From an uncultured Candidatus Saccharibacteria bacterium (GTDB lineage Bacteria > Patescibacteriota > Doudnabacteria > UBA920), in assembly GCA_964617815.1 (NCBI GenBank), contig CAZTXY010000001.1, forward strand, positions 67,120 to 131,119: a stretch of DNA of 64,000 nucleotides. The letters are read 5' to 3'. This document shows positions 1 through 64,000 of the stretch, piece by piece. Below the pieces are notes generated by a model. That model did no database searches. It had not been told where the DNA came from and saw nothing but the letters and a program-made list of their open reading frames with translations. Within the stretch, counting starts at the first letter, position 1. The number at the start of each line of letters is the position of its first letter. Position numbers and translations under genes: made by a program.

Positions 1-363
1 CACCTCAAATTTTGCAACGTTAATATCAGCTTGGTGCAAAAGCCTTTTCGTAACATCCTTATCCATAGAAATAGCGGAGCCCAAAATATCTGGACCAACA
101 TACGGAAGATCAAGCATTTTAAGCATTCCCTGTATACTGCCATCTTCGCCATAGGTTCCATGCATTACAGGAAAAATAATATCAAACTTTTTTGAAAGAT
201 TAAATGGATTTGACTCCCAATTGCCTTGCTTATCTATACGAAGCATACTTACAGCAAATTTTGTTTTATCTATTGCCCTATAAACACTTTGCGCAGACTG
301 CACAGATACTTCGTGTTCTGCAGACTTACCACCAAAAACAATACCCACTCTTATTTTTTTCAT
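1..363 (-). CDS. ddl: D-alanine--D-alanine ligase, N-terminal part (gene continues beyond the window's left edge)
   Basis: Reverse-complement translation from the ATG at 361-363 gives MKKIRVGIVFGGKSAEHEVS...MHGTYGEDGSIQGMLKMLDLPYVG, a typical Ddl N-terminus. It lies next to murF. Confidence 0.8.
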   Translation of the reverse strand, partial: MKKIRVGIVFGGKSAEHEVSVQSAQSVYRAIDKTKFAVSMLRIDKQGNWESNPFNLSKKFDIIFPVMHGTYGEDGSIQGMLKMLDLPYVGPDILGSAISMDKDVTKRLLHQADINVAKFEV

Positions 364-1133
364 TTTTTATCCTTATGCAAACTCCAGAGTTGTTCGAACA
401 TAAAACGCTGTGACTGAGCAAATGGTTTTGAAGTAACAATAAAACCGAACATTATTCCATCAAAACTTAGCATGGCTACTTTATCCCCATAAATATATGT
501 CTCGCTTGTAAAGGGAGGGTCGCCTGCAATAATGCAAGTTTGTCTTAAGTTTTGCTTATCACTTTTTTGTAACCGATAGGCTTCGGGTGTATCGGTGGCC
601 AAAACACGTATCGAAATTCCTTTTGCAAACCGTCGTTGAATAAAGTCTTTATGATCATGGTCAGAAAAAACTTTATGCTCTTCTGCCTGATTAGACAGCA
701 AGAGAATTTCTTTTACATCACTTTGCAAAACATCATTGGAAATTTCATTCAAACCATCTTGGCCTGAAAAAAATTGCAAAACTGGTTTACTGTCTATCTG
801 CTTATACTCAGCTAACAATTTAGGTAAAGACTGTTCAATAGCCTCATGCTGGCCTCGAAATTGACGAATCTTCGTTCGCATTTTTGCCATTACCGTTTGA
901 GGAGGCTCTGCCCAAATAAGTTTACGACCAACTGTTAAATCTTGTTCTATTAGACCAAGATCGATTAATTGCTGGCAAGCTAAGTATGCAGAAGACCTGT
1001 CCATACGCACCGTGGTTGCAACCCGACCAATACTTGCTTTTCCTAACTTAAAACTAGTTAGATAAAAATCTATAGCATTTGACGTACAACCCAACAACTC
1101 TAAAGCTTCTTTAATTGTTTTGAGCTCATTCAT
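360..1133 (-). CDS. HTH transcriptional regulator, TrmB-like
   Basis: 257-aa ORF. The N-terminal winged-HTH resembles TrmB family regulators. Confidence 0.45.
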   Translation of the reverse strand: MNELKTIKEALELLGCTSNAIDFYLTSFKLGKASIGRVATTVRMDRSSAYLACQQLIDLGLIEQDLTVGRKLIWAEPPQTVMAKMRTKIRQFRGQHEAIEQSLPKLLAEYKQIDSKPVLQFFSGQDGLNEISNDVLQSDVKEILLLSNQAEEHKVFSDHDHKDFIQRRFAKGISIRVLATDTPEAYRLQKSDKQNLRQTCIIAGDPPFTSETYIYGDKVAMLSFDGIMFGFIVTSKPFAQSQRFMFEQLWSLHKDKK

Positions 1134-1300
1134 AGCATATCTATTAGAATAAATACTGTCTATAAATAGTATACATATTTTTATTTTCCTTGTAAAATGC
1201 TTTAAATATAGTCATATTAAACAAAAACTTTGTAGAAGAATTATCTACAAAGTTCTACTATATCCACAATCACTCTAATACACCAGTGTATTAGAGTGAT

Positions 1301-2575
1301 TTAAGTATTAAGCCAGGTTCCGTACTGACGACAAAGAAGTTCTTTTGCCCTCATTGGCTCAGCCATTATTTCTTTGGTGATTTTTTCCATGCGGACATAC
1401 TGAGATCCTTTAAGCCAAATCAAACCATCCGGTTGCAAAAGATCTTGGACATTTCGTTTTGCGCTGTCAGAATCTGGAAATGACAAAACTTTTTCTGCTG
1501 GGAATCCAGTCAAGACAGCACTTTCAGCAATCTGCTTTCCACCATCTCCAATAGTGATTAAATAATCCATTACAACAGTGCTAAGCATTTTTCCAACCAT
1601 ATCATGTGATTCATCTGATAAGTCACCAAGTTCGCGCATTGTCCCAAGCACTGCAATTTTATGAAGACCAGGAAGACGATCAAACACTGCTAAACCCTCA
1701 ATAACCCCCTGAGGATCTGCGGCATTATAGGTGTCATCAATAATAGTGCTGTGCTTAATGCCACCAATAATATTTAAACGGCCGGGTGCAGGTCTATATT
1801 CCTGCAACCCACTTATGACAAGGTCTGTTTCTATTTTTAAATACTCTGCTACTGCAATTGCAGCAGCTACTGCAGCTAGGTGCGGCCGGCCAATTGCATT
1901 TACCGTCGCTTCAAATTGTCTACTTATCGTCCTAGCTTCAAATATTGTTTGCGCTGATGCATCAACTAATTCAGTTTTTACTACAATACTGATATCTGCT
2001 TCACCGATAGTACCATATGACAAGCTGGAACCTTTAGACTTTTGCTTTTGCGCCAAAGCTTTGGAATTATCTGCATTAACAATAACCACGCCAGTTGATG
2101 CTACTGCTTCTGCAAGTTTACCTTTTTCAAACTCTATAGCCTCAGCATCATTAAAAAATTCGTAATGCGATACACCAATACTAGTAATAATTGCAATATC
2201 TGGTTTAGCAATAGAAACTAAATGATCCATATCACCTGGCTTGTCGATGCCATATTCCAAAATCAAAATTTCTGGAAACTTAGTTCGTAACAAAATAAGT
2301 CTGATAGCACGAAAAAAAACTCGAAGCCATAAAAGAGGATTCTTCTGAGGATTGTCATTGTAACCTATAATCGCCAAAGGTAATCCAAGCTCGTCGTTAA
2401 AATTCTTAGCGGCGCGGTAGCTTCTAAATTTTTGGCTGACCACGGCAAACACAGCCTCTTTTGCAGAGGTTTTCCCAACACTCCCCGTAATCCCAATTAT
2501 TTTGGGCTTGTATTTTTTTATAATCGCCCTGGCCAAAAAAGCGAAAATATTTTGTAAAATTTTTTTCATAATCAA
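1301..2575 (-). CDS. murF: UDP-N-acetylmuramoyl-tripeptide--D-alanyl-D-alanine ligase (Mur ligase family)
   Basis: Has the Mur ligase P-loop GITGSVGKTS. It is adjacent to ddl. Confidence 0.8.
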   Translation of the reverse strand: MIMKKILQNIFAFLARAIIKKYKPKIIGITGSVGKTSAKEAVFAVVSQKFRSYRAAKNFNDELGLPLAIIGYNDNPQKNPLLWLRVFFRAIRLILLRTKFPEILILEYGIDKPGDMDHLVSIAKPDIAIITSIGVSHYEFFNDAEAIEFEKGKLAEAVASTGVVIVNADNSKALAQKQKSKGSSLSYGTIGEADISIVVKTELVDASAQTIFEARTISRQFEATVNAIGRPHLAAVAAAIAVAEYLKIETDLVISGLQEYRPAPGRLNIIGGIKHSTIIDDTYNAADPQGVIEGLAVFDRLPGLHKIAVLGTMRELGDLSDESHDMVGKMLSTVVMDYLITIGDGGKQIAESAVLTGFPAEKVLSFPDSDSAKRNVQDLLQPDGLIWLKGSQYVRMEKITKEIMAEPMRAKELLCRQYGTWLNT

Positions 2576-2929
2576 CTAGTTCCTGTCGCCTACTTTGGCA
2601 TAAGACTCAAAATGAATATCGGAATCATTAAACACTTCTACAACCTTATAAAGACCCTTTGTAAAAACCTCGCCACTCTCTATAAAATGAGTTGCCTCAG
2701 TGATTATGATACTAGCTTTAGGCCTTGATAAAACTTCTCCCCCTTGTGTTTCCAAAAGAGGTATCTCGCCATGAAGCCAATAGTTCCTTTGTCCGCGTTT
2801 TAAAAAACCATAAGACTGGCCTTGTTCTAAGGGCACGGGTATACATTCCAGCTCTTTTTTGCTACCAGATCTAAATTCGGCAATATTTCGCAAAGCCAAA
2901 TCAGGATTAAACTCTACCTGTATACCCAT
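2576..2929 (-). CDS. hypothetical protein
   Basis: 117-aa ORF tightly packed between murF and serS. No recognised motif. Confidence 0.45.
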   Translation of the reverse strand: MGIQVEFNPDLALRNIAEFRSGSKKELECIPVPLEQGQSYGFLKRGQRNYWLHGEIPLLETQGGEVLSRPKASIIITEATHFIESGEVFTKGLYKVVEVFNDSDIHFESYAKVGDRN

Positions 2930-2932
2930 ATT

Positions 2933-4288
2933 TTATTTCTTAGGCTTAATTACATCAACGCCAACATATTTTCGCAAGACTTCTGGCACCACGATACTAC
3001 CGTCTGCCTGCTGATAATTTTCAAGCAGAGGGATGAGGATGCGAGGACTGGCGACCGCAGTATTATTTAATGTATAAGCAAATTTTGTTTTGCCTTCACT
3101 GTCGCGATAGCGAATATTAAGGCGTCTGGCTTGCCAGTCCGTAAAACTCGAGTCGCTGTGAGTCTCTCCGTAACCGCTCCGCGATGGCATCCAAGTTTCA
3201 ATGTCATACATTTTATATTTTGCAGCACCCATATCCCCTGTGCAAATATTGAGTACGCGATATGGCAATTTTAAATCCTGCAGTATTTCTTCGGCAATTT
3301 GACGCAGGGTCTCCAGCCATTTTTCACTTTCATCCAAATCAGCTTTGCAAATAACCATCTGCTCCACTTTAACAAATTCGTGGATTCGATAAATCCCACG
3401 AGTGTCTTTACCATAACTACCAATTTCACTGCGATAACAAGTACTCACCCCAGAGACGGTAATTGGTAACTGTTTTTCGTCCAAGATTTGATCAGCATAA
3501 TAAGCCAAGAGTGAGGGTTCAGAAGTTCCACCTAAATATAATGACTCTTTGCCACTATCGTCTTCGTTATCAGACTGCTGTGAATTGGCGATGCGATAAA
3601 TTTCATCTCGCCCAGCCGGAAAATGGCCGCTACCAACAAGCGCAAACTCTTTGACTAAGGTTGGAGTAGACATAACCGTAAAACCGCGTCCTCGTAATTT
3701 TTCCAAGGCATACATAAGCAGACCTTGCTGTAACATTACCGCTTCATTTTTAAGATAATACCCGCGAAAACCAGACGTCGCCACACCACGTTCAGTATCA
3801 ATCAAATCCAGTTCCTGGCCAAGTGTCATATGATCTTTAATGGCAAAGTCAAACTTGGTTGGCACCTCTGAGACCTTAGCTTCGTCTTTAGGGTCTACGT
3901 GGCCCACAGTTGGCCCCCAATATGCCCAGGGCACATTACCACTGCTGTCCGGACCAATTGGGGTCTCTGGAGCAGGGACATTTGGGACTAACAACAACAG
4001 ATTTTCGTAGTCATGCTCAACTGTTTTTAATAACCCTTTTAGCTCAGTTTGTCTGCTGTCGATTTCCTGCATTTCTAAAATCTTAACTTTCTTTTCTTCC
4101 TCTGAAAGTTTAGGAATTTCTTTAGACACAGAATTTTTTGTAGCTTGAAGAGTTTCTGTTTCCGCTAACAACGAGCGTCTGCGCTCATCAAGAGCAAGCA
4201 ATTCGTCTAAATTAAGATTAATGCGCTTATCAACGATGGCTTTTTTCACCACCTCGCTATTTTCCCGAATATATTTGATGTCGAGCAT
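2933..4288 (-). CDS. serS: seryl-tRNA synthetase
   Basis: N-terminal coiled-coil followed by class II aaRS motifs. The start was trimmed to MLDIKYIREN. Confidence 0.9.
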   Translation of the reverse strand: MLDIKYIRENSEVVKKAIVDKRINLNLDELLALDERRRSLLAETETLQATKNSVSKEIPKLSEEEKKVKILEMQEIDSRQTELKGLLKTVEHDYENLLLLVPNVPAPETPIGPDSSGNVPWAYWGPTVGHVDPKDEAKVSEVPTKFDFAIKDHMTLGQELDLIDTERGVATSGFRGYYLKNEAVMLQQGLLMYALEKLRGRGFTVMSTPTLVKEFALVGSGHFPAGRDEIYRIANSQQSDNEDDSGKESLYLGGTSEPSLLAYYADQILDEKQLPITVSGVSTCYRSEIGSYGKDTRGIYRIHEFVKVEQMVICKADLDESEKWLETLRQIAEEILQDLKLPYRVLNICTGDMGAAKYKMYDIETWMPSRSGYGETHSDSSFTDWQARRLNIRYRDSEGKTKFAYTLNNTAVASPRILIPLLENYQQADGSIVVPEVLRKYVGVDVIKPKK

Positions 4289-4343
4289 GTGAGTAGTTCC
4301 TAGTTCCGCCATCTGGCGGATAGTCTTTAGAAATTATCTAAAA

Positions 4344-4781
4344 TTAATTTTGTTCAAATGACATTTGTAGCATTTCTTTTTCTCGTAATCCAATAAATTC
4401 ATAATCATCAATTTCTGCTTTACTGATAAAACGTAACTCTGCTATTTTCTCGTCAAATTTTTCGGTATGCAATTTTCCACCAATAATTTTACATTCATAC
4501 GGTATTAAAAAAACTTGATGTTGGTCACCGGCTTTTTCCCAAATCCGACTAATAATTTTTGGCATTACTCTGAGTGTCTTTACTTCCAAGCCTGATTCTT
4601 CTTTTACTTCTCGAATTATTGCGTCTTCTGGATTTTCACCAAATTCTATTTTTCCTCCAACAAGTTCCCATTTATTATGGCCACCTTCTAAATCAGGATC
4701 ATTTCGCTTAGCAATTAATAATTTTCCTTGATCGTCTTTTATTAACGCAACGACAATGGGAATCTGTTTTTTCACAGGCAT
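4344..4781 (-). CDS. NUDIX hydrolase
   Basis: Contains the Nudix box GGKIEFGENPEDAIIREVKEESGL. Confidence 0.8.
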   Translation of the reverse strand: MPVKKQIPIVVALIKDDQGKLLIAKRNDPDLEGGHNKWELVGGKIEFGENPEDAIIREVKEESGLEVKTLRVMPKIISRIWEKAGDQHQVFLIPYECKIIGGKLHTEKFDEKIAELRFISKAEIDDYEFIGLREKEMLQMSFEQN

Positions 4782-5071
4782 TAGAGTACAGTTACAGCGA
4801 GCTTCTCAGCTTCTTTAGCAATCGTAAAATCAAAATCTGTAATCCCGTCTTCATCATGTGTAAAAAGAGCAATGGTGACTTTATTATACTTAACCCGCAT
4901 GTCGGGATGGTGATTTTCCTGTTCAGCCGTGACTGCTAACTTATTAATAAAGTCCAAAGCTTTCATAAAACCGTCAAAGCTGTAAGTTTTTTGAAGCTGT
5001 CCGTCTACAATGCCCCAGCCTCGCAAAGTCTGAAGATTTGCTTTGATTTTTTCTTCCGTTAAAATTGCCAT
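4781..5071 (-). CDS. pterin-4a-carbinolamine dehydratase (PCD/DCoH)
   Basis: Contains the EQENHHPD signature. 96 aa. Confidence 0.8.
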   Translation of the reverse strand: MAILTEEKIKANLQTLRGWGIVDGQLQKTYSFDGFMKALDFINKLAVTAEQENHHPDMRVKYNKVTIALFTHDEDGITDFDFTIAKEAEKLAVTVL

Positions 5072-5135
5072 AATAAAATGCCTAAAAACTTCAAAAACTC
5101 TTAGTTCTAAAATCTAAGATATGGCTGAATTATAA

Positions 5136-5175
5136 CAAAAAACCATTCCAGTGTACACTGGAATGGTTTTTATAA
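5136..5175 (-). terminator. Rho-independent terminator after greA
   Basis: 13-bp perfect palindrome aaccattccagtg/cactggaatggtt, with a T-run on the minus strand. Confidence 0.7.
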
Positions 5176-5178
5176 ACT

Positions 5179-5646
5179 TTAATTAATTGCGACAACTTTA
5201 TAGTCCATGTCGCCGGCTGGAGTACTGACCGTAACCACATCACCCACTTTTTTACCTAGTAAGGCTTTTCCAACCAAAGACTCATTTGAAATTTTTCCTT
5301 CCAAAGGATTGGCTTCATTACTACCAACTATAGCATAAGTTTTTTCGGTGTCTTTAACAGAAATTGTAACTGTTGAACCAATTGAAACTGTATTGTGCTG
5401 ACCAGATGCTGTGATAATTTCAGCATTCTTGATCATATCTTCGATTTCTTGAATTCGACCCTCAATAAATGACTGCTCTTCACGAGCTTGGGCATAGTCA
5501 GCATTCTCAGAAAGATCTCCGTGTGCTGCGGCTTCACGAATGCGCTCAATAACTTCCTTGCGCTTATCGGTGATTAAAAGTTTTAACTCATCATTTAGTT
5601 TCGCCAACCCTTCATGGGTCAGCAGATATTTTTTACTCATGTTCAA
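5179..5646 (-). CDS. greA: transcription elongation factor GreA
   Basis: 155 aa. Has the coiled-coil N-domain and the FKBP-like C-domain typical of GreA. Confidence 0.9.
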   Translation of the reverse strand: MNMSKKYLLTHEGLAKLNDELKLLITDKRKEVIERIREAAAHGDLSENADYAQAREEQSFIEGRIQEIEDMIKNAEIITASGQHNTVSIGSTVTISVKDTEKTYAIVGSNEANPLEGKISNESLVGKALLGKKVGDVVTVSTPAGDMDYKVVAIN

Positions 5647-5705
5647 AATTTAATATATAGTTGCCTTATTGTAATGAAAATTACCAACCATGTCAAGAAG
5701 CGAGC

Positions 5706-6530
5706 CTATTTAGATTCAGCTACCACAATAACATTCTCTAGAAGTTTTGCCACTGTCACAGGCCCAACCCCACCAGGCACAGGTGAAATCCAGGAAGCTT
5801 TTGGCGCAACTGAAGCAAAATCAACATCGCCCGAAATTCCAGCGTTACTTTCCGCAGTGCCAGCATCAATAACCACGGCTCCTTCTTTAACCATATCTCC
5901 TGTAATCAAAGAAACCTTACCAGTACCTGAAACAATCACATCCGCATCGGAGCACAAGCTCGATAAATCACTTGTTGATTGGTCTGCTGTCAATACAGAA
6001 AGGCCTTTTGATGCAAGCAACATCGCAACTGGTTTTCCCACAAGCTCACCCTGCCCCACCACGACAAATTTTTTATTAGTTTGATTCGGCACGGCCGTGT
6101 CCAAAATATGAACAACTGCGTTAGCTGTTGGCGGGACTAAAGAAAAATCGCCCTGATAAAACTTTTTAGTATTTTGCGAATGCAGCACATCCACATCAAG
6201 TTCTGGGGTAATTGCATTTAACGCAGTCTGCCGGTCAATATGATTAGGTAGTGGGAGCTGTAATATCAACCCGCACATATTTGGCAGAAGATTTAATTTT
6301 TGAATTTCCGAAACTAAGTCTTGAGTTGTAATGTCAACTGGAAATTGGCTACGACGAAACTCAATACCAATACTCTCAGCCTTTTTTGCTTTAATGGAAA
6401 CATAAGACAACGAGACTGGGTCATTACCAACAATGACATCGCAAAAAACTGGTTGAAAAGGTAAGCGCTTTACCCGTAACCGTAAGTCCTCTAAAATTTG
6501 ATCTGCAATTTTTTTTCCGTCTATAACCAT
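5706..6530 (-). CDS. folD: bifunctional methylenetetrahydrofolate dehydrogenase/cyclohydrolase
   Basis: Typical FolD sequence. The preferred start is ATG giving MVIDGKK. The ORF track begins at a GTG 12 nt upstream, at 6542. Confidence 0.85.
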   Translation of the reverse strand: MVIDGKKIADQILEDLRLRVKRLPFQPVFCDVIVGNDPVSLSYVSIKAKKAESIGIEFRRSQFPVDITTQDLVSEIQKLNLLPNMCGLILQLPLPNHIDRQTALNAITPELDVDVLHSQNTKKFYQGDFSLVPPTANAVVHILDTAVPNQTNKKFVVVGQGELVGKPVAMLLASKGLSVLTADQSTSDLSSLCSDADVIVSGTGKVSLITGDMVKEGAVVIDAGTAESNAGISGDVDFASVAPKASWISPVPGGVGPVTVAKLLENVIVVAESK

Positions 6531-6539
6531 GAAGTAAGT

Positions 6540-6574
6540 CACTAGGCACTAGCTACTAGGAACTAGCGACTATT
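6540..6574. repeat. tandem heptamer array NACTAGN x5
   Basis: Reads cactagg cactagc tactagg aactagc gactatt. It overlaps the stop codon of the PBP2 gene. Confidence 0.7.
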
Positions 6575-8519
6575 TATTATATCTGTTCTCTGCCCACCAT
6601 TGTAGCGTGCTATTTACAATTGGTACAGCGGCTACATCTCCACCTCCACCTGCCTCAACTAACACTGTCATAACTATTTCTGGATTTTCAAAAGGCGCAT
6701 ATGCTGTAAACCATGCATGAGTACGACTTGGATCACTGCCGTCAAACTGCGAAGTCCCAGTTTTTCCCGCACTACTAATAGGCAAGGTGTTAAGTCTTCT
6801 TCCAGAGCCAGCCAAAATTGTCTGCCTCATTCCTTCTTGAATAATCTTAATATTTTTATCACTGGCAAATTTTTCAATTCCAACTGCTGACTCAAATTTT
6901 TTAATAACTTGTTCGTTTGCATCAACCACTGAGAAGAGCAACTGTGGGCGCATCCCGACTCCATTATTTGCAAATAAAGCTGTCATTGTCGCAATTCGAA
7001 GTGGCGTTACAAGCATATCCCCCTGCCCAATTCCCACATGATAGGTGTCACCTAAATACCACTTTCCTGCAATTGGATCATTTTTATAGTACTCACCTTT
7101 CCACTGCGGATCAGGAACAAGTCCAAATTTTTCCCCTTCTAGATCTAAGCCTGTTGTTTTTTGTAATTCAAACTTACGATAATAATCTGATAACTGAACA
7201 ATCCCCATACCAGAAACCGGCGAACTTGGATGGCCCCCACTCACGGTATAAAAATATATATCGCTACTCTGGGCAATCGCACTCCTAACTGTCATTGGTC
7301 CAAGTCCATCGCGCTTCCACCCATAAAAATTATAACTTTGTGCAGGATTAAACTGATTAGGAATAACCAACACGCCTCGGTCAACTATTGTTGTATTTTC
7401 TGTGACAATGTTATTTTCTAGCGCAGCCAATCCCACCATTGGCTTGACCGTTGAACCAGGTGGGTAGGTTCCACTAATTGCTCTGTCAAAAAGTGGTAAA
7501 GTTTTGTCGGTAATTAAACTTTGATAGTCTGCCTGTGATATTCCATGAGCAAAAAGATTATTATTAAACCCGGGGAGGGAAAGCAGTGCTAACACAGCTC
7601 CAGTTCTTGGATCTAATGCAATAGCTGCTCCACGAATACGAGGAGAAAGCTTGATGAATTCTTGATAGATATGTTCCTGTAATTCTTTGTCTATTGTTAA
7701 ACTAATTGTATTGCCTGGTTTTGGGTCTAACGTTCCAAGAACATTTACCGGACGCCCAAGGGCGTTAACTTCAACACGCTCTTGACCATTGGTACCACGT
7801 AAATATTTTTCATAACTCAACTCAATCCCTGCCTTACCTATATAATCAGAAGCTTGATAGCCTTGGTCGCGAAGATCCTTAAGCTCGTTTTCATTTACGA
7901 TCCCCGCATAACCAAGAACATGTGAAAACATTTCAGGATTTTTATAGTCACGCACAGGAATGCTCTTAATAGAAAAGCCAGGAAATTCAAGAGCTCTTGT
8001 TTCAAATAATATTGCTTCTTGCACCGCGACATCTTGCTTTATAACTACTGGTTCAAGGGAACTATTTCCAGACCGGGCGACAAGAGTTTTTGCCTCTTGT
8101 TCATCAAAGTTAAAAACGCCAGACAAGAGAGTTACTAATTCCGGCACCCCTTCTTTGGGTAAATCGAAAGGGGTTGCGACTAAGTTAAAACTAGCTGTAT
8201 TTTCAGCTAAAGTTTTTCCAAAACGGTCGAGCAGCAGCCCCCGCGGAGCCAAGATTACTCCAGAGCGCAACCGGTTTTCTTCAGCCATAACTCGATAGGT
8301 AGAACCTTCAATAATTTGCAGACCAAAAAGTCTTATAACTAAGACCGAAACAGAAGCAAAAAAGATTCCAATTATCCAAAAGGTGCTTTGCTTCGTCCGT
8401 ATTCCTTCGTAGAAGCCTTCAACTTGAGATAGGCTGTCTACTGCGGCTTCATCAAAATCCAAACCAGAATGCTCTGGTGTTTGGCCAAGGGTTGATTGTG
8501 TCTTGAAAGGATCAGTCAT
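6570..8519 (-). CDS. mrdA: penicillin-binding protein 2 (peptidoglycan D,D-transpeptidase)
   Basis: TM anchor, dimerisation domain, and a transpeptidase domain with the STVK motif. It lies downstream of mreBCD. Confidence 0.85.
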   Translation of the reverse strand: MTDPFKTQSTLGQTPEHSGLDFDEAAVDSLSQVEGFYEGIRTKQSTFWIIGIFFASVSVLVIRLFGLQIIEGSTYRVMAEENRLRSGVILAPRGLLLDRFGKTLAENTASFNLVATPFDLPKEGVPELVTLLSGVFNFDEQEAKTLVARSGNSSLEPVVIKQDVAVQEAILFETRALEFPGFSIKSIPVRDYKNPEMFSHVLGYAGIVNENELKDLRDQGYQASDYIGKAGIELSYEKYLRGTNGQERVEVNALGRPVNVLGTLDPKPGNTISLTIDKELQEHIYQEFIKLSPRIRGAAIALDPRTGAVLALLSLPGFNNNLFAHGISQADYQSLITDKTLPLFDRAISGTYPPGSTVKPMVGLAALENNIVTENTTIVDRGVLVIPNQFNPAQSYNFYGWKRDGLGPMTVRSAIAQSSDIYFYTVSGGHPSSPVSGMGIVQLSDYYRKFELQKTTGLDLEGEKFGLVPDPQWKGEYYKNDPIAGKWYLGDTYHVGIGQGDMLVTPLRIATMTALFANNGVGMRPQLLFSVVDANEQVIKKFESAVGIEKFASDKNIKIIQEGMRQTILAGSGRRLNTLPISSAGKTGTSQFDGSDPSRTHAWFTAYAPFENPEIVMTVLVEAGGGGDVAAVPIVNSTLQWWAENRYNK

Positions 8520-8522
8520 ATT

Positions 8523-9050
8523 TTAGAGCCTAAACCGGTTAGTAAAACGAGTAGAAAATTGCGTAGCTTTCAAAACCAAAAAATATAAAGGATAAACTAA
8601 TAATAAATGATACAACGTTTGCCACAACAGCACTCTCACAATTAATCCAAAGGTTATAGTAATCACTGGGATATGCAGTACTGCTAATAAAAGTGAGATG
8701 AGCCAAAAACCTAAAATTCCTAATACACTGCTAACTGCGGTAACAACCAATAAATACTTCCCAGCATTGCTTGGCAACAAGACCTGGCTAAACAACCAAT
8801 GCACTCCTAGCGCAATGAGTGTAAAAATCACCGCAAATACTCCGGGTAAACCACCGCTAGCAAAGTCTAACCATATGCCAAGCAAAAAGGCAATGACTAA
8901 GCTTTCTCTTTGAGTTCCAACAATTGCTATTAAAATTGCTAAAACTAAAAATATATTTGGTGCTATCGAAAAAAGCGGCAAGTAAATAAAAACACTTGAC
9001 TGCAAAATTACACAAAAAAGAAAAATTAATGTATAAATTATATACTTCAT
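8523..9050 (-). CDS. mreD: rod shape-determining protein MreD
   Basis: Polytopic membrane protein positioned between mreC and mrdA. Confidence 0.65.
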   Translation of the reverse strand: MKYIIYTLIFLFCVILQSSVFIYLPLFSIAPNIFLVLAILIAIVGTQRESLVIAFLLGIWLDFASGGLPGVFAVIFTLIALGVHWLFSQVLLPSNAGKYLLVVTAVSSVLGILGFWLISLLLAVLHIPVITITFGLIVRVLLWQTLYHLLLVYPLYFLVLKATQFSTRFTNRFRL

Positions 9051-9056
9051 TAAAAA

Positions 9057-9851
9057 CTATTTAACTACAAATACAAAATCAAGATCGTTAAAACGAATTG
9101 GACTTTTCACTGTCATTTTTTTAAATAAATCGCTAGGCCGAGAAACTAACTCCCCCAACTCTCCCACAATAATATTTTTTGGAATCTGACTTATTCCTGC
9201 AGTCACCAATATTTCTCCTGACTTTAATTCTGAATTTTGTGGCACAAGATCAAAAACTAAACTGCTTCCAAGAGTTCCTCTGACAACTCCTGAAACTTCT
9301 CCCCCACTAACCACTGCATCAACAGATGATTGCGAGCTTGAAAGCAATACCACTGTGCTAGTTAGGTTGCCTACATAAATAATTTTGCCTACTAAATAAT
9401 TACTAGAAACAACAGGCATACCAACTTGGATATTTTTATTTTTTCCACAGTTAATAATCATCGCATCTGTAACTGACTGCGGGTCGATAGATAAAACACT
9501 ACAAGGCTCTAAACTAAAACGATTTTCTCTCACAAATCCTAACTCCACCCTTAGAGTATCGTTTTCTTGCTTGTATTGATTAAGTAAGACTACCGTATTT
9601 TGAAGTTCACTAACCTTAGCTCTAAGTTCTCCGTTTTCATTTGCAATACTTCGCAATCTATATATTGTTGAAAAGAAATTTTGTATTGGTCTTGCAACCT
9701 TGCTAGTCACCCTTGTGATAGGACGCGGAACTGCCAATATTGCGTATCTAACAGGATCCAGCCAGCCCACTCGATACAACAACCCTAAAATGACGAGGAG
9801 CACCAAGCACCCAAAGACGACAGCAAAAGTTTTTGAGTAAATAAAATTCAT
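9057..9851 (-). CDS. mreC: rod shape-determining protein MreC
   Basis: TM anchor, a coiled-coil, and a beta-rich C-terminal domain. It follows mreB. Confidence 0.8.
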   Translation of the reverse strand: MNFIYSKTFAVVFGCLVLLVILGLLYRVGWLDPVRYAILAVPRPITRVTSKVARPIQNFFSTIYRLRSIANENGELRAKVSELQNTVVLLNQYKQENDTLRVELGFVRENRFSLEPCSVLSIDPQSVTDAMIINCGKNKNIQVGMPVVSSNYLVGKIIYVGNLTSTVVLLSSSQSSVDAVVSGGEVSGVVRGTLGSSLVFDLVPQNSELKSGEILVTAGISQIPKNIIVGELGELVSRPSDLFKKMTVKSPIRFNDLDFVFVVK

Positions 9852-9856
9852 TAACG

Positions 9857-9923
9857 AGTCCTTAGTTCTTAGTGCTTATTACTTAGTCGCACTGTATCTC
9901 TGAGGACTGAGGACTAAGCACTT
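9857..9923. repeat. tandem heptamer array (CTTAG/CTGAGGA units)
   Basis: Reads agtccttag ttcttag tgcttat tacttag ... ctgagga ctgagga ctaagca. The two halves are partly inverted relative to each other. Confidence 0.6.
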
Positions 9924-9928
9924 TGTAT

Positions 9929-10984
9929 CTACCTTGGGATCTTACCAAAGTCTGTTGGAACCAAAACATCTTTAAGCATTTCCAGATCTTCCACCACTAC
10001 TCCAGTTCCGCGCACTACACATGTTAGGGGGTCGTCGGCCACAGTAACTAAAATTTTTGTCTCTTCATGAAGAAGTGTATCTAGTCCACGCAATAACGCC
10101 CCGCCACCAGCAAGGACAATCCCCTTATGCATAATATCAGAAATTATTTCTGGAGGAATTTCTTCAATAACTGATTTCACACTATTAACAATGGTTCGCA
10201 CCGATGTAGACAAAGCCTCCCTGACTTGCGAATCTGTAATTGTAACTTCTTTTGGTAGTCCTGTAACTAAATCTCTGCCCCGCATATGAGCAGATAAAGG
10301 CTCTGGCAATGGAAAAGCCGAACCAACTTGAATTTTAATGTCCTCGGCCGTGCGCTCACCTAATAATAAATTAAAATTATCACGCGCATACTGAATAATA
10401 TTTTGGTTCATCTCATCACCTGCAACCCGAACGCTCTTTGCCACCACCACGCCACCAAGGGACAGTACTGCAATTTCCGAAGTGCCACCGCCAATGTCGA
10501 TAATTAAACTTCCTTGCGCATCTTGCACTGGCAGACGCGCGCCAATGGCCGCAGCCATTGGTTCCTCAATTAGAAAAGCTTGGCGCGCTCCAGCATTTAT
10601 AGTTGCGTCTTGTACAGCACGTTTTTCTACCTCAGTCACGCCTGAAGGAATTCCTACCACCACTCGCGGACGTCTCAAAAAAGTATAAGTTTTATTGTGA
10701 ACTTTATCGATAAAATATCGAAGCATAGCTTCAGTAACTTCAAAGTCAGAAATTACTCCATCAACAAGCGGGCGAGTTGCCACAATATGGCTTGGCGTAC
10801 GGCCAACCATCCGGCGAGCTTCACTACCAATAGCCACAATCTGTTTAGTACGCTGGTTAACCGCCACCACAGATGGTTCATTGATAACAATACCCTTGCC
10901 TTTAACGTAGACGAGGGTATTGGCAGTTCCAAGATCTATACCAATGTCCTTGGAAAATCGGCTGAATAATGGGTCAAGAATCAT
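9929..10984 (-). CDS. mreB: rod shape-determining protein MreB
   Basis: Actin-like ATPase with the DLGTANT and LAGGGALL motifs. Confidence 0.95.
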   Translation of the reverse strand: MILDPLFSRFSKDIGIDLGTANTLVYVKGKGIVINEPSVVAVNQRTKQIVAIGSEARRMVGRTPSHIVATRPLVDGVISDFEVTEAMLRYFIDKVHNKTYTFLRRPRVVVGIPSGVTEVEKRAVQDATINAGARQAFLIEEPMAAAIGARLPVQDAQGSLIIDIGGGTSEIAVLSLGGVVVAKSVRVAGDEMNQNIIQYARDNFNLLLGERTAEDIKIQVGSAFPLPEPLSAHMRGRDLVTGLPKEVTITDSQVREALSTSVRTIVNSVKSVIEEIPPEIISDIMHKGIVLAGGGALLRGLDTLLHEETKILVTVADDPLTCVVRGTGVVVEDLEMLKDVLVPTDFGKIPR

Positions 10985-12240
10985 GTTTGAAGGTTTTTAA
11001 AATAATCTAATACAGTTGCTAATGGAATACGCGTTGAACTCTCTTGATTACGAAGTTTTATTTCAACTTCAGCATCTGCCAAAGTTTTACTCGAAACAAT
11101 GACGCGATATGGGATGCCGATTAAATCGCTGTCTGCAAATTTTTCCCCGGCCGATTTATCACGGTCATCGTACAACACTTCAATGCCGGCAGTTTGCAAA
11201 TCCCTATAAAGAGCGTCCGAAGCTGTTGTGACTTCTGCGCCATCCTTGCCAGCAATAGCTACAATATGCACTTTAAACGGAGCTAAGCTTTCTGGCCAAA
11301 TAATTCCATTGTCGTCATGAGAAACCTCCACGACCGTACCCATAACACGGCCAAGGCCAATTCCGTAAGAGCCCATCACTACAAAATTTTGCTTACCAGT
11401 TTGATCAGTGTATTTTAAATTAAAAGCTTCAGAGTATTTTGTTCCCAAAGGAAAAATATTTCCCACTTCAACCGATTTCTTCTTGGTTACTTTTGCACCA
11501 CATTTTGGGCATGGACTATCTTCAGATAATTTTGAGACCTCATGATTTTCAGCATAGTCGCAAGACTCGCAGGCAAAAATAGTATCCTCACCCACTTCTG
11601 TCTCAACTTGAAATTCATGGGTGAAATTTGCAGTAAACTCTCCGCCCGGAGCAAGGGTGTAGTATGCTTTCAAACCACAGCGTTTAAAAATATTACTGTA
11701 CGCCTTAGCAACTCTTTCATAATAGTTCATCAGATCGTCATCGCTATCATGAAAACTATATAAATCTTTCATCATAAACTCGCGCCCGCGAAGCAAACCA
11801 GATTTTGCACGGGCCTCATTCCTAAATTTAGTTTGAATTTGATAAGCTGAGAATGGCAAATCTTTATACGAATTTATAAAACCAGTGGCAATTTCTGCAA
11901 TAATTTCTTCATGAGTCCAGCTGATATTATAATTTGGTTCTTTATCTTTTCCTTCTACAACTTTAAACACAACATCCACATCCCAGCGACCAGTCGCCTG
12001 AAGATAATGTTTATCGTGCAGAGCAGGCATGAACATTTCCTGCCCGCCAATGGCATTCATTTCTTCGCGAATAATTGCAGCAATTTTTTGCATCACGCGC
12101 CAACCAATTGGTAAATAAGAATAAATCCCAGCGGAATTTTTATAAACAAAACCACCCTGCTCAAGCAGTCTGGCGTTTACAGAAACGTCATCTTTTGGTG
12201 ATGTTTTGCTAGTTTTTAAAAAATATGATGATTGTCGCAT
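10981..12240 (-). CDS. proS: prolyl-tRNA synthetase
   Basis: Class II aaRS catalytic core plus a C-terminal anticodon-binding domain. It overlaps mreB by 4 nt. Confidence 0.9.
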   Translation of the reverse strand: MRQSSYFLKTSKTSPKDDVSVNARLLEQGGFVYKNSAGIYSYLPIGWRVMQKIAAIIREEMNAIGGQEMFMPALHDKHYLQATGRWDVDVVFKVVEGKDKEPNYNISWTHEEIIAEIATGFINSYKDLPFSAYQIQTKFRNEARAKSGLLRGREFMMKDLYSFHDSDDDLMNYYERVAKAYSNIFKRCGLKAYYTLAPGGEFTANFTHEFQVETEVGEDTIFACESCDYAENHEVSKLSEDSPCPKCGAKVTKKKSVEVGNIFPLGTKYSEAFNLKYTDQTGKQNFVVMGSYGIGLGRVMGTVVEVSHDDNGIIWPESLAPFKVHIVAIAGKDGAEVTTASDALYRDLQTAGIEVLYDDRDKSAGEKFADSDLIGIPYRVIVSSKTLADAEVEIKLRNQESSTRIPLATVLDYFKNLQT

Positions 12241-12246
12241 GAATAA

Positions 12247-12280
12247 AGTACTCTGTACTAAGTACTAGGTACTCAGTACT
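12247..12280. repeat. tandem heptamer array AGTACTN x5
   Basis: Reads agtactc tgtacta agtacta ggtactc agtact. It lies between the proS start and the rseP stop. Confidence 0.7.
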
Positions 12281-12287
12281 ATAATAT

Positions 12288-13445
12288 TTAACTACCAAAT
12301 AATTTACTGATAATTCGGCCAACCCCACCAAGACTACTTACATCTTTGACTGTGATAACGGCCATGAGTAGTAATAGTAGCAAAAATCCGGCAGTGTTCG
12401 CTAGTTGCTCAAATTTTTGATTATTTCTCTTTCGCCTAATTTTCTCAATAATTAAGAACAAAACTCGACCACCGTCTAAGGCAGGAAAAGGTAAACTGTT
12501 AAGAATAGCTAAATTAAGCGATAAAAAAGCTGTAAACTGGACTAGATAAATAAAGCCCAGATCTGCCACCTGCCCTGTAAGCTGGGCAATTTTCACTGGC
12601 CCACCTAAACTATCTAAGCCCACGCCTTTGCTAAAGAGCTGATACATCCCTGTAAAAATGGCGCCGAGCTGAGAAATAGTTGTTCGGCCACCCTCCCAAA
12701 TAGCTTGCACTACAGGAAACTTTAACTTCCCAATCGTAGCAAGGGCAATTCCTGTTGGTCCCTGACCAGCTGGAGGTTCACTATTCGACTGCACTACTAA
12801 TTTTTGCTCTTGAGTAATACGCTTAATATTAAACTCAAAGGCCTGCCCTTTATTTGAAAAAATATATTCCTTTAACTCTGGTACCGTCGCAAATTTTTCG
12901 CCGTTAACTCCAGTGACAATATCACCAGCCAAGAGTCCGGCTCGACTTGCTGGTGAGTCTGGGCTAACTTCAATAATTGCCAGCTGAGCATCCCTAACTT
13001 GCGCATGTTTTCCTAAATCCTGCGTGTCATCGTAAGCTACTGGCAGTCCATACATGTAGCCTGCACTAAACAGCACCCAAGCGAGTACAACATTCATTAA
13101 TACTCCGCCAAGTAAAGTAAGCAACCTTGGGAAAAAAGGTTTGTTGATAAAACTTTTTGGATCGCTTTCTGATTCATTATTTTCACCAACAATTTTTACA
13201 AACCCGCCAAGTGGAATCCAGTTAATTGAATAAACTGTTTTTTCTTTGTCGATTGGATCTTTGTGACCCCACAGAAATTTAAATTTTCCACCCAACTTTT
13301 GAATACCAACTAAACGTGGCGGAAAACCAAATCCAAACTCATCAACTTTCATGCCACTTTTTTTGGCAATCAAAAAATGCCCTGCTTCGTGGACAAAGAC
13401 TAATACCCCCAAGATTATTATAAAAATCAAAATTGTTATTAACAT
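12288..13445 (-). CDS. rseP: site-2 protease (RseP-like M50 metalloprotease with PDZ domain)
   Basis: Has the HEAGHF zinc motif and a PDZ domain, and is polytopic. Confidence 0.85.
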   Translation of the reverse strand: MLITILIFIIILGVLVFVHEAGHFLIAKKSGMKVDEFGFGFPPRLVGIQKLGGKFKFLWGHKDPIDKEKTVYSINWIPLGGFVKIVGENNESESDPKSFINKPFFPRLLTLLGGVLMNVVLAWVLFSAGYMYGLPVAYDDTQDLGKHAQVRDAQLAIIEVSPDSPASRAGLLAGDIVTGVNGEKFATVPELKEYIFSNKGQAFEFNIKRITQEQKLVVQSNSEPPAGQGPTGIALATIGKLKFPVVQAIWEGGRTTISQLGAIFTGMYQLFSKGVGLDSLGGPVKIAQLTGQVADLGFIYLVQFTAFLSLNLAILNSLPFPALDGGRVLFLIIEKIRRKRNNQKFEQLANTAGFLLLLLLMAVITVKDVSSLGGVGRIISKLFGS

Positions 13446-13454
13446 AAAGGCTCC

Positions 13455-13473
13455 GAGTACTTAGTACTTAGTT
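13455..13473. repeat. tandem heptamer AGTACTT x2
   Basis: Reads gagtacttagtacttagtt. It lies between the rseP start and the frr stop. Confidence 0.55.
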
Positions 13474-14029
13474 AAACAGTCATTACTTCTTTTTCTTTAT
13501 CTTCGGCAACAGACTTAATCTCGCTATTATAGCTATCAATCATATCTTGAACTTTTTTTTGAGCATGGACAACATCGTCCTCGCCAATATGACCATCTGT
13601 TTCGGCTTTTTTAATAGCCTTCATTAAATCTTCACGGGTTTTGCGCACACCAATCTTAGCCTGTTCGGCAATTTGCCCTAACAGCTTAACCATCTCTTTT
13701 CGACGCTCTTCGGTCATTGCCGGTAAATTAATCCTAATTACAATTCCATCATTGCTTGGTGTAAAACCTAAATTAGCTACCATTATCCCTTTTTCAATGG
13801 CTTGCATCTGACTTTTATCCCAAGGACTAATGGTTAAAGTTTTTGCATCGCTTGCAGTGACGCTGGCAACTTGCTGAAGTGGAACTTTCGTCCCATAACT
13901 TTCCACCATAACTGTTGCAAGCAAAGCTGGATTAGCACGACCCGTGCGAATACTAGAGAGCTCATGATGGTAATGGTCTAGGTGCTTTTGGAATTCTTGT
14001 TTATGCTCGTTTATTATAGATTCAATCAT
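13472..14029 (-). CDS. frr: ribosome recycling factor
   Basis: 185 aa with typical RRF sequence. Confidence 0.9.
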   Translation of the reverse strand: MIESIINEHKQEFQKHLDHYHHELSSIRTGRANPALLATVMVESYGTKVPLQQVASVTASDAKTLTISPWDKSQMQAIEKGIMVANLGFTPSNDGIVIRINLPAMTEERRKEMVKLLGQIAEQAKIGVRKTREDLMKAIKKAETDGHIGEDDVVHAQKKVQDMIDSYNSEIKSVAEDKEKEVMTV

Positions 14030-14056
14030 ATTTTGTAATTAGTAGCTTAATTAGTA

Positions 14057-15115
14057 TTACTGTATATATATACCAGCAAACGCCTTTTGAGGCAACCTTG
14101 GATCAACTAAAATCACTTGAATATATCCAGTTGTTGGAATGCTCTGAGTTTGCCAAGACGAACCGTCGTCTATAGTTTTATAGATAGTCGCTCCTGCACC
14201 TACATACAAAACATTTGGACTAGACTGGCTTACCGCCAAACTTCGTATCACCACCCCTTTAGTATTTAAGGGTAAGTTTAAGGCTTCCCAACTGTTTCCA
14301 CCATCCACGCTTCGAAGTAGAGCAGTTTCAGCAGCAAGATAAATTCTTTGCCCACTACTATCTATTGCGGCTTGATAAAATGGACCAGCTTGCTTGTTTG
14401 CTAAAAATTGCGAAACCTGACTTCCTTGCGCAAATAGTGACGTTGTAAGATCAGAGACTGTAGCCCCTCCATCAACCGACTTCAGTAATCCTTTTCTCTG
14501 TAAGAGAATAAATAAACCACTGTCATTCCAATACAACCGCTGAATTTGAGTTTGAAGTTTTTGCAAAAGTTTCCAATGCTGGCCACCGTCCGTGCTAGAT
14601 ATAAGTTGTCCCGACTGCAGACCAATTACCACTTCACTAGAATTTCGCGGATTAATCACCACGGTTCGCACAGGATCACTTTTTGCCTCTTCATTATATA
14701 TTTCTTGCCAAGACTTTCCCCCGTCGCGCGTTACTAAGGCTTTACCATGTCCACCAAATGTCCCAGCCGCATAAATAACACTACTGTCGGTTGGATGAAA
14801 AGCAATGTCATAGACAATAATTTTTGACAAAATTTGTTGCCAAGTACCACCACCGTCGTCACTTTTATAAACTGCTCCGGCAAAACTACCAAGCACAAGC
14901 TTATTACTGTCGAAGGGATCGAACACTAAGGACGACACAGCAACTCCGCTTAAACTTGCATCACTATCTTTTAATTTATTTGAAAATTGCCAGTCTGCGC
15001 CACCATTGGTAGTTAAAACAAGCCCTGCTCCACTAACCGAACGAAAACTGTTGCACCCAGCAGACAACAACAGTAGTGGAACTATTAGTATAGCAAATTT
15101 TAGACCCTTAGACAT
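14057..15115 (-). CDS. BNR/Asp-box repeat beta-propeller lipoprotein (Ycf48/sortilin-like)
   Basis: Lipobox LLLSAGC. It has repeated S/T-x-D-G-G-x-x-W Asp-box motifs. Confidence 0.6.
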   Translation of the reverse strand: MSKGLKFAILIVPLLLLSAGCNSFRSVSGAGLVLTTNGGADWQFSNKLKDSDASLSGVAVSSLVFDPFDSNKLVLGSFAGAVYKSDDGGGTWQQILSKIIVYDIAFHPTDSSVIYAAGTFGGHGKALVTRDGGKSWQEIYNEEAKSDPVRTVVINPRNSSEVVIGLQSGQLISSTDGGQHWKLLQKLQTQIQRLYWNDSGLFILLQRKGLLKSVDGGATVSDLTTSLFAQGSQVSQFLANKQAGPFYQAAIDSSGQRIYLAAETALLRSVDGGNSWEALNLPLNTKGVVIRSLAVSQSSPNVLYVGAGATIYKTIDDGSSWQTQSIPTTGYIQVILVDPRLPQKAFAGIYIQ

Positions 15116-15125
15116 AAATTTTATT

Positions 15126-15974
15126 TTAGTGCATTAATAATTTTTGCAACACTAACTTCTTATTCAAATTTGCCTTAAGCCCATTTAGGGCTAAAAGGCA
15201 ACCGGACATTAAGCTAACTAATTGGGTGTTTGTCTTTAACATTGTCCGTGTCTTTGCCAACAACCTTGCTAAAATAGCAGCTAAATCTTCTTGCTCTAAG
15301 TCCGCCAATTGATTGATCGTTAAAATTTTTGTGGCCGCATCGCTCATGTAAGCATCAAATAATAAATTTGCTTTCTGTTCAATAATACTAGAAGCTTCTG
15401 GATTAGTAACTAACTCTCGCAAACAAGATGCTCTTCCCTGACTTTGGGCTAAGGCATCCTCGGAGGCCTGCCAACCCTTGAGCAAAGCAATAGCGCGTAA
15501 ATTACTACTAGAAAGTTCCGAAAAAATAACAACCTGACAACGTGACACGATGGTAGGTAAAAGATTTTTCTTATTTGAAATCAAAATTAGCACAGTACTT
15601 GGACTTGGTTCTTCAAGTGTCTTTAAAAGCGTATTGGCGGAAGTGAGATTTAAGTTCTCAGCACCATCAATAATAATAACTTTATACTGGCCCACAAATG
15701 GACGGCCACCTAATTCGGAAATAACTACTCTAATATGTTCGACGCTAGTGTCGTCTGTGACAGTGACTAACTTAAAATCTGGGTGAGCTAATAGATTATC
15801 TGCCGCAAGAAGCTGTGCGGCAAAGTCCTGCGCTAAACAAAGCTTTCCAACCCCTTCTGGCCCGGCAAATAAAAATGCATGCGAAATTTGCCCAGAGTTA
15901 AGCTGTAACTCCAAATTTTGCTTCACAAATTCATGCCCAATGACATTCCAAGACAAATTACCAGAAGATTTCAT
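15126..15974 (-). CDS. holB: DNA polymerase III subunit delta prime
   Basis: Clamp-loader AAA+ fold with GPEGVGK. Its size (282 aa) fits delta prime. Confidence 0.7.
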   Translation of the reverse strand: MKSSGNLSWNVIGHEFVKQNLELQLNSGQISHAFLFAGPEGVGKLCLAQDFAAQLLAADNLLAHPDFKLVTVTDDTSVEHIRVVISELGGRPFVGQYKVIIIDGAENLNLTSANTLLKTLEEPSPSTVLILISNKKNLLPTIVSRCQVVIFSELSSSNLRAIALLKGWQASEDALAQSQGRASCLRELVTNPEASSIIEQKANLLFDAYMSDAATKILTINQLADLEQEDLAAILARLLAKTRTMLKTNTQLVSLMSGCLLALNGLKANLNKKLVLQKLLMH

Positions 15975-16053
15975 ATCTTCATTATATCACCATTTATTGT
16001 TTAAAAAAACCTCTTTTTAAGAAAGTTTTCACTTATTGAGTAACATTTATAAT

Positions 16054-16590
16054 TTACTCACTAACAGTAATTGACCCTGTACTTGATGGGCTCAAGTGGT
16101 CGTGAAATTTCCAAGTCCCAAGCTTGGTAAATTTAAAATCAAAAGACTTTCCAGGAGCAATGGCGGCCTTGGCGTCAAACTCGGGATACTCGGTATGAGT
16201 TGGGTGGTCGCTGGATGCTGGCCAAAAATCCTGCTGGCTCTTATTGCGAAAAATTACAATGTCACCAAGTTTAATAGAAACTGTTGCAGGAGAAAAACTC
16301 TTTCCATTAAAATCTATTTCTGTGACTTGAATATCCAACCCTTCAATATCTGATTCATCACTAAAACGAGTTTCGTTTGGAAAAGACGGTGCATCTTTTG
16401 GAGCATCTGCTGTTAAAGGCATTTCTGGGGATTGTTTTTTTTCACTCGAACTATCGCTTTTAGCAGATGAGTTTTCTAAAGAGTCTTCAGTCGTCGGAGC
16501 CAATACTTTATTTTTTTGCTGGTCATAGAAATAATATCCTCCAAAAATTATAGCAAGAGCAAAAAAACCAACTATCAGTTTTGTTTTCAT
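16054..16590 (-). CDS. secreted cupredoxin-like domain protein
   Basis: N-terminal TM or signal peptide followed by a low-complexity linker. The C-terminal beta-sandwich carries His-rich HTEYPEF...HDH motifs. Confidence 0.4.
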   Translation of the reverse strand: MKTKLIVGFFALAIIFGGYYFYDQQKNKVLAPTTEDSLENSSAKSDSSSEKKQSPEMPLTADAPKDAPSFPNETRFSDESDIEGLDIQVTEIDFNGKSFSPATVSIKLGDIVIFRNKSQQDFWPASSDHPTHTEYPEFDAKAAIAPGKSFDFKFTKLGTWKFHDHLSPSSTGSITVSE

Positions 16591-16661
16591 ATAATTGTTA
16601 AGCTTTACTAATAAAAGGTATACTATAGTGTAACATAATTAAACTTTAAAGCTTAGAAATT

Positions 16662-17639
16662 ATGGGAGTTCGAACTAAAATTATTGCTATTATCGGACCA
16701 ACTGCCAGCGGAAAAAGTGAGTTGGCTGTAGAAATTGCCAAAAAACTCAACGGTGAAATTATTTCAGCAGATAGCCGTCAAGTCTATCGCGGCATGGATA
16801 TTGGAACTGGTAAAGTGACGGGAGCCTGGCATAGCATTCCATGCTCCTGTCATCCTGAGCTTGTCGAAGGATCTCTCCATAATTCTCAAAGCTCTAAAAA
16901 AATATACCTTTACAAATCTATTCCTCATTACGGTATTGATATCGCCAGTCCTAGCACCCAATGTTCAGTAGCGAAGTTTCAAAGTTACGCCAAAAAAACT
17001 ATCGCTGAAATTATTGCTCAAGGAAAAATTCCAATAATTTGCGGGGGCACTGGTCATTGGGTAGATGCAGTATTGTTCGATCAAAACTTGCCAGCTGTTA
17101 AACCCGACCTTAAACTTAGAAAAAAGCTTGAAAAACTTAATACTGCCCAGCTTTTTAATAAATTAACAAAACTAGATCCGCGCCGCGCAGAAAATATTGA
17201 CGCAAAAAATCCACGGCGTTTAATTCGCGCGCTTGAAATTATTGCGAGCACCGGAAAACCAGTTCCGGCATCAAATGCAGAAACAAAATACGATGTGCTC
17301 TGGCTTGGTATTGCTCACGACAAAATCATCTTAGATAAACGAATCGATAAACGATTGGATGGATGGCTAAAATCTGGCATGATCAAAGAAGTAACAAACT
17401 TACATGCAAATGGCTTGTCTTGGAAACGGCTTGAGGAATTTGGCTTAGAATACAAATTTGTTGCACAATTTCTTCAACACAAACTTTCCATAATTGAAAT
17501 GAGGACTTTAACCGCTACCGCAATCAAACAATACGCCAAACGACAGATGACTTGGTTTAAGCGCAATAAAAATATTCACTGGATAAAATCAAAACTAGAG
17601 GCCTTATCCCGAGCCAAAAACTTTTTACATCACAATTAA
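16662..17639 (+). CDS. miaA: tRNA dimethylallyltransferase
   Basis: P-loop GPTASGKS and IPHYGIDI. It contains an extra segment of about 25 aa encoded by a MITE-like repeat fragment. Confidence 0.9.
   Translation: MGVRTKIIAIIGPTASGKSELAVEIAKKLNGEIISADSRQVYRGMDIGTGKVTGAWHSIPCSCHPELVEGSLHNSQSSKKIYLYKSIPHYGIDIASPSTQCSVAKFQSYAKKTIAEIIAQGKIPIICGGTGHWVDAVLFDQNLPAVKPDLKLRKKLEKLNTAQLFNKLTKLDPRRAENIDAKNPRRLIRALEIIASTGKPVPASNAETKYDVLWLGIAHDKIILDKRIDKRLDGWLKSGMIKEVTNLHANGLSWKRLEEFGLEYKFVAQFLQHKLSIIEMRTLTATAIKQYAKRQMTWFKRNKNIHWIKSKLEALSRAKNFLHHN
16847..16875 (+). repeat. MITE-like element fragment (left half) inside the miaA coding sequence
   Basis: ctgtcatcctgagcttgtcgaaggatctc matches the element at 31287 at 27 of 29 nt. 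Confidence 0.7.
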
Positions 17640-17656
17640 AAAAGCAAATCAAAAAA

Positions 17657-17695
17657 CCATCTCTAATTCGCGCGGATTAGAGATGGTTTTTGTTT
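17657..17695 (+). terminator. Rho-independent terminator after miaA
   Basis: 11-bp stem ccatctctaat/attagagatgg followed by tttttgttt. Confidence 0.8.
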
Positions 17696-17696
17696 A

Positions 17697-17819
17697 CAGA
17701 ACTTATGGGCTTGGATTGAGTACGAGGCATTTTGCGAGGACTTTTGGAGGCGTAGTCAGACTACGGCGACAAAAACCTCAGCAAAATAACAAAGTAATCG
17801 GCCAAGCCCATAAGTTCTG
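17697..17819. repeat. 123-bp element with perfect 18-bp terminal inverted repeats
   Basis: cagaacttatgggcttgg at 17697-17714 is the exact reverse complement of ccaagcccataagttctg at 17802-17819. Confidence 0.85.
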
Positions 17820-17821
17820 TT

Positions 17822-19321
17822 TTATTCTGATAATTTTTTCTTAAGCAGTTCATTAACCACAGAAGGATTACCTTTTCCTTTTAACTCCTTCATTGCCATT
17901 CCAACCAGAAAACCAAAACTTTTCTCTTGCCCAGCTTTATAGTCAGTCACGGCTTTTTCGTTTTCTAAAATAACTTTTTCCACGGCTTGCAAAATTGCAC
18001 CTTCGTCGCTAACTTGCTCGAGCCCTAAATCCAAAACAATATTATCTGGCTCGCCGCCTTTTTCATACATTACTTTAAAAACTTGCTTGGCTGCACTACC
18101 AGAGATTTTTCCTTGTTCAATCAATTTCACCAATTCTGCCATATTTTCTGCACTAACAAGTGATTCATCTGGATTTTTATGTTCTGCGTTCAATAATGCG
18201 CTAAAATCCTGCAAACACCAGTTTGCCGCTGTTTTAATCAACTTAGATCTATCTAAACCATCACCATCTTGCTCTATCCACTCGTCAAGCTCACTAATCA
18301 CATCTTCAAAGTAATAGTTAAGGTCTTTCCACACAAGCAAGTTCTCAATATCTGCTTCCGGCAAACTATATTCATCTTTAAAACGAATTCGCTTGCTAGC
18401 CGGCAATTCCGGTAAGTTGCTACGCAAATCATCTAAATATTCTTTTGTGAAATGCAAAACTGGTAAATCTGGATCTGGGAAATAACGATAATCGTTGGCC
18501 TCTTCTTTACTTCGTTGTTCAACGGTGATGTTATCTTTTTCGTTCCAACCCATAGTAACCTGTTTTGGCATGCCGCCATTTTCCAAAATTTCTGTCTGGC
18601 GTTTAATTTCGTAATTAATTGCGCTTTCTGCAAATTTAAACGAGTTGATATTTTTGACTTCAACTTTGTACTTAGGAAGAGTTGTCTCCCCTGGCTTACG
18701 CACCGAAATGTTTGGCTCACAGCGCATTGTCCCTTTTTCCATATCTGCGACACCTGCTCCAACGTAACGAACAATACTGCGAAGTTCCTGCAAAAAAATT
18801 CGTGCTTCTTCAGCACTTTCAATATCCGGCTCGGTGACAATTTCCAAAAGTGGACAACCAGCGCGGTTATAGTTTACTAAAGAATACGGCAAGCCCTCAG
18901 GATGAATATTCTTTCCTGCATCTTCTTCTAGGTGAGCACGAGTAATCCGAATGCGCTTAGGTTTTCCTTGTACCATAATATCAACATAACCTGCTTGCGC
19001 AATTGGCTCATCGTACTGAGAAATTTGATACCCTTTTGGAAGGTCTGGATAAAAGTAATGCTTACGGTCGAACTTCGAATATTCGTCAATTCTACAATTA
19101 AGTGCCAAGCCAACCATAACACCCAAGCGCACAGCTTCTTGGTTCACAACTGGAAGTGTTCCAGGTTCGGCAGTCACCACCTCATCTATATTTACGTTTG
19201 GCTCAACAGTGTCAGGATTATTTGGCGCGCTCGAAAACATCTTGCTCTTGGTAGCAAGCTGAACGTGAATTTCCATGCCAATCACCGGCCTATATGTATT
19301 TAATTCTTTTTCTTCTGCCAT
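17822..19321 (-). CDS. gatB: Asp/Glu-tRNA amidotransferase subunit B
   Basis: 499 aa with typical GatB sequence and a C-terminal YqeY-like domain. Confidence 0.95.
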   Translation of the reverse strand: MAEEKELNTYRPVIGMEIHVQLATKSKMFSSAPNNPDTVEPNVNIDEVVTAEPGTLPVVNQEAVRLGVMVGLALNCRIDEYSKFDRKHYFYPDLPKGYQISQYDEPIAQAGYVDIMVQGKPKRIRITRAHLEEDAGKNIHPEGLPYSLVNYNRAGCPLLEIVTEPDIESAEEARIFLQELRSIVRYVGAGVADMEKGTMRCEPNISVRKPGETTLPKYKVEVKNINSFKFAESAINYEIKRQTEILENGGMPKQVTMGWNEKDNITVEQRSKEEANDYRYFPDPDLPVLHFTKEYLDDLRSNLPELPASKRIRFKDEYSLPEADIENLLVWKDLNYYFEDVISELDEWIEQDGDGLDRSKLIKTAANWCLQDFSALLNAEHKNPDESLVSAENMAELVKLIEQGKISGSAAKQVFKVMYEKGGEPDNIVLDLGLEQVSDEGAILQAVEKVILENEKAVTDYKAGQEKSFGFLVGMAMKELKGKGNPSVVNELLKKKLSE

Positions 19322-19386
19322 ATATTTATCTTAAATTTTAGGATAGTTCTTCTGACAACTTTTCCATAGCTCTTAATTACTTATTC

Positions 19387-19839
19387 TTAGACCAGGCATA
19401 ATGTTATAAATTGATACCAATCTTTACAATTTTGAGAAAAGAAAATATAAAATACGAGGCCCAAAATAACAGCTATGACCAGAATGCCCAAATATCCCAA
19501 TGCCTTTTTCCACATAACTGTATTATTTGTTAGCTTTAATAAGAAGATCATAACGGGATACAACACAAATAAATTAATCACTGCGCCTACGTATGGCAAT
19601 AATACTGATACCTCTCCAAGACTAAGTTTTTCAGTAATAACTATTACTAAAGTCCAAGGTAAACCCAATATAACAAGAACAAATAAAGCCGCAGCTCCAT
19701 CCAGCCCATCCTGACCTGTAGCTTTCATAAAATAAATAGTCAAAAATACAAGTGAGACAAAAAATGGTAACGGAATCCATTTCTTCAGCCCGAGACTACT
19801 CTTAACTGCTACTGGTTTTAAAATATTTTGTTCTTCCAT
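19387..19839 (-). CDS. hypothetical polytopic membrane protein
   Basis: Start trimmed to MEEQNIL. It has 4-5 TM helices and lies between gatA and gatB. Confidence 0.45.
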   Translation of the reverse strand: MEEQNILKPVAVKSSLGLKKWIPLPFFVSLVFLTIYFMKATGQDGLDGAAALFVLVILGLPWTLVIVITEKLSLGEVSVLLPYVGAVINLFVLYPVMIFLLKLTNNTVMWKKALGYLGILVIAVILGLVFYIFFSQNCKDWYQFITLCLV

Positions 19840-19849
19840 ATTTGACCAA

Positions 19850-21307
19850 TTATAATTTAGGATGTTTCTTGTGCCAATCAGTAGCTTGTTGATAGGCATA
19901 ACCCACATTAAAGATTTTCTGTTCGCCCCACTGCGGTCCAATAATCTGCAAACCAACTGGTAAGTCTTCGCTGAATCCACAAGGAACTGACAATGCTGGA
20001 AGGCCTGCGAGGGACCCCGGAATGTTCAGCTGATCTGCAATATAACCAAATAATGGATCCTGCGCCGCATGTCCAAGCTTTGCCGCAACGCTTGGTGTAG
20101 ACGGGCAAGCCAAGACATCAACCTGCTTAAAGACTTCCTCAAACTCATTGATAATCAAACGTCGAACTCTTTGAGCTTTTTTATAATACGCATCATAGTA
20201 ACCAGCACTCAAAACATAGGTGCCTGTCATAATTCTGCGCTTAGCTTCATCACCAAAACCTTCTGCACGAGACTTTTGGTAAACTTCCATCAAATCTTTG
20301 GCTTCGTCAGTAACATGACCGTAACGAATGCCATCGTAGCGCGCCAAGTTAGAGCTAACCTCACTTGGGCAAACAATCGCATAGACTAAGGATCCGTATT
20401 TGGTGTTGGGCAAATCAACTTCAACCAAAGTTGCTCCTTGTTTTTCCAGTTCTTTGATCGCATCCATAACAGCCTGCTTAACGCCTGCTTCCATGCCTTC
20501 TATAAAGTACTGTTTAGGGATACCAACTTTTACTCCTTTTAAGTCTGTGTTTAAATTTTTGAAATAATTTTCTACGTCCCGATGTCCAGTCGTGCCATCT
20601 TTAGGATCCTGTCCAGACATTATTTCTGCAATAATCGCCAAGTCACTAACAGAGTAAGCCACCGCACCAATGCTGTCTAAAGACGAACCCATGGCCGCAA
20701 CCCCGTAACGACTAACTCGGCCGTAGGTTGGTTTCCAGCCAGAAATTCCAGTTAAGCTGGCTGGCTGGCGAATACTGCCACCGGTTTCAGTGGCTAATGC
20801 CCACGGACTAAGTCCCGCACTAACGCTTGCTGCCGAACCACTAGAAGAACCACCAGGCATGCGAGTGGTGTCCCATGGATTTTTTGTCGCGCCATAAGCA
20901 GAAGTTTCTCCGCTCGAGCCATGCGCAAACTGATCAAGATTAGTTTTACCAAGCAAAACTGCTTTTTGTTCTTTAAGTTTGGCGATAACCGTAGCGTCGT
21001 ATGGAGGAATGTAACCTTCTAAAATCTTTGAAGCTGCGGCGGTTTGAATACCTCGAGTCATAAATAAATCTTTTGCAGCAAACGGGATTCCGGTTAGAGG
21101 GAAATTCTCGCCAGGACTTGCGATAAATTCATCTGCTTCTTTAGCCTGCTCCAAAGCTTCTTTTTCTGTCACTGTAATAAAACTGTTTAACTTTGGATCA
21201 AGTTCTTTTATGCGTGCCAAAAAATACTTCGTCAATTCTTGTGACGAAACTTTTTTCTCATCAAGAAGTTTGCGTAATTCAGTTAATTCAAGAAATTCGT
21301 AATTCAT
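19850..21307 (-). CDS. gatA: Glu-tRNA(Gln) amidotransferase subunit A
   Basis: Amidase signature GGSSSGSAA. Confidence 0.95.
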   Translation of the reverse strand: MNYEFLELTELRKLLDEKKVSSQELTKYFLARIKELDPKLNSFITVTEKEALEQAKEADEFIASPGENFPLTGIPFAAKDLFMTRGIQTAAASKILEGYIPPYDATVIAKLKEQKAVLLGKTNLDQFAHGSSGETSAYGATKNPWDTTRMPGGSSSGSAASVSAGLSPWALATETGGSIRQPASLTGISGWKPTYGRVSRYGVAAMGSSLDSIGAVAYSVSDLAIIAEIMSGQDPKDGTTGHRDVENYFKNLNTDLKGVKVGIPKQYFIEGMEAGVKQAVMDAIKELEKQGATLVEVDLPNTKYGSLVYAIVCPSEVSSNLARYDGIRYGHVTDEAKDLMEVYQKSRAEGFGDEAKRRIMTGTYVLSAGYYDAYYKKAQRVRRLIINEFEEVFKQVDVLACPSTPSVAAKLGHAAQDPLFGYIADQLNIPGSLAGLPALSVPCGFSEDLPVGLQIIGPQWGEQKIFNVGYAYQQATDWHKKHPKL

Positions 21308-21317
21308 GTCTGTGCAA

Positions 21318-21348
21318 CTAGTACTGAGTACTAAGTACTTAGTACTTG
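21318..21348. repeat. tandem heptamer array AGTACTN x4
   Basis: Reads ctagtactg agtacta agtactt agtactt gg. It lies between the gatA start and the gatC stop. Confidence 0.7.
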
Positions 21349-21352
21349 GGAT

Positions 21353-21634
21353 TTATAATATCGCTTTAACTTTATAATACCCATCTTTAATTTCCGGCGC
21401 ACTCTTTAAAATCTCATCGCGATTATTGGCAGAGCCCACCACATCTGGACGCTGAACATTTTCAAGCCCTGTGACTGAAGCGACAATTTCTAAGCCTTCA
21501 GTGTCAACTTTTTTTAACTCTTCGACATAGTCTAAAACAGCAGATAAGTCTTTTTGAAACTTTTCCACTTCTCCCTCGCGAAGTTCTATCCGCGCAAGCT
21601 TTGCAATTTTTTGGACTTCTTCTGTCGATAACAT
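21353..21634 (-). CDS. gatC: Asp/Glu-tRNA amidotransferase subunit C
   Basis: Start trimmed to MLSTEEVQKIAKLARIEL. Confidence 0.85.
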   Translation of the reverse strand: MLSTEEVQKIAKLARIELREGEVEKFQKDLSAVLDYVEELKKVDTEGLEIVASVTGLENVQRPDVVGSANNRDEILKSAPEIKDGYYKVKAIL

Positions 21635-21654
21635 GGACAAAGTATAACAAATTG

Positions 21655-21695
21655 CTGGAAAAATCAAAAGCCCCCCATTTGGAACTTGGAGGGCT
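21655..21695 (-). terminator. Rho-independent terminator after ORF 21715..22236
   Basis: Stem agccctcc/ggggggct followed by tttgattttt on the minus strand. Confidence 0.55.
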
Positions 21696-21714
21696 TTAAA
21701 TTAATCAGCTCAAT

Positions 21715-22236
21715 CTATTTTGTTTCAGCACTAGGTGCTTCTTGGGTTACAGAGACATTAATCTCAATTGTACTTACTGTTTCTGACTTGTTCATCACTA
21801 TTGTAATTTGAGAGTCGCCTTTGCTTGCAACCAAAATTTTGCGAGTAGCTTCATTTATATCATTTTCAATTGACCATGAAGCTTTCTTAAAGTAATCCTT
21901 ATATATTTTATAATTCTCGTCTAAAGTTTTTTTGGTTTCAAAAACTCGTGTTGACTGCATCACTCCACTAACAGTAGTGGCATTGTAATTTTGTGTAACT
22001 TTTGCTCCCGACTCAAGTGGTAAATCGGTTGGAAACTTTTCTGGGAGTTTGCTTGACTCGACAGCAGTTTGGCTTACCTGAATTTTTGGCGTTTGGTTAT
22101 TTACCGACTTCCCACCAACATCCACCTTGTCACTATTTTTATAAAACTTATTAAAAGCCAACGCCCCGCCTGCTAAAATAACCATAAAGATTATCAACCA
22201 AACGAATTTTTTTGTTTGGGGTGATTGTTCGAGCAT
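21715..22236 (-). CDS. hypothetical membrane-anchored secreted protein
   Basis: 173 aa with an N-terminal TM helix. Confidence 0.5.
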   Translation of the reverse strand: MLEQSPQTKKFVWLIIFMVILAGGALAFNKFYKNSDKVDVGGKSVNNQTPKIQVSQTAVESSKLPEKFPTDLPLESGAKVTQNYNATTVSGVMQSTRVFETKKTLDENYKIYKDYFKKASWSIENDINEATRKILVASKGDSQITIVMNKSETVSTIEINVSVTQEAPSAETK

Positions 22237-22304
22237 ATTAATCTCCTTATTAAATGAACTTTTGTTTCTTAATTTTGTAAAACTTTATAAATAATTATAA
22301 CACC

Positions 22305-22358
22305 TTTATCAAAAATATCCAAAAATCAAAGGAGGGAGTCGTTTCAAACGACTCCCTC
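22305..22358 (-). terminator. Rho-independent terminator ending the high-GC two-gene unit
   Basis: 10-bp perfect stem gagggagtcg/cgactccctc followed by a T-rich run on the minus strand. Confidence 0.7.
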
Positions 22359-22447
22359 ACAGGTTCTGTAGTCCCTACCTAAGACAGGCAGACACCGGTT
22401 GCTGCACAGATCCTTCCTGTCAGTAGAATGATCATGCAAATCCTCCT

Positions 22448-22633
22448 TCATGAATTTGTTACTCCACCCACGGCACCACTGACCTTGGGTGTGTGATGAT
22501 GATTTACTCCCCCTCTGGGAAGCCTTCTTGATGCAAGCTTCTGCATCTGTTCTTCGAGCCGTCTACGTGCTTCCTTGCTGCCGTTTTTCTTTGCAACAGC
22601 TCGAGCCACGTTCTTCCCCCTCTTAATGTTCAT
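22448..22633 (-). CDS. small basic protein (61 aa), high-GC
   Basis: GGGGGG 4 nt upstream of the ATG. Arg/Lys-rich. It directly follows the Cys-rich ORF. Confidence 0.4.
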   Translation of the reverse strand: MNIKRGKNVARAVAKKNGSKEARRRLEEQMQKLASRRLPRGGVNHHHTPKVSGAVGGVTNS

Positions 22634-22642
22634 ACGGCCCCC

Positions 22643-23113
22643 CTAGTTGCGGACAAAGTACGACCGAGCCGAGCACCTCGGACCCGTAGAATCGAATGTC
22701 TCCTTTGGCGATGTGCTCGAGGACTTCGGTGAGACCTCAACTCGCCTGGTGTATGTCCCATTCTTGAAATCATCAGGAGTGAGTGCGCCGCTGTCGCGTG
22801 CAGCTTTGAATTCCGTGCAGTCGAAGGCCAAAAGCGTCTCCCTAGCCCCTCGAATCCCGCAAGCCGGGCACTGGTGACGATGCCTTCGCGCTGAGATCGT
22901 CTCCTGGTGACTGCCTATTTCCTTGCTTCTCGTCTCGCACTCATTCTCGCAAAAATGAGTCGCCAGAAATCCGAATGATCCGAAGACTTTACAGTCTTCG
23001 CATCGAAAACCCCAAGCATTGACGTGACAGTTACCATGGCTGGCAACACGAAATGGTATTGAATTACGCATTGGGCGTGCGCCAGTCGACTCGCTCGCAG
23101 TTCCTGATGACAT
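22643..23113 (-). CDS. Cys-rich zinc-finger-like protein, high-GC
   Basis: CxxC pairs at CEDC, CENEC and CPAC. AGGAGG sits immediately upstream of the ATG. Confidence 0.5.
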   Translation of the reverse strand: MSSGTASESTGARPMRNSIPFRVASHGNCHVNAWGFRCEDCKVFGSFGFLATHFCENECETRSKEIGSHQETISARRHRHQCPACGIRGARETLLAFDCTEFKAARDSGALTPDDFKNGTYTRRVEVSPKSSSTSPKETFDSTGPRCSARSYFVRN

Positions 23114-23164
23114 TCCATCTCCTCCTGCTGAAAATAGAATCCACGCCGTCTTTGACCCACAAAA

Positions 23165-23207
23165 TGTCGGACAAAAGAAAACTCGCTACTTTTTGAAGTA
23201 GCGAGTT
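23165..23207 (-). promoter_or_regulatory. terminator-like hairpin in the 5' leader of the Cys-rich gene (possible attenuator)
   Basis: 11-bp stem aactcgctact/agtagcgagtt. On the minus strand it is followed by tttcttttg, 52 nt before the ATG. Confidence 0.4.
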
Positions 23208-23418
23208 AACCTTTGTACAAAATTCTGCGTTTATATCAGTACGAGGTTGCTACTTCATTTTCCCAAAACTTAATGACACCAACAATGGAGGCCATTGCTA
23301 GAGTAGTGTAAGTAATTTGGTTACGATGAGTAGCTATATTCATATTTGTAAATCAAAATAAGCTTAAACAAAGTCCAAACATCTGTCAAATAATTTATCC
23401 ACAGCCTTAAACTACTAA

Positions 23419-23548
23419 CTAGTTCCGCCAGCCGGCGAATAGTGACTAGTGACAAGGATTTTGCTATAATAAATCCATATTAATATGTTCTGCGTGCTTT
23501 GTATCTTTACTTGGCTACTTGGAACTGTCCGCCGGCTGGCGGAACTAG
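23419..23548. repeat. 130-bp element with perfect 19-bp terminal inverted repeats; contains the lemA promoter
   Basis: ctagttccgccagccggcg at 23419-23437 is the reverse complement of cgccggctggcggaactag at 23530-23548. The extended -10 tgctataat is inside the loop. Confidence 0.85.
23462..23470 (+). promoter_or_regulatory. extended -10 (TGnTATAAT) promoter for lemA-htpX
   Basis: tgctataat lies 89 nt upstream of the lemA ATG. Confidence 0.5.
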
Positions 23549-23558
23549 GAACTAAAAT

Positions 23559-24104
23559 ATGATTTTCATCTATATTATCGGAGCTTTGGCTATCATTGCC
23601 ATCGTGCTCTACAACTCACTTATCAAAAGCCGTAACCGCGTTGATGAAGCTTGGAGCGATATTGAAGTCCAGCTCAAACGTCGCTATGACCTCATCCCCA
23701 ACTTAGTTGAAACAGTTAAAGGTTACGCTAAGCAAGAAAGTTCTGTCCTTGAGAACGTCACACGTGCTCGTTCTGCTGCTATGGGTGCTGGTTCTATGGA
23801 AGAAAAACTTAAAGATGAAAACCAGCTTTCTGGGGCGTTAAAAAGCCTGTTTGCAGTTGCTGAAAGTTATCCTGACTTGAAATCAAACCAAAACTTTATG
23901 CAAATGCAAAGCGATCTCACCGACACTGAAGATAAAATTCAAGCTAGCCGTCGCTTCTACAACGGCACTGTTCGTGACTTTAATACTAAACTTCAAGTCT
24001 TCCCAACTAATATTTTTGGAAGCATGATGGGTTTTAAAGTTCGCGAATTCTTCGATATCGACGAGAAAGGCCCAGAAGGCCAAAACGTCAAAGTCCAGTT
24101 TTAG
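23559..24104 (+). CDS. lemA: LemA family protein
   Basis: N-terminal TM helix plus a conserved LemA domain. Confidence 0.85.
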   Translation: MIFIYIIGALAIIAIVLYNSLIKSRNRVDEAWSDIEVQLKRRYDLIPNLVETVKGYAKQESSVLENVTRARSAAMGAGSMEEKLKDENQLSGALKSLFAVAESYPDLKSNQNFMQMQSDLTDTEDKIQASRRFYNGTVRDFNTKLQVFPTNIFGSMMGFKVREFFDIDEKGPEGQNVKVQF

Positions 24105-24193
24105 AAAAACTGAATTAAGAAGTAAGAATAAAGGATTATGAATTTATTACAATATCATAATTCATACTTCATCATTCCTAATCTTTCTCACTT

Positions 24194-25096
24194 ATGATCA
24201 CCTACAGCGAAATTGCCAAAAATAAACGCGAGTCAATTTACTTAATTTTTGGCTTTCTGATTGTAATTTCTGCACTCGGCTGGGTTTTCGCGCAAGTTTA
24301 CGATAATCCATTCATCCTTATCGGCGCTGTGGCCTTTAGCTTTGTAAGCGCCTTCATTTCCTACTTCTTTTCAGACTCAATCACCCTAACCCTTTCCAAA
24401 GCCAAGGAAGTTTCTAGGCAAAGCGCCCCAGAACTGTTTCGACTTGTTGAAAACTTAACCATTAGCGCAGGTCTGCCACTTCCGCGAATTTATATTATAG
24501 AAGACAGTGCCCCCAATGCATTTGCCACTGGCCGTGACCCAAAGCACGCCGTGGTTTGTGTAACCACAGGAATTTTACAAAAACTTGAAAAAACTGAACT
24601 TGAAGGGGTGCTAGCCCATGAACTTTCACATATTGGAAACTACGACATTCGGGTAATGACACTTGTAGTTGTACTAGTTGGAACTCTGACACTAATGTCT
24701 GACTGGTTTTTGCGCGCCTCTTTTTTTGGTGGCAAACGAAGTCGCGACGACAAAGGTTTAGGACAATACTTAGGATTAATTGGTTTAATCCTCGCACTAC
24801 TCTCTCCTATAATAGCAACCTTAATTAAACTGGCTGTTAGTCGAAAAAGAGAATATTTAGCCGACGCCAGTGGTGCTCTACTTACTCGCTACCCCGAAGG
24901 CTTAGCACGCGCTTTAGAAAAAATTGGAAATGACCAAGAACCACTGGAAGTTGCCAACAAAGCCACTGCACATTTATATATTATCAATCCGCTCAAAGCC
25001 CACAGTGCTGACAGCACTGGCTGGTTTGCGGGATTGTTTAACACTCACCCACCTCTTGCCGACCGCATAAAAAAACTTCGCGAAATGAATTTATAA
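24194..25096 (+). CDS. htpX: zinc metalloprotease HtpX (M48)
   Basis: HELSH zinc motif and 4 TM helices. Confidence 0.9.
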   Translation: MITYSEIAKNKRESIYLIFGFLIVISALGWVFAQVYDNPFILIGAVAFSFVSAFISYFFSDSITLTLSKAKEVSRQSAPELFRLVENLTISAGLPLPRIYIIEDSAPNAFATGRDPKHAVVCVTTGILQKLEKTELEGVLAHELSHIGNYDIRVMTLVVVLVGTLTLMSDWFLRASFFGGKRSRDDKGLGQYLGLIGLILALLSPIIATLIKLAVSRKREYLADASGALLTRYPEGLARALEKIGNDQEPLEVANKATAHLYIINPLKAHSADSTGWFAGLFNTHPPLADRIKKLREMNL

Positions 25097-25103
25097 AAAT
25101 GTA

Positions 25104-25135
25104 GAGGCCGTCCCGAAGTGAATCGGGACGGCCTC
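25104..25135. terminator. bidirectional terminator hairpin between htpX (+) and the paralog-1 gene (-)
   Basis: 13-bp perfect stem gaggccgtcccga/tcgggacggcctc. Confidence 0.65.
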
Positions 25136-25149
25136 ATTGCTGGAAAGCG

Positions 25150-25710
25150 CTATTCTGCACTCTCCGGTTTCGCCAGTTGCCGCGCGTTGTACTCGTCCAC
25201 ACAGCGATCGAAGAACTCATCTGCCCTCTCTGGGCCCGAATGAAAATCTGAAAAGCTGAACTGCCCAGCGCAAATGATCTCTAGGTGCTCATGAGATTTT
25301 ACGGTAAGACGCGAAGGACTGAGAGTCCCCGAAGCCATCTCGTCGTAAATCTTCTTGCCTTTGGCAAACAGCTCCTCACGCTGGAGTACACGAACGTGCC
25401 TTTGCATATGCCAAAGGTACGACCGATACCTTTCACGGATAACTCGCTCAACGCGGACTTCCCCCTCGCTCCAGTGAGTGGGAATTTTCGGCATTGAGTC
25501 AAGAGCGATCTCAAAGCCCTTTGCGATCTCGGCCCAGAAAGCCACACTCTCTGATTCCGGATGGAACCCTTTGCTCACAAGCGCCGCAACCATATAAACG
25601 TAAGGGTCAGTCCGACGCTCAAAGTTTATGGTCATAAGTTTGAAAGTCACAAACCAAGTCGCGAAGGCTGTGACTCCGATAATCAAAAAAACGCTGCCAA
25701 TCTCAAACAT
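25150..25710 (-). CDS. membrane-anchored protein of unknown function, paralog 1
   Basis: Start trimmed to MFEIGSV, with GGAGG 8 nt upstream. It has an N-terminal TM helix. It is about 40% identical to the protein at 27373..27951, sharing GFHPE and YxEMASGTLxPSxL. Confidence 0.7.
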   Translation of the reverse strand: MFEIGSVFLIIGVTAFATWFVTFKLMTINFERRTDPYVYMVAALVSKGFHPESESVAFWAEIAKGFEIALDSMPKIPTHWSEGEVRVERVIRERYRSYLWHMQRHVRVLQREELFAKGKKIYDEMASGTLSPSRLTVKSHEHLEIICAGQFSFSDFHSGPERADEFFDRCVDEYNARQLAKPESAE

Positions 25711-25716
25711 GGCGAA

Positions 25717-25738
25717 TTCCTCCGGCTGAAATGTCGAC
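25717..25738 (-). promoter_or_regulatory. conserved 22-nt 5' leader including the SD (copy 1)
   Basis: ttcctccggctgaaatgtcgac is identical to 27959-27980. Confidence 0.7.
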
Positions 25739-25743
25739 GCCCT

Positions 25744-25772
25744 AGTATAGTTATTCTTGCAATCCGAGTCAA
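25744..25772 (-). promoter_or_regulatory. sigma70-type promoter TTGACT-17-TATACT for paralog 1
   Basis: On the minus strand, ttgact then 17 nt then tatact. Confidence 0.7.
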
Positions 25773-25788
25773 TGCCTAACTTTGTAAT

Positions 25789-25837
25789 ATAAAAAAATCG
25801 AGGGGCAGACAAAACGCGAAAGCGTTCGCCTGCCCCT
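25789..25837 (-). terminator. Rho-independent terminator after purC
   Basis: GC-rich stem ggggcag...ctgcccc followed by ttttttt on the minus strand. Confidence 0.7.
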
Positions 25838-25842
25838 TTGCC

Positions 25843-26691
25843 TTACCGAATTGGATGTTTGAAAGCAAACCGACTGGTTTGCTCAGCGACCCAAGCATAG
25901 TTCTCCGCCAGCTTTTCCAAGTCACCGTCAGTGACCTTGGCCAAATCGCGGTAGACTTGCTTGTCTTTGAATTCTTGCTCATCGCGGAAGCGAATCCGCC
26001 AGGAGTCGTTGGTGATGTCGTCGGCAACCAGGATCTTCCCTGTAGCCGAATCGTACCCACACTCGATCTTCATGTCCCACAGGACAATTTCGAGTTCGTA
26101 CAACGCCACCTCCAGAATGCAAAACACGGCGATGGCAAGGTTGCCCAACTTCTGGACGTCATCGGCCGAAACAGTTCGGCCGCCGCGAGTCACAATTGCC
26201 GGAAGTTCACAGAGGAATCCTTGTTCCAAAGGCTTCGAAGCCACGTACATGTCCCAAGTTTGAGACACGTAGTCGTAGACGACCATCGGATCGTGATTAG
26301 CGTCATCCTTGAGGTAAAACTCAGGAGTCAATACTTCAAAGCGAGTGCCTTGAGCAACGTCGGGGTGGCGTTTGCAGTGCGACCCCGTAGCCAACCGCCG
26401 AATCACAATCTCAGCGGGGATCATGTCAACGCGATGCGCAATCATCCCCGTCAATCCAAACTCCCGAATGAAGTGAGTCGGCACACCGTGGTCGTTGAGA
26501 TGCCCCAAACAGTTCATGCTCGTTTGGTTGCACCACACGCCCTTCCCAGGCAAGGTATCGTGCCGAGCGCCGTCACCAGCGGTGATGTCATCTTTCTGGA
26601 AGATGACGACTCTGTTCGGATTTTCTGAAGTTCGGACCACTTTGGTCTTTCCTTCAATGAGAATCCTGCTCTTGTTCATCAAGTCATCCAT
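25843..26691 (-). CDS. purC: phosphoribosylaminoimidazole-succinocarboxamide (SAICAR) synthase
   Basis: LIEGKTKVV, GVPTHFI and KDDANHDPMV align with E. coli PurC. The start is MDDLMNK, with GGAGGG upstream. High-GC. Confidence 0.9.
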   Translation of the reverse strand: MDDLMNKSRILIEGKTKVVRTSENPNRVVIFQKDDITAGDGARHDTLPGKGVWCNQTSMNCLGHLNDHGVPTHFIREFGLTGMIAHRVDMIPAEIVIRRLATGSHCKRHPDVAQGTRFEVLTPEFYLKDDANHDPMVVYDYVSQTWDMYVASKPLEQGFLCELPAIVTRGGRTVSADDVQKLGNLAIAVFCILEVALYELEIVLWDMKIECGYDSATGKILVADDITNDSWRIRFRDEQEFKDKQVYRDLAKVTDGDLEKLAENYAWVAEQTSRFAFKHPIR

Positions 26692-27214
26692 CTTGCTTCC
26701 CTCCGTTTGAACTTTGAACCCCCACTTGCACTGACTTCCGATGAGTTTCGGAATATGTGAGAAGGTTACTGCTAACTGCTGGGTCCACCAGACCAACAGC
26801 AGTGCAAGCTGCTAAGCCGGCGTTGTGCAGTCCAGCTGAGTCAAGACCCAGCACGCAAACTGGCACACCTGGCGGCATTCGGACCATCGAAAGAAGTGAA
26901 TCCATGCCAGAAAGAATGTCAGCGCTTAGCGCCACACCAAAAACCTGCGCTCGGTTTGAAACATGCGAAGCAATTGCTCCGGGTAAGGCCGCCGCCATTC
27001 CAGCAACAGCAATAAACACGACCGTACCAGTCTGGAGCTTGTGCTCGCAGTACTGGCGCAAATCTTCGGGATTGCGGTGAGCGGAAATGATCGAAAGTTC
27101 CCAAGTGACTCCAACCCCGTTGAGGATTGGAAACAACTGAGACAATTTTACCATCTCCAAATCACTTGCACTCCCCAAAACAACAACCACGCTATGGCAA
27201 GCATCCAGAGACAC
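26684..27214 (-). CDS. purE: PurE-family mutase/carboxylase (N5-CAIR mutase or AIR carboxylase)
   Basis: VVVLGSASD, SAHRNP and AGMAAALPG align with PurE. The GTG start has AAGGAGG 5 nt upstream. Its TGA overlaps the purC ATG in ATGGATGA. Confidence 0.85.
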   Translation of the reverse strand: MSLDACHSVVVVLGSASDLEMVKLSQLFPILNGVGVTWELSIISAHRNPEDLRQYCEHKLQTGTVVFIAVAGMAAALPGAIASHVSNRAQVFGVALSADILSGMDSLLSMVRMPPGVPVCVLGLDSAGLHNAGLAACTAVGLVDPAVSSNLLTYSETHRKSVQVGVQSSNGGKQDG

Positions 27215-27266
27215 AACGCCCTCCTTGCTTCGCAGAGTTGCTCCTTGGAGCAGTAGAACCTGCCCT

Positions 27267-27295
27267 ATAGTAGAACACTGGCTTAAAAAAGGCAA
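27267..27295 (-). promoter_or_regulatory. candidate promoter TTGCCT-17-TACTAT for purE-purC
   Basis: It sits between the upstream terminator and the purE SD. Confidence 0.5.
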
Positions 27296-27309
27296 GATTC
27301 TCCTTCTTT

Positions 27310-27357
27310 TTTATTAAAAATGAAATGCGGCCGTCTCGATTTCTCGAAACGGCCGCC
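27310..27357 (-). terminator. Rho-independent terminator after paralog 2
   Basis: Stem gcggccgt...acggccgc followed by a T-run on the minus strand. Confidence 0.65.
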
Positions 27358-27372
27358 TAAAACCAAAGCCGA

Positions 27373-27951
27373 CTAGATGTCAGATTCACCCTCGCCCTCA
27401 TCCTCCGCACCGGTGGCTTGACTTGCCAAGTACTTCTCGACGCACTCATCGAAGAACTCAGAAAGCCCTCCCAAGCCAGAATGAACAGCGGAAAAACCGA
27501 AGTTCCCCGCATCCATGGCCCCTGTCAGTTCATTGGACTTTGTTCGCAGTTGGGACGGCTTCAACGTTCCCGAAGCCATCTCGTTGTAAAGACCCGTGGC
27601 CTTTACAAACATTTCCTCGTACCTGAGTAAGCTAATCCGACCCTTCAGTCCATTGAAGTAGAGGCCGTAAACATCACGTGCGTTCTGCTCGGCCAGCCGT
27701 TTCTCCTTAGACCAAGTGTCAGGAATTGGGCGCAAAGAATTGAAAGCCTTGCCAAACCCCTCTGCTTGCTTGGTCCAGAACTCAATGCTCCTCTGCTCGG
27801 GATGAAAGCCACTTGCCACAAGGGCCGAAAGCATGTCCATGCACGGCTTGTGCTTCCCTTGAAAGTGCCACTTGGCAAGTTGCCACGTTGCCATACACAC
27901 CACCATTACAAGAATAGTAGTGACTACTGCGACCTGGTCAGTCTGTAACAT
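27373..27951 (-). CDS. membrane-anchored protein of unknown function, paralog 2
   Basis: 192 aa with an N-terminal TM helix. GGAGG lies 7 nt upstream. It is the paralog of 25150..25710. Confidence 0.7.
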   Translation of the reverse strand: MLQTDQVAVVTTILVMVVCMATWQLAKWHFQGKHKPCMDMLSALVASGFHPEQRSIEFWTKQAEGFGKAFNSLRPIPDTWSKEKRLAEQNARDVYGLYFNGLKGRISLLRYEEMFVKATGLYNEMASGTLKPSQLRTKSNELTGAMDAGNFGFSAVHSGLGGLSEFFDECVEKYLASQATGAEDEGEGESDI

Positions 27952-27958
27952 CGCTTAT

Positions 27959-27980
27959 TTCCTCCGGCTGAAATGTCGAC
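27959..27980 (-). promoter_or_regulatory. conserved 22-nt 5' leader including the SD (copy 2)
   Basis: Identical to 25717-25738. Confidence 0.7.
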
Positions 27981-27985
27981 CACCA

Positions 27986-28014
27986 AGTATAGTTTAAAAA
28001 AACGCCAAAGTCAA
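27986..28014 (-). promoter_or_regulatory. sigma70-type promoter TTGACT-17-TATACT for paralog 2
   Basis: On the minus strand, ttgact then 17 nt then tatact. It matches the paralog-1 promoter hexamers exactly. Confidence 0.7.
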
Positions 28015-28032
28015 TAACCTTGGCGCGAAAAA

Positions 28033-28494
28033 CTACATAAATTTTTTAATGGTATCCAAGCGAAATCCTCGCGCTTGCAGACGTTGCCCCAGTTTTTGTT
28101 TCTCTAACCCTTTCCCAATTTTCTCAACCAACCGCTTGGCTACGACCAACTCATCTTCTAAACTAAAAAAATCTGACAAAGCCCGTTCAATCAAAACACT
28201 CGCCAGCCTACGCTCTAGTAATTTTTTTTTCAACATATAAAACCCATAGCTTTTATATTTTTTACAATTATCGACAAAAATTTCCGCATACCGAATGTCA
28301 TCAATCAAGCGTTCCTCAGTTAACTGAGAAATGACCTCATCAATAACTTTTTGGTTATAACCCCGTTCTTGCATTTTATGACGAATCTCCCCTTCAGTTC
28401 GTAATTTTATATTTAACAAAAACAAAGCATAGTTATGCCCATGCGAAGTTGAGTCAGGCTCTCTGAGTGGCGATGATTTTTTCTTAAAATACAT
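28033..28494 (-). CDS. recX: RecX-like regulatory protein
   Basis: 153 aa with repeated helical motifs. The RYAEIF and GFYMLKKKL segments resemble RecX. Confidence 0.55.
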   Translation of the reverse strand: MYFKKKSSPLREPDSTSHGHNYALFLLNIKLRTEGEIRHKMQERGYNQKVIDEVISQLTEERLIDDIRYAEIFVDNCKKYKSYGFYMLKKKLLERRLASVLIERALSDFFSLEDELVVAKRLVEKIGKGLEKQKLGQRLQARGFRLDTIKKFM

Positions 28495-28584
28495 ATTATT
28501 TATAGTATAAATGTGTTAGTATATAGTTAGCAAACAAAAGGTTTTTTGAAAATTATTTGAGCTTTGTTTTCAAAATTATACGGG

Positions 28585-28613
28585 TTGACAATTAGCACTC
28601 TAACCATTAGACT
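28585..28613 (+). promoter_or_regulatory. clpC promoter TTGACA-17-TAGACT
   Basis: -35 at 28585-28590 and -10 at 28608-28613. Confidence 0.55.
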
Positions 28614-28618
28614 GCTAA
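28592..28618 (+). promoter_or_regulatory. CIRCE-like inverted repeat (candidate HrcA operator)
   Basis: TTAGCACTC-N9-GACTGCTAA, against the CIRCE consensus TTAGCACTC-N9-GAGTGCTAA. One mismatch. Confidence 0.55.
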
Positions 28619-28650
28619 TATAGTTCCTGCATTAATTCCCTTTAATTCAC

Positions 28651-31185
28651 ATGGCCAATTTTGCTTTTATTTTAGAACGACTTTCTAGTCGCGCAAAGAA
28701 CGCGCTTATTGCAGCGCAACTTCTGAGCGAAGAACTCGGTCACGACCATATCGGCACCGAGCATCTTTTGTATGGCATTGTCGCTGAGCGAAGTTCGTTT
28801 GCTGCTGAAATTTTAACTAAAGCTCAACTCTCTGCCGATATTCTCAAAGAAGAATGTAACCAAGTTAATAAAAATAATATAATTCCAAGCTGGAAACCAA
28901 TTCTCTCTGAGAATTTAAAAGCTGCGATTGAACGCTCGGCTATTATCGCCAGCCAATACAACTATCAATTCATTGGCACTGAGCATTTTTTGTACGGCTT
29001 AGTTAATGTGCCAACTAACAAAGCTAAAGTAATTCTCTCTAAACTTGGTATCGACATTACTGAACTTGAAAATAATCTGATTAGTGTTTTTGAAAATATT
29101 TCTAAATTCCCAGAGGTCCCGAGCCACGAAGGAGCTAATGGCGAGCGTCCAATGAGCATGCCTTTTGAAGGCAAAAAAAATAGCACGCTCGAATATTTTA
29201 CCACCGACCTCACAAAAAAAGCGCTAGATGGTTTAGTAGACCCTGTCATTGGTCGCAAGCCAGAAATTGAACGACTAGTTAGCATCCTTGGCCGTCGTAC
29301 CAAAAATAATCCTGTCCTTATTGGTGAAGCTGGAGTTGGTAAAACCGCTATCGTCGAAGGCTTAGCTTTAGCCATCTCTAAACGCGAAGTTCCAGATACA
29401 CTGCTCGACAAGCGCATTTTAAGTTTAGACCTTGCTCTAATTGTGGCAGGTTCAATGTTCCGCGGAGAATTTGAAAATCGCCTCAAGCAAATTATCGACG
29501 AAGTTAGACAGTCCCCCAACACCATCCTCTTCATCGACGAGCTCCACACAATGGTTGGCGCAGGTGCCACTACTGGAAGCTTGGATGCTGCCAATATCTT
29601 GAAGCCGGCACTCGCGCGCGGTGAACTCCATGCAATTGGCGCAACCACTTTGGCAGAATATAAAAAACATATTGAGCACGACGCTGCACTCGAGCGCCGC
29701 TTTCAACCAATCCTAGTTGAAGAGCCATCTCCTGCCGAAGCTGTTGCCATTCTCAAAGGGCTCAGGCCAAATTACGAAAAGCATCATTCTATTAAAATTA
29801 CAGATGAAGCGATTTTTGCAGCAGTTGAACTCTCCGACCGCTACATTCAAGACCACTTCTTGCCAGACAAGGCTGTCGACTTAATTGACGAAACAGCCGC
29901 ATTCTTGCGCTCTATTTCGAGTAATTCCAAAGTTTTAAAACTTAAGAAAAAATTGGAAAATGATCTGTTAGCTTTGGAAGAAGAAAAAACCAAAGCCGTG
30001 CTTGACCAAGACTTCACCACCGCCCTTCATTTACGAACGCAAGAAGAAAAACTCATCAAGCAAAAACAAGAAGTCGAAAGCTCAATGAGACAAGAAACTG
30101 GTGGCCCTGTAAAGTCCATTTCGGCAGAAGACATTGCCCACACTGTCTCTATCATGACAAAAATTCCACTGACCAAACTTGCCGGCAATGAAATTGGCAA
30201 ACTGGTTAATTTGGAAAAAACTTTAAAAGTGCGGATTGTCGGACAAGACGAGGCTGTCACAGAAATTGCTAAAACCATTCGTCGCTCACGCGCTGGTATT
30301 ACCGATCCTGCCCGCCCAATTGGCTCATTTATTTTTCTTGGACCAACTGGGGTTGGAAAAACTGAAACAGCAAAAGTTATTGCCAAAGAAGTTTTTTCGG
30401 ACTCTGAAGCGCTTATTCGAGTCGACATGTCTGAGTTTATGGAACGACATAACGTCGCTCGTCTTGTGGGCGCACCAGCTGGCTACATTGGTTACGAAGA
30501 AGGCGGAAGATTGACCGAAGCTGTACGCAGAAAACCTTATGCCGTGGTGCTGTTCGATGAAATTGAAAAAGCACACCCAGACGTATTTAATATTCTCTTA
30601 CAAATTTTAGAAGATGGCCAACTCACCGACGCTTCTGGAAAAAAAGTAAATTTTAGAAACACCGTCATTATTATGACTTCGAACTTAGGAATGCAGGAAC
30701 TCACTCAGCAAGCTGCCAAAATTGGTTTTGCCGACAAAGATGACAAAGCAACTAAAAAACATCAACTTGAATTAGAATACGAAAAAATTAAAGGCTCTGT
30801 TATTGAAACCTTAAAACAAACCTTCCGACCAGAACTTTTAAACCGCATTGATAAAACGATTGTCTACAAGCCTCTCGGTTTTGAACAACTCAAAAAAATT
30901 ACCGCTCTCCAGATTAGTGACTTACAAACCAGACTCGCCAAACAACACGTGGCTTTAAAGACCAGTCCAGCGGTAGTGAAGTTTATTTCGGAAAAAAGTT
31001 TTGATCCAGCGCAGGGTGCTCGTTTTATTCGCAAAAATATTCAGGACTTGCTAGAAGACCCGTTAGCTGAAAAAATCATCTCTGACCATAAACTCGCAGG
31101 TAGCTTAATTACTGCCGACATCAAAAAAGACGCGATTACTTTTCAAGTCCAGCGCAAAAAAGAAAGAGCCTTAGCCGCGGCCTAA
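28651..31185 (+). CDS. clpC: ATP-dependent Clp protease ATP-binding subunit ClpC-like (two AAA+ modules, Clp_N repeats)
   Basis: Clp N-repeats, GEAGVGKTAI, a short middle domain, GPTGVGKTE, and a C-terminal ClpB_D2-small domain. Confidence 0.9.
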   Translation: MANFAFILERLSSRAKNALIAAQLLSEELGHDHIGTEHLLYGIVAERSSFAAEILTKAQLSADILKEECNQVNKNNIIPSWKPILSENLKAAIERSAIIASQYNYQFIGTEHFLYGLVNVPTNKAKVILSKLGIDITELENNLISVFENISKFPEVPSHEGANGERPMSMPFEGKKNSTLEYFTTDLTKKALDGLVDPVIGRKPEIERLVSILGRRTKNNPVLIGEAGVGKTAIVEGLALAISKREVPDTLLDKRILSLDLALIVAGSMFRGEFENRLKQIIDEVRQSPNTILFIDELHTMVGAGATTGSLDAANILKPALARGELHAIGATTLAEYKKHIEHDAALERRFQPILVEEPSPAEAVAILKGLRPNYEKHHSIKITDEAIFAAVELSDRYIQDHFLPDKAVDLIDETAAFLRSISSNSKVLKLKKKLENDLLALEEEKTKAVLDQDFTTALHLRTQEEKLIKQKQEVESSMRQETGGPVKSISAEDIAHTVSIMTKIPLTKLAGNEIGKLVNLEKTLKVRIVGQDEAVTEIAKTIRRSRAGITDPARPIGSFIFLGPTGVGKTETAKVIAKEVFSDSEALIRVDMSEFMERHNVARLVGAPAGYIGYEEGGRLTEAVRRKPYAVVLFDEIEKAHPDVFNILLQILEDGQLTDASGKKVNFRNTVIIMTSNLGMQELTQQAAKIGFADKDDKATKKHQLELEYEKIKGSVIETLKQTFRPELLNRIDKTIVYKPLGFEQLKKITALQISDLQTRLAKQHVALKTSPAVVKFISEKSFDPAQGARFIRKNIQDLLEDPLAEKIISDHKLAGSLITADIKKDAITFQVQRKKERALAAA

Positions 31186-31201
31186 TCTTAATTCCTCATA
31201 A

Positions 31202-31243
31202 ACACACTCCAATACTACCTTTGTATTGGAGTGTGTTTTATAT
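31202..31243 (+). terminator. Rho-independent terminator after clpC
   Basis: 13-bp stem acacactccaata/tattggagtgtgt followed by tttatat. Confidence 0.75.
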
Positions 31244-31286
31244 GATACCACCCTGAGCCGGCCTACTTTCAGGCAAGCCATCCTAA

Positions 31287-31360
31287 CTGTCATCCCGAGC
31301 TTGTCGAGGGATCTCTGAGCCATGATTAAGATCCTTCACTTCGGTCAGGATCACAGTGAC
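31287..31360. repeat. MITE-like palindromic element (copy 2)
   Basis: Reads ctgtcatcccgagcttgtcgagggatctc ... gatccttcacttcggtcaggatcacag. Confidence 0.65.
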
Positions 31361-31444
31361 GTAAGATACACTTGCTATAAATAGGTTCTTTCGACAACTT
31401 TTTTCTTTAGGAATATTTTATCTGCAACCTGCTAGAATGCGTTT

Positions 31445-32140
31445 ATGCTTTCTACTATTTGGAAATTCATTCTAGAGACTATTGCACCAGTTACCTGTGT
31501 AAGCTGTGGAAAACACGGCCAACACCTCTGCTTTATTTGCCAGTCAAATTTACCAATAGCCAAACAGTTTTGCATTGTCTGTGGCAAAATTAGCTTGCTT
31601 GGCATTACCCATAATAAATGCAAGATCAAAAAAGATCCATACGGAGTTCTAGCTATTTTTGAATACAAAAATCCTAGCATTACTAAGCTAATTATTCGTG
31701 GAAAATATTACTTCATTCCCGACTGCTACTTCACTTTAGGAAGTGCGCTGTGTGAATACTTAAAACAACAGCATCTAGAAATATACTTTAAAAATTATAT
31801 TTTATGTCCCATCCCGTTAAGTAACGCAAGAGAACGTTGGCGCGGATTTAACCAATCCCAAATTATTGCTCAAGTTATAGCTAATAAATTAAATTTACAG
31901 ATGGAGCCAGCCTTAGTACGAACACGTTGGACTAAAACGCAAAAAAATCTAAAACAAGCGGCTCGGCAGAAAAATGTTACAGGGTGTTTTGGCCTAAATA
32001 ATCATATCTCTGTTTCTGGAAAATCAATTCTATTAATTGATGACGTGGTTACAACTGGTGCCACACTTCGCGAAGCTACTCTCACTCTCAAACTAGCGGG
32101 CGCCAAAAACGTATGGTGCCTTGCAGTCGCCCGCGACTAA
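31445..32140 (+). CDS. comF: ComF family phosphoribosyltransferase (competence protein F-like)
   Basis: N-terminal Cys4 zinc ribbon and a C-terminal PRTase motif LLIDDVVTTGATL. Confidence 0.8.
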   Translation: MLSTIWKFILETIAPVTCVSCGKHGQHLCFICQSNLPIAKQFCIVCGKISLLGITHNKCKIKKDPYGVLAIFEYKNPSITKLIIRGKYYFIPDCYFTLGSALCEYLKQQHLEIYFKNYILCPIPLSNARERWRGFNQSQIIAQVIANKLNLQMEPALVRTRWTKTQKNLKQAARQKNVTGCFGLNNHISVSGKSILLIDDVVTTGATLREATLTLKLAGAKNVWCLAVARD

Positions 32141-32191
32141 CATTGACCAAATACATTTATTTCACTATAATTACTGAGCAATTTCAAGTTT

Positions 32192-32253
32192 GGAGAGGTC
32201 GCATAGTGGGCAGTAGCAGCGGTTTGCTAAACCGCTGTACGATTGTAAAGCTG
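32192..32253 (+). pseudogene. truncated copy of the tRNA-Ser(GCU) 5' half
   Basis: ggagaggtcgcatagtgggcagtagcagcggtttgctaaaccgctgtacgattgtaaagctg matches the first ~60 nt of the intact gene 13 nt downstream at about 85% identity. Confidence 0.7.
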
Positions 32254-32266
32254 AATATGTTAATTT

Positions 32267-32360
<94 letters not shown>

Positions 32361-32370
32361 GAGAATTTAT

Positions 32371-32392
32371 CCGCCTAAAGGCGGTTTTTTTA
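32371..32392 (+). terminator. Rho-independent terminator after tRNA-Ser(GCU)
   Basis: ccgcctaaaggcgg followed by ttttttt. Confidence 0.8.
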
Positions 32393-32582
32393 ATGTTATG
32401 CAAAATTTTCTAGCCCCATTTACTTGTTACTTTAAAAACATGGTAAATCAATGCTTCTTAGTATACCTAGGCCTCTATTTTTGATACAATTACAGAGTAG
32501 TATTCTTTTGTGGCCACTTTCAGTGGTCATAATTTTGGATTTTACTTTTTTTGTGTTCTAATATAAATAATTTTTGTAACAA

Positions 32583-33176
32583 ATGGCCTTGTCCCCCGTC
32601 TTTACTAGTAGCGAATCTAACTTTGAAACTTTGCCAGAAAAGATTGTGGCGCTGTTAGATAAGGCTTGCCGTGGTGACGAAGGCGCATTTAGCCAACTCT
32701 ATCAAGCCTATTTTGAAAAAATTTATAAATTTCTCTACTACAGAGTCAACCATAAAGAGACAGCGGAAGACCTGACTGAAGATGTTTTTATAAAGGCATA
32801 TCAAAATATAACAAATTTACAGAATGTAAATTTGTTTGAAGGCTGGCTATTCCAAATTGCTCGTAACCGGCTCATTGACCATTACCGAAGCAAAAAACAA
32901 ACTGTTGACCTAGATGAAGTTATTGAAATTCTGGAATACGAAGATGCCACGGTTGATGTCCTAGACCTAGAAAGTAAACAAAAAATTCTACTTGAACTTC
33001 TCAAAGAATTAACCACAGAGCAAAGACAAGTAATCCGCCTTAAATTTTTTGAAGACTTGTCCAATTCAGAAATCGCCAGTTTAATTAACAAAACAGAAGT
33101 TGCGGTGAGAGTTATCCAACACCGTGCAATGACTAGACTTAAAGAATTAATTTCAAATTTAACAAACAAGCAATGA
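32583..33176 (+). CDS. ECF-type sigma-70 family RNA polymerase sigma factor
   Basis: Sigma70 region 2 (EDLTEDVFIKAY) and a region 4 HTH (LSNSEIASLINKTEVAVRV). Confidence 0.85.
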   Translation: MALSPVFTSSESNFETLPEKIVALLDKACRGDEGAFSQLYQAYFEKIYKFLYYRVNHKETAEDLTEDVFIKAYQNITNLQNVNLFEGWLFQIARNRLIDHYRSKKQTVDLDEVIEILEYEDATVDVLDLESKQKILLELLKELTTEQRQVIRLKFFEDLSNSEIASLINKTEVAVRVIQHRAMTRLKELISNLTNKQ

Positions 33177-34261
33177 AAGAGTTCTCGGGCGAAAATATTT
33201 TTAACGAAGCGTTACTTGCACTCAAAAAGGGTGAAAGTATTGCTGATATTACCTCAAAATACCCAGAAGAATATGCTGAGGATCTTTTGGTATTCATGTC
33301 TATCAGTGCTGACTTATTCGCCATTCCCAAAATTTCTATCCCCTCTCCTACCAAGCGCTTCTCTTACCTAAAGCTGAGTAATAACTCAAAGCCTGCTTGG
33401 TATAAACTTACTTGGGTCAAAGTTGCGCTAATGCCACTGTCTGCACTCTTAGTTCTTGGAAGTACAATATATGCCGGGACCTTAAGCAGCCCAGGAGACA
33501 ACTTATTTGTAGTTAAGAAAACTACCGAATCTATTCAACTGGCTTTAATTAAAAACCCAGAAAAAGAATTGCGAACTAAGTTAGCCATTACCCAAGACAG
33601 ACTGCAAGAAGCAGAAACTGCAGTTTTAACTCGCGACCCCAACACTGCTGCAGTTCTTAACGAATTGTCCATTCAAACTCAAAGTACTATAGAGGCCGTT
33701 AAAAAAGTTGCGCAAGCTGACAGCAGTCTCAAAAGCGACCCTTCAGTTATCACATCTTTAAAAGATATAGCTAAAAAACAAAAAGAACTGCTCAGCAGTA
33801 TTTCAAATAGTAATAATGATGAGGCTACTTCTGCAATTACAGAAGCAAGAAAAATGCTTGTTGCAGTAAACGACCAAACCTTAACCACCCTAGATGAAGA
33901 AAGTGACGTGGTTACCATAACTGGTTTTGTGACAACATTAGAAAAAACTTTTCTGTTAGTCGACAAGCAAACTCTTAGCATCGACAGTCGAACTAAAGTA
34001 ATTAAAGATAACGATGTAGTTTCTCTATCATCTTTATCCGTAAAATCTAAAGTCACAGTCGAAGGGCTAAAGGCTCAAGATGGATCCATAACTGCGAAGC
34101 TTGTCACCATTGTAGAAACAAAAGTTAAAGAAACAGTAAAAGGCGTCTCTACAAAGAAACCGGCAACAGAAGCCCCAGAGATTGTGACACCAGAAATAGA
34201 CCCAAACACAGCTACTGGCTCTTACATTATAGAAACACCAGAACCATTATATACACCGTAA
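33173..34261 (+). CDS. membrane protein co-transcribed with the ECF sigma factor (candidate anti-sigma factor)
   Basis: It overlaps the sigma gene by 4 nt. It has an N-terminal cytoplasmic segment, one TM helix, and a long extracytoplasmic S/T-rich domain. Confidence 0.45.
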   Translation: MKEFSGENIFNEALLALKKGESIADITSKYPEEYAEDLLVFMSISADLFAIPKISIPSPTKRFSYLKLSNNSKPAWYKLTWVKVALMPLSALLVLGSTIYAGTLSSPGDNLFVVKKTTESIQLALIKNPEKELRTKLAITQDRLQEAETAVLTRDPNTAAVLNELSIQTQSTIEAVKKVAQADSSLKSDPSVITSLKDIAKKQKELLSSISNSNNDEATSAITEARKMLVAVNDQTLTTLDEESDVVTITGFVTTLEKTFLLVDKQTLSIDSRTKVIKDNDVVSLSSLSVKSKVTVEGLKAQDGSITAKLVTIVETKVKETVKGVSTKKPATEAPEIVTPEIDPNTATGSYIIETPEPLYTP

Positions 34262-34349
34262 TCGGCGCATGTCAGACCGGGATTAGTGCAGGAAGGATCC
34301 TGCCTTGAACTCGGTTTGACAAAGTGTCTAGCCGATTTTTAACAAAAAA

Positions 34350-34383
34350 ACGACCCAAGTCTAGAGCGCGGGTCGTTTTTGTA
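34350..34383 (+). terminator. Rho-independent terminator after the sigma/anti-sigma operon
   Basis: Stem acgaccc/gggtcgt followed by ttttt. Confidence 0.65.
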
Positions 34384-34531
34384 TTGCCTCTAAAAATGCT
34401 ATACTAAGATAGTATTTGTGCGCCAAATAATAGTATTTATTCTATATTCTTTAGGAAGTGAGCGACAACTCTGTTGACGCGAACGAGGAGTGGGCAGTCC
34501 GCCGTTGGCGGATGATCCACGACCAAATAAT

Positions 34532-34620
<89 letters not shown>

Positions 34621-34819
34621 GTGGCATGAAAGACATCTGTAAGATGGCTGCCAGGCCACTGGTTTTGATAGGTGGGATGAGAAGAATCCTGACATCAATA
34701 ATAAAAGCTTCCGAAGGAAGCGAATAGATAGGAAATACATAGCGAAGCGGATGTCCGCCATGGAAATGTTGAGATACAAAGCATGTCGACAATTCCATGC
34801 CATTAAAAAAAAATAAATT

Positions 34820-35215
34820 ATGTCTACTTACTCATGGTATGAACAACTTATTAAACCCTCATGGGCGCCACCTTCTTGGCTGTTTGGCCCAGTTTGGTCA
34901 GTTCTCTATTTAATCATCGCCATTACCTTTACTTATGCAGGAACTCTTTATTGGAACAAGAAAATTCCATTTATTGTCTTACTCCCCTTTCTGCTAAATT
35001 TAGTATTTAATTTCATTTTTACTCCAATCCAATTTGGTTTAAAAAATAACTTTTTGGCTTCAATAGATATTCTCTTGGTTTTAACTACCATTATTTGGTT
35101 TATGTGGGCAATTTGGCCTTATGCAAGGACTATTGCATATGCGAACATCCCTTACTTACTATGGGTTTTATTTGCAAGCGTGTTACAATTAACTATAACA
35201 ATCAAAAACTGGTAA
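34820..35215 (+). CDS. tspO: TspO/MBR family tryptophan-rich sensory protein
   Basis: LIKPSWAPPSWLFGPVWSVLY with a Trp-rich polytopic fold. Confidence 0.75.
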   Translation: MSTYSWYEQLIKPSWAPPSWLFGPVWSVLYLIIAITFTYAGTLYWNKKIPFIVLLPFLLNLVFNFIFTPIQFGLKNNFLASIDILLVLTTIIWFMWAIWPYARTIAYANIPYLLWVLFASVLQLTITIKNW

Positions 35216-35216
35216 T

Positions 35217-35684
35217 ATGCCAAACGAAAATAATATTTCTTGGGAAGCACCTGAGTTTAAAGACTATCAAAAAAATCCAGCCTGGTACGCCACACTAATA
35301 ATTATCGCAGGCCTTATTGTGGCCTACGAAATTTTTCAACAAGATTGGTTTGGTGCAGTTAGTATCGCCATAATTGCAGGCTTTATTTTTGGGTTTGCTA
35401 GACAAAAACCAAACATTATACCAATTGTAATAGACAGCAAAGGAATCTCAGTTAATAACGTGGAGGTCCCTTACACCACCATGAAGCATTTTTGGATTGT
35501 CGAAGACGCCAATCATCGCACCCTTAATATTGAAACCAACGCTTACATTAACCGAACAGTGATTGTTGAGCTAGAAAACCAAGATCGCGAATTAATTAGA
35601 GAAATATTAAAAACTAAAGTCTCGGAGCATGAAAGTGCCGAGCCAACCTTTGCCCAAAAAATTATGCATCGAATTGGATTTTAA
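35217..35684 (+). CDS. hypothetical membrane protein
   Basis: 155 aa with two TM helices. Unknown function. Confidence 0.45.
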   Translation: MPNENNISWEAPEFKDYQKNPAWYATLIIIAGLIVAYEIFQQDWFGAVSIAIIAGFIFGFARQKPNIIPIVIDSKGISVNNVEVPYTTMKHFWIVEDANHRTLNIETNAYINRTVIVELENQDRELIREILKTKVSEHESAEPTFAQKIMHRIGF

Positions 35685-35705
35685 TTCCTCCCTACCGATA
35701 ATTTT

Positions 35706-37790
35706 ATGCCTGACCTAAAAGATCAAGTCAGCTCCATCCCGCGCATTCGCAAGTCCACGGTTGCTTCCTTAACCAAATTAGGAATTACCACAATAGAGGA
35801 CCTGCTTTTTTATTATCCTTACAAATATATAGACTTTAGTAAACTTAGTTTGATTAAAGATATCCGCGATGGTCAAACTGTGACCATTAAAGCAACTCTT
35901 AAAAGCATAAACAACCGTTTTTCATTTCGTAGTCGCCTCTCAGTCTGCGAGGCTCTAGTCACAGACGCCACAGGTTCAATTAAAGTCATTTGGTTTAACC
36001 AACCGTACATAAAAAATTACTTGCTTGAGGGAACTGAAGTTCTGCTATCTGGCAAAGCGAGTTTTTACAAAACTTTGCAACTCCAAAATCCAGTTTATGA
36101 GAAAGCCGAAGGCGAGACCATTCACACTGGTCGTATTGTCCCGGTTTACCACCAAACACAAAACCTTCCCAACCGTACTATCCGGCGGTTTATTTGGCAC
36201 GCAATTCCAAGCCTCAGCGAAGTAATAGACCCACTCCCATTGCCAATTCAAAAAACCCATAAATTACTAACCCTATCAGAAGCTCTAAGACAAGTTCATT
36301 TTCCAGATACACCACAAAAACTAGAGCAAGCTAAAGCTCGCATTACTTTTGATGAAGCCTTTGTTCAACAATTAGCTGTGGCAAAACACAAACAAACTCT
36401 GAGACAGCTTCCAGCGCCTGCCATTCCCGTAAACGTCCCCCTAATTAAAAAAGCGCTCCAAACTCTACCTTTTCAATTGACCAACGGACAAAAAAAAGCC
36501 CTGTGGCAAATTGTCCAAGACATGGAGTTCAAGCACCCTATGCATAGGCTTCTTGAAGGTGACGTGGGTAGCGGCAAAACTTTAGTCGCCCTCATTGCAG
36601 GTCTTGTGTGTATGAATGAAAATTTTCAAGCTATCCTTTTGGCCCCAACAGAAATTCTAGCCAAACAACACTACGACAGTCTTCGAGAATTCTTAACACA
36701 GTTACCAAAACCATACAACAACATTCAAACTGGACTGCTAACCAATCAATATCGCTTAGTTGATAATATCAGCACAACCAAACCTTTACTTAATAAAAAA
36801 ATACAAACTGGCAAGATAGAGTTTTTAGTCGCTACCCATGCTATTTTTTACTCAACACTTAAATTTTACAACTTAGGGCTTGTTATTATTGACGAGCAAC
36901 ATCGTTTTGGCGTACAACAACGCGCTGAACTGGCAAAACCTTTTCAAAGTCATAAACAAAAAAAACTTCAAGCCCCCCATTTACTGTCTATGACAGCAAC
37001 TCCTATTCCAAGAACCTTAGCACTCACTGCCTTTGGTGATCTTGATATTTCTATCCTTGACGAATTACCCCGTGGTAGAAAACCAATTACCACCACAATA
37101 GTTAAAAATGACCAGCGCACTCAAACTTACGAGTTAATTAAGGCGCAACTAAAACTTGGCCGCCAAGCCTTTATTATTGCTCCCAGAGTTGAAGAAGATT
37201 CACAAAGCATCAAAGCTTCGGTCAAGCAAATGTTTGATGAGATGAGCAAAATTTTTACAGGCCATAAACTTGGCCTGCTATATGGCAACATGAAAGGCGC
37301 TGACAAAGAAGCAGTTATGACTAGCTTTAACGCAGGAGAAATTAACATATTAGTGGCAACTTCGGTTATTGAAATTGGCATAGACGTTCCCAATGCCACA
37401 GTTATGGTTATTGAAGGAGCAGAAAATTTTGGTCTTGCCCAACTACATCAACTTCGCGGCCGTGTTGGCCGAAGCCAGCACCAATCTTACTGCTTTCTAT
37501 TTAGCTCAAATAACGAACCAGAAAATAACCAGCGCCTACAATTTTTTGCCACTACCACTGACGGTTTTGCATTGGCCGAATTTGACCTCAAAAATAGAGG
37601 GATGGGGAGCCTTTTTGGCGAACAACAAACTGGCTTTGCTTTTAAATTCTCCCAGTACTTAACCGTAGAAACTCTAAAAATGGCCAAGCTATCGGCCACA
37701 GAAGTGTTGAAGGATGATCCAGAACTAGCTAACTATCCAGCCCTTCAAACCCTAATAGAACCTTATTTAAATAAAATCCATCTGGAATAA
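35706..37790 (+). CDS. recG: ATP-dependent DNA helicase RecG
   Basis: Wedge domain, DExH helicase motifs GDVGSGKT and DEQHRFG, and QLRGRVGR. Confidence 0.95.
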   Translation: MPDLKDQVSSIPRIRKSTVASLTKLGITTIEDLLFYYPYKYIDFSKLSLIKDIRDGQTVTIKATLKSINNRFSFRSRLSVCEALVTDATGSIKVIWFNQPYIKNYLLEGTEVLLSGKASFYKTLQLQNPVYEKAEGETIHTGRIVPVYHQTQNLPNRTIRRFIWHAIPSLSEVIDPLPLPIQKTHKLLTLSEALRQVHFPDTPQKLEQAKARITFDEAFVQQLAVAKHKQTLRQLPAPAIPVNVPLIKKALQTLPFQLTNGQKKALWQIVQDMEFKHPMHRLLEGDVGSGKTLVALIAGLVCMNENFQAILLAPTEILAKQHYDSLREFLTQLPKPYNNIQTGLLTNQYRLVDNISTTKPLLNKKIQTGKIEFLVATHAIFYSTLKFYNLGLVIIDEQHRFGVQQRAELAKPFQSHKQKKLQAPHLLSMTATPIPRTLALTAFGDLDISILDELPRGRKPITTTIVKNDQRTQTYELIKAQLKLGRQAFIIAPRVEEDSQSIKASVKQMFDEMSKIFTGHKLGLLYGNMKGADKEAVMTSFNAGEINILVATSVIEIGIDVPNATVMVIEGAENFGLAQLHQLRGRVGRSQHQSYCFLFSSNNEPENNQRLQFFATTTDGFALAEFDLKNRGMGSLFGEQQTGFAFKFSQYLTVETLKMAKLSATEVLKDDPELANYPALQTLIEPYLNKIHLE

Positions 37791-37888
37791 AAAACCCTTG
37801 ACGGTACGGCCTAACTGTGCAAAAATGGGAGTTAGTTACGGACGAAAAGTGATGCCTCCAAAAATCGCCACAACAGGAGAATATTCCG

Positions 37889-38182
37889 ATGGCAACTCAA
37901 GCATCATCTGTCGCCGTGGAACAGCGCCCCACAACAACCCGCAGCAAACAGGAGGACGGAAGTATCGGTTATGGGACCCTCAAAGAAGGGCCCCGAGAAA
38001 TCGGAATCCGCGTCTTTGGGTTCGTTGGAGTAAACAACGTGGTTGTTTGCATCAATGAAACCACGACGCTCAGGACAGTGAGCATCAACAAGACCTGCCT
38101 TCGGGACAGTGACCCGAAAAGGTACGGCGATGTTCTGAAGCCACTGCCGACAAATCAGTACACGTTCCCCGAACAGGACTGA
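37889..38182 (+). CDS. small hypothetical protein (97 aa) in a GC-rich insert
   Basis: AGGAG 9 nt upstream of the ATG. A strong terminator follows. The local GC is clearly above the surroundings. Confidence 0.35.
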   Translation: MATQASSVAVEQRPTTTRSKQEDGSIGYGTLKEGPREIGIRVFGFVGVNNVVVCINETTTLRTVSINKTCLRDSDPKRYGDVLKPLPTNQYTFPEQD

Positions 38183-38190
38183 TTCCATTG

Positions 38191-38252
38191 CCGGTGCACA
38201 CAGATTTTGGAGACCCGCTCCAGAAGAAGTGTGCACCGGCTCTCTTCTTTTT
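38191..38252 (+). terminator. Rho-independent terminator (long GC-rich hairpin)
   Basis: 11-bp stem ccggtgcacac/gtgtgcaccgg with an inner stem, followed by ctctcttcttttt. Confidence 0.65.
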
Positions 38253-39588
38253 AAAATAATTTTTGAACGTCAATAATCTGTTTTACAGAAAGTTGAGAGA
38301 TATCCGTCTTTAAACCTTTGGTCACAGTATTTGAGACAATTTCAGAAAACCCAAGCTTTACTGCTTCCTTGGCTCGCTTTTCACTTTGAGTCACCCCACG
38401 AACCTCACCAAGCAAACCAATTTCTCCAAAGGCCAAGAGACCTTCACTGAGGGCTTTATTTTTAAATGAAGATAAAATAGCCAACGCCACTGGTAAGTCT
38501 GCTGCTCGTTCACTAATATTAAAACCTCCAGCAACGTTTACATAAACATCGTGACTACTTAAATTTATTTGTAGAGACTTTTGCAGGATCGCTAAAATTA
38601 ACTGAAGGCGATTGAGGTCGAAGCCAGAAGTTGTTCTTCGTGGATACCCAAACTGCGATGGGTTTGTCAGTGCCTGAATTTCTAAGATAAGCACTTTGTT
38701 GCCTTCTAAAATTGCAGCAGCACAACTTCCCGGAAGTCCAGTCAAGCGATTTTCCAAAAACATAGCCGAGGGATTTTTGACTTCAATCATACCTTGTTCG
38801 GTCATCGCAAATACCCCAACTTCCCCACTGCTACCAAATCTGTTTTTACTTGAACGAAGCAATCGCAAACTTAAAAAACGTTCCCCTTCTAAATATAAAA
38901 CTACATCTACCATATGTTCCAAAGTTTTTGGCCCTGCTAACATTCCATCTTTTGTCACGTGGCCAATAATTAAAATGCTGGTGTGCTGTTGTTTGGCCAC
39001 GCGCATAAGTGTATTTGTGGCAAACGCAACTTGGCTAACACCTCCCACAACACCACTAACTTCACCAGAACTAATAGTTTGAATAGAATCAATGACGGCA
39101 AGAGTTGGCTGTTGGGCAATTAAAGTCGCAACTATCGTTTCTAAATTGGTTTCAGGAAAAACCAGCATGTCACCACTATTTTCTAACCGCGCGCTTCGAA
39201 GCTTTATCTGTTGAGCAGACTCTTCGCCAGAAATATACAACACCTTTTTGTTCGTGCCAGCAATATTCACCGCCGCCTGCAGTGCCAAAGTAGACTTACC
39301 AATTCCAGGGTCGCCGCCTAAAAGCACAAGAGCCCCAGGCACTAAACCGCCTCCTAGCACACTATCTAACTCAGAAATGCCAGTGCTAAACCTCGCGGTT
39401 TTTTGGTCCTCTAATTCTGACAACAATAAAACTTTTCCGGCCGTTGCGCCCAAAGCCGACTTAGTCAAACCAGAAAAAGCCTGTTCGGCCAAAGTATTCC
39501 ATTGGCTACAAGTGGGGCATTTCCCCTGCCAGCGCGAAGAGGTAGCCCCGCAATTACTGCAAATAAATTGAGTGGTTGGTTTAGCCAT
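38251..39588 (-). CDS. radA: DNA repair protein RadA/Sms
   Basis: N-terminal C4 zinc finger, RecA-like GDPGIGKST, and a Lon-like C-terminal domain. Confidence 0.95.
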   Translation of the reverse strand: MAKPTTQFICSNCGATSSRWQGKCPTCSQWNTLAEQAFSGLTKSALGATAGKVLLLSELEDQKTARFSTGISELDSVLGGGLVPGALVLLGGDPGIGKSTLALQAAVNIAGTNKKVLYISGEESAQQIKLRSARLENSGDMLVFPETNLETIVATLIAQQPTLAVIDSIQTISSGEVSGVVGGVSQVAFATNTLMRVAKQQHTSILIIGHVTKDGMLAGPKTLEHMVDVVLYLEGERFLSLRLLRSSKNRFGSSGEVGVFAMTEQGMIEVKNPSAMFLENRLTGLPGSCAAAILEGNKVLILEIQALTNPSQFGYPRRTTSGFDLNRLQLILAILQKSLQINLSSHDVYVNVAGGFNISERAADLPVALAILSSFKNKALSEGLLAFGEIGLLGEVRGVTQSEKRAKEAVKLGFSEIVSNTVTKGLKTDISQLSVKQIIDVQKLF

Positions 39589-39709
39589 ATAAAGACAGTA
39601 TATCTATGATTAAAGATAAATCAACTCTTGTACAAAAGGGATTCTTTACCCTTTCGTAGGTTCAGAATGACGCCCAGAGAATTTAAAAGCCCTATTAAGG
39701 GCTTTTAAA

Positions 39710-39751
39710 TACTAGGCACTAGGAACTAGTTACTAAATGCTACTGACTCAC
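39710..39751. repeat. tandem heptamer array NACTAGN x4-6
   Basis: Reads tactagg cactagg aactagt tactaaa tgctact gactcac. It overlaps the stop codon of the ORF ending at 39740. It is preceded by the palindromic hairpin aaaagccc/gggctttt. Confidence 0.65.
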
Positions 39752-40900
39752 ATCTATATAATATAACCCCTCATCCTGCATATTCTTAAAAAACAACTTA
39801 TCGTTAGTCAAATTCAAAAACATTTCACGTGCATCTACAGCCAATCCTGGGTCAATCTGTTTTTGCGTGGCAGTTTGTGAATCAATTTCGTAAATAATAT
39901 CTTCAGTTAAACCTTTATCTGGCAGGCCTCGCGTTGGTACTGCAGCATAAAGTTTTTGGCTATTGTTAGCCCAAACTACTTTATCAACCGTTGTAAAAAC
40001 CCCCAAATTTTTTGTCTCACCAGAAACTACGTCGCCAACCCAAAGCTGATACCTCTGGCCATCACTATCCCTGCGACCAAAAACAAACTTCTGACTGTCG
40101 GGTGCCCAAAGCACTCCAAAGTTATAACCTTCTTTAACTACAGACTTAAAAATTTGTCCATCCGAAGTTGTTAAGTTAATCGCGTTACGCGAATCTGTAC
40201 TTGCAAGCCGATAAAATAAAATTGTTCGGCCATCAGGAGAAATATTTAATTCATCATCATTCTCCCATATATCTGCTATCGTCGTATAATTAGTACTGTC
40301 GGGGTCAGCAATACTCAACGTAGACTTCCCCTCTTCATCTAACCAAATATAAATTATTCGATCCCCAGTCGGCATCCAATTCACCGAGGTAATTTGACTT
40401 GGCAAATCTGTAAAACCACCCTTTAGACTGTCGTACACGCTCCAGGTTCTACTTGTTCCACTTCCAGACTGAACCATAAAGTTATTACCAGAAAGTGGCC
40501 AAATAACTTTTGAGCCTCCAGACTTTTGAGGAATTACCAACTCTTTTTTATTTGCCAACAACACTACCCCATTGCCAATCTGCAAATCACTTTGAAATAA
40601 TTGCCCTTGCTTATTAAAATAAGTAATTCCGTTACCTTGATAAAACAATACCGGACTGACAACCTGGTCTTCAGTTAAGCGAATTGCCTTAACCCCAGTG
40701 TTAAAACCAGAACCAGAGTTATTAGGGATTTCATCTTGCGGAGGCTGATTTTGAGTGTCGTCTGTATTTGCCTGAGTATCACTAGGTGTATTTGCATTTT
40801 CTTCATCACCAGATTTACTGCGTTGAAAAATCAACACTGCTAGTGTAATAACTATAAGTAAAAATATGCCGCCTAAAATCGCAATCGCTTTTTTATTCAT
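39740..40900 (-). CDS. secreted beta-propeller protein (TolB/PD40-like repeats)
   Basis: N-terminal TM helix or signal peptide, a low-complexity linker, and repeated beta-strand-rich units with recurring W/Y-x-P-D-G motifs. Confidence 0.5.
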   Translation of the reverse strand: MNKKAIAILGGIFLLIVITLAVLIFQRSKSGDEENANTPSDTQANTDDTQNQPPQDEIPNNSGSGFNTGVKAIRLTEDQVVSPVLFYQGNGITYFNKQGQLFQSDLQIGNGVVLLANKKELVIPQKSGGSKVIWPLSGNNFMVQSGSGTSRTWSVYDSLKGGFTDLPSQITSVNWMPTGDRIIYIWLDEEGKSTLSIADPDSTNYTTIADIWENDDELNISPDGRTILFYRLASTDSRNAINLTTSDGQIFKSVVKEGYNFGVLWAPDSQKFVFGRRDSDGQRYQLWVGDVVSGETKNLGVFTTVDKVVWANNSQKLYAAVPTRGLPDKGLTEDIIYEIDSQTATQKQIDPGLAVDAREMFLNLTNDKLFFKNMQDEGLYYIDVSQ

Positions 40901-41007
40901 TATATCCTGTTGATTTTTGTATCAAGATACCCATAAATCTTTAACCATATTATATCACACAAGCTCAAATTTCACCAAATATTATGATCTTCAACCAATC
41001 TATCCCA

Positions 41008-41087
41008 CTGTCATCCTGAATAAAATGAAGGATCTCAATAATAGGCTCAGAGATTCCTCTCCGCCAGTCGGCGGATCGGAATGACAG
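41008..41087. repeat. MITE-like palindromic element (copy 3)
   Basis: ctgtcatcctga ... gaaggatctca ... gagattcctc ... tcggaatgacag. The terminal inverted repeat is CTGTCATCC/GGAATGACAG. Confidence 0.75.
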
Positions 41088-41116
41088 TAGAATAGTTATA
41101 TAATTCTAAAAATCTA

Positions 41117-41932
41117 CTACTTTAAAGCCTCTTCAATCGCTTGTTTAAAAGTCGCGTAACTTTGGGCTCCCTCAAAACGTTTACCATTTACAAATACAGT
41201 TGGAGTTGCCTGCACACCATACTGAGTACCACCTTGTGTTTCAGTCTCCACATCTACTTTATGAATTCGGCTGTCAACACAAGTATTAAAGTCAGTAGCG
41301 TTTAAGCCGATGGCTTTGCCAAACTTTTTTAAATTAACTTGAGAAAAAGCTCCTTCATTTTCTCCACCTTGGTTGTCGTACAAATAATTATGAAATTCCC
41401 AAAACTTCCCTTGATCTTGCGCACACTTCGCCGCTTCTGCAGAAAAATGTGATTCTTCTCCCAAGAAAGCATAATCCTGATATGAAAATTTAACTTTACC
41501 AGTATCTACATAGTCAATTTTCAACTGTTTATAAACAGTATCGTATAATTTTTTGCAAAATGGACACTGGAAGTCTGCGTACTCCACAACTGTAACTTTT
41601 GCGTCCTTATTTCCCAAAATAGGCGCAGTGTCAGGAAGTTTCAAGTCAACTTGTTGTGGAACCACTGGTGCCTGCTGACCTGCCGGAACAACGCCAAGTT
41701 TAGTTTGACTTGTAAGAACAGTGTCTAATTTTGTAGAAATTGTTTTAGTGCTATACCAGACCACTCCACCAATAACCCCAGCTCCAATAATAATTGCCAA
41801 GAAGGCAAACAGGCCAATTATCAAAGCCACGCCAAATAACCTACGGTCCTGTGGTGTTAAATTTATTTTTTTTGCCGTAGCAATCTCTTCGGCAACTGGT
41901 TCACTAACTACATCATCATTTTCGTTTTGCAT
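41117..41932 (-). CDS. DsbA-like thiol:disulfide oxidoreductase (membrane-anchored)
   Basis: N-terminal TM helix and a thioredoxin fold with the CPFC active site. Confidence 0.8.
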   Translation of the reverse strand: MQNENDDVVSEPVAEEIATAKKINLTPQDRRLFGVALIIGLFAFLAIIIGAGVIGGVVWYSTKTISTKLDTVLTSQTKLGVVPAGQQAPVVPQQVDLKLPDTAPILGNKDAKVTVVEYADFQCPFCKKLYDTVYKQLKIDYVDTGKVKFSYQDYAFLGEESHFSAEAAKCAQDQGKFWEFHNYLYDNQGGENEGAFSQVNLKKFGKAIGLNATDFNTCVDSRIHKVDVETETQGGTQYGVQATPTVFVNGKRFEGAQSYATFKQAIEEALK

Positions 41933-41941
41933 AAATCTCCT

Positions 41942-42436
41942 TTATCGAATATTAATTGATTGTTCATTTTCAACTGCTTCTTCTGGAATTATATCATATG
42001 GAGGACAAAAACTAAGTCCATAATTTTTTTGATTATCTTGTTTAGAACTACCTGGTAAAGACAAGCCTAATGATACTGACAACTTACAAGCATCGGCTTT
42101 TTCAATATCAAGTCTTTTTAAAAAATCCACTTCAGCAAGTTTTCTATTTTCTAAAATAGGTTTAGCCATAATTAAAATGTAGAAAGTTTGGTTATCATCA
42201 TCAAAAAATGTAATATATTTATCATTTTCTTCTATAAATACATCGCCAGTCTCTTTTGAAAGAACCGAGGGCAATTGATGAAAATCATTTACAGCAACGA
42301 TTGCACCAGAAGATGTTTCTAATTTTAGTTTCGCAGTTTTTTCTGAATCCTTGCTAAGATAGTAAAAGACACTCGCTAAAACTAAGAGCAACAAAATTAT
42401 TATCCCTATTATTATAATTATGTTTTTTTTAGTCAT
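41942..42436 (-). CDS. small membrane-anchored protein in the T4SS-like cluster
   Basis: Start trimmed to MTKKNIIIIIG. One TM helix. Confidence 0.45.
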   Translation of the reverse strand: MTKKNIIIIIGIIILLLLVLASVFYYLSKDSEKTAKLKLETSSGAIVAVNDFHQLPSVLSKETGDVFIEENDKYITFFDDDNQTFYILIMAKPILENRKLAEVDFLKRLDIEKADACKLSVSLGLSLPGSSKQDNQKNYGLSFCPPYDIIPEEAVENEQSINIR

Positions 42437-42438
42437 AT

Positions 42439-44673
42439 TTATTGTCCGCACTTTCCAGAGGAATACTCTAAATAATAACGTGAACCAGTAACAACATAAT
42501 TGCGGGTTTGGCAATAAGTCGCGCTTGCCGCACAATCATTGGTCACATTACTTCCAGGTATACAGGCTGTTTGAGCACCGCTCGTAAAAGGACATTCCCA
42601 AAAGAATTTTCCTGGACAAGAATTACTTGATCTCCAAGGGCCTCCAGGACCTTCACCAGCATTGTAGGCAGCCAAAATATTCCCAATATTATTCCCAATA
42701 TGTGGTTGGTTTGGAATTTGTGATAAATATTTAGTACCACAAAAAATATTTGCTCGCGGGTCACAAGCATCACTAAACGAACCGCATCCTAATCCAGCCC
42801 ATGTTCCTGGTATAATTTGCATTAAACCTTTAGCCCCAGCGGAGCCGTATCCAGTCTGACAATTTCTCCAACCACTTTCTTTTTGAATTACTGCCCTAAT
42901 TAAACTAATATCAACACTATATGCGCGGGAAGCCTCAGCAACAATTCTATCTAAATCGCCATGATTACAAGTAGCAGTTCCCCCTAAATCACATCCGCCA
43001 CTACAAACACCACCGCCAGAACCCTGAACAATTACACACTGTCCTGATCCAGGACCAGGCTCAACACCGCCACCCCCACCTGTCCCGCCACCGCCGAAGA
43101 GTCCTCCGCCGCCAGCACTAAGCGATAACTTTCCACAAATTTCGCTGAGAGCTTGAAATTTTTCTAAACCGGGAACAAAATAAGTAGCGCCGGGAACGTA
43201 AGAAGTTATATTGCCTGCTGTAGAAATCCACTGCGCTCCAGGCAAATTACAAATGACAACAAAAAATAATGCAATCCAAAGAGCTATCCCTATTAAGTAT
43301 ATCGCATTTAGCACTCCTGTGATAAGCATTTTTATCCACCCCATTGGCTGACGAATCCCAATAATAGAACCAACTAAAAATGCATCTAAAACAATTAGCG
43401 GGAGAAAGCCGATGGGGATAAGCACAATAGAAAGTAAACACAAAATGCATATAGCAATCAACCACACCGCCATATCGTCAAGGCCAGACTTAATGACAGC
43501 CTTAGCACTTTCGATAGCAATATTAATAGCAACACCAACACCGGGTGCAACATTGGCGGCAGTAGCCGCTGTTTCAGCAACTGCAGCTGCGGCATCAATA
43601 GCAATATCGGCACCTAACTTAGCAGTCTCTGTAACTTTACCAAGACCACTTGCTTCTTCTATCTTATGTTTGCGATTTGCAATGTCAGCACCTGCATCAA
43701 TTACAGCGCCACCAATGGACAATGCCCCAGAAATATTCGCAGCTTTACTCCCAGCTTCTGCCCCCGCTACACCAGCTTTTATAGCATTACCAGTAATTCC
43801 AACTCCGGCTTTAGCAGCTGTTCCAGCCACTTCTGCAGCCTCAGCTCCACCACGAATAGCTCCTGCAGCCGCACGTTCGGCCCCGGCTCCCCGGCCCACA
43901 GTCCGAGCAGCTCCGCCTAAGCGAGCTGCATCTTCAACACCTTCTTCAGCTAACTCTTCGCCTGCTTTAACAGATGCTTTTCCCGGAGCACCGGGCTGCC
44001 CTTCAACAGTTTCTGATTTTGGAACGTCATCTGGAGACTCAGCCTTTGCTTTTGCTTGATCACGCTCTTTTACGCGCTTATCGTAATCTTTCTTGTGACG
44101 CTCTGCAAATTCAACCGGGCCTTCCTTTTCCTCTTTTTGTTGCCCTTGTTGTGCGTCGTTTCCTGTTTCTGCTTTTTTTTCTGAACCATCTCCTTCTTCA
44201 TCCGGACTTTTTAGCCGATCTTCAGTTAAACTTTGATCATTTTTTTGTGCTTGGTCGTCTAGAGCATTTTCTTTAGAAAAAGATTCATTGTTCGAAGAAG
44301 TTTGTTGTTGATTAATATTTTGATTATCATTGAAAGCTGATGCATTATCTCCGCCTGTATTGCTAGGTGTGGTCTTGCCACGAAAAGGACTAACTGTGCC
44401 AGGTTGTGAAGAGGACCCCCCATTTCCTTTTTGCTTAAAATCAACTTGAGTAACCTTAGTTTTTACTTTTGGATCATTAGAAACAACCGTGACAGGTTTA
44501 TCACTTTCTGCATCTCCACTTTTTTTTGGCACAACGCGCATAGCAGCGCGGGGCTGGCCATCACCCTGACTGCCTCCTTGAATAACAGAAAAGCCTGGCT
44601 GCTCTCCAGCCGATTGTTCTTCGTTATCTACATCGGAGTCGGTTGGCAGTCTTGCCAGGTTATCATTCGCCAT
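42439..44673 (-). CDS. VirB1-like lytic transglycosylase fusion protein
   Basis: Disordered N-terminal region, Ala-rich region, TM helices and a Gly-rich linker. The Cys-rich C-terminal domain carries SLT motifs QKESGW, GLMQI and AYNAG. Confidence 0.7.
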   Translation of the reverse strand: MANDNLARLPTDSDVDNEEQSAGEQPGFSVIQGGSQGDGQPRAAMRVVPKKSGDAESDKPVTVVSNDPKVKTKVTQVDFKQKGNGGSSSQPGTVSPFRGKTTPSNTGGDNASAFNDNQNINQQQTSSNNESFSKENALDDQAQKNDQSLTEDRLKSPDEEGDGSEKKAETGNDAQQGQQKEEKEGPVEFAERHKKDYDKRVKERDQAKAKAESPDDVPKSETVEGQPGAPGKASVKAGEELAEEGVEDAARLGGAARTVGRGAGAERAAAGAIRGGAEAAEVAGTAAKAGVGITGNAIKAGVAGAEAGSKAANISGALSIGGAVIDAGADIANRKHKIEEASGLGKVTETAKLGADIAIDAAAAVAETAATAANVAPGVGVAINIAIESAKAVIKSGLDDMAVWLIAICILCLLSIVLIPIGFLPLIVLDAFLVGSIIGIRQPMGWIKMLITGVLNAIYLIGIALWIALFFVVICNLPGAQWISTAGNITSYVPGATYFVPGLEKFQALSEICGKLSLSAGGGGLFGGGGTGGGGGVEPGPGSGQCVIVQGSGGGVCSGGCDLGGTATCNHGDLDRIVAEASRAYSVDISLIRAVIQKESGWRNCQTGYGSAGAKGLMQIIPGTWAGLGCGSFSDACDPRANIFCGTKYLSQIPNQPHIGNNIGNILAAYNAGEGPGGPWRSSNSCPGKFFWECPFTSGAQTACIPGSNVTNDCAASATYCQTRNYVVTGSRYYLEYSSGKCGQ

Positions 44674-44691
44674 AAATTTGTACTAACCTAA

Positions 44692-46536
44692 TTATCCTGC
44701 AAACTGGTCTTTGCTTTCTTGAATTTCCAGTAACTGTTTCGGGTCTGTTGTAATTATTTGGTCTTCCATGTAGGAAGCGTAAATTTTGATAGCCGCATGC
44801 TTAAGTCCAGCAAAAAATATTCCTTCACCAACATCACTTTCAAGTAATAAATATTTCTCACCTTCAGTTAAAAAGAAAGTTTCAGCCACAATATCCACAG
44901 ACGCAGGACTTTGCTTAAGAAGTAACTGAATTGAAGAGTTTGTGACAATTGGTTTGCCGTACGGACTACTCATAAAATCTGCGACATCCTGAGTGATTGT
45001 TGTAAGACCAAGATAATATTTACGAGCGCGCTTGGCAATTCCATACACAAACCGAGCGGAGTCTTCGTGTTGCATAAGTATCCAAGCTTCATCAAGTACT
45101 AAGATACGGCGCTTCAGCTCGCTTCTAACCACATTCCAAATATGTCCTAAAATTAAATACATTGCCACTGGCCTTAGCTCGTCTTCTAAATCGCGAATTG
45201 AAAAAACTAAAAGCTGATTATTTAAAACAACGTTGCTTGGCTGGTTAAGAAGCCCAGCAAAAGTTCCTTCGGTAAACTTCGAGAGACGCTGAGCTAAACT
45301 TTCCGCACCCACCATATCACCTAAGACAGAAACTAAATCACTCATCACCGGATAGTCAGTGGTCTTAAGTTCCATGCCAGGAGTAATATCTTTGTTCGCA
45401 TACGCCTGCCAAATAGCTTTATCAAGTAGCGCTTCTTCAGTTGGATCTAGTTTACCTAAAACTAAATTCATCAGCCCCAAAAGTCCAATCACCGCACTGC
45501 GCATGGTGTCACTACTGTCTTCACCTTCAAGACCAATAGGTAAGTCAAAAGGATTAATGCGGTAGTCTGAGTTAAGCGAGATGCTTAAATATGTTCCACC
45601 AACCGCGTCGGCTAAATGTTTATATTCATTTTCAGGATCCACAATTAAAACTTCAATGCCAACCATCAAAGAACGCAGGACTTCTAATTTCACCGCATAC
45701 GATTTTCCGGCACCAGACTTAGCAAAAATTACAAAATTAGCATTTTCCATCTTAAACCGGTCAAATAAAATTAAACCGTTGTTGTGCCGGTTAATCCCGT
45801 AAAGTACTCCATCATTTCCAGTTAAATCCGAAGACACAAAAGGAAAAGTTGTCGAAAGGGGGCTGGTATTTAGATTATTTGCTACACCTAAATCGTCTAA
45901 TTGCATTGGCAATGTCGAGTTAAACCCAGGTTGCATTTGCATTAAGGCTCTCTTTGTAACCACGAGCTTCGCACCAAGTGCACTTTCAAGAATAGTTGAC
46001 TCTTTGTCGAGTTCGCGAAGATCTTTAGCATACAAAGTAAAATACAAAGCAAAACGAAAATACTTTTCAGTACCTTGCAATAAATTATCGCGCAATTCCT
46101 CGACGTCGTGATATCCTGTTTCCAGTAATGGATCACGTACCAAACCTTTTTCTCGGTTAATCATCATTTGTGAACCAATCTCTCCAACCTTCCCTTTCAA
46201 CTTTCTCAAGATTGTTCCAGAGTCAATTGGGTAAATAAACATTGAGACATCTAATGCCCCTTGAGAGTTGATAACAAACGACAACCAGTTCGAAGATAAA
46301 TAACGTGGGTAGGTTAAGACAAAAAAACTACGCGCAAATTTTCCATTCAACTCAAAATGGTCAGCCTCAAACTTCAAGCTTGCAGGCGCTATAAGGTCTT
46401 TAAGCGAAGTTAAACCTTGCTTATAGCTATCTTCAAGAGTACTAAGCTCTTTTCGAGTCGCCTCTTTACTCTTGCGCTCCTCAAGCTCATGCTTTTTCGC
46501 TTCTAATTGTTCTTCTGAAAGGTTAAACCAAGACAT
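44692..46536 (-). CDS. VirB4/TraC-like conjugal transfer ATPase, C-terminal ATPase part
   Basis: Walker A FAKSGAGKS and the Walker B region VLDEAW. Family-level resemblance to VirB4/TrsE. Confidence 0.8.
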   Translation of the reverse strand: MSWFNLSEEQLEAKKHELEERKSKEATRKELSTLEDSYKQGLTSLKDLIAPASLKFEADHFELNGKFARSFFVLTYPRYLSSNWLSFVINSQGALDVSMFIYPIDSGTILRKLKGKVGEIGSQMMINREKGLVRDPLLETGYHDVEELRDNLLQGTEKYFRFALYFTLYAKDLRELDKESTILESALGAKLVVTKRALMQMQPGFNSTLPMQLDDLGVANNLNTSPLSTTFPFVSSDLTGNDGVLYGINRHNNGLILFDRFKMENANFVIFAKSGAGKSYAVKLEVLRSLMVGIEVLIVDPENEYKHLADAVGGTYLSISLNSDYRINPFDLPIGLEGEDSSDTMRSAVIGLLGLMNLVLGKLDPTEEALLDKAIWQAYANKDITPGMELKTTDYPVMSDLVSVLGDMVGAESLAQRLSKFTEGTFAGLLNQPSNVVLNNQLLVFSIRDLEDELRPVAMYLILGHIWNVVRSELKRRILVLDEAWILMQHEDSARFVYGIAKRARKYYLGLTTITQDVADFMSSPYGKPIVTNSSIQLLLKQSPASVDIVAETFFLTEGEKYLLLESDVGEGIFFAGLKHAAIKIYASYMEDQIITTDPKQLLEIQESKDQFAG

Positions 46537-46540
46537 ATAG

Positions 46541-47245
46541 TTAACTCACTTCATTATTATTTCCAACAATCGCTATTTCTCCTAATTTTCCAGCATCGAT
46601 TAGCGGTCCCGACTCAAAATTATACGAATTATAAAATAGCTCAATCAGCTGTTCGGTATTTAGTCGCACTGCACGCAAACTCATCCCACCTAAGTTATTG
46701 GCAACACTACCAGCCCGTTCATCAAGTAAAGTTCTAACTTTTTCAAAATTTTCCAGCCTTTGGGCAATTTCCCGTGTTTTAGTACTTTTAAATAATCTTG
46801 CAAAAAATCCCGCTTTAGGAGGAAAAATATTTTGGGGCAATGAAATAATAATGTAAAAATTTTTATTCATTATATTTGCGCTCTCAACTAAATGGCTAAT
46901 AAACTCAATGTACTCACCAGTTTGAATGCGTAGCAATTCATTAGGCTGTTTTTCCATTAAGTGTTTTAAACTTTCGGTGTAGTCACCAATATCCATTCTT
47001 CGACTCTGCATTAAAACTTGGATTGGAAAATCCAACGAATTAATAAACCGCTGATATGCAACAATTAAAGCATCTTGTTCATCCTGACTCTTAAGATCAA
47101 AGTTTGTGCTTGAAACAGCCACCACGGCACGCAGGGTTCCGTCTTCCATAACAACACAGTCGTTGCGAATTTCATAAAATCGCAAAAATGATTGCGTTGG
47201 TTTTAAAATTGGTTTATTTGATTTTTTGTTTGAAAAAAGTCCCAT
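46541..47245 (-). CDS. VirB4-like N-terminal domain encoded as a separate ORF
   Basis: TAA-CTAT-ATG junction with the downstream ATPase ORF. The sequence pattern resembles the VirB4 N-domain of Gram-positive T4SS. Confidence 0.5.
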   Translation of the reverse strand: MGLFSNKKSNKPILKPTQSFLRFYEIRNDCVVMEDGTLRAVVAVSSTNFDLKSQDEQDALIVAYQRFINSLDFPIQVLMQSRRMDIGDYTESLKHLMEKQPNELLRIQTGEYIEFISHLVESANIMNKNFYIIISLPQNIFPPKAGFFARLFKSTKTREIAQRLENFEKVRTLLDERAGSVANNLGGMSLRAVRLNTEQLIELFYNSYNFESGPLIDAGKLGEIAIVGNNNEVS

Positions 47246-47253
47246 AAAATAAA

Positions 47254-47700
47254 TTAAAGTGGTTTATCTGCCAAAGCTGTCTCTGCAGCACCTTGCTGTG
47301 AAAGAGTGTAATTAAGTTTATGAAGCCTGACCGTTGCACTTTCCTGCTCTATTTTTGGAAGAGTAGTATCTGCTTGTTTTGTTTCTTGATCCATTAAAAT
47401 TTGGTGAGAAGAATCTAGCCCTTGTTTTGAAAAAATTAGAACTCTTGGGCTGACCATATACTGCAAATACGGGTAGAAGGTTGAATATAAAGGCCGACCG
47501 TTAATTTTTGCGAAAGTCAAAATTAACGCTGGCATTCCAAAAATTAAAAAGGCAAAGATGCCAACAATAATACTTTTTGTTCCTGTATAAAGCAAAAATG
47601 TCAGTGCGGCACCTGCACCTAAAATACCAAACTGCTTTAAAGTCAGTCCAGCTATGATTTTGTCTTCTACATCTGTAAATTGTGGGACGCTATATTGCAT
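47254..47700 (-). CDS. VirB3/PrgI-like small membrane protein
   Basis: 148 aa with two adjacent TM helices, sitting directly upstream of virB4. Confidence 0.4.
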   Translation of the reverse strand: MQYSVPQFTDVEDKIIAGLTLKQFGILGAGAALTFLLYTGTKSIIVGIFAFLIFGMPALILTFAKINGRPLYSTFYPYLQYMVSPRVLIFSKQGLDSSHQILMDQETKQADTTLPKIEQESATVRLHKLNYTLSQQGAAETALADKPL

Positions 47701-47744
47701 TCGTCTCTTTTTAGTATATCACACTATTTGCTTAATTGATCGCT

Positions 47745-48707
47745 CTAATTTACTTGAGTAGCACGCAAGACATCAATAACTGCTTCAAAATCTGTTTTAG
47801 ACATCCCGCCTAAATTTGCTGTAGTATTTGGGTCTGAATGCATCAATGCTTGCTGGCCTGCTTTCATATACTCTTCATACAAAGGACTTTTTTCTAACAA
47901 AAATAAAACTGAAAAATATCCAAACTTTTTAACTAAGGACCTCATGGCTTCAAGTAAATCATCTTTCCCAAGTGACATCACTGTCGACCGATTTAAGTGC
48001 TCTACATCTTCTAAGGATTTAAGCTCGAGCGGAACTTCACTTGAAAAATTAGTTTTCGCCACTTCCATTTTCTGGGGCAACTCACTTAAAGAGCTATGCT
48101 TAAGCAAAGCGCTATAGTCAGTCTGCTTAGTGACAACTTTTTGCAAATGAACAGGGGTTATTGGCTTCAACCCTGCTTTCACCAAAGGTAGGCCTGCGGT
48201 AGGGTTAGGACGAGCATTTATTGATGCCAAAGGCGCTGTCGCAATACTAGGTCTTGCAGGAGAGTTAAGTTGATGATCAAAATCTTCTTGACCACTTTCC
48301 AATTCTTTTTCTGTCATGACCTGTGCCAAACTTTTTGCAAAAGCCCCTGTAGTTTGACCCTTGTCTTCGTGCCTAAATGTTTTCACCTGAGAACTTAAAG
48401 TTTGCTGAGGAGCACCCAAATTATTTGGTAAATTAGTTATATGATGAAGGCGGTTTGCAGTTAGAGGAGCAGAAGCCACTGGCTTAAGAGATGCTGAAAT
48501 TGGCCCAGGTTTTGGGCGCTGTTGTGTTTCTGGTAATTTTGCAATGACCACGCTAGAAGACGGCGCAGATAAAATAGTGACTAAGTCACTTAGCTGTTTG
48601 TCATTCATCACCGGCAAACTCTCAAGCCATGTTGTTTTTTCATCGGGCTGGAGTAATTTTGAAAAGGCAATAAGATTTTTAATTTTTTCTAGCGGTATAG
48701 AAGTCAT
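47745..48707 (-). CDS. hypothetical protein in the T4SS-like cluster (P/S/T-rich)
   Basis: 320 aa with no recognised domain. Confidence 0.4.
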   Translation of the reverse strand: MTSIPLEKIKNLIAFSKLLQPDEKTTWLESLPVMNDKQLSDLVTILSAPSSSVVIAKLPETQQRPKPGPISASLKPVASAPLTANRLHHITNLPNNLGAPQQTLSSQVKTFRHEDKGQTTGAFAKSLAQVMTEKELESGQEDFDHQLNSPARPSIATAPLASINARPNPTAGLPLVKAGLKPITPVHLQKVVTKQTDYSALLKHSSLSELPQKMEVAKTNFSSEVPLELKSLEDVEHLNRSTVMSLGKDDLLEAMRSLVKKFGYFSVLFLLEKSPLYEEYMKAGQQALMHSDPNTTANLGGMSKTDFEAVIDVLRATQVN

Positions 48708-48715
48708 TGTTTGCC

Positions 48716-50095
48716 TTATAAATCTTGAGACTCTTTACGTTTTTTTAAATCCTGTAACCGTTGCTCAATTTGCGAAGCTTCTAGCGCTCGCTTTTCTTGG
48801 CTTTGTTTTTTCATCTTTTCTATATCTACACTCCCTGCTCCACCACCAAGACCAACACCAGAAGATGGCACAACATTTCCAGCTAAGTCAATTGATTGCC
48901 TAGTAGTTCGATTATTAAGCAGGTCTTGCAAATTTACAGTTGGACCAAAAGGATTAGCCCGAGAAACTCCACTCATTGGCTCTGACTCTGTCTCTGGACT
49001 TATTTCTGCAACTGAAGCTTCAGCTTTTTGTTCATCTTGTTTTACTTCCGAAGCTGTATCTAAGTTTATAGAAGACAGTGGCTGAATATTTTGTAATAAC
49101 TCTGGGGGAAGACGAACTGGTTTTGGCGGTGTGGGAACTTGTTCCAAAATTGAGGCAGCTTTAGCATTTATTTTGGCTTTTGGTGGTTCTGGCGGAGTTG
49201 GTAATTCCACTGGACTAAACTCGGAGTCTGTCAAAGAAAAATCTTTGGCTTTTGAAGCGAGAAGCACATCTCTTGTGTCTTCGTACTTTTCAATTTCATC
49301 AGGATCAACTTCCGGCTTAAGTAGCCACTTATAAAATTTTATCAACTCAGTTAATAACTTTTTATCCTGTGGTGATAAACTCGCAACATTACTAGACTTT
49401 GTCATGTAGGCCGCTTCATCAAATACAGATGTAGCAGAGAGTGGTTTAGCAATAAAATCACCGTAATCTAAAATCCAATTTTTAATTACTGGTTGATACT
49501 GCTTACCGGAAATAACTAACGCTTGCGTTCCTAATTGTTCTTCATTTTGTTTAAGACTAGAGACAAGCGGTAGACCCCAATTTTCTTTATTCTCACCATA
49601 CTGATAATAATAAACCCGCTTAAATTCCATGCGCACATCGCCTGCATGCATTAAGTAGAGTAGGTTGTACCGAATTAAACCAGAGAGCTCCTCCAGTGGA
49701 AATTCTTTAAACAGCTTGACTTCAAACTCAAGCATGGCCTGCAGTAAAGAAAGATCTGCGCGAATTTTGCCCTTGTTTACAAGCGTCTTTACATCAACAA
49801 CCATTGGTACCAAATACTTCCCAAAGTCATAATTTGGATCATCAAGTCCTGACACTAACAACTCCGTTAAAAATTCTGGTTCATTGCCAATTGCCAATTC
49901 CGGTAACTCTACGGAGTCTTTCATAACTTGGAAGATATAGCGGTGCATTCGAGGAAGATCTACCTTATGAAGCCACATATACAAAAACTTTTTTGTATAT
50001 GTTCCCATAGAAAGAACATGCGAAACTAACCACTGTTTTTCAGTGTCACTAAAGCCTGATGCTGCTATAGCAGTTGTTAGTTCTTTATCATCCAT
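48716..50095 (-). CDS. hypothetical protein in the T4SS-like cluster
   Basis: 459 aa with a structured N-terminal half and a disordered Pro-rich C-terminus. Confidence 0.4.
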   Translation of the reverse strand: MDDKELTTAIAASGFSDTEKQWLVSHVLSMGTYTKKFLYMWLHKVDLPRMHRYIFQVMKDSVELPELAIGNEPEFLTELLVSGLDDPNYDFGKYLVPMVVDVKTLVNKGKIRADLSLLQAMLEFEVKLFKEFPLEELSGLIRYNLLYLMHAGDVRMEFKRVYYYQYGENKENWGLPLVSSLKQNEEQLGTQALVISGKQYQPVIKNWILDYGDFIAKPLSATSVFDEAAYMTKSSNVASLSPQDKKLLTELIKFYKWLLKPEVDPDEIEKYEDTRDVLLASKAKDFSLTDSEFSPVELPTPPEPPKAKINAKAASILEQVPTPPKPVRLPPELLQNIQPLSSINLDTASEVKQDEQKAEASVAEISPETESEPMSGVSRANPFGPTVNLQDLLNNRTTRQSIDLAGNVVPSSGVGLGGGAGSVDIEKMKKQSQEKRALEASQIEQRLQDLKKRKESQDL

Positions 50096-50098
50096 AGA

Positions 50099-53000
50099 CT
50101 ATAATCCTGCGATTACTTGATTAACCATATTATCTATCGTAGTTGTATTTATTGGGGCGCCAGAAATTGTGCGAGTCGCAAATTTCCCACCAAGCAAAGT
50201 TTCCAAATCACTTTTTAAGAGAGCTCTCTTTGCTGGATCCTTCAAATCCTCACCGGCGTGAGTCGAACGAACTGTATTAACACTTTTAATAATATCTTCT
50301 GTTAAATCTTCCTCTTCGGCTTTACTAATTGTTGGAATGCCTGCATCCCTAGTGTTTAACCGATCTGCAAAACTATTATGCACAAATGTCTTTGCAGAAT
50401 CGAGCATTGCATCTCGAGCTTTAGTATCTGCAACCCCACTAAATGCATCCGCTAACTCTGTATCATTAAAATGACTAATTTTACTCAAAACTCTATTAGC
50501 TTTATTCTGAACTTTGCCACGAACCTTACCCTCTAACCCATCATAGGCTATTCCAAATTGTTCATATTTATCATCCTTAGCTAACACACTTGCCACTGGA
50601 TCTTTAAGTTTTTCTGGAATTTTTGAATAACTATTACCACTGAAGTTTACCTTTGCATAACTCCCTGCAAAAGCTCTAAAATTCCTTTCAGCCTCATCCT
50701 TAACATCAGCTTCGGTAAAGTTTTTCCCTTTCTTTCTATACTCCTTAACCAATTTCTTTTGCATGCGATTGATAAATTCATTTCTCTTAGTTTCATCGCG
50801 TAATGCATCTCCAATTGCTTCCTGCTGATCTGCTCTAATATGAGTATTTTCCATTTCAGCTTTTCGTGCATCAGCAGTCAAGGCTAATTCAACAAGTCTG
50901 TCATTTGCCTCTACATCACCACTAGCCGTAGTAGCAACAAATGTAGATGCTGGGGTGTCTTCAGCAAGGGCCTTTGGAGACATTTTAGCTACAGCTTTAG
51001 CCTGATTTTTACTCATAAGAAATGCCGCTTCACCATTACGCCACTGTTCACGTTCTTCGGGAGTTTTAAGTTTTTTATACTCTTCAGCAAACTTTTCTTT
51101 GCGAATAGACTCAAGTTTTGCCTCAGAAACATTTGGGTCTCTTAGTCTCTCTGCATCTGCCTCTGCGTCAGCCGCTGTTTTTGCAGAATCAAACAAAGAT
51201 GCTCCACCAGCCGGTCCAACATTATCGCCAATATGTGCCAACCTTTTACTCTCATCATAACGAAATGCTCCTCTGATCCATTGCTCACCACTCTTACCAC
51301 CAATTTCATCAAGTTTTTTACCCAACACACCTGTTGAATAAGAATCCAACTGACCGTTATTAACCATGCCTTGCATAAACCCTCTCATGCCCTCGTCCGT
51401 AGCTGCAAATTTGAGTGCTTGAGCTAATTCTTTCATTCCACCTTGCTCAGCAATTACTTTAATAGTAGCCTGAAGTTTTGTGCGATCTTCCTGGTTTAAA
51501 TTCTTTTTCTCAGAAAGTTCTTTAACCCTTGCAATGTTTCGAGCAACATCCTCCTTTGTCGCCTCTTCTTGTTGTTTATCTACAGACTGTTGCATAAGCT
51601 CAGCGAGTTTGTATGTTTCATCACCTCGAGTAAATGGAAGTCGTGAAGCAACGTCTGTAGCCGCAGCACGAATTTTTTCTTGATCTTGTTTTTTTGCATT
51701 TGTCCAATTATCAAGAACTGCTTTTCCCGATGAAATTGGGTTAAACAAAGCTGAAATAGTGCGTCGTTTTCGTGAATCTGGGTCTACTGCTAAATACTCA
51801 GCGGTCTTTTTGCCTTTGTAGGTATTTGCTATTTCTCCACCCTTCTTAGCTACCCAAAGTGGACTTTTAAATCCTTTTTCTGCAAAGTCACCAATGGCTT
51901 TAGACCCAATCAAAGACAACGAGGAAGTGGCCTTCATTCCAATAATCAAAAATATCATCACAAGCAAGTTTGAGCCAATGGTAAATACAAAATCTGAAAT
52001 ATTTTGATACTGCGTCGCAAACCCAGGATTGCTTCCACCACTAACTAAATCTGCCATGATTGATTTGCTTAAACTAATATCAACTTCTGTACTCCCATTC
52101 GATGAAATAAACGCGGCGATGTTTAAAAAGAAAGCTAAAATAACCGCATAAAAAGCATACTTAAGAAACTTATCCCACCACATTTTTTGAAAACTTTTTG
52201 TGTTTGGCAAAACTCCTGCCACATAAGCCAAAGGTGACAGCATGAGTAAAATCCACAGCGCAATAATCCTAATAAACAACATTGCTGCTACGGCAACAAA
52301 CAACACGCCTGTTCCCAAAGCCATCGCCAAACTAACAAATGGTAAAAATAAATTTCCAACACCTTGTCCTGCTGTACCTGGTGTTATAATATTTTTATAA
52401 GACTTACTTAAATTATTTAATGACGGACCAGCAATAAGCACATAGGCCAGTCGGCGCACTGGCGTATATTCAAATGTCCCATCAGTTTTTGGGGGTGGGA
52501 GGAGCTGAGTCTGAACTGTATCGGCAAGACCCAAAATAGACTGCCCAATAACCAAACTAAAGTTAACTAGGACAGCTGCAATTATTAAGTTAACCAATAA
52601 CTGCTTATACTGGTATCCTTGCACACGAAAAATTGTGGCTAGTCCAATAACTAACAAAACAAGGATGAAGAAAATGTTACTAAGATTTCGCAGGACAATC
52701 CAGCCGGGCAAAATCACCGCAACAAAAGAGTCTTTGTAAGTTTGAATTCCAATTAATGCTTCTATCAGTGGAACGACTAAACTTAGTACCACAAAGGCTA
52801 CAAGACTAGATACAACCGCAATAACTGTACTAAAAATAGCTGTTAAAGTATCCAGTAAAGTATTAGCAATCACGCTCCCAAGACTTGGTCCTCCACTGGC
52901 AGGCGGAACAACTGGTGGAGTACCAACATCTTCTAAGGGTGTCGTTACAGGGTGATCATTACTTGTCTGGTCAATCTTTATTGTTACATTTTCACCAATT

Positions 53001-54118
53001 TTATGAGCCGTGCCTCCTTGCGGTGTAACAGTAGCGGAAAGAACCATTTCAGCTGGCGGAGAAGTGCTTCCAAGGGCTTGTTGAGTTGTAACTGTATTCC
53101 CAGCACGATATGCATAGGCCGGCTTACCGTCAACTTGAATGAGAACTGCTTTATTGACTGAGTAAGAGATTGTAATGCCAGGAGTAAAGGTAAGCGCAAA
53201 AACAACATTATCTAAATTTTGACATTCAGTTGATGCATCACCTGGTAGTATCACTTCTGCCCTAATTATAAATTGTTCAGTAAGCCCTACCACAGCTTTA
53301 TTTGTTTGAACCTGAGAACTTGCAATATTTGCAAAACAGTCTGTGCCCGTAGCACCACCCTTAGGCAAAATAAAAACATTATACGCTTTTGTGACTGTTT
53401 GATTTGTAGAATCTTTTAACGTTACTGTGAAATCTACTTTCTTATTTACATCACCTTCTGGTGGAATTCCACCAACTTTACCAGTGCTATCAATTCCAAG
53501 CCAAAAAGGTAAGGCGGGTTCTAAAGTCCAAGTATAAGGTGTCGTTCCTCCAGCTCCTGATAGCTGAGTACTATATTCCTTACCTACCTCGGCCTCAGGC
53601 AAGCGCTCTGCATCAGGTTGAATTGCTAAACCTTCTGCTACTGAAACAATAACTGTTTCTGGCAAGACTCTCGTAAAACCAAACTCTTTTACTGTCACTT
53701 TTAAGGTATAAGCGCCTATGGCATTAATTGACATATTTGCCTCACCACTAAATCCTTGCGGACTTGTATTCCTGTATACAGAGCCAGAAGTCGCCTCTGC
53801 AATGTTTGTAGGCTGATTAGTACCTTGTTCTAAAAATTTATAACTAAAACTAATATTAGATGCGGCATTTGCTGTACAGCCTGGTGGTGATACGTTTGGT
53901 TCCACAAATACGTCGGCCTTAAAAGATTGGCCTTTACTTACTTTTACTGGCCCCTTAGAACCATTAATAAAAATATTGCTTGTTTTAAATGGAGGCGTTG
54001 TAACTGAACACAATGCTAAAGCCAATTTGGGTGGAACAAGAAAAGTGCCTAATCCAATAAGCAAAAAGGCTAGAAAGGAAAGGGCTGATTTTGTTTTAAA
54101 TTTTTGTTTCAAAAGCAC
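50099..54118 (-). CDS. giant VirB6-like polytopic membrane protein (1339 aa)
   Basis: Signal peptide, N-terminal Ig-like beta-rich domains, a central block of 6 or more TM helices, and a long charged coiled-coil C-terminus. Confidence 0.55.
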   Translation of the reverse strand: MLLKQKFKTKSALSFLAFLLIGLGTFLVPPKLALALCSVTTPPFKTSNIFINGSKGPVKVSKGQSFKADVFVEPNVSPPGCTANAASNISFSYKFLEQGTNQPTNIAEATSGSVYRNTSPQGFSGEANMSINAIGAYTLKVTVKEFGFTRVLPETVIVSVAEGLAIQPDAERLPEAEVGKEYSTQLSGAGGTTPYTWTLEPALPFWLGIDSTGKVGGIPPEGDVNKKVDFTVTLKDSTNQTVTKAYNVFILPKGGATGTDCFANIASSQVQTNKAVVGLTEQFIIRAEVILPGDASTECQNLDNVVFALTFTPGITISYSVNKAVLIQVDGKPAYAYRAGNTVTTQQALGSTSPPAEMVLSATVTPQGGTAHKIGENVTIKIDQTSNDHPVTTPLEDVGTPPVVPPASGGPSLGSVIANTLLDTLTAIFSTVIAVVSSLVAFVVLSLVVPLIEALIGIQTYKDSFVAVILPGWIVLRNLSNIFFILVLLVIGLATIFRVQGYQYKQLLVNLIIAAVLVNFSLVIGQSILGLADTVQTQLLPPPKTDGTFEYTPVRRLAYVLIAGPSLNNLSKSYKNIITPGTAGQGVGNLFLPFVSLAMALGTGVLFVAVAAMLFIRIIALWILLMLSPLAYVAGVLPNTKSFQKMWWDKFLKYAFYAVILAFFLNIAAFISSNGSTEVDISLSKSIMADLVSGGSNPGFATQYQNISDFVFTIGSNLLVMIFLIIGMKATSSLSLIGSKAIGDFAEKGFKSPLWVAKKGGEIANTYKGKKTAEYLAVDPDSRKRRTISALFNPISSGKAVLDNWTNAKKQDQEKIRAAATDVASRLPFTRGDETYKLAELMQQSVDKQQEEATKEDVARNIARVKELSEKKNLNQEDRTKLQATIKVIAEQGGMKELAQALKFAATDEGMRGFMQGMVNNGQLDSYSTGVLGKKLDEIGGKSGEQWIRGAFRYDESKRLAHIGDNVGPAGGASLFDSAKTAADAEADAERLRDPNVSEAKLESIRKEKFAEEYKKLKTPEEREQWRNGEAAFLMSKNQAKAVAKMSPKALAEDTPASTFVATTASGDVEANDRLVELALTADARKAEMENTHIRADQQEAIGDALRDETKRNEFINRMQKKLVKEYRKKGKNFTEADVKDEAERNFRAFAGSYAKVNFSGNSYSKIPEKLKDPVASVLAKDDKYEQFGIAYDGLEGKVRGKVQNKANRVLSKISHFNDTELADAFSGVADTKARDAMLDSAKTFVHNSFADRLNTRDAGIPTISKAEEEDLTEDIIKSVNTVRSTHAGEDLKDPAKRALLKSDLETLLGGKFATRTISGAPINTTTIDNMVNQVIAGL

Positions 54119-54259
54119 AGAATTTATAGCTAAAAAGTCTTAAAATTAGACCAAAAGTTAGCTTTATTATATCACAACAACTCCATTTTTTCCAAATTTT
54201 AACAAAAAAGCACCGAGAAGTCTCTCGCGTGCCAAAAAACTCAAATATTGCAAAGCACT

Positions 54260-54550
54260 TTAGCCTCGTGGGCGAATAAATTGCGTTTTAATTTTTGGAA
54301 CAATCTCAGTTTGTTGAGACTCCGGAATTTTGTTTTCAATAACTGGTTTGGAAATAGGTTTAGTAACTGCAGGTTGAATTGTCGTAGTATTTGACGAAGC
54401 CGACGCCCCCACACCCTGCAATTTTGCTTTACCACCTGGTAAGCTAAAACCATTTTGCACCATTACAAACAAAACCAAAATAGCCGCACTCCCCCCAATT
54501 GCTAAAAGATGGGTAAGCCCAAAACCAAATTTTGTGTTACTACTCATCAT
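54260..54550 (-). CDS. small membrane protein (candidate pilin-like subunit)
   Basis: 96 aa with one hydrophobic helix (KFGFGLTHLLAIGGSAAILVLFVMV). It is the first gene of the cluster on the minus strand. Confidence 0.35.
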   Translation of the reverse strand: MMSSNTKFGFGLTHLLAIGGSAAILVLFVMVQNGFSLPGGKAKLQGVGASASSNTTTIQPAVTKPISKPVIENKIPESQQTEIVPKIKTQFIRPRG

Positions 54551-54587
54551 ATTTTATTGTTTTTTTGTTTCGGAAAACTTTACTTTC

Positions 54588-55454
54588 CTATAGTATAGCA
54601 TATTTATCGTCTTTCTGCAAGCTTTTACTCGCAACAAGGTTTTTATATAACGCTATCCACTGCTCCAGCGACAATTCTTGCGGACGCGCCTGGGGCTTAA
54701 CTTCAATTGTGTCTAGTAATTTTAAAACAACATCTTTTTCAAGTCCATAATTATTCGTTAAAGTATTATGAATTTGTTTTCTTTTTCCAGCAAAACAACT
54801 GCGCACAAGTCTAAAAAACTTTTTACTGTCCAAATCTTTAATTTTACTCTCCCCTTGCAAATGAATTTGCAAAATACTACTGGTAACTTTCGGTACCGGA
54901 AAAAAATCTCGCGCAGGAACAGTTTGCAAGATTTTAGCACTGCCATACAACTGAATAGACAAACTTAATAAATTGTTTCTCCCCGCTAATGCTACAGCAT
55001 TTTGAGCAACTTCTTTTTGAATCAGTATTGTTATCGTAATAGGCTTATGCTTTGCTAAAAGCAAAAGTTGGATAATTTTTCCTGTAATATAGTAAGGAAT
55101 ATTAGCCACCACATGATAGCGCGGGTAATCGGCCAAGGCATCCTCAAAATTAAAACGGAGTGCATCTGCAATTTCATATTGAAAATTTTTGTGCGCTTTT
55201 TTTAGGCCTTTTAAAATTGACAAAAAACGTTTATCTTTTTCAATAGCCAAAACAAATGCCGACGTATCCAGTAACCTACTCGTCAAATTTCCAATCCCGG
55301 GACCAATCTCCAAAACTGCATCCCCTGACTGCCTTGGCACGCTGTCAACCATATCTTGTAGTACAAAATCGTTAAGCAAAAAATTCTGCCCAAAAGTTTC
55401 ATTTGGTTTAAGCTGATAGCGTTTTAATAGGTCTTTTAATTGCTCAATGGTCAT
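54588..55454 (-). CDS. rsmA: 16S rRNA (adenine1518-N6/adenine1519-N6)-dimethyltransferase
   Basis: SAM-binding motif LEIGPGIGNLT. KsgA family. Confidence 0.9.
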   Translation of the reverse strand: MTIEQLKDLLKRYQLKPNETFGQNFLLNDFVLQDMVDSVPRQSGDAVLEIGPGIGNLTSRLLDTSAFVLAIEKDKRFLSILKGLKKAHKNFQYEIADALRFNFEDALADYPRYHVVANIPYYITGKIIQLLLLAKHKPITITILIQKEVAQNAVALAGRNNLLSLSIQLYGSAKILQTVPARDFFPVPKVTSSILQIHLQGESKIKDLDSKKFFRLVRSCFAGKRKQIHNTLTNNYGLEKDVVLKLLDTIEVKPQARPQELSLEQWIALYKNLVASKSLQKDDKYAIL

Positions 55455-55490
55455 AGGTATTTGTTATGCATTACTATAACTGTCTACTTA

Positions 55491-55579
55491 CTGTCATCCT
55501 GAATGAAATGAAGGATCTCAAAATGTAGATTGAGATTCCTCGACAAGCCTGCCTGCCGGTAGGCAGGCTCGGAATGACA
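55491..55579. repeat. MITE-like palindromic element (copy 4)
   Basis: ctgtcatcctgaatgaaatgaaggatctca ... gagattcctcgacaagcctgcctgccggtaggcaggctcggaatgaca. Confidence 0.75.
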
Positions 55580-55606
55580 ATGCGGATGGAAGACATCACA
55601 AAATAA

Positions 55607-57778
55607 TTAAAACGGCATAGCTTCATAGCTAAGTTGCCCGTCACCGCCACGCAAATGATTCGTATTATTACTTTGAACATGCTCTAGCGGGAGAACTGCT
55701 AAAATACGCGACGGACTATTTGTTTGAACTGTCCCGTAGAGCTGTCTTGTCTGCGCATAAACTAAGTATAACTGTTTTCTTGCTCTAGTCACACCAACAT
55801 ATGCCAACCTCACTTCTTCTGCCAATTGAGTTGGGTCAAGGAGGCTTCGACTATGTGGCAAGACTCCTTCCTCAAGCCCTACAAAAAATACCGTATCAAA
55901 CTCCAAACCTTTTGCGCTGTGAAGAGTCATTAGCGTTACCGCATCTTTTGAATGCTCTAAGCTGTCTATATCCGTAACCAAAGCAACTTCTTCCAAAAAC
56001 GAAGGTAAACTCTCTTTCCAACTTTGCCCAGAAAATTTTGTTGCGACTGTAAACAATTCTCTAACATTATCAACTCGAGTTGCTCCTGACTCAGTCCCGT
56101 CATCTAGCCAAACTTCCATGCCAGTTTTTTTGAAAATTAACTCCATTAAATCCAATAATTCAAACTCCAAAGCCAATTGACCAAAACTTTCAATGAGTTG
56201 AAAAAACTGCTTTGTTCCTTGATGTTGCTTTGCCGGCAAACTAATTTTTTCTAAAGCGACTCTGAATAAAGGCAAGGTAATAGTTTCCTCGGCTTTTTCT
56301 TGGATGGGGCTGGAAGCAAAATCTAAAATGAATTTTTTAATAACTTGGTAAGACTTGTCACCAATGCCACGAGCTGGCTCGTTTATGACGCGCTTTAAAC
56401 TTACTAAATCACGAAAGTTCATAACAAGACGTAAATACGCCAACATGTCTTTAATTTCTTTGCGTTCATAAAACTTTAGCCCACCGATAATCTGGTATGG
56501 AATTCCCGAGGAAACCAAAGCTTCTTCAATGCTACGAGATTGCGCATGGGTACGATAGAGCACCGCAAACTGATCAAGTGGCTTGTGGTCCAGCGGTAAT
56601 TGAAGACTAGATATTGCCCCAAGGTCACTGCTAGCTCCAAGCTTGCGTTGCTTTTGCAAAAATCGGTCTAAAATAGAAACGGGTTGGTCTCCACTTTCAT
56701 CTTCCATGGGTTCGTACTCAATTTCTGGAGCATCTGTAACACTTCTAATAATAGTTCTGGCTACAAAAAAACTTTCAGCACGTTCATCTTGCACTTGTCG
56801 CAAACTAACTTTTGGGCCATCGTCATTTTCTGTCCACAGTTTTTTTGGTTTTTGCTCACTGTTAAGTGCTATGACTCGATCAGCCACTGCTAATATATTT
56901 TTAGACGACCGGTAATTCTGCTCTAACTTAATCACCAAACTTTTGGGATAGTCTTTTTCAAAATTTAAAATATTAGCAATCGTGCTACCACGAAAACCAT
57001 AAATACTCTGGGCGTCATCTCCCACCACAAAAATATTATCGCTACTAATTAAAAGCTGAAGCAAAGCGTACTGCGCTGGATTAGTATCTTGATACTCATC
57101 AACTAAAATATATTGAAACAGTTGTTGGTATTTCTGTTTCATATCTGGTCTTGCCGATAAAAGTTTAATTACCAACATTAAAAGATCATCAAAGTCTACG
57201 GCATTTTGGGAATATAAATAGTTTTGATATCTACTATAAACGCTTTGCACTAATTCGTGCAAAGAATTGTCCAAACCAATATTAAACTCTGTGGGGGTTT
57301 GTACATTATTCTTAGCCATACCAATATATGCGCGAAATAAACTAGGAGGGAAACGTTTGCCAATTTCTAACTCATCACATATTTCACGCAAAATCTTAAG
57401 TTGATCATCACTATCAAAAATTACAAAATCTGAGGAGTAACCCAATGCGCCAATTTCTTTACGCAAAATTTTGGCGCAAACAGAATGAAACGTTCCCAAA
57501 GTCGGCAGGACAACAGTTACTTTATCCTTCCTACTTTCTGCATTTAACTCCGGATTCACCAACTGATAAACACGATTTTTCATTTCCTTTGCCGCTTTAT
57601 TCGTAAATGTTAACGCTAAAATATGTTCAGCAGAAATTAAACCTTGCTCTATCAGATAGGCAATTCGGTAGGTCAATACTCGTGTTTTACCAGAGCCAGC
57701 ACCAGCTAAAACAAGCACCGGACCCAAAGGCGCGGTGACGGCTTGCTTTTGCATATCATTGAGAACTTTTAGATCCAT
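55607..57778 (-). CDS. pcrA: ATP-dependent DNA helicase UvrD/PcrA family
   Basis: GAGSGKTR, the DEYQDTN Walker B motif, and UvrD C-terminal motifs. Confidence 0.9.
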   Translation of the reverse strand: MDLKVLNDMQKQAVTAPLGPVLVLAGAGSGKTRVLTYRIAYLIEQGLISAEHILALTFTNKAAKEMKNRVYQLVNPELNAESRKDKVTVVLPTLGTFHSVCAKILRKEIGALGYSSDFVIFDSDDQLKILREICDELEIGKRFPPSLFRAYIGMAKNNVQTPTEFNIGLDNSLHELVQSVYSRYQNYLYSQNAVDFDDLLMLVIKLLSARPDMKQKYQQLFQYILVDEYQDTNPAQYALLQLLISSDNIFVVGDDAQSIYGFRGSTIANILNFEKDYPKSLVIKLEQNYRSSKNILAVADRVIALNSEQKPKKLWTENDDGPKVSLRQVQDERAESFFVARTIIRSVTDAPEIEYEPMEDESGDQPVSILDRFLQKQRKLGASSDLGAISSLQLPLDHKPLDQFAVLYRTHAQSRSIEEALVSSGIPYQIIGGLKFYERKEIKDMLAYLRLVMNFRDLVSLKRVINEPARGIGDKSYQVIKKFILDFASSPIQEKAEETITLPLFRVALEKISLPAKQHQGTKQFFQLIESFGQLALEFELLDLMELIFKKTGMEVWLDDGTESGATRVDNVRELFTVATKFSGQSWKESLPSFLEEVALVTDIDSLEHSKDAVTLMTLHSAKGLEFDTVFFVGLEEGVLPHSRSLLDPTQLAEEVRLAYVGVTRARKQLYLVYAQTRQLYGTVQTNSPSRILAVLPLEHVQSNNTNHLRGGDGQLSYEAMPF

Positions 57779-58119
57779 AGTTATTGTAGTATAGCAAACT
57801 TATACCAAGACCTTTACTTTAGGTAGGAAATCTTAATTATGCTGATTTTGCTTAAATATAAGCCAAAAGTTATTTTAAATGCCTAAAATATGGGGGCAAT
57901 GGGCAGGTGTAACCCAAAACTCTTGATAGACAAAATAGGCTTTGCTAAACTACTTAAGTAGTAACCACAACCAGTCGCAAAACTCAAGCTTTTTTTGTTA
58001 ATTGGAGGTAAAAGCTAACAGAAATGCGACTTGGTATCTAACACTTTATAGCGCCATTTAGGCGTCAGTAAAAATGCAAATTTTTACTAAAAGATAATAT
58101 AGACTAGAAGTCTATAAAA

Positions 58120-59376
58120 ATGTTAGGTAAAGGAGACTGTATCTTACAAGTTAGTCACTGGGTATCTGTATTCTCGCGCAAGGCCAAGACCGCTTGGTTT
58201 GTCACCCAATATTTTGCCAAAAAATTTCTGGTGGTTTTAAACTCAAGACTTCCAGGTATCACTAAACATTACGCTAACAACTTTCCAGCAGTCCATCTTC
58301 GAATGGATCGTTGGTTTTATTTTTCTAACTTTTCCAGTGAACTCGTTTTTATAGCGCTTGTAGTTTTTGTTTCTATATTTAGCATTTGGAATTTTCAAAT
58401 AAGCTCCGCTTCAACTGATCAAAGCTTAGCAATGAAACTACTGTCTTATCACAGCGATCTAAACCCAAAACTCTACGCTCAAAGTAACACTATTAAAACA
58501 GTTGTTGTGGGCAATAATAGGTTTGTTTCTGAAGCCTATGCGGAAGAAAGCCTCACTCCACAAATCTCTGAAGAAACAACTGTCAACTTAGTCGAAGAAG
58601 AAGAGGACGTAATTGTAGACAATGCCATCACCAATCCAAATGGTTCTGATGCCCAAAAACTTCTCCACAAACAAATTCAAATTTATACTACGCAGCCTGG
58701 AGACACATTAGCTAAAATTTCCAAACAATTTGGCATAAGCATGAACACTATTATGTGGGCCAATGGTTTATCTGGTAGCACTATTAAACCTGGTTGGTAT
58801 TTGAAAATTTTGCCTTCAAATGGAATTTTAATACAAGCAGGACCAAACACAAGTTTAGCCGAAGTTGCTAAAAAGTATAACGGCGACCTTGCCACTCTTA
58901 TTGCTTACAATGGTCTTGAAGATGAAGAAGACTTACGCCAAGGAGATTTAATTATGTGTGTAAGTTGTAGCATACCCGCCCCACCAACCGCAGCCAAGCC
59001 TGCAGCCAAAAAAACTATCACCCCATCAATTCCTACCAACCTTGCCAAAGCTTCTGGTAATAACTTTGCTAAAGGACAATGCACAGACTATGTTGCTCGA
59101 GTTTTCTCTACTATGGGCAAAGAAATCCCTTGGCGCGGCAACGCCGGCAAGTGGGATAAAACCGCTCCCAAATTTGGCGCTTTGGTTAATCATCTCGCAA
59201 GTGTAGGGGCAATTATCCAGACAACTGACTCACCATATGGCCATGTAGGAGTAGTCGAATCAGTGAGCGGTAGCACCGTGACCTTCAGCGAATGGAATTA
59301 CGCCGGTAAATACAAAAAAACAGTCAGGACACTCTCTCTGAGCGATAAGAGCATTCGAAACTATATACATTACTAG
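58120..59376 (+). CDS. LysM-domain CHAP-family peptidoglycan hydrolase (start codon uncertain)
   Basis: LysM repeats (YTTQPGDTLAKISKQFG) and a CHAP domain (GQCTDYV ... PYGHVGVV). The N-terminal TM helix is around MDRWFYF. Confidence 0.7.
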   Translation: MLGKGDCILQVSHWVSVFSRKAKTAWFVTQYFAKKFLVVLNSRLPGITKHYANNFPAVHLRMDRWFYFSNFSSELVFIALVVFVSIFSIWNFQISSASTDQSLAMKLLSYHSDLNPKLYAQSNTIKTVVVGNNRFVSEAYAEESLTPQISEETTVNLVEEEEDVIVDNAITNPNGSDAQKLLHKQIQIYTTQPGDTLAKISKQFGISMNTIMWANGLSGSTIKPGWYLKILPSNGILIQAGPNTSLAEVAKKYNGDLATLIAYNGLEDEEDLRQGDLIMCVSCSIPAPPTAAKPAAKKTITPSIPTNLAKASGNNFAKGQCTDYVARVFSTMGKEIPWRGNAGKWDKTAPKFGALVNHLASVGAIIQTTDSPYGHVGVVESVSGSTVTFSEWNYAGKYKKTVRTLSLSDKSIRNYIHY

Positions 59377-59383
59377 ATATAAC

Positions 59384-59418
59384 AGTACTTGGTACCTAGT
59401 ACTGAGTACTTAGCACTA
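59384..59418. repeat. tandem heptamer array AGTACTN x5 (left arm)
   Basis: Reads agtactt ggtacct agtactg agtactt agcacta. Confidence 0.7.
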
Positions 59419-59447
59419 ACTTATATAATACTAAACTTTAACAAAAA

Positions 59448-59484
59448 TCCCTGCGCCAAAGGCGCAGGGATTTTTGTTATTTTT
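59448..59484 (+). terminator. Rho-independent terminator after the CHAP hydrolase gene
   Basis: Stem tccctgcgcc/ggcgcaggga followed by tttttgttattttt. Confidence 0.8.
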
Positions 59485-59487
59485 AAA

Positions 59488-59523
59488 CTAAGTACCAAGT
59501 ACTATTTACTAAGTACTTGAGCT
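59488..59523. repeat. tandem heptamer array (right arm, inverted relative to 59384-59418)
   Basis: ctaagtaccaagtactatttactaagtact is approximately the reverse complement of the left-arm array. Confidence 0.7.
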
Positions 59524-59525
59524 CA

Positions 59526-61331
59526 CTATTTTACCACTCGACCCTTCGCTCCTGCATTTGGAATATCGCCAGTAGAAATATCTTCGGCTTTTAAACTAAT
59601 CTTCTGGCCGGTAAAACTGTCGGTGCCAGAAAAAACAATTGTTTTTAACAACAAGACTTCTTGGTTAACCTGATCACTAGACGGATTAATTTGAACATTA
59701 AACGACAGTTTTCGAATAGGCTTAAACCCACCACTATGAGCGTCTAGTTTACCCACTTTCCAAGTTAACTTGCCTGTGGCTGAATCATAACTAACGCTTC
59801 TGGCTTCAGAAGCTAGAACACTGCTTGCATCAAATGCATTTGCAGAGAGTGGCAAAAACGCACTTAAAATAGAGTCACTATAATCGTTGGTCGCATTTTT
59901 CAAAGATAAAGTAATCCGGTAAGTTGTGACTTTACCAACTGCAGGTGGCAGACTTCCTGAGACATAATCCACACTGCCGGCAAGTGAGCTTGGACTGGAA
60001 ATTTTTACAGATAAATCATTCCCTGGCAAAAAAGTTTGATATTCATTTGATTTAATCTTAACTCTTGTAGTGACTAAAATATTAGTACTACTGTCTTTTA
60101 CTGCTGGATTTCGAACGCCAACTGAAAAAGTAACCGTTCCACTTTCACTTGGATTTAGAGTTTCCAAGTTTGGCATTGCTGATGCATTCCAAGAAATTGT
60201 ATCATTATTAACTTCCGCACCTTGAGCTTTAATCGTCGATAAATCTAAAGCCTTTGAGTCTAAACTAATAACAATATTGACTCCTTGCGCCACCACAGTC
60301 CCATTATTTTGATATTTAATGGTATATTGCAGGGTGTCCCCTGGTTTTGCAATTCCATCCTTAAACTGACTAGAAAGTTCTTGGGTGACCACAAGAGGCA
60401 AGCTACTTATTGTTGTTGTAAACTCACCAGTGCCTTGTGTATAGTAACTTCCATTTTCATCTAAGACTAACAGGGATGCTACAAATGGTTTTTGTTCGCC
60501 TGGTTGCGAGTCCTTAAAATTCCCTTGAAAAGTAATTGTGCCGCCAGCATCCTTTGCTAAACGACCAATATTCCATATGTCTTTACCTAAATCTGGTTTT
60601 GGCACGCTGTCTGCATAAACAAACCCGCTTGGATATTTAATTTGAATACGCGCATTCTCAATATCAGCGTCTGAGTTATTTTTATATTCCAGTGAATACT
60701 CTACCAATTGTGCATTATTTGTTGTACTTGGTCCTGTTAGCTCTAAAGTCACGTCTGACGCCACAAGTCTGGTTGTGCTTTCCGTCTCTGCTGTAAAGTC
60801 AGAATTAAAACTACGATATCGGTAATGCAACCTCGCGAGAAACTTTTTTTCATCATTAATATTACCTTGCAAACGAACTTTTATAATTACAACGGCATTT
60901 TGCCCAGAAATTAAGTCTGGAATAGTAAACACTGTACCTGATAAAGTATCAGCTGAAGGCTGACTTGAAAGATAACTTGCCCCTTGTGGATATATAGCCT
61001 CCACTTGCATATTAGTCAAAGTGCTACTGTCTTTATTTTCTATCTTAATTTTATAGACCGCTTCCCCACCACTTGCTGCGGTCTCAGGACCATCTATGCT
61101 AAAATCAACTTTTGCAGCTGTCGGATTAACTGCCCGTGGCCTAAAAGCAAAAAAAGCTAGAGCGCCAATAACTGCTAGTCCAATAATAATGGCCCAAACA
61201 TAATATTTATTACTCGTGTAAAATTGCCCTAAAGCAACTAAAAAACCTTTAAAGCCCGAAGGTTGAAGCCTCAGTTTTGTTGTTTGATCAAGTAAAGATT
61301 GCGGTACAGGTTTTTGTTTAAAATCATCCAT
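59526..61331 (-). CDS. large surface-anchored repeat protein (DUF11/CARDB-like Ig-fold repeats)
   Basis: N-terminal TM anchor followed by multiple beta-rich repeats about 100 aa long. Confidence 0.5.
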   Translation of the reverse strand: MDDFKQKPVPQSLLDQTTKLRLQPSGFKGFLVALGQFYTSNKYYVWAIIIGLAVIGALAFFAFRPRAVNPTAAKVDFSIDGPETAASGGEAVYKIKIENKDSSTLTNMQVEAIYPQGASYLSSQPSADTLSGTVFTIPDLISGQNAVVIIKVRLQGNINDEKKFLARLHYRYRSFNSDFTAETESTTRLVASDVTLELTGPSTTNNAQLVEYSLEYKNNSDADIENARIQIKYPSGFVYADSVPKPDLGKDIWNIGRLAKDAGGTITFQGNFKDSQPGEQKPFVASLLVLDENGSYYTQGTGEFTTTISSLPLVVTQELSSQFKDGIAKPGDTLQYTIKYQNNGTVVAQGVNIVISLDSKALDLSTIKAQGAEVNNDTISWNASAMPNLETLNPSESGTVTFSVGVRNPAVKDSSTNILVTTRVKIKSNEYQTFLPGNDLSVKISSPSSLAGSVDYVSGSLPPAVGKVTTYRITLSLKNATNDYSDSILSAFLPLSANAFDASSVLASEARSVSYDSATGKLTWKVGKLDAHSGGFKPIRKLSFNVQINPSSDQVNQEVLLLKTIVFSGTDSFTGQKISLKAEDISTGDIPNAGAKGRVVK

Positions 61332-61340
61332 AAACTATGG

Positions 61341-61368
61341 TTACTAGTTTCTAGTAGCTAGCCACTAG
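61341..61368. repeat. tandem heptamer array NNNCTAG x4
   Basis: Reads ttactag tttctag tagctag ccactag. Confidence 0.65.
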
Positions 61369-61381
61369 CCGCTTTCTGCAA

Positions 61382-62107
61382 TTATAACACTTTGTTTTGA
61401 TTCTGGAAAAATTTCTCAACCTTCATCTCTCGTTCCAATTGATGCTCAACAAATTCTGAAAGTAAAACTTTGAGACCACTGGCCTCTAAGCTGTCTATCA
61501 TATTAAGCTCTGCAAAAGAATGCTCTCCTAAATTTTTGGCTAAAGATACCAAACCTAAGCTCACAGGGATACCTGCGGGACTTTCTACAGAAGCGCAAAA
61601 ACCTCTGTCTGGATTAAACACTAACCCCTCAGAAGGTTTGGGAATTTGCATTCCAAACCCTAAGCTTTGACATGCCAGCATTCTAAACTTAAGATCTACT
61701 AAAATAATAACATTTTCGGGTAGGTTATCTTGATTTAAAAAATTTAAACACTCTGTAACTGCTTGAAATAAGGCAAGGTTTTTTTGACCGTCAGGAGTTG
61801 CTTTTAACAAAAGTTCAGCTATGCCAAACCAGACTTCAACAATTCTGTTATTGCTTCGGACTAAAGCAAAGTGGTTAATAACTTCAGCGTGAATTATTTT
61901 TGGCAACTGGCTTTGGCCAGCTACAGTAACTGCACACAAAAACATAGGCTGTAGAGCATGTTGGAGCTTACTTTTGGAAATTTTACTGCTTTTGGCCATC
62001 ACCCGAATTTTTCCTAACTCTTCTGTAAATAGAGTGATAATTTCATCAGCTTCACCAAAGGACTGTTTTTTTATAATAAATGCTGTGTATTTTTTTTCCC
62101 GTGACAT
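61382..62107 (-). CDS. recO: DNA repair protein RecO
   Basis: N-terminal OB fold (FIIKKQSFGEADEIITLFTEELGKIRV). Start trimmed to MSREKKYT. Confidence 0.65.
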   Translation of the reverse strand: MSREKKYTAFIIKKQSFGEADEIITLFTEELGKIRVMAKSSKISKSKLQHALQPMFLCAVTVAGQSQLPKIIHAEVINHFALVRSNNRIVEVWFGIAELLLKATPDGQKNLALFQAVTECLNFLNQDNLPENVIILVDLKFRMLACQSLGFGMQIPKPSEGLVFNPDRGFCASVESPAGIPVSLGLVSLAKNLGEHSFAELNMIDSLEASGLKVLLSEFVEHQLEREMKVEKFFQNQNKVL

Positions 62108-62196
62108 AGCTGTAGTGTACCATAACAATACACACTCTAATACGGTGCTGTATTAGAGTGTGTATTTATTTTTAATTACGGCTAGGCTCGCCTGTT

Positions 62197-62565
62197 TTAC
62201 TCTATACTATTTGTCCAAAGGAATTGCGGATACAACACATAAATATCGTCGCCTTTGTAAAAAGTATTAGTTATAAAGTCAAAATGACCAGTAGCATTAT
62301 TTTCCGTCACTCCGGGCAACAACCTTGTTCCGTTACTTAAAATAACTGGGTTTTTAGAATCCAAAATTACCGATTTAAAACTCCCTAAATTATTCCCAGA
62401 ACGTCCATAAATAGCAACCGAGACGGCTTTATTACTGGCATCACCACGAAGTGGGTGCAGACCTGCGCCCTGTAGCAATAAAGAGATCATTGCAAGTAAT
62501 AGGGCAGTAATTGCTACTGACCCAAAGATAATGTCTTTTTGGCTTAACATAAATTTTTGTTTCAA
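62197..62565 (-). CDS. hypothetical membrane-anchored protein
   Basis: 122 aa with an N-terminal TM helix. Confidence 0.4.
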   Translation of the reverse strand: MKQKFMLSQKDIIFGSVAITALLLAMISLLLQGAGLHPLRGDASNKAVSVAIYGRSGNNLGSFKSVILDSKNPVILSNGTRLLPGVTENNATGHFDFITNTFYKGDDIYVLYPQFLWTNSIE

Positions 62566-62575
62566 AAATTTTTCC

Positions 62576-64000
62576 TTAGACTTTTACTAATCCTAACCAA
62601 ATTGGTTGCCCACCGACTTCTGCTTGAATTTCAAAGTCGACTTCAACTTCAAGGCTTTTACTAACCTGATTAACAAATGTTTTTTTACGGTCTAGCAATG
62701 TAGTCGTGACAACTTCCAACTGACTGTCAGTGGTATTATAGTACAAATCAACTAGCTCGCCAATCTGCAAACCGCTTTTTTTGCGCAAATCTTGGACCTG
62801 ACGCTCTAATTCGCGAGCCAACCCTTCAAGTGCTAATTCTGGTGTAATTTCCAAATCTAAATAAAACTTAGCAATATTTTGATTTCCAGAAAATACTTTA
62901 ATAGTTTCAGGGCGAAGACCAGCCTTGTCAGACAATGCCGAGTCTACAACTTTTACGTTCAATTCTTCTAAAGCGATGGCCAATAGGTCTTCCGATAATT
63001 CATGCTTATTGTCTTTGAGCATAACAGCAATAGCTCGCAGGGGCTGGCGCACTGGCAAAACCAAATCTTTACGGGCATTGTGTCCAATACTAACTATTTC
63101 GCGAACAATATCCATTTCAGCCAACAATGGGTCAACTTCAACATTTTCAGAAACTTTTGGCCACGATACTAGGTTCACAGATTCTTTACCTGTAACATCG
63201 CGATAAATTCGCTCTGCTAAAAATGGCATAAATGGCGCAAATAACTTAGCGCTCTCTGCTAAGACATAGCCAAAAGTCTCTTTAGCCTCCAGTGCTTCTT
63301 GGCCGTCGGCTTTAATTCGGCCGCGACTGCGACGAACATACCAAGTAGAAAGGTCGTTGATAAAATCGACAAGAAGTTTAGCTGCTTTAACAGTATTATA
63401 GTTATCAAGCTGAAAAGTCACACCGCTCGTAACACGCTGAAGTTCTAGCATAATCCACCGGTCCAAAACATGGCTACTTTCTGGCTTAACTTCCGAGATA
63501 GGATTTTTCGCATAGAGTTTATACAAAGACAACATGTTCCAAAACAATCCCGAAACTTTGCGACTTAACTCCATAACCTGCTTTTCAGAAAAATTGATAT
63601 CATCACCATTCATAACTGGACAAGACAACAAATAGAATCTGACCACATCTATACCATATTTTTCAATCAAGACCCACGGATCAGGATAATTCTTTTTTGA
63701 CTTGGACATTTTATTACCATCTTCAGCTAAAATGTTGCCCGTTGTCACTACATGGCGAAATGGCTCGCGGTCAAAAATTGTACCACTGACTACATGCATT
63801 ACATAAAACCATGCTCTTGTTTGAGCAATATACTCAGCCACAAAATCTGCTGGGAAACGGTTCGAAAATAAATCTTTATTTTCAAACGGGTAATGAAGCT
63901 CAGCAAAAGGCATAGAAGCAGACTCAACCCAACAATCAACAACTTCAGGAACTCGGGTCATGGTTGCTTTACATTTTTCACAACTCAATTTTATTTCATC
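62576..64000 (-). CDS. ileS: isoleucyl-tRNA synthetase, C-terminal part (gene continues beyond the window's right edge)
   Basis: KMSKS motif and FPADFVAEYIAQTRAWFY. A C-terminal zinc-binding CxxC lies near the end. Confidence 0.85.
   Translation of the reverse strand, partial: DEIKLSCEKCKATMTRVPEVVDCWVESASMPFAELHYPFENKDLFSNRFPADFVAEYIAQTRAWFYVMHVVSGTIFDREPFRHVVTTGNILAEDGNKMSKSKKNYPDPWVLIEKYGIDVVRFYLLSCPVMNGDDINFSEKQVMELSRKVSGLFWNMLSLYKLYAKNPISEVKPESSHVLDRWIMLELQRVTSGVTFQLDNYNTVKAAKLLVDFINDLSTWYVRRSRGRIKADGQEALEAKETFGYVLAESAKLFAPFMPFLAERIYRDVTGKESVNLVSWPKVSENVEVDPLLAEMDIVREIVSIGHNARKDLVLPVRQPLRAIAVMLKDNKHELSEDLLAIALEELNVKVVDSALSDKAGLRPETIKVFSGNQNIAKFYLDLEITPELALEGLARELERQVQDLRKKSGLQIGELVDLYYNTTDSQLEVVTTTLLDRKKTFVNQVSKSLEVEVDFEIQAEVGGQPIWLGLVKV

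Follow-up and report, generated by a model that had tools for sequence, protein, structure and literature searches.

The window, that is, the whole 64-kb stretch of DNA analysed here, comes from the genome of a Doudnabacteria-like member of the Patescibacteria (CPR). Short intergenic spacers of this region contain tandem arrays of 7-base units, with 2-6 copies per array. The arrays, two marginal members and one terminator are given below with their predicted folding energies.

6540-6574, minus strand: 5 units, NNCTAGT in the sense direction (NACTAGN on the plus strand), between the PBP2 and FolD genes; the PBP2 TAG stop codon (6570-6572) falls within the last, degenerate unit and the first folD ATG (6530) lies 9 nt beyond the array; -14.2 kcal/mol, z = -2.15
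9857-9887, minus strand: 3' arm (sense strand) of an inverted pair in the mreB-mreC spacer, plus-strand unit AGTNCTT, ending 5 nt ahead of the mreC ATG (9851)
9900-9923, minus strand: 5' arm of the same pair, plus-strand unit CTGAGGA/CTAAGCA, starting 5 nt past the mreB stop codon (9929-9931); the spacer folds weakly, -15.7 kcal/mol, z = -1.07
12247-12280, minus strand: 5 AGTACTN units between the genes of an RseP-like protease and a class II aminoacyl-tRNA synthetase, 7 nt past the RseP-like stop codon (12288-12290) and 6 nt ahead of the synthetase ATG (12240); 11-bp hairpin, -14 kcal/mol, z = -2.66
13455-13473, minus strand: short array of 2.4 AGTACTN units at the ribosome recycling factor/RseP boundary, overlapping the TAA stop codon of the recycling factor (13472-13474), 9 nt ahead of the RseP start; no significant fold (z = +0.47)
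21318-21348, minus strand: 4 AGTACTN units between gatC (stop codon 21353-21355) and gatA (ATG 21307); hairpin, -10.9 kcal/mol, z = -1.91
23410-23453, no strand assigned: marginal member within a divergent spacer, 2-3 CTAGT/ACTAG-type units flanking a GC hairpin (CCGCCAGCCGGCG); z = -1.65
23506-23558, no strand assigned: marginal member within the same divergent spacer, TACTTGG and GGAACTA units flanking a GC hairpin (CCGCCGGCTGGCGG); z = -1.93
24111-24183, plus strand: inverted array pair, unit GAATNAN and its complement, between LemA-family and M48 peptidase genes, missing from the first-pass annotation of this DNA; -10.8 kcal/mol, z = -1.22
39710-39737, minus strand: 4 NNCTAGT units directly past the TAG stop codon (39740-39742) of a PD40-repeat protein gene; own fold not significant (z = +0.11); next comes a distinct small hairpin flanked by A/T runs (39685-39706), ahead of radA
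59384-59418, plus strand: about 5 AGTACTN units, 7 nt past the stop codon of a plus-strand LysM-CHAP gene, left arm of a long stem enclosing the next feature; 12-bp hairpin, -13.4 kcal/mol, z = -2.04
59439-59479, no strand assigned: canonical bidirectional intrinsic terminator, not a heptamer array, between the convergent LysM-CHAP and DUF11 genes; 19-bp stem with 9 G-C pairs and a T tract on either side
59488-59523, minus strand: about 4.4 AGTACTN units, 2 nt past the stop codon of the minus-strand DUF11 protein gene, right arm of the long stem; -14.4 kcal/mol, z = -2.92
61341-61368, minus strand: 4 CTAG-core units between recO (stop codon 61382-61384) and a DUF11 protein gene (ATG 61331); fold not significant (z = -0.58)

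Abundance, position and folding of the arrays

Arrays were searched for with Tandem Repeats Finder (TRF) and a period scan, using 30 dinucleotide-preserving shuffles as the null. Eleven period-7 arrays were observed in the window vs. 0.87 expected (shuffle maximum 3), and periods 4, 5, 8, 9, 10, and 11 were at the background level of the shuffles. TRF matched period 7 at 6540-6566, 9857-9887, 9900-9915, 12246-12281, 13456-13472, 21319-21347, 39710-39735, 59384-59417, and 59487-59517. The site at 61341-61368, where TAG occurs four times at 7-nt spacing, is under the TRF score and was found by the period scan as 61340-61373. ACT recurs at exact 7-nt spacing at least three times at 7 sites of the window (0.25 expected). 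All 11 arrays are intergenic, intergenic DNA making up 8.8% of the window, and most of them lie 0-13 nt downstream of a stop codon. In 100 kb of E. coli K-12, the identical detector gave 0 and 2 arrays, both within genes, which corresponds to chance level. The arrays are real and far above chance. Low-complexity AT-rich drift, named in the first-pass annotation as what might explain them away, is excluded because shuffles account for so few arrays and because the enrichment is confined to period 7.

The first-pass annotation was thus right about tandem heptamers in short intergenic spacers. It was also right about the array pair at 59.38-59.52 kb, which flanks a canonical terminator, and about the overlap with stop codons, read from the sequence at 6570-6572, 13472-13474, and 39740-39742. 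Two of its arrays had to be redrawn. The region 9857-9923, described as a single array, actually consists of two inverted ones; at 39710-39751 an array is present, but the last two "units" fall within the 3'-terminal part of the upstream gene.

Separate spacers of the window have a common unit, with five AGTACTN arrays and three or four CTAG-core arrays. The AGTACT core is 80-100% conserved and position 7 is variable. The cores of these units, AGTACT and CTAG, are palindromes, so that an array needs no partner in order to fold. The AGTACTN arrays of at least 4 units and the array at 6540 reach -10.9 to -14.4 kcal/mol (z -1.9 to -2.9), and the entire convergent spacer at 59.4 kb reaches -61.4 kcal/mol (z = -10.6). 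Hairpin potential is absent at 13455, 39710, and 61341 and weak at 9852-9928 (z +0.5 to -1.1). Overall, the predicted fold potential of the arrays is present but modest.

Heptanucleotide arrays in related Patescibacteria

The comparison sample comprised 160 related Patescibacteria loci (2.25 Mb). At a TRF score of at least 50, period 7 is represented in these loci by 32 arrays and period 14 by 30, vs. at most 3 arrays for each of periods 4, 5, 6, 8, 9, 10, 11, and 13; periods 7 and 14 exceed all other non-triplet periods. Period-7 arrays are therefore a lineage-wide phenomenon. The units themselves are not: AGTACTN and NNCTAGT arrays are essentially confined to the source genome, and a looser signature, ACT every 7 nt, persists in the nearest relatives (L002, L004, L005, L009, L015). 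Among the relatives, 32% of within-locus pairs of units are at a distance of at most 1, vs. 9% of between-locus pairs.

The palindromic cores stressed in the first-pass annotation hold for the self-complementary arrays of the window but are not general. Indeed, most units in relatives are non-palindromic, with 10.8% self-complementary units vs. 11.9% in shuffled ones. Related adjacent arrays are inverted in 18 cases and direct in 1, and for 46% of the non-palindromic arrays a partner in reverse complement lies no more than 110 nt away. Arrays are oriented at random with respect to transcription, 29 in the same and 24 in the opposite direction, and the 7 columns have near-equal shares of the mismatches (mean z = 0.21). 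Arrays mostly contain 2-5 units (maximum 8.3), copy number dropping sharply above 4-5 units. Their density is 0.63 per kb in divergent spacers vs. 0.78 per kb in same-strand spacers, and no general association of the arrays with promoters was found.

In eight relatives (L002, L004, L009, L010, L015, L019, L027, L030), the spacer between mreB and mreC likewise holds inverted pairs of heptamer arrays, whose sequences are unrelated. The median fold z of mreB-mreC spacers is -3.1 with arrays vs. -1.1 without. The spacer 3' of mreB bears arrays about twice as often as that of an average gene (20/128 vs. 7.4%). In most relatives, however, the equivalent spacer has no array, and a sizeable mreB-mreC spacer is mostly missing (72/114 are outside the analysed 35-250 nt range).

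Turnover of the arrays

Slippage is seen in another Patescibacteria lineage only, because the best relative of the source genome has 66% amino-acid identity. In that other lineage, three sister genomes (L077, L078, L079) with 91-94% nucleotide identity show arrays differing by a 14-nt indel, an array missing from one sister, and a spacer occupied by arrays of two different units. Units are thus gained and lost by slippage in the sister genomes, with fast turnover, and the arrays of the source genome would behave likewise. Taken singly, most arrays are probably near-neutral, as indicated by the even spread of mismatches, the random orientation, the shortness of the arrays, and the fact that relatives mostly have no sizeable mreB-mreC spacer.

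Comparison with known repeats

Among known systems, cyanobacterial STRRs (short tandemly repeated repetitive sequences, known from heterocyst-forming species), with units CCCCAGT, TTGGTCA, and CAACAGT, are the closest match, even if none of these three units occurs in tandem in the window. STRRs are 7-bp hairpin-forming repeats located between co-transcribed genes, such as hupS-hupL, for which a function in transcript stability or translational coupling was proposed and never proven (PMC2670836). The window arrays share with them tandem 7-bp intergenic units, often between genes that are co-transcribed or, in the window, presumably so, a capacity to form hairpins, and units specific to a genome or lineage. 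In contrast, the window units are unrelated in sequence and have palindromic cores, the host, a member of the Patescibacteria, has a tiny and compact genome, and arrays contain 2-6 units vs. as many as about 26 in Nostoc (PMC4692102).

The G-rich heptamers of Xanthomonas (GGGAATC) and Nostoc (GGGGAYT) also have a strong intergenic bias, lie near ORF ends, sometimes form inverted pairs, and are transcribed, as the window arrays presumably are; no function was identified for them (Rehm et al., 2015, PMC4692102). However, they form G-quadruplexes, prefer 4 units, and are scarce between divergent genes. The AT-rich window units, devoid of G tracts, form base pairs rather than quadruplexes, and divergent spacers of Patescibacteria have array densities like those of same-strand spacers. 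The TAACTGA direct repeats of marine Beggiatoaceae (MacGregor, 2015, PMC4679880) resemble the present arrays as intergenic, stop-codon-containing heptamers with 2-6 copies per set, located a few nucleotides from start codons often devoid of a Shine-Dalgarno sequence. TAACTGA itself does not occur in tandem in the window. TAACTGA sets are overwhelmingly direct, with a single orientation to the downstream gene, whereas Patescibacteria arrays are randomly oriented, with common inverted pairs, and window arrays also occur at the 3' ends of convergent genes.

REP/BIME of enterobacteria are genome-specific, short, palindromic extragenic sequences, transcribed in or at the end of operons and often near stop codons, features in which the window arrays, presumably transcribed, resemble them; REP stem-loops can protect the upstream mRNA. 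REPs are imperfect palindromes of 35-40 nt, dispersed by RAYT transposases and without 7-nt periodicity. In contrast, the window arrays have this periodicity and show no conserved element ends, and no RAYT gene was seen among the 40 window proteins scanned.

Nature and possible role of the arrays

According to the first-pass annotation, the arrays did not belong to a described repeat class. Bacterial heptanucleotide repeats are in fact already described, as STRRs (PMC2670836) and in the survey of Mrazek (2007), which, as summarised in PMC4679880 and PMC4692102, reported intergenic heptanucleotide repeats ("LSSR") as over-represented. Heptanucleotides are the most abundant class of long SSR in most genomes, and polymerase slippage was proposed as their origin (PMC4679880; PMC4692102). 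The best reading is that the window arrays are a further example of this long-known, unexplained class, which also takes in the GGGAATC-type and TAACTGA repeats, now in a Doudnabacteria-like member of the Patescibacteria, rather than a new kind of element. We therefore favor, with moderate confidence, STRR/LSSR-type heptanucleotide repeats made and remodelled by slippage and tolerated solely outside reading frames.

Slipped-strand mispairing during replication would add or remove units, 7 or 14 nt at a time. The arrays are seen only in short non-coding spacers, of which they form much, and they may survive there alone because 7 is not divisible by 3. Since arrays lie between the stop and start codons of same-strand neighbours (gatC-gatA, mreB-mreC), they are presumably co-transcribed inside operons, within polycistronic mRNAs or 3' UTRs, as gene order suggests. 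Palindromic-core units here, and inverted array pairs in relatives, may then fold into a weak, mismatch-punctuated hairpin directly 3' of the stop codon. By analogy with STRRs, such an intercistronic or 3' hairpin would most likely act, if at all, by protecting the upstream message or modulating translation of the downstream cistron, i.e., on transcript stability or translational coupling. Three observations go against plain slippage from local seeds: the common unit in separate spacers of one genome, the nearly constant inversion of related adjacent arrays, and the sharp fall in copy number above 4-5 units.

The common unit may also be read as a sign of binding. Every 7-nt unit would then serve as a site for a putative genome-specific nucleic-acid-binding protein, either a cold-shock-domain or other OB-fold protein on about 7 nt of ssRNA or ssDNA, or a nucleoid protein on duplex DNA. 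Cold-shock domains have a footprint of 7 nt. Unit and protein would co-evolve and selection would retain arrays as regulatory or organising sites. Units shared within a genome and different between genomes, the ACT signature persisting in five near relatives, as slow co-evolution predicts, and the conserved AGTACT core with its variable seventh position are consistent with this idea, and Csp, S1, and CsrA-type proteins were proposed as binders of TAACTGA repeats (PMC4679880). We nevertheless consider it unlikely. The unbiased orientation (29:24) disfavors a strand-specific RNA motif, mismatches in relatives do not cluster at certain positions of the unit, genomes as close as 91-94% identity differ by array loss or by the exchange of one unit for another, most relatives have no array at the equivalent spacer, and no candidate heptamer-binding protein was identified in the 64-kb window.

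Rather improbable is that the arrays are small non-autonomous hairpin elements, REP/BIME- or MITE-like, mobile or dispersed by recombination into permissive intergenic sites, the 7-nt periodicity being a secondary feature of their arms. Genome-specific sequences found in many spacers in either orientation, common inverted arms, at times around a central GC hairpin, polymorphic presence and replacement between close relatives, and presumably transcribed positions, often directly past stop codons, would all suit such elements. However, nothing outside the heptamers is conserved, without recognisable ends or target-site duplications, and the sequences around the five AGTACTN arrays bear no relation to one another. 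In the sister genomes, the presence/absence case does not amount to a clean insertion, the 40 window proteins scanned include no transposase or RAYT-like product, and many arrays are single, without inversion.

It appears still less probable that the arrays are factor-independent or unconventional terminators or attenuators, ending or thinning transcripts at gene boundaries. Their position 0-13 nt past stop codons, the hairpins formed by several of them, the twofold excess downstream of mreB, and two arrays passing a lax terminator-like filter (59520-59495, sense; 21324-21349, antisense) point that way. However, the genome has ordinary terminators elsewhere, with GC-rich hairpins and T tracts, and at 39.7 and 59.4 kb an array adjoins a GC hairpin without replacing it. 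Array stems are AT-rich, mismatched and devoid of T tracts, and the arrays are not canonical terminators. Arrays lie inside operons such as mreB-mreC and between genes needing co-expression such as gatC-gatA, and their density in divergent spacers of relatives is similar to that in same-strand ones. Hence, the transcript boundary evoked in the first-pass annotation is not supported in the sense of termination.

Finally, a restriction-modification target, avoided or used, was also evoked in the first-pass annotation. The arrays would then be clusters of restriction-modification or methylation targets, avoided in genes and concentrated in spacers; together with drift, this reading is largely refuted and very improbable. 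The palindromic cores would suit such targets, with AGTACT, CTAG, and ACTAGT being sites typical of type II systems, and AGTACT is 8-fold denser in intergenic than in coding DNA (2.47 vs. 0.31 per kb), but units in relatives are mostly non-palindromic and the sites are not avoided in genes (coding counts vs. Markov expectation: AGTACT 18/14.8, CTAG 108/132, ACTAGT 6/10.2), the intergenic excess of AGTACT being wholly due to the arrays.

Period-7 arrays in the intergenic spacers of the window

The window is a gene-dense segment of a bacterial chromosome, with a G+C content of about 39-40% and 8.8% of intergenic sequence. Under a fixed criterion of at least 15 matches out of 21 at lag 7, it contains 11 arrays of tandem 7-nt units, whereas 30 dinucleotide-preserving shuffles yield 0.87 on average and never more than 3. 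This comparison rejects low-complexity drift. All 11 arrays are intergenic, and the intergenic heptamer arrays proposed by the first-pass annotation are therefore real. Lags 4, 5, 8, 9, 10, and 11 remain at background level, and the signals at lags 6 and 12 come from coding repeats. The triplet ACT recurs at 7-nt spacing at 7 sites in the window, with 0.25 expected. The array density amounts to about 170 per Mb; the same detector, applied to 100 kb of Escherichia coli K-12, returned 0 and 2 arrays, both within genes.

Nine sites had been listed at first pass. Tandem Repeats Finder (TRF) recovers period-7 arrays at eight of them, and the ninth, 61341-61368, emerges only from a simple period scan and from four TAG triplets spaced by 7 nt. 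Two sites had to be redrawn. The repeats at 9857-9923 form an inverted pair of arrays instead of a single one, and the array at 39710-39751 loses its last two "units" (39738-39751), which are coding sequence. The list lacked an inverted pair of GAATNAN arrays at 24111-24183. In addition, partial units border GC hairpins at 23.41-23.56 kb.

Anatomy and gene context

In the sense orientation of the flanking genes, five window arrays are made of AGTACTN units. Positions 1-6 of this unit are 80-100% conserved and position 7 is variable (T 11, A 4, G 3, C 2), but the units were picked by their match to the core. Three or four other arrays are made of NNCTAGT units, and the mreB-mreC pair combines a CYTAGT-like unit and its complement. 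Every window array begins 0-13 nt past a stop codon or overlaps it, and ends 5-12 nt before the start codon when the downstream gene is on the same strand. By hand count, about 8 of the ~20 same-strand spacers of 18-80 nt in the window carry an array. The gene contexts are as follows.

Gene contexts of the window arrays, in gene order
PBP2, FolD
MreB, MreC
RRF, RseP, aaRS (more than one array context)
GatC, GatA
RecO, DUF11 protein
LemA, M48 peptidase
PD40 protein, array, small hairpin, RadA
LysM-CHAP and DUF11 protein, convergent (59.4-59.5 kb): one array after each stop codon, canonical terminator in mid-spacer

The last line bears out the earlier description of two arrays on either side of a canonical terminator. 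As the arrays extend over stop codons and into the sequence preceding starts, automatic annotation of start codons in CPR genomes can be led astray. For folD, the longest ORF (5706-6542) starts at a GTG (6542) inside an array, and the first ATG (6530) is 9 nt downstream of that array.

Of 10 window arrays, 6 have a -10-like hexamer within the 28 nt preceding them, versus 9 of 49 control stop-codon windows. A link with promoters was nevertheless rejected, the signal being confined to the window: the relatives show no enrichment (45 of 158 versus 30% of controls), nor does the antisense side. Two individual sites may be mentioned. At 15975-16053, a -10 box, GATATAAT, lies 6 nt ahead of the ATG at 15974, and the mRNA starting from this ATG may be leaderless. 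At 61381-61409, an extended -10, TGTTATAAT, overlaps the recO stop codon, 12 nt ahead of the array at 61368.

Relationship to known heptanucleotide repeats

Heptanucleotide repeats have been noted in bacterial intergenic regions since about 1990. Mazel et al. (1990) reportedly described the units CCCCAGT, TTGGTCA, and CAACAGT for the cyanobacterial short tandemly repeated repetitive sequences STRR1-3.

According to Mrazek (2007), as reported in PMC4679880 and PMC4692102, the most abundant class of long simple-sequence repeats (LSSRs) in the majority of prokaryotic genomes is that of heptanucleotides, for which polymerase slippage was the proposed origin. The STRRs of cyanobacteria, "usually made up of 7 bp repeats", fold into hairpins in the spacer separating hupS from hupL (PMC2670836); no function has been found (PMC4692102). 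In Beggiatoaceae, TAACTGA repeats are located just upstream of start codons devoid of a Shine-Dalgarno sequence (PMC4679880).

As in LSSRs, the window arrays consist of head-to-tail 7-nt units beyond chance, and they show the non-coding bias of units that are not a multiple of 3. The initial remark that no described repeat class was recognized is thus superseded, since they share the features that define the heptanucleotide class. In sequence and host, they depart from every named family. Like STRRs, which occur between co-transcribed genes, they are found between same-strand neighbors. However, the nearest relatives of the host are Doudnabacteria and other Patescibacteria metagenome-assembled genomes (MAGs), not heterocyst-forming cyanobacteria, and none of the three STRR units occurs even twice in tandem in the window. 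Tandem GGGAATC, GGGGAYT, and TTTTGAT are also absent from it, and TAACTGA is present as 16 single copies and no tandem. Moreover, the Beggiatoaceae repeats are direct, forward, and upstream of starts, whereas arrays of the window are also found after the stops of convergent genes and array orientation relative to transcription is random in the Patescibacteria relatives (29:24). The window is therefore another case of known heptanucleotide repeats, in a lineage for which a literature search of incomplete coverage found no earlier report of such arrays (CPR/Patescibacteria).

Heptamer arrays in the relatives

The closest MreB proteins, searched among 185,579 species genomes, belong to Candidatus Doudnabacteria and other Patescibacteria MAGs, with at most 82% identity, and the closest aminoacyl-tRNA synthetase (aaRS) in genome and metagenome scans has 66% protein identity. 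Neither genomes nor metagenomes yielded a sequence of the same species, and exact-protein lookup gave no match. A comparison set was drawn from more distant loci, 80 centered on mreB (species genomes) and 80 on the aaRS (metagenomes), that is 2.25 Mb, nearly all from Patescibacteria.

In a simple scan of these 160 loci, period 7 accounts for 184 arrays, versus 36-58 for periods 4, 5, 8, 10, 11, and 13. With TRF scores of at least 50, period 7 (n = 32) and period 14 (n = 30) are equally frequent, and periods 4, 5, 6, 8, 9, 10, 11, and 13 each give at most 3. About half of the period-7 arrays lie in the ~11% of non-coding sequence. The loci of this set suggest that the phenomenon is common across the phylum Patescibacteria. 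Array density is 0.78 per kb in same-strand spacers, 0.63 in divergent ones, and 0.36 in convergent ones, and most arrays are short (2-5 units; the longest has 8.3).

The unit varies between genomes (AGCTTTC, GAATTTG, GATATTG, TAGTGNN, CCCTAAA, and others). Within one genome it tends to be shared: 32% of within-locus pairs of units are at a distance of at most 1, versus 9% of between-locus pairs. Arrays with GTAC or CTAG cores are essentially found in the window only, and the looser pattern of ACT every 7 nt recurs in the nearest relatives. A conserved core with a variable position, clear in the AGTACTN arrays, was not retained as a sign of selection, since the mismatches in 78 arrays of the relatives show hardly any preference among the seven columns (mean z = 0.21). 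Units carrying a stop codon on both strands are in excess (51 of 120 versus 35 +/- 4.4 for shuffled units). However, an ORF-based definition of spacers favors stop-bearing units, so that this excess, and the idea of a "translational insulator" with stops in all frames, are not relied on.

Inverted pairs and fold potential

When neighboring arrays of the relatives are related, they are inverted in 18 cases and direct in 1. At least three reverse-complement 6-mers are found within 10-110 nt of 46% of the non-palindromic arrays, versus 28% for direct ones. In the mreB-mreC spacer, the same layout (array, loop, inverted array, a few nt, ATG) is seen in the window and in eight relatives (L002, L004, L009, L010, L015, L019, L027, and L030), with a different heptamer in each locus. 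Downstream of mreB, 20 of 128 loci have an array in the spacer, versus 7.4% when all genes are considered. Among mreB-mreC spacers of 35-250 nt, the median folding z is -3.1 with arrays and -1.1 without. However, the spacer falls outside this analyzed range in 72 of 114 loci, hence no hairpin is obligatory there. An inverted pair was also observed at 5855-5938 of an Anaerolineales MAG locus of 67% G+C (L080), with units GAGGTCG and CCGACTT; the architecture is thus not restricted to CPR.

In the window, the AGTACT and CTAG cores are palindromic, so that reverse-complementing an array leaves it unchanged except at the variable base. Palindromic units are not a general rule, since self-complementary units represent 10.8% of those of the relatives, versus 11.9% after shuffling. 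The palindromic core is a peculiarity of the unit of the window genome, in which a single array does the job of the two arrays of other genomes.

As RNA, the AGTACTN arrays of at least 4 units and the array at 6540 fold into hairpins of 11-12 bp or stems punctuated by mismatches, with energies of -10.9 to -14.4 kcal/mol and z values of -1.9 to -2.9. In contrast, folding is no stronger than in shuffles for three arrays (13455, 39710, and 61341) and for the mreB-mreC pair of the window (z = +0.5 to -1.1). For the GAATNAN pair at 24111-24183, z is -1.22. Overall, z is at most -1.9 at 6 of the 9 array sites folded in the main series and ranges from about 0 to -1.1 at the other three, so that a hairpin is possible for many arrays, not for all. 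The convergent spacer 59377-59525, taken whole, folds into a single long stem (-61.4 kcal/mol, z = -10.6). In array spacers, folding favors the sense over the antisense strand (112 versus 54), but array-free spacers (271:147) and random coding 90-mers (229:70) are biased alike. The bias is thus compositional and uninformative, and it was rejected as a sign of selection at the RNA level.

Turnover in sister genomes

Three sister genomes of the comparison set (L077, L078, and L079), 91-94% identical in DNA, allow array turnover to be followed. L077 and L078 differ by 14 nt, or two units, in one arm of an inverted pair, the other arm being identical. One array is kept in two of the three genomes and absent from the third. 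In one spacer, AGCTTTC-type units in one genome are replaced by AAGNNCC-type units in its sister. L078, a Paceibacterota MAG, also carries a perfect CCCTAAA x5 array (2626-2675) adjoining a gene insertion missing from L077 and L079, an example of unit identity shifting with local rearrangement. The same unit forms the plant-type telomere repeat, almost certainly by coincidence.

Origin and possible roles

The observation made at first pass holds, and its interpretation does so in part only. On balance, we lean toward heptanucleotide repeats born by slippage, restricted to non-coding spacers, and mostly near-neutral. Units would arise by slippage, and arrays would persist solely where no protein is encoded. 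They would be co-transcribed with their neighbors and form weak hairpins just past stop codons. Any function would be of the intercistronic-hairpin type, the majority of copies being close to neutral. Copy-number change by whole units was seen in another Patescibacteria lineage, and slippage in the window genome, whose nearest proteins are at 66% (aaRS) and 82% (MreB), is presumed by extension.

Slippage does not account for four features: the use of one unit in several spacers, the 18:1 excess of inverted pairs, the preference for 7, and the limit of 4-5 units. To our knowledge, neither the 7-nt preference nor the genome-wide sharing of one unit has been explained so far. These features keep three other models alive. 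That the arrays are binding sites for a protein is the least unlikely of these, though improbable. A restriction-modification target under avoidance, also proposed at first pass, does not fit the coding counts (AGTACT 18 versus 14.8 expected from a Markov model, CTAG 108 versus 132.5, GTAC 95 versus 114). Small mobile hairpins appear quite doubtful: the flanks of the five AGTACTN arrays have nothing in common, and no transposase family is found among 40 window proteins, the window covering 64 kb of the genome. These results also argue against a REP/BIME or MITE identity. Unconventional terminators are very improbable. The arrays are AT-rich, mismatched, and without T tracts, which excludes intrinsic terminators, and only one (59520-59495) passes a lax terminator filter on the sense strand. 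True GC-hairpin/T-tract terminators are found elsewhere in the window and beside arrays, whereas arrays also lie inside operons, which argues against canonical terminators and against the "transcript boundary" of the first-pass annotation, if termination was meant.

More speculatively, and with a rather low probability, the arrays could be a selected, Patescibacteria-wide device and not a by-product of mutation. Each genome would have its own word, either read by a single-strand-binding protein that covers 7 nt and co-evolves with it, or produced by a dedicated copying process. Post-stop arrays and inverted pairs would be tunable intercistronic hairpins setting relative expression within operons, in hosts with very few conventional regulators. 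The shared unit, the inverted excess, and the limit on unit number would then be its signatures.

To a specialist of bacterial repeats, the present case would bring little surprise, yet for the old question of the purpose of heptamer repeats Patescibacteria provide an unusually clean data set. Thousands of their small, gene-dense genomes are available, with short spacers, conserved gene order, and sister genomes showing array gain, loss, and replacement. Slippage versus selection and hairpin versus binding site are therefore testable with existing metagenomes and metatranscriptomes.

Other features of the window

The minus strand carries the majority of the window genes. Among the genes present are PBP2, MreB/C/D, RseP, ribosome recycling factor, two class II aminoacyl-tRNA synthetases, GatC/A/B, FolD, GreA, a ClpC-like protein, RadA, RecO, MiaA, two tRNA-Ser, and a TrbL-like protein of 1339 aa. 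A phage origin was rejected, as megablast gave no phage match. The Rfam scan of the window returned only the two tRNA-Ser genes, with no family at the arrays. The first ~60 nt of the tRNA-Ser(GCU) gene (32267-32360) are repeated in tandem, as a partial copy, just upstream (32192-32250); this copy may be the scar of an integration event or a duplicate in decay.

The segment 24000-28000 has a G+C content of 0.487, versus ~0.39 elsewhere, and carries SAICAR synthetase and AIR carboxylase genes with GC-rich terminators; it may have been horizontally acquired. In its border spacer (24105-24193), the heptamer unit is GAATNAN, unlike in the rest of the window. Two gene-free spacers, 22237-22642 (406 nt) and 23114-23558 (445 nt), are unusually long for such a tightly packed genome, with higher G+C and strong hairpins. 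They contain no ORF of at least 80 aa and match no Rfam family, and might encode small proteins or an RNA not yet described. The convergent spacer 17640-17821 carries a perfect 19-nt inverted repeat (17696-17714 and 17802-17820, arms 87 nt apart), adjoining a canonical terminator (17652-17691).

Finally, an element of ~80-90 nt, without Rfam hit at the gathering threshold, is present in three intergenic copies:

31286-31360, plus strand
41007-41085, minus strand
55490-55578, minus strand

With its terminal inverted repeats (ACTGTCATCC ... GGATGACAGT), its inner GC hairpin, and its conserved GAGATCCTTCA core, it resembles a MITE or a structured small RNA.

Follow-up and report, generated by a model that had tools for sequence, protein, structure and literature searches.

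In-frame residence of a palindromic repeat fragment at a predicted surface hairpin tip of MiaA in Patescibacteria

Can a piece of repetitive DNA lodge within the gene for a tRNA-modification enzyme and be carried along in-frame as part of the protein? The question is raised by miaA in a 64-kb stretch of DNA from a Patescibacteria genome, which was analysed as a whole and is referred to below as the window. A first-pass annotation had proposed that a fragment of a MITE-like repeat sits inside this gene and adds about 25 residues without breaking the open reading frame, and had called such tolerance unusual for an essential enzyme. The coordinates of the features discussed below are collected in Table 1.

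Table 1. The miaA insert, other repeat copies and the ortholog sites used for comparison. Positions without a prefix are those of the window.
Feature	Position	Strand	Description and basis
miaA, tRNA dimethylallyltransferase	16662..17639	+	325 aa, intact ORF; ORF list, phmmer, Pfam IPPT in orthologs, fold match
Hairpin-loop coding region, V52-S86	16815..16919	+	clade-specific, between GMDIGTGK and IPHYGID; 35 residues; loop extraction, codons; strands 55-58 and 80-84 in the model
Extra segment against empty-site orthologs, I59-K79	16836..16898	+	~63 nt, 21 codons; codons against L002/L089; ends uncertain by ~6 nt; pLDDT 53-56, <50 at residues 69-76
Extra block against the 18-residue loop class, C61-S77	16842..16892	+	MAFFT insertion block
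Core repeat unit (one arm, singlet) in miaA	16847..16875	+	read in frame as C-H-P-E-L-V-E-G-S; 27/29 nt to 31287-31315; 29/29 in L003-L005
Intergenic inverted doublet	31287..31356	.	its left arm matches the miaA copy best
Intergenic singlet of the repeat family	39640..39671	-	GTCATTCTGAACCTACGAAAGGGTAAAGAATC; pattern scan
Intergenic inverted doublet	41008..41087	.	termini CTGTCATCC...GGAATGACAG; DNA fold -14.2 kcal/mol, z = -3.5
Intergenic inverted doublet	55491..55580	.	DNA fold -18.0 kcal/mol, z = -4.7
Empty site in L002 and L089			protein 73% and 69% identical; ...GGA AAA TGG CGC GGT AGT CAA TAT TTT TAC AAA...
Filled site in L003-L005			protein 79% identical; 35-residue loop as in the window; 29-mer identical, 29/29
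Full element in L001	L001:3186-3278		protein 76% identical; 93 nt, CTGTCATCC...CGGAATGACAG, same codon, in-frame
Unit head, TGT/CGT CAT CCN GAG	loop nt 35		window, L003, L001, L087, L210, L212, L213; decayed copy in L211
Unit head	loop nt 20		same frame as the nt 35 class; L088
Unit head	loop nt 45		different frame; L086
Second-loop MiaA element	L057:6745-6827		in-frame; ...HCHPALDAGS...
Second-loop MiaA element	L074:2579-2690		in-frame; ...LCHPGL...RLRGNDN...
Second-loop MiaA element, fragment	L011		

The gene that holds the repeat is intact, as the annotation had stated, and its product is related over its whole length to MiaA proteins of solved structure, from Bacillus halodurans (2qgn/3exa, phmmer E = 7e-54) and from E. 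coli (2zm5, E = 5.6e-36). Both alignments fall into two stretches that leave query residues 55-85 unaligned. Orthologs of the protein bear the Pfam domain IPPT (PF01715), and the P-loop of the GPTxSGK[ST] type (G12-S19, with G12, P13, T14, G17, K18 and S19) and the residues D37-S38-R39-Q40 do not vary across an alignment of 35 sequences, the query among them; the Asp of the D-S-x-Q motif has a catalytic role in MiaA (PMC5699536). An AlphaFold model of the query adopts the MiaA fold, matching tRNA-bound E. coli MiaA (3foz/2zm5) in Foldseek with a TM score of 0.77-0.82 and an rmsd of 3.8. Because the catalytic core is untouched, the window MiaA, as modelled, most likely still forms i6A37. The word essential is an overstatement for this enzyme; E. 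coli and Salmonella survive without a functional miaA.

The repeat itself withstands statistical scrutiny. The miaA segment CTGTCATCCTGAGCTTGTCGAAGGATCTC shares 27 of 29 nt with positions 31287-31315 on the same strand, with two mismatches, exactly as first described; the chance expectation for such a match is 0, and no match at all arose in 100 shuffles with dinucleotide composition preserved. The partner is, as proposed, an intergenic element; it is built as an inverted doublet, and the matching stretch makes up its left arm. Intergenic doublets were located with a degenerate pattern followed by reading of the sequence, which gave three in the 64 kb, each 70-90 nt long and composed of an inverted pair of a unit of ~29 nt with the termini CTGTCATCC...GGAATGACAG. 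Together with the miaA copy and one singlet, the family occupies at least five sites in the window, beyond which a loose pattern scan of the window for more degenerate copies returned noise. The unit has a head (GTCATCCYGAG), a variable loop and a tail (CGARGGATC), and its intergenic copies are usually inverted doublets of 70-130 nt. The miaA copy, which has the left terminus only, is thus one arm, or a half-element, of this family. When folded as single-stranded DNA, two of the window doublets (41008-41087 and 55491-55580) are far more stable than shuffled controls, and the 29-nt singlet of miaA does not by itself fold significantly (-1.6 kcal/mol, z = 0.06).

The comparison with orthologs shows both empty and filled sites. 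The database proteins nearest to the window MiaA are Patescibacteria MiaAs, some of them labelled Doudnabacteria, and the gene order (a cupredoxin-like gene, miaA, gatB and onward) is kept in the contigs compared, so that the miaA genes compared are true orthologs. Most close orthologs have 14 residues (VEGKWxxxxYxYKS) between GMDIGTGK and IPHYGID, against 35 in the window. The empty-site syntenic orthologs (P0005-P0008, from loci L002 and L089; 68-75% identical) all have the 14-residue loop, and none of these repeat-free relatives carries a segment of similar length at this position. In L001, which belongs to a sister lineage to the window, a complete element with both termini (CTGTCATCC...GGAATGACAG) stands at the same codon and is likewise in-frame, and the left junction, TGG CAT AnG nTT CCA TGn TCC TGT CAT CC, is common to L001 and the window. 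The insert of the window recurs in four independent assemblies, namely a JGI protein (P0001, 95% identical) and the ENA contigs L003-L005. The claim that a mobile repeat was inserted in-frame into miaA is supported by these empty sites, and the complete in-frame element at the same codon is direct evidence of a mobile repeat at this place.

The gain in length depends on the reference chosen: the loop of the nearest empty-site orthologs is shorter by 21 residues, that of the 18-residue class by 17, and the canonical bacterial loop of 8 residues (of the ITKKEMRG type; in E. coli PNAEELLA) by 27. The original figure of about 25 was therefore a fair estimate in need of a small correction. The predicted peptide across the insert, which includes SIPCSCHPELVEGSLHNSQ, had been given correctly. 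The loop that holds the insert lies a few residues past the conserved DIGTGK motif, near the active-site region. In the AlphaFold model of the query (mean pLDDT 85.5), strands 55-58 and 80-84 flank a low-confidence segment with block means of 56 and 53 that falls under 50 at residues 69-76; P0005, an empty-site ortholog, is modelled (mean pLDDT 91.3) with a tight hairpin, E55-57/E60-63, with pLDDT 87-93. The extra residues are predicted, with low confidence in the model, to sit on the tip of a clade-specific surface β-hairpin and to leave the core intact, which agrees with the surface-loop placement that structure modelling had been expected to probe.

An insertion of this kind is unusual for bacteria in general, as had been remarked, but not for this clade, where about one quarter of the close orthologs have peptides of repeat origin in this loop. 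Of 121 orthologs, 41 have a loop of 14 residues, 28 one of 18 and 9 one of 22, followed by a tail to 88, and repeat-type peptides such as HPELVEGS, HPERSEGS and HPERAKRVEGS are found in 28 of the 121; these counts come from a protein database of intact ORFs only, in which disrupted miaA alleles would go unseen. One of the 28 is read in another frame, LSSRADEGARDL, and P0052 has a different repeat family (PPFKGGIRGG) in the same loop. In most repeat-type loops the repeat starts at one common nucleotide and is read in one frame (C/R-H-P-E). In a neighbour-joining tree of the MiaA orthologs, built with the loop masked, the repeat loops are scattered among loops of 14 and 18 residues, and Fitch parsimony requires at least 18 gains or losses from a root state without the repeat, a number that, given the rough tree, indicates an order of magnitude only.

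The junctions of these copies are more regular than their interiors. At least three distinct junctions exist, two of them in frame A (loop nt 35 and loop nt 20) and one in frame B (loop nt 45), and in seven lineages at 50-79% protein identity the head falls precisely on loop nt 35 without a change of frame. The left junction TTCCATnnTCCn followed by GTCATCC at loop nt 35, in the frame C/R-H-P-E, is common to lineages down to ~50% protein identity. Bounded by the head GTCATCC and the tail GGATC, the interior has a length and sequence of its own in every lineage, occurring as singlet, doublet or tandem; L087 has 42-nt tandem copies, and in L211 a decayed first unit is followed by two fresh ones. 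We considered the junction motif (TTCCATnnTCC) as a part of the mobile element and rejected it, as it is present in 0 of 264 other copies of the unit and is found only in miaA. The synonymous positions of the H, P, E, G and S codons in MiaA loops match the repeat consensus without drift. The fixed head at nt 35 and the consensus synonymous sites are not predicted by simple neutral decay of one old insertion, and the pattern may point to maintenance at the DNA level, to targeted re-insertion or to gene conversion. The hairpin tip is a recurrent site, for which two models fit: a single old insertion with an interior that is time and again exchanged, duplicated or lost, or new copies that keep entering at the same nucleotide. 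A tentative extension, which we put forward as possible rather than probable, is that the MiaA hairpin tip is a long-lived landing pad for a repeat unit that ranges far beyond Patescibacteria, and that site-specific replacement or gene conversion still goes on there. If this were true, mobilisation machinery would be writing new peptide loops into MiaA, in three loops, and into MiaB of genome-reduced bacteria.

The repeat is confined neither to this loop nor to this gene. More distant Patescibacteria have in-frame full elements in a second MiaA loop, after RLIRALEI...GKPVP (Table 1), and some orthologs have other repeat-type peptides in a third loop, past query residue 250. Among the matches listed, 58 of 80 more distant Patescibacteria loci have the canonical 8-residue version of the first loop; no close relatives are among them, and it was in this set that the second insertion site came to light. 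The gene adjoining miaA in L011 has a 130-nt in-frame element (CHPERN...LRFGQNDK), and because it encodes UPF0004, Radical_SAM and TRAM domains, its product is, by these sequence matches, a MiaB-type methylthiotransferase. Of the roughly seven full elements in an unbiased set of loci totalling 1.2 Mb, three are inside long ORFs. Residing in-frame in genes thus characterises the repeat family, as it does Rickettsia palindromic elements. On a wider scale, the inner 25-mer of the unit, GTCATCCYGAGCTTGTCGARGGATC, is present without mismatch in at least 120 metagenome contigs with GC contents of 0.29-0.67, often as inverted doublets.

Searches for a known identity gave little. An Rfam scan of the window found two tRNAs only at the gathering score and no family at the intergenic element; for a metagenome doublet, AaHKsRNA41 and miRNA precursors were rejected as sub-threshold, generic matches to a perfect hairpin. 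A literature search for the exact repeat DNA and peptide strings yielded chance primer matches or nothing, and no name, and one for palindromic repeats in Patescibacteria yielded nothing relevant. Neither a transposase, including RAYT (Y1), nor a parent insertion sequence with the same termini was found among the 30 window ORFs scanned with Pfam within the 64 kb, and no direct repeat that could be a target-site duplication is evident at the three intergenic doublets or at the L001 element. The label MITE-like is apt as far as the terminal inverted repeats, the small size and the multiple copies go, no target-site duplication having been seen at the copies compared and no parent transposase in these 30 ORFs, and the architecture looks at least as much like REP doublets (REPINs) as like classical MITEs.

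In our reading, to which we assign a probability of roughly 0.8, the miaA insert is left over from selfish palindromic DNA, sits on a hairpin tip that permits it, and is translated and probably neutral. A member of the palindromic family would have moved into the tip of the MiaA surface β-hairpin in an ancestor of this Patescibacteria lineage. In the window genome its left arm and some spacer would persist and be transcribed and translated within MiaA, in the one reading frame (C-H-P-E-L-V-E-G-S) that is both stop-free and hydrophilic. The outcome would be a flexible extension of ~21 residues on a hairpin that has a tight two-residue turn in insert-free relatives, and the insert would be a tolerated, roughly neutral passenger that leaves the catalytic core untouched. 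The preference for this frame is explained in part by the alternatives, since one meets a TGA where the unit reads CCTGAGC and another encodes the hydrophobic VILSLSKDL, whereas the frame used gives the hydrophilic C/R-H-P-E...E-G-S.

Selection on the protein offers a different account of the same recurrence and single frame, in which the lengthened tip was co-opted for a role of MiaA in tRNA or partner binding or in regulation. The frame H-P-E...E-G-S is used in about 24 of 25 repeat-bearing loops, and also by the full elements in the second MiaA loop and in MiaB; the loop is close to the active-site region, and Lys and Arg abound in the 18- and 22-residue loops that lack the repeat, a composition that would favour contact with RNA. 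The frame bias, however, has the simpler cause given above, a 14-residue hairpin suffices in 41 of the 121 close orthologs, the interiors of the inserts vary in length and sequence in every lineage, and the segment is predicted to be disordered, all of which makes co-option unlikely. A role at the level of nucleic acid, with the repeat serving inside the gene as a protein-binding site or as a DNA or RNA hairpin for transcription, mRNA stability or recombination and its translation being incidental, would account for the exact conservation of the 25-mer across contigs of 29-67% GC, for the consensus synonymous codon positions and for the identity of 95-97% between the window and L003 in the insert region, against 79% over the whole gene. 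The last of these points loses its force in the genomic context. The window and L003 genomes are a recombination mosaic, in which identity reaches 95% or more, and in places 100%, in about 10% of the 90-nt windows along the 14-kb syntenic alignment, and the conserved miaA patch is for this reason not exceptional; a special nucleotide-level constraint on the insert was accordingly dropped. With, in addition, no significant fold of the singlet and no Rfam family at threshold (the sub-threshold doublet matches being generic hairpins), we consider such a role quite improbable.

That no insertion took place, the similarity being due to chance, to ancestral length variation or to a metagenome assembly chimera at the repeat, might be argued from the spread of loop lengths across the clade, from 14 to 88 residues. 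The shuffles, which gave no match, and the complete element at the same codon in L001 speak against it. Ancestral length variation is excluded by the short loop in the nearest syntenic orthologs and an assembly artefact by the identical insert in independent assemblies, and we regard this explanation as having almost no chance of being right. The reading of the insert as a translated remnant of selfish DNA accounts for odd low-complexity peptides of the Patescibacteria, or CPR, such as HPERSEGS, HPELVEGS and ...RNDK, by their origin in a repeat. For annotators and structure predictors this is a caution, in that such segments are derived from a repeat. The MiaA orthologs also provide a natural series in one enzyme loop, from empty site through half element and full element to tandem expansions, which could be used to study how a protein tolerates, and perhaps recruits, inserted DNA, and to seek the enzyme that moves a repeat unit conserved exactly across very different bacteria.

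Several known systems share features with this repeat. Bacterial MITEs with in-frame intragenic copies include the Coxiella QMITE (PMC5896051), and intragenic ERIC and cyanobacterial MITEs have been reviewed (PMC10969869). Like MITEs, the present repeat is small and non-autonomous, has terminal inverted repeats and many copies, and is in some cases fused in-frame to host ORFs; unlike them, it has no target-site duplication or parent insertion sequence identified in the 64-kb window, and its miaA copy is without the right terminus. A second likeness is to REP sequences. With REPs and REPINs the repeat shares an imperfect palindromic unit of 25-30 nt, typically arranged in inverted doublets that fold to a long hairpin, as well as the occurrence of singlets and, at the copies compared, the absence of an obvious target-site duplication; many of the metagenome matches to the 25-mer are doublets too. 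REP doublets (REPINs/BIMEs) are mobilised by RAYT transposases (Nunvar 2010; Bertels and Rainey 2011), whereas no RAYT gene was found in the 64-kb window. REPs are moreover extragenic by definition, while the copies in miaA, L001, L057, L074 and the MiaB gene of L011 are intragenic and in-frame, and the head is GTCA instead of the GTAG of classical REPs.

The closest known phenomenon appears to be the Rickettsia palindromic elements (RPEs; Ogata et al. 2000), short palindromic selfish DNA that resides in-frame in unrelated housekeeping genes, is translated as extra peptide segments at fold-compatible positions, and exists as multiple families with intergenic copies too (review PMC10969869). 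We liken the miaA repeat to RPEs by description, expect no relatedness in sequence and do not claim membership in their families. Like an RPE, it is a palindromic repeat in-frame in unrelated housekeeping genes with additional intergenic copies, and the miaA copy preserves the frame of its ORF, has empty-site orthologs (L002, L089, P0005-P0008) and lies at a surface position predicted to be compatible with the fold. It differs from RPEs in its host, which belongs to the Patescibacteria and not to Rickettsia, in its shorter unit, a 25-30 nt arm that forms doublets of 70-130 nt, in being represented in miaA by a half-element, and in its range, with the exact unit spread over contigs of very different GC and thus beyond a single genus. 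In many diverged lineages, inserts with different interiors occupy one and the same codon position of miaA, a pattern that, to our knowledge, has not been described for RPEs. Rickettsia offers the best-documented cases of in-frame selfish DNA in housekeeping genes, and the same process would now extend to the Patescibacteria, whose genomes are also reduced.

Among the MiaA orthologs (P0001–P0120), the repeat-free loops that follow GMDIGTGK cluster at lengths of 14, 18, and 22 residues, four-residue steps that are as expected for the lengthening of a β-hairpin by two residues per strand, and the longer of these loops are rich in Lys and Arg. In the window MiaA, the insert creates, over residues 57–73 (window positions 16830–16880), the pattern H57, C61, C63, H64, and H73. 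The MiaA proteins of the sister lineage (P0003 and P0004) keep H57, C61, C63, and H64, with the next His located four residues past H64 and not at position 73, and the pattern is absent from more distant insert-bearing loops. The arrangement resembles a metal-binding motif, a likeness that may be coincidental.

The repeat family found in the window miaA also occupies a second in-frame insertion site in MiaA, namely the loop after RLIRALEI...GKPVP in distant Patescibacteria (see the table). At one of these loci, L011, the neighboring gene of miaA is of the MiaB type and carries an element in frame, and the repeat is therefore present in a second enzyme of the i6A pathway.

Coordinates of repeat copies in tRNA-modification genes of distant Patescibacteria (loci L057, L074, and L011) and of two gene regions of the window
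Feature	Location	Strand	Host gene or gene content	Reading frame
Full element	L057:6745-6827		miaA, second loop	in-frame
Full element	L074:2579-2690		miaA, second loop	in-frame
Repeat fragment	L011:10608-10640		miaA, second loop	different
Full element, 130 nt	L011:8778-8907		MiaB-type radical-SAM methylthiotransferase gene	in-frame (CHPERN...LRFGQNDK)
Purine genes	window 25843-27295		purC-like (SAICAR synthetase) and purE-like (AIR carboxylase) genes	
Gene cluster	window 42439-54118	minus	TraG/VirB4-like P-loop ATPase; SLT transglycosylase domain protein	

The 25-mer unit GTCATCCYGAGCTTGTCGARGGATC is matched exactly in at least 120 metagenome contigs (L090–L209) and is strikingly conserved between very different genomes. 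Among the matches listed, the GC content of the contigs ranges from 0.29 to 0.67, and the unit often occurs in inverted doublets 60–110 nt apart. No name for it was found in Rfam or the literature searched.

The miaA stop codon is directly succeeded by a perfect stem-loop and then a T-run (window 17651–17691, aaaaaccatctctaattcgcgcggattagagatggttttt), which together have the look of an intrinsic terminator; the stem-loop is conserved, in inverted orientation, on the syntenic contig L003. The spacer between miaA and gatB holds a palindromic element of ~124 nt (window 17697–17821) with perfect terminal inverted repeats of 18 nt (CAGAACTTATGGGCTTGG), present in a single copy within the 64-kb window. 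L003 lacks this element, the alignment breaking exactly at the element ends, and the two contigs form a filled/empty pair for a second MITE-like element, which is unrelated to the repeat family inside miaA. Over window positions 6769–22209, the mean identity to L003 is 86%, but identity varies in a mosaic fashion and reaches 100% in some stretches (window 18154–18655 and 12328–12506 among them), which suggests recent recombination between both lineages.

Elsewhere, the GC content of window positions 26001–28000 is 0.52, compared to ~0.40 in the remaining window, and the high-GC region with the two purine genes may be a horizontally acquired segment. Several large ORFs in the minus-strand gene cluster, one of them of 1339 aa, are without a Pfam match. 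This cluster is a possible type IV secretion system or conjugation-like apparatus.

Follow-up and report, generated by a model that had tools for sequence, protein, structure and literature searches.

A probably mobile, low-copy hairpin repeat between gatB and miaA in Candidatus Doudnabacteria

Palindromic insertion elements and the locus

ERIC sequences are imperfect palindromes of roughly 127 bp, and REPINs are doublets of REP sequences that form hairpins and are mobilised by RAYT transposases (Y1, PF01797). Correia elements have conserved terminal inverted repeats (TIRs) of 26 bp and a TA target duplication. The attC sites of integrons have the consensus ends RYYYAAC...GTTRRRY, an unpaired central spacer and extrahelical bases, and IS608 inserts 3' of TTAC without duplication. 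ERIC is present in tens to hundreds of copies per genome, and its co-transcribed copies at the 3' ends of genes change mRNA levels; transcribed Correia elements fold into a hairpin that is cleaved by RNase III (PMC10969869). We found no description of MITE-like or hairpin repeats in the literature on the candidate phyla radiation, and a prokaryote-wide MITE survey does not mention Patescibacteria.

Here we describe a palindromic element in a 64-kb stretch of Doudnabacteria DNA (hereafter the window, meaning the whole stretch that was analysed). By its best protein matches the organism is Candidatus Doudnabacteria-like and a member of the Patescibacteria, and the GatB and MiaA of the window are 100% identical to proteins of a 147,678-bp NCBI MAG contig, of which the window is a part. 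The element belongs to a broad known kind, the small palindromic intergenic insertion elements, and is neither ERIC nor REPIN by sequence. It is probably a small, low-copy mobile hairpin repeat of the ERIC/Correia/REPIN kind, a reading based on its absence from close relatives together with a diverged copy at a different place in a further relative.

The known family closest to the element in size, position and behaviour is ERIC. The two are of similar size and are intergenic yet transcribed (for our element, as predicted from its position), inside operons or just after genes, and both have internal-insertion variants and differ in presence or absence between strains. ERIC differs in having many copies per genome, against one seen in the 64-kb window, and in being conserved over its full length, whereas the termini of our element are fully diverged between copies. 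The enterobacterial ERIC and REP families were also rejected for lack of sequence similarity, given that blastn against 5,426 E. coli genomes (28 Gb) gave no match.

In the maintenance of its hairpin the element most resembles REPINs, which are also long extragenic hairpins, of about 100 nt, selected as hairpins through compensatory changes. The sequences of REPIN families vary by lineage, and their mobilising enzyme is a single-copy gene located elsewhere. However, REPINs reach tens to hundreds of copies per genome, against two loci in about 330 kb here; they have conserved REP modules at the base of the hairpin and a variable tip, whereas here it is the tip and core that are conserved, and the base that varies; and there is no RAYT among the 46 Pfam-scanned ORFs of the 64-kb window. 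The Correia elements of Neisseria (CREE) and other TIR-type MITEs are similarly short and non-coding, with terminal inverted repeats and insertion polymorphism, but in our element the TIR sequence differs between copies and no duplication is evident. In a classical MITE family the terminal repeats are conserved; this family shows the opposite, with diverged ends and a conserved core.

The hairpin between miaA and gatB

The genes miaA and gatB are convergent in the window, on the + and - strands respectively, and enclose a terminator and the element:

16662-17639, + strand: miaA (IPP transferase; Pfam PF01715, E = 1.8e-61)
17652-17691, no strand: bidirectional intrinsic terminator of miaA and gatB, 20-bp stem preceded by an A-run and followed by a T-run
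17696-17820, no strand: palindromic element of 125 nt, a single long imperfect hairpin defined by its inverted repeat
17696-17714, + strand: left terminal arm ACAGAACTTATGGGCTTGG, 19 nt, perfect
17802-17820, + strand: right terminal arm CCAAGCCCATAAGTTCTGT, 19 nt, perfect
17822-19321, - strand: gatB (Pfam GatB_N and GatB_Yqey)

The preliminary description of this DNA had placed an element of 123 bp with perfect 18-bp terminal inverted repeats between the miaA terminator and the gatB stop codon. The coordinates bear out that placement. The T-rich tail of the terminator, TGTTT (17691-17695), overlaps the last base of the stem and reaches the first base of the element, and the gatB stop codon (17822-17824) starts 1 nt past the right arm. 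The terminator hairpin itself is found in alleles with and without the element and is not element sequence. An inverted-repeat search of the window recovered the arms as perfect repeats with 87 nt between them, as had been described, but each arm is one base longer, at 19 nt, so that the full extent is 125 nt.

The claim that the interior is non-palindromic did not hold: the same search found it to be an imperfect palindrome with 29-nt arms that are 72% complementary, and the entire 125 nt therefore folds as one rod-like hairpin. Folding, which the preliminary description had proposed as a check, gave a single hairpin with a z-score of about -11 on either strand. With RNA parameters the + strand reaches -66.6 kcal/mol (z -10.9) and the - strand -59.8 kcal/mol (z -11.1), in each case with none of 200 shuffles as good; DNA parameters give -41.4 kcal/mol (z -11.1) for the + strand and -34.3 kcal/mol (z -9.7) for the - strand. 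The inverted repeat is real and well past chance.

The element extends over the last 125 nt of the 3' UTR of the gatB mRNA, ahead of the terminator, and on the + strand its place is past the miaA terminator, with TTTTATT directly after it. The only ORF that spans it (17683-17844, 53 aa) has no Pfam family and no homologues, and a small protein or toxin was rejected on these grounds; a chimeric six-frame translation of the element compared with 5.8 billion proteins likewise gave no match and no spuriously called ORF. No promoter-like site was found in 17500-18000, and an independent sRNA gene was rejected given the lack of such a site in 17500-17999. The Pfam scan of 46 window ORFs, which together with the genes named by synteny to relatives' loci make up the 60 window ORFs of at least 80 aa, revealed no transposase, integrase, Y1/HUH or TnpB. 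Within the window the terminal 18-mer occurs only at the two arm sites, even with up to three mismatches allowed (0.07 chance matches expected).

The window holds other long inverted repeats. One of them, at 59381-59506, is a 126-nt inverted-repeat structure built of AGTACT-type heptads, whose 20-nt arms (90% complementary) enclose a perfect 19-bp terminator hairpin at 59439-59479. Another, at 23419-23548, just upstream of lemA, has GC-rich inverted arms of 32 nt (CTAGTTCCGCCAGCCGGCG...; 84% complementary) around an AT-rich segment of 66 nt, and the region 23405-23560 folds at -61.6 kcal/mol (z -8.1). In the mreC-mreB spacer of two relatives there is an AT-rich hairpin of 136 nt with 52-nt arms, 81% complementary (approximately L015:3107-3242 and L016:3114-3249, where L-numbers are loci of Doudnabacteria relatives); the same spacer in the window is different and has 78 nt (9852-9929). 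Spacers of this clade therefore seem to acquire long hairpin inserts repeatedly. Kinship of the element with 23419-23548, 59381-59506 or L015:3107-3242 was rejected, as the alignments are at the level of shuffles and the model scores are those of a generic hairpin.

Tandem heptads (NAGTACT / GTACTNA, 3-5 units) fill the spacers between - strand genes at proS-rseP, rseP-frr and gatA-gatC; the sites listed are 12245-12281, 13455-13470, 21319-21347, 59381-59411, 59488-59517 and 9860-9925. The mreC-mreB spacer of the window has a related CTTAGTN heptad in inverted arrangement, and the frr-rseP spacer of L015 has the same heptads as the window. Distant Doudnabacteria lineages also have in common a hairpin (stem AAACTCGCTACT / AGTAGCGAGTTT) in the spacer by the upstream region of lemA (23160-23227 in the window and L022:2019-2090). 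Elsewhere, the - strand of 41942-54118 carries a type IV secretion or conjugation-like cluster (SLT transglycosylase, TraG/VirB4-like P-loop ATPase, PrgI), beside which lie several large ORFs without a Pfam family, one of 1339 aa. The GC content peaks locally at 26001-28000 (0.52, versus about 0.40 elsewhere), over purC and purE (SAICAR synthetase and AIR carboxylase).

Allelic variation and a homologous copy

The miaA-gatB spacer is polymorphic among relatives, as the comparison of orthologous spacers proposed in the preliminary description made clear. The empty allele is found in L001/L017, L015 and L016 (all from ENA samples, L001 being the same as L017), where a spacer of 57 nt contains the same terminator and nothing more. 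These relatives are the closest set, with GatB about 93% identical to that of the window. The filled allele is found in the window and in L002, L014 and L029, which come from three samples and have MiaA 95% and GatB 94% identical to those of the window. Two features distinguish the alleles:

17698-17821, no strand: segment missing in the empty alleles, 124 nt, directly 3' of TTTAC on the + strand
between 17776 and 17777, no strand: position of a nested 43-nt hairpin, GACTTGAGCTTGGCAGCTGGCAAAGCCACCTGCCATCAAGAGC, in L002/L014/L029, which turns the rod into a three-way junction

The empty spacers of L001/L017, L015 and L016 align cleanly on both sides of 17698-17821, and the BLAST alignment stops precisely at L015 11035|11036, the counterpart of window 17697|17822. 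At the empty site the terminator tail is joined straight to the gatB stop codon without a scar. Read in the direction of gatB, the insertion point lies between TAA and GTAAA. No direct repeat flanking the insert was found in the comparison of filled and empty alleles, in which the junction is slightly obscured by a substitution and a 1-nt indel in the neighbouring T-run. These alignments demonstrate about 124 nt of apparently foreign sequence between the gatB stop codon and a pre-existing bidirectional terminator in the lineage of the window.

Relative to the window, the element of L002/L014/L029 has the same arms, two substitutions and the extra 43-nt hairpin, and its fold is kept. The two substitutions are non-compensatory, and one disrupts a pair. 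Between the window and L002 the element is 98.4% identical and the left flank 95-96%, a difference that is not significant, and excess conservation of the element over the flank was rejected for this reason.

More distant Doudnabacteria have one to four other genes between gatB and miaA. Such outgroups cannot polarise gain versus loss at the locus, and taken alone, gain and precise loss are equally parsimonious there. The genes in the interval in L003, L021, L022, L023 and L020 are HD/YfbR-like, OMP decarboxylase, amidohydrolase, HbpS-like and phosphoribosyltransferase-like; the content varies by Doudnabacteria lineage, and there are no genes in this interval in the clade of the window.

The DNA around the element is a recombination mosaic, as seen from contrasts in identity. 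A stretch of gatB (18200-18500) is 97-100% identical to that of L015, from the empty-site lineage, with neighbouring DNA at 83-92%, whereas in miaA the L002 lineage is by far the nearer (94%, against 77% for L015/L001). Between gatA and gatB there is a small ORF of about 147 aa (19387-19853, - strand) without a Pfam family. It is also present in L001 and L002, and there is no gene call at this place in L015/L016; its DNA is only 67-72% identical between the window and L002.

A scan of the relatives for long inverted repeats revealed a second copy of the element at L020:2750-2870, a hairpin of 121 nt with 18-nt arms and 85 nt between them. L020 belongs to a different species (MiaA 76% identical to that of the window). 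The copy lies in the spacer between frr and rseP, with an outer arm that overlaps the stop codon of frr. This spacer is short and empty of the element in six other lineages (the window, L015, L003, L021, L026 and L027), and the copy is thus most simply a gain in the lineage of L020.

The two elements are homologous. Their local alignment score is 24, compared with 8.1 +/- 1.3 (maximum 15) for 2000 shuffles and 8-11 for three unrelated long hairpins aligned to the window element, and the match is orientation-specific (24 versus 14 reversed). The predicted fold of the L020 copy has the same order of stems, bulges and loops, and the alignment is nearly gapless. The conserved parts of the element in the window are as follows:

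17724-17728, + strand: purine-rich internal loop, 5' side; GAGGC in the window versus GCGGC in L020, conserved
17747-17769, + strand: conserved apical core GAG-G-CGTAGTC-AGA-CTACG-GC-GA, an apical hairpin flanked by a tandem GA/GA mismatch, common to the L020 copy
17788-17793, + strand: purine-rich internal loop, 3' side; AACAAA, the same in L020

The landmarks common to both copies are the apical CGTAG(T)...CTACG, the tandem GA/GA mismatch that flanks it, a TTTTG/CAAAA stem, the asymmetric purine-rich loop (G-N, G, G-C opposite A-A, C, A-A-A) and AACAAAG on the 3' side. Between these landmarks the stems differ in sequence and keep their pairing. Over 48 pairs, 96.5% of cells are standard pairs, and 17 of the 48 pairs have changed on both sides; none of 500 shuffles reached these values for pairing and covariation, and when the partners were slid only 30-44% were paired. 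The terminal stems of 18-19 bp are unrelated (TAAATTTGTTAGTTTGAG in L020 versus ACAGAACTTATGGGCTTGG in the window). In all three variants, with RNA and DNA parameters alike, the + strand folds better than the - strand. Three of the four wobble pairs lie on this strand, as do the G-A-rich loops, but relative to the genes reading into the element it is antisense; a strand preference drawn from two independent copies is only a hint.

Further copies were sought in several ways. The search for the 18-mer, suggested in the preliminary description, found no genuine further copy, whether in the window or among the genome, metagenome and viral collections, the scans of collections being exact-pattern searches with a terminal 18-mer that diverges between copies of the family. 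There were three exact matches in 185,579 representative genomes, five in metagenome contigs and none in viral contigs. We rejected these matches as chance, given that they are single arms in unrelated organisms without common flanks. Of two scans of viral contigs with core patterns, one was empty and the other gave a single chance match, which was rejected by the covariance model. That model (R1), built from alignment A1 of three variants (window, L020 and L014-type), found no additional copy over about 265 kb of relatives' loci, and with filters off it found only ordinary terminator hairpins, at no more than 21 bits, on the 64-kb window. The family total is two loci in about 330 kb of Doudnabacteria sequence, with one copy in the 64-kb window.

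Neither the remainder of the window nor the flanking loci resemble the element, which is therefore not a local duplication. The element also had no blastn match among phages, plasmids and E. coli genomes. Rfam 15 at the gathering score gave no match for the element in a search of the whole window. At E <= 10 or E <= 1 the window, L020 and L014 variants returned only far-sub-threshold hairpin look-alikes, and SRP, 6S, riboswitches and ribozymes were rejected, as none has a credible Rfam match to any variant.

Origin, movement and possible effects

The preliminary description had suggested a MITE or, alternatively, a large regulatory stem-loop or cruciform. The element is short and non-coding (125 nt, with an ORF that has no Pfam match or protein relative), it has terminal inverted repeats (19/19, perfect), and it has both an insertion polymorphism (filled and empty gatB-miaA) and a non-orthologous copy (frr-rseP in L020). 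The part of the suggestion that concerns mobility is supported by the polymorphic spacer and the L020 copy. The textbook MITE is not supported, because the 18-mer is unique within the window and the collections scanned, the TIRs are the least conserved part, there is no clear target-site duplication and the 64 kb hold no transposase. A classical MITE recognised by a TIR common to family copies was rejected, as the terminal stems of L020 are unrelated and the 18-mer was found nowhere else. It had also been proposed that a unique 18-mer together with a spacer conserved as a whole in relatives would speak against mobility; the 18-mer is indeed unique, but the spacer is not conserved.

We suspect, with a probability of about 0.55, that the element is one member of a family of non-autonomous palindromic insertion elements, not described before and low in copy number, that occurs in a subclade of Candidatus Doudnabacteria. 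The case for a mobile element comes from the foreign sequence, the clean empty site, the homologous copy at a non-orthologous place, the maintained complementarity, the variant with an internal insertion and the position after a stop codon.

Other readings have to be weighed against this one. The conserved unpaired nucleotides beside covarying stems (tandem GA/GA, the G-N/G/G-C versus AA/C/AAA loop, the apical CGTAG...CTACG) would be expected of a structured RNA that serves the host, that is, a cis-acting 3'-UTR or intercistronic element for protein binding or for control of processing or stability, recruited downstream of different genes. The functional site would then be the conserved core and loops, and the basal stem would need only to pair. 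The side hairpin, which varies at its helix as in many RNA families, agrees with this, and so does the orientation of the two copies, alike with respect to the - strand gene at whose stop they sit (gatB and frr), although chance would give such agreement half the time. We nevertheless regard a host-serving RNA as unlikely. Sister lineages do without the element at both loci, the genes that precede the copies are unrelated (gatB versus frr) and share no common pathway, and the better-folding strand, the + strand with its stabilising G-U pairs and purine-rich loops, is antisense to both. The lack of a promoter-like site in 17500-18000, the lack of an Rfam match and the two allelic substitutions, which do not compensate each other and of which one breaks a pair, also weigh against it.

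A mechanistic sub-case of the mobile-element reading is that the hairpin is a single-stranded-DNA recombination substrate, used by an HUH/Y1 transposase (IS200/IS605, RAYT) or by an integron-type tyrosine recombinase (attC-like). It would account for termini that are free to vary around a conserved structure and a core containing GTAG/CTAC, for the absence of a visible target duplication with insertion directly 3' of TTTAC in the window, and for a hairpin that is equally significant by DNA and RNA parameters. We consider it rather improbable, however, since TTAC precedes the L020 copy on neither strand, the 64-kb window encodes no Y1/HUH enzyme or integrase, and the lagging-strand template is, by GC skew, the - strand, whereas the + strand folds better. 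As an IS200/IS605 derivative the element was rejected because TTTAC precedes only the window copy and no TTAC the L020 copy, and because it is one continuous hairpin with perfect TIRs, with no Y1 gene in the window. As an attC site it was rejected because its ends (ACAGAAC...GTTCTGT) match the consensus only in AAC/GTT, the ends of the L020 copy depart from it, pairing is complete over the basal 19 bp where an unpaired central spacer and extrahelical bases are expected, and the window has no integrase. Least probable, and in our judgement very improbable, is a segment that never moved, either ancestral spacer or a relic of gene cargo between gatB and miaA, precisely deleted in the empty lineage. 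Long palindromes are prone to such deletion, the one to four extra genes in outgroups indicate that the interval was repeatedly remodelled, recombination mosaics cross the region, and at gatB-miaA alone one loss is as parsimonious as one gain. On the other hand, the outgroup intervals hold nothing similar to the element, the empty site has no scar where the terminator tail directly meets the gatB stop codon, and a loss at the gatB locus cannot explain the frr-rseP copy of L020 alongside six empty lineages.

If the element is indeed a mobile hairpin repeat, it would have been inserted by an enzyme encoded elsewhere in the genome. We suspect that this enzyme would recognise the folded core, not the terminal sequence, since it is the core and the purine-rich asymmetric loops that are conserved, not the terminal stem. 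The element would be transcribed as the last 125 nt of the gatCAB mRNA, as a long double-stranded hairpin, which could block 3' exonucleases or be a substrate for RNase III. On the + strand, the element with the TTTTATT that follows it could serve as a second terminator that catches read-through from miaA. Given that close relatives live without the element, any such effect on the host would be a side effect and not the reason for its existence. MITEs in 3' UTRs are documented in a review, as are RNase III or RNase E effects of co-transcribed Correia and ERIC elements (PMC10969869).

It is also conceivable, if doubtful, that the element represents a new class in Patescibacteria, a mobile hairpin specified by structure, in which the folded core, with its apical CGTAG/CTACG hairpin, tandem G-A pairs and asymmetric loop rich in purines, is recognised and propagated instead of terminal sequences. 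Such elements would insert without target duplication beside stop codons and could themselves take up nested hairpins. If true, this would point to an undescribed structure-reading recombinase or transposase, or to RNA-mediated spread, in tiny-genome bacteria that are otherwise poor in mobile DNA.

The finding is modest unless further copies or a mobilising enzyme appear. There are hardly any accounts of small palindromic repeats from the candidate phyla radiation, and a family with a conserved core and fold but free ends would bear on the recognition and movement of such elements. The three alleles, filled, empty and nested-hairpin, can serve directly as a marker for strains in these Doudnabacteria populations. 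The family would also bear on how much turnover of non-coding DNA streamlined genomes tolerate, and on the shaping of 3' ends in essential operons, gatCAB among them.
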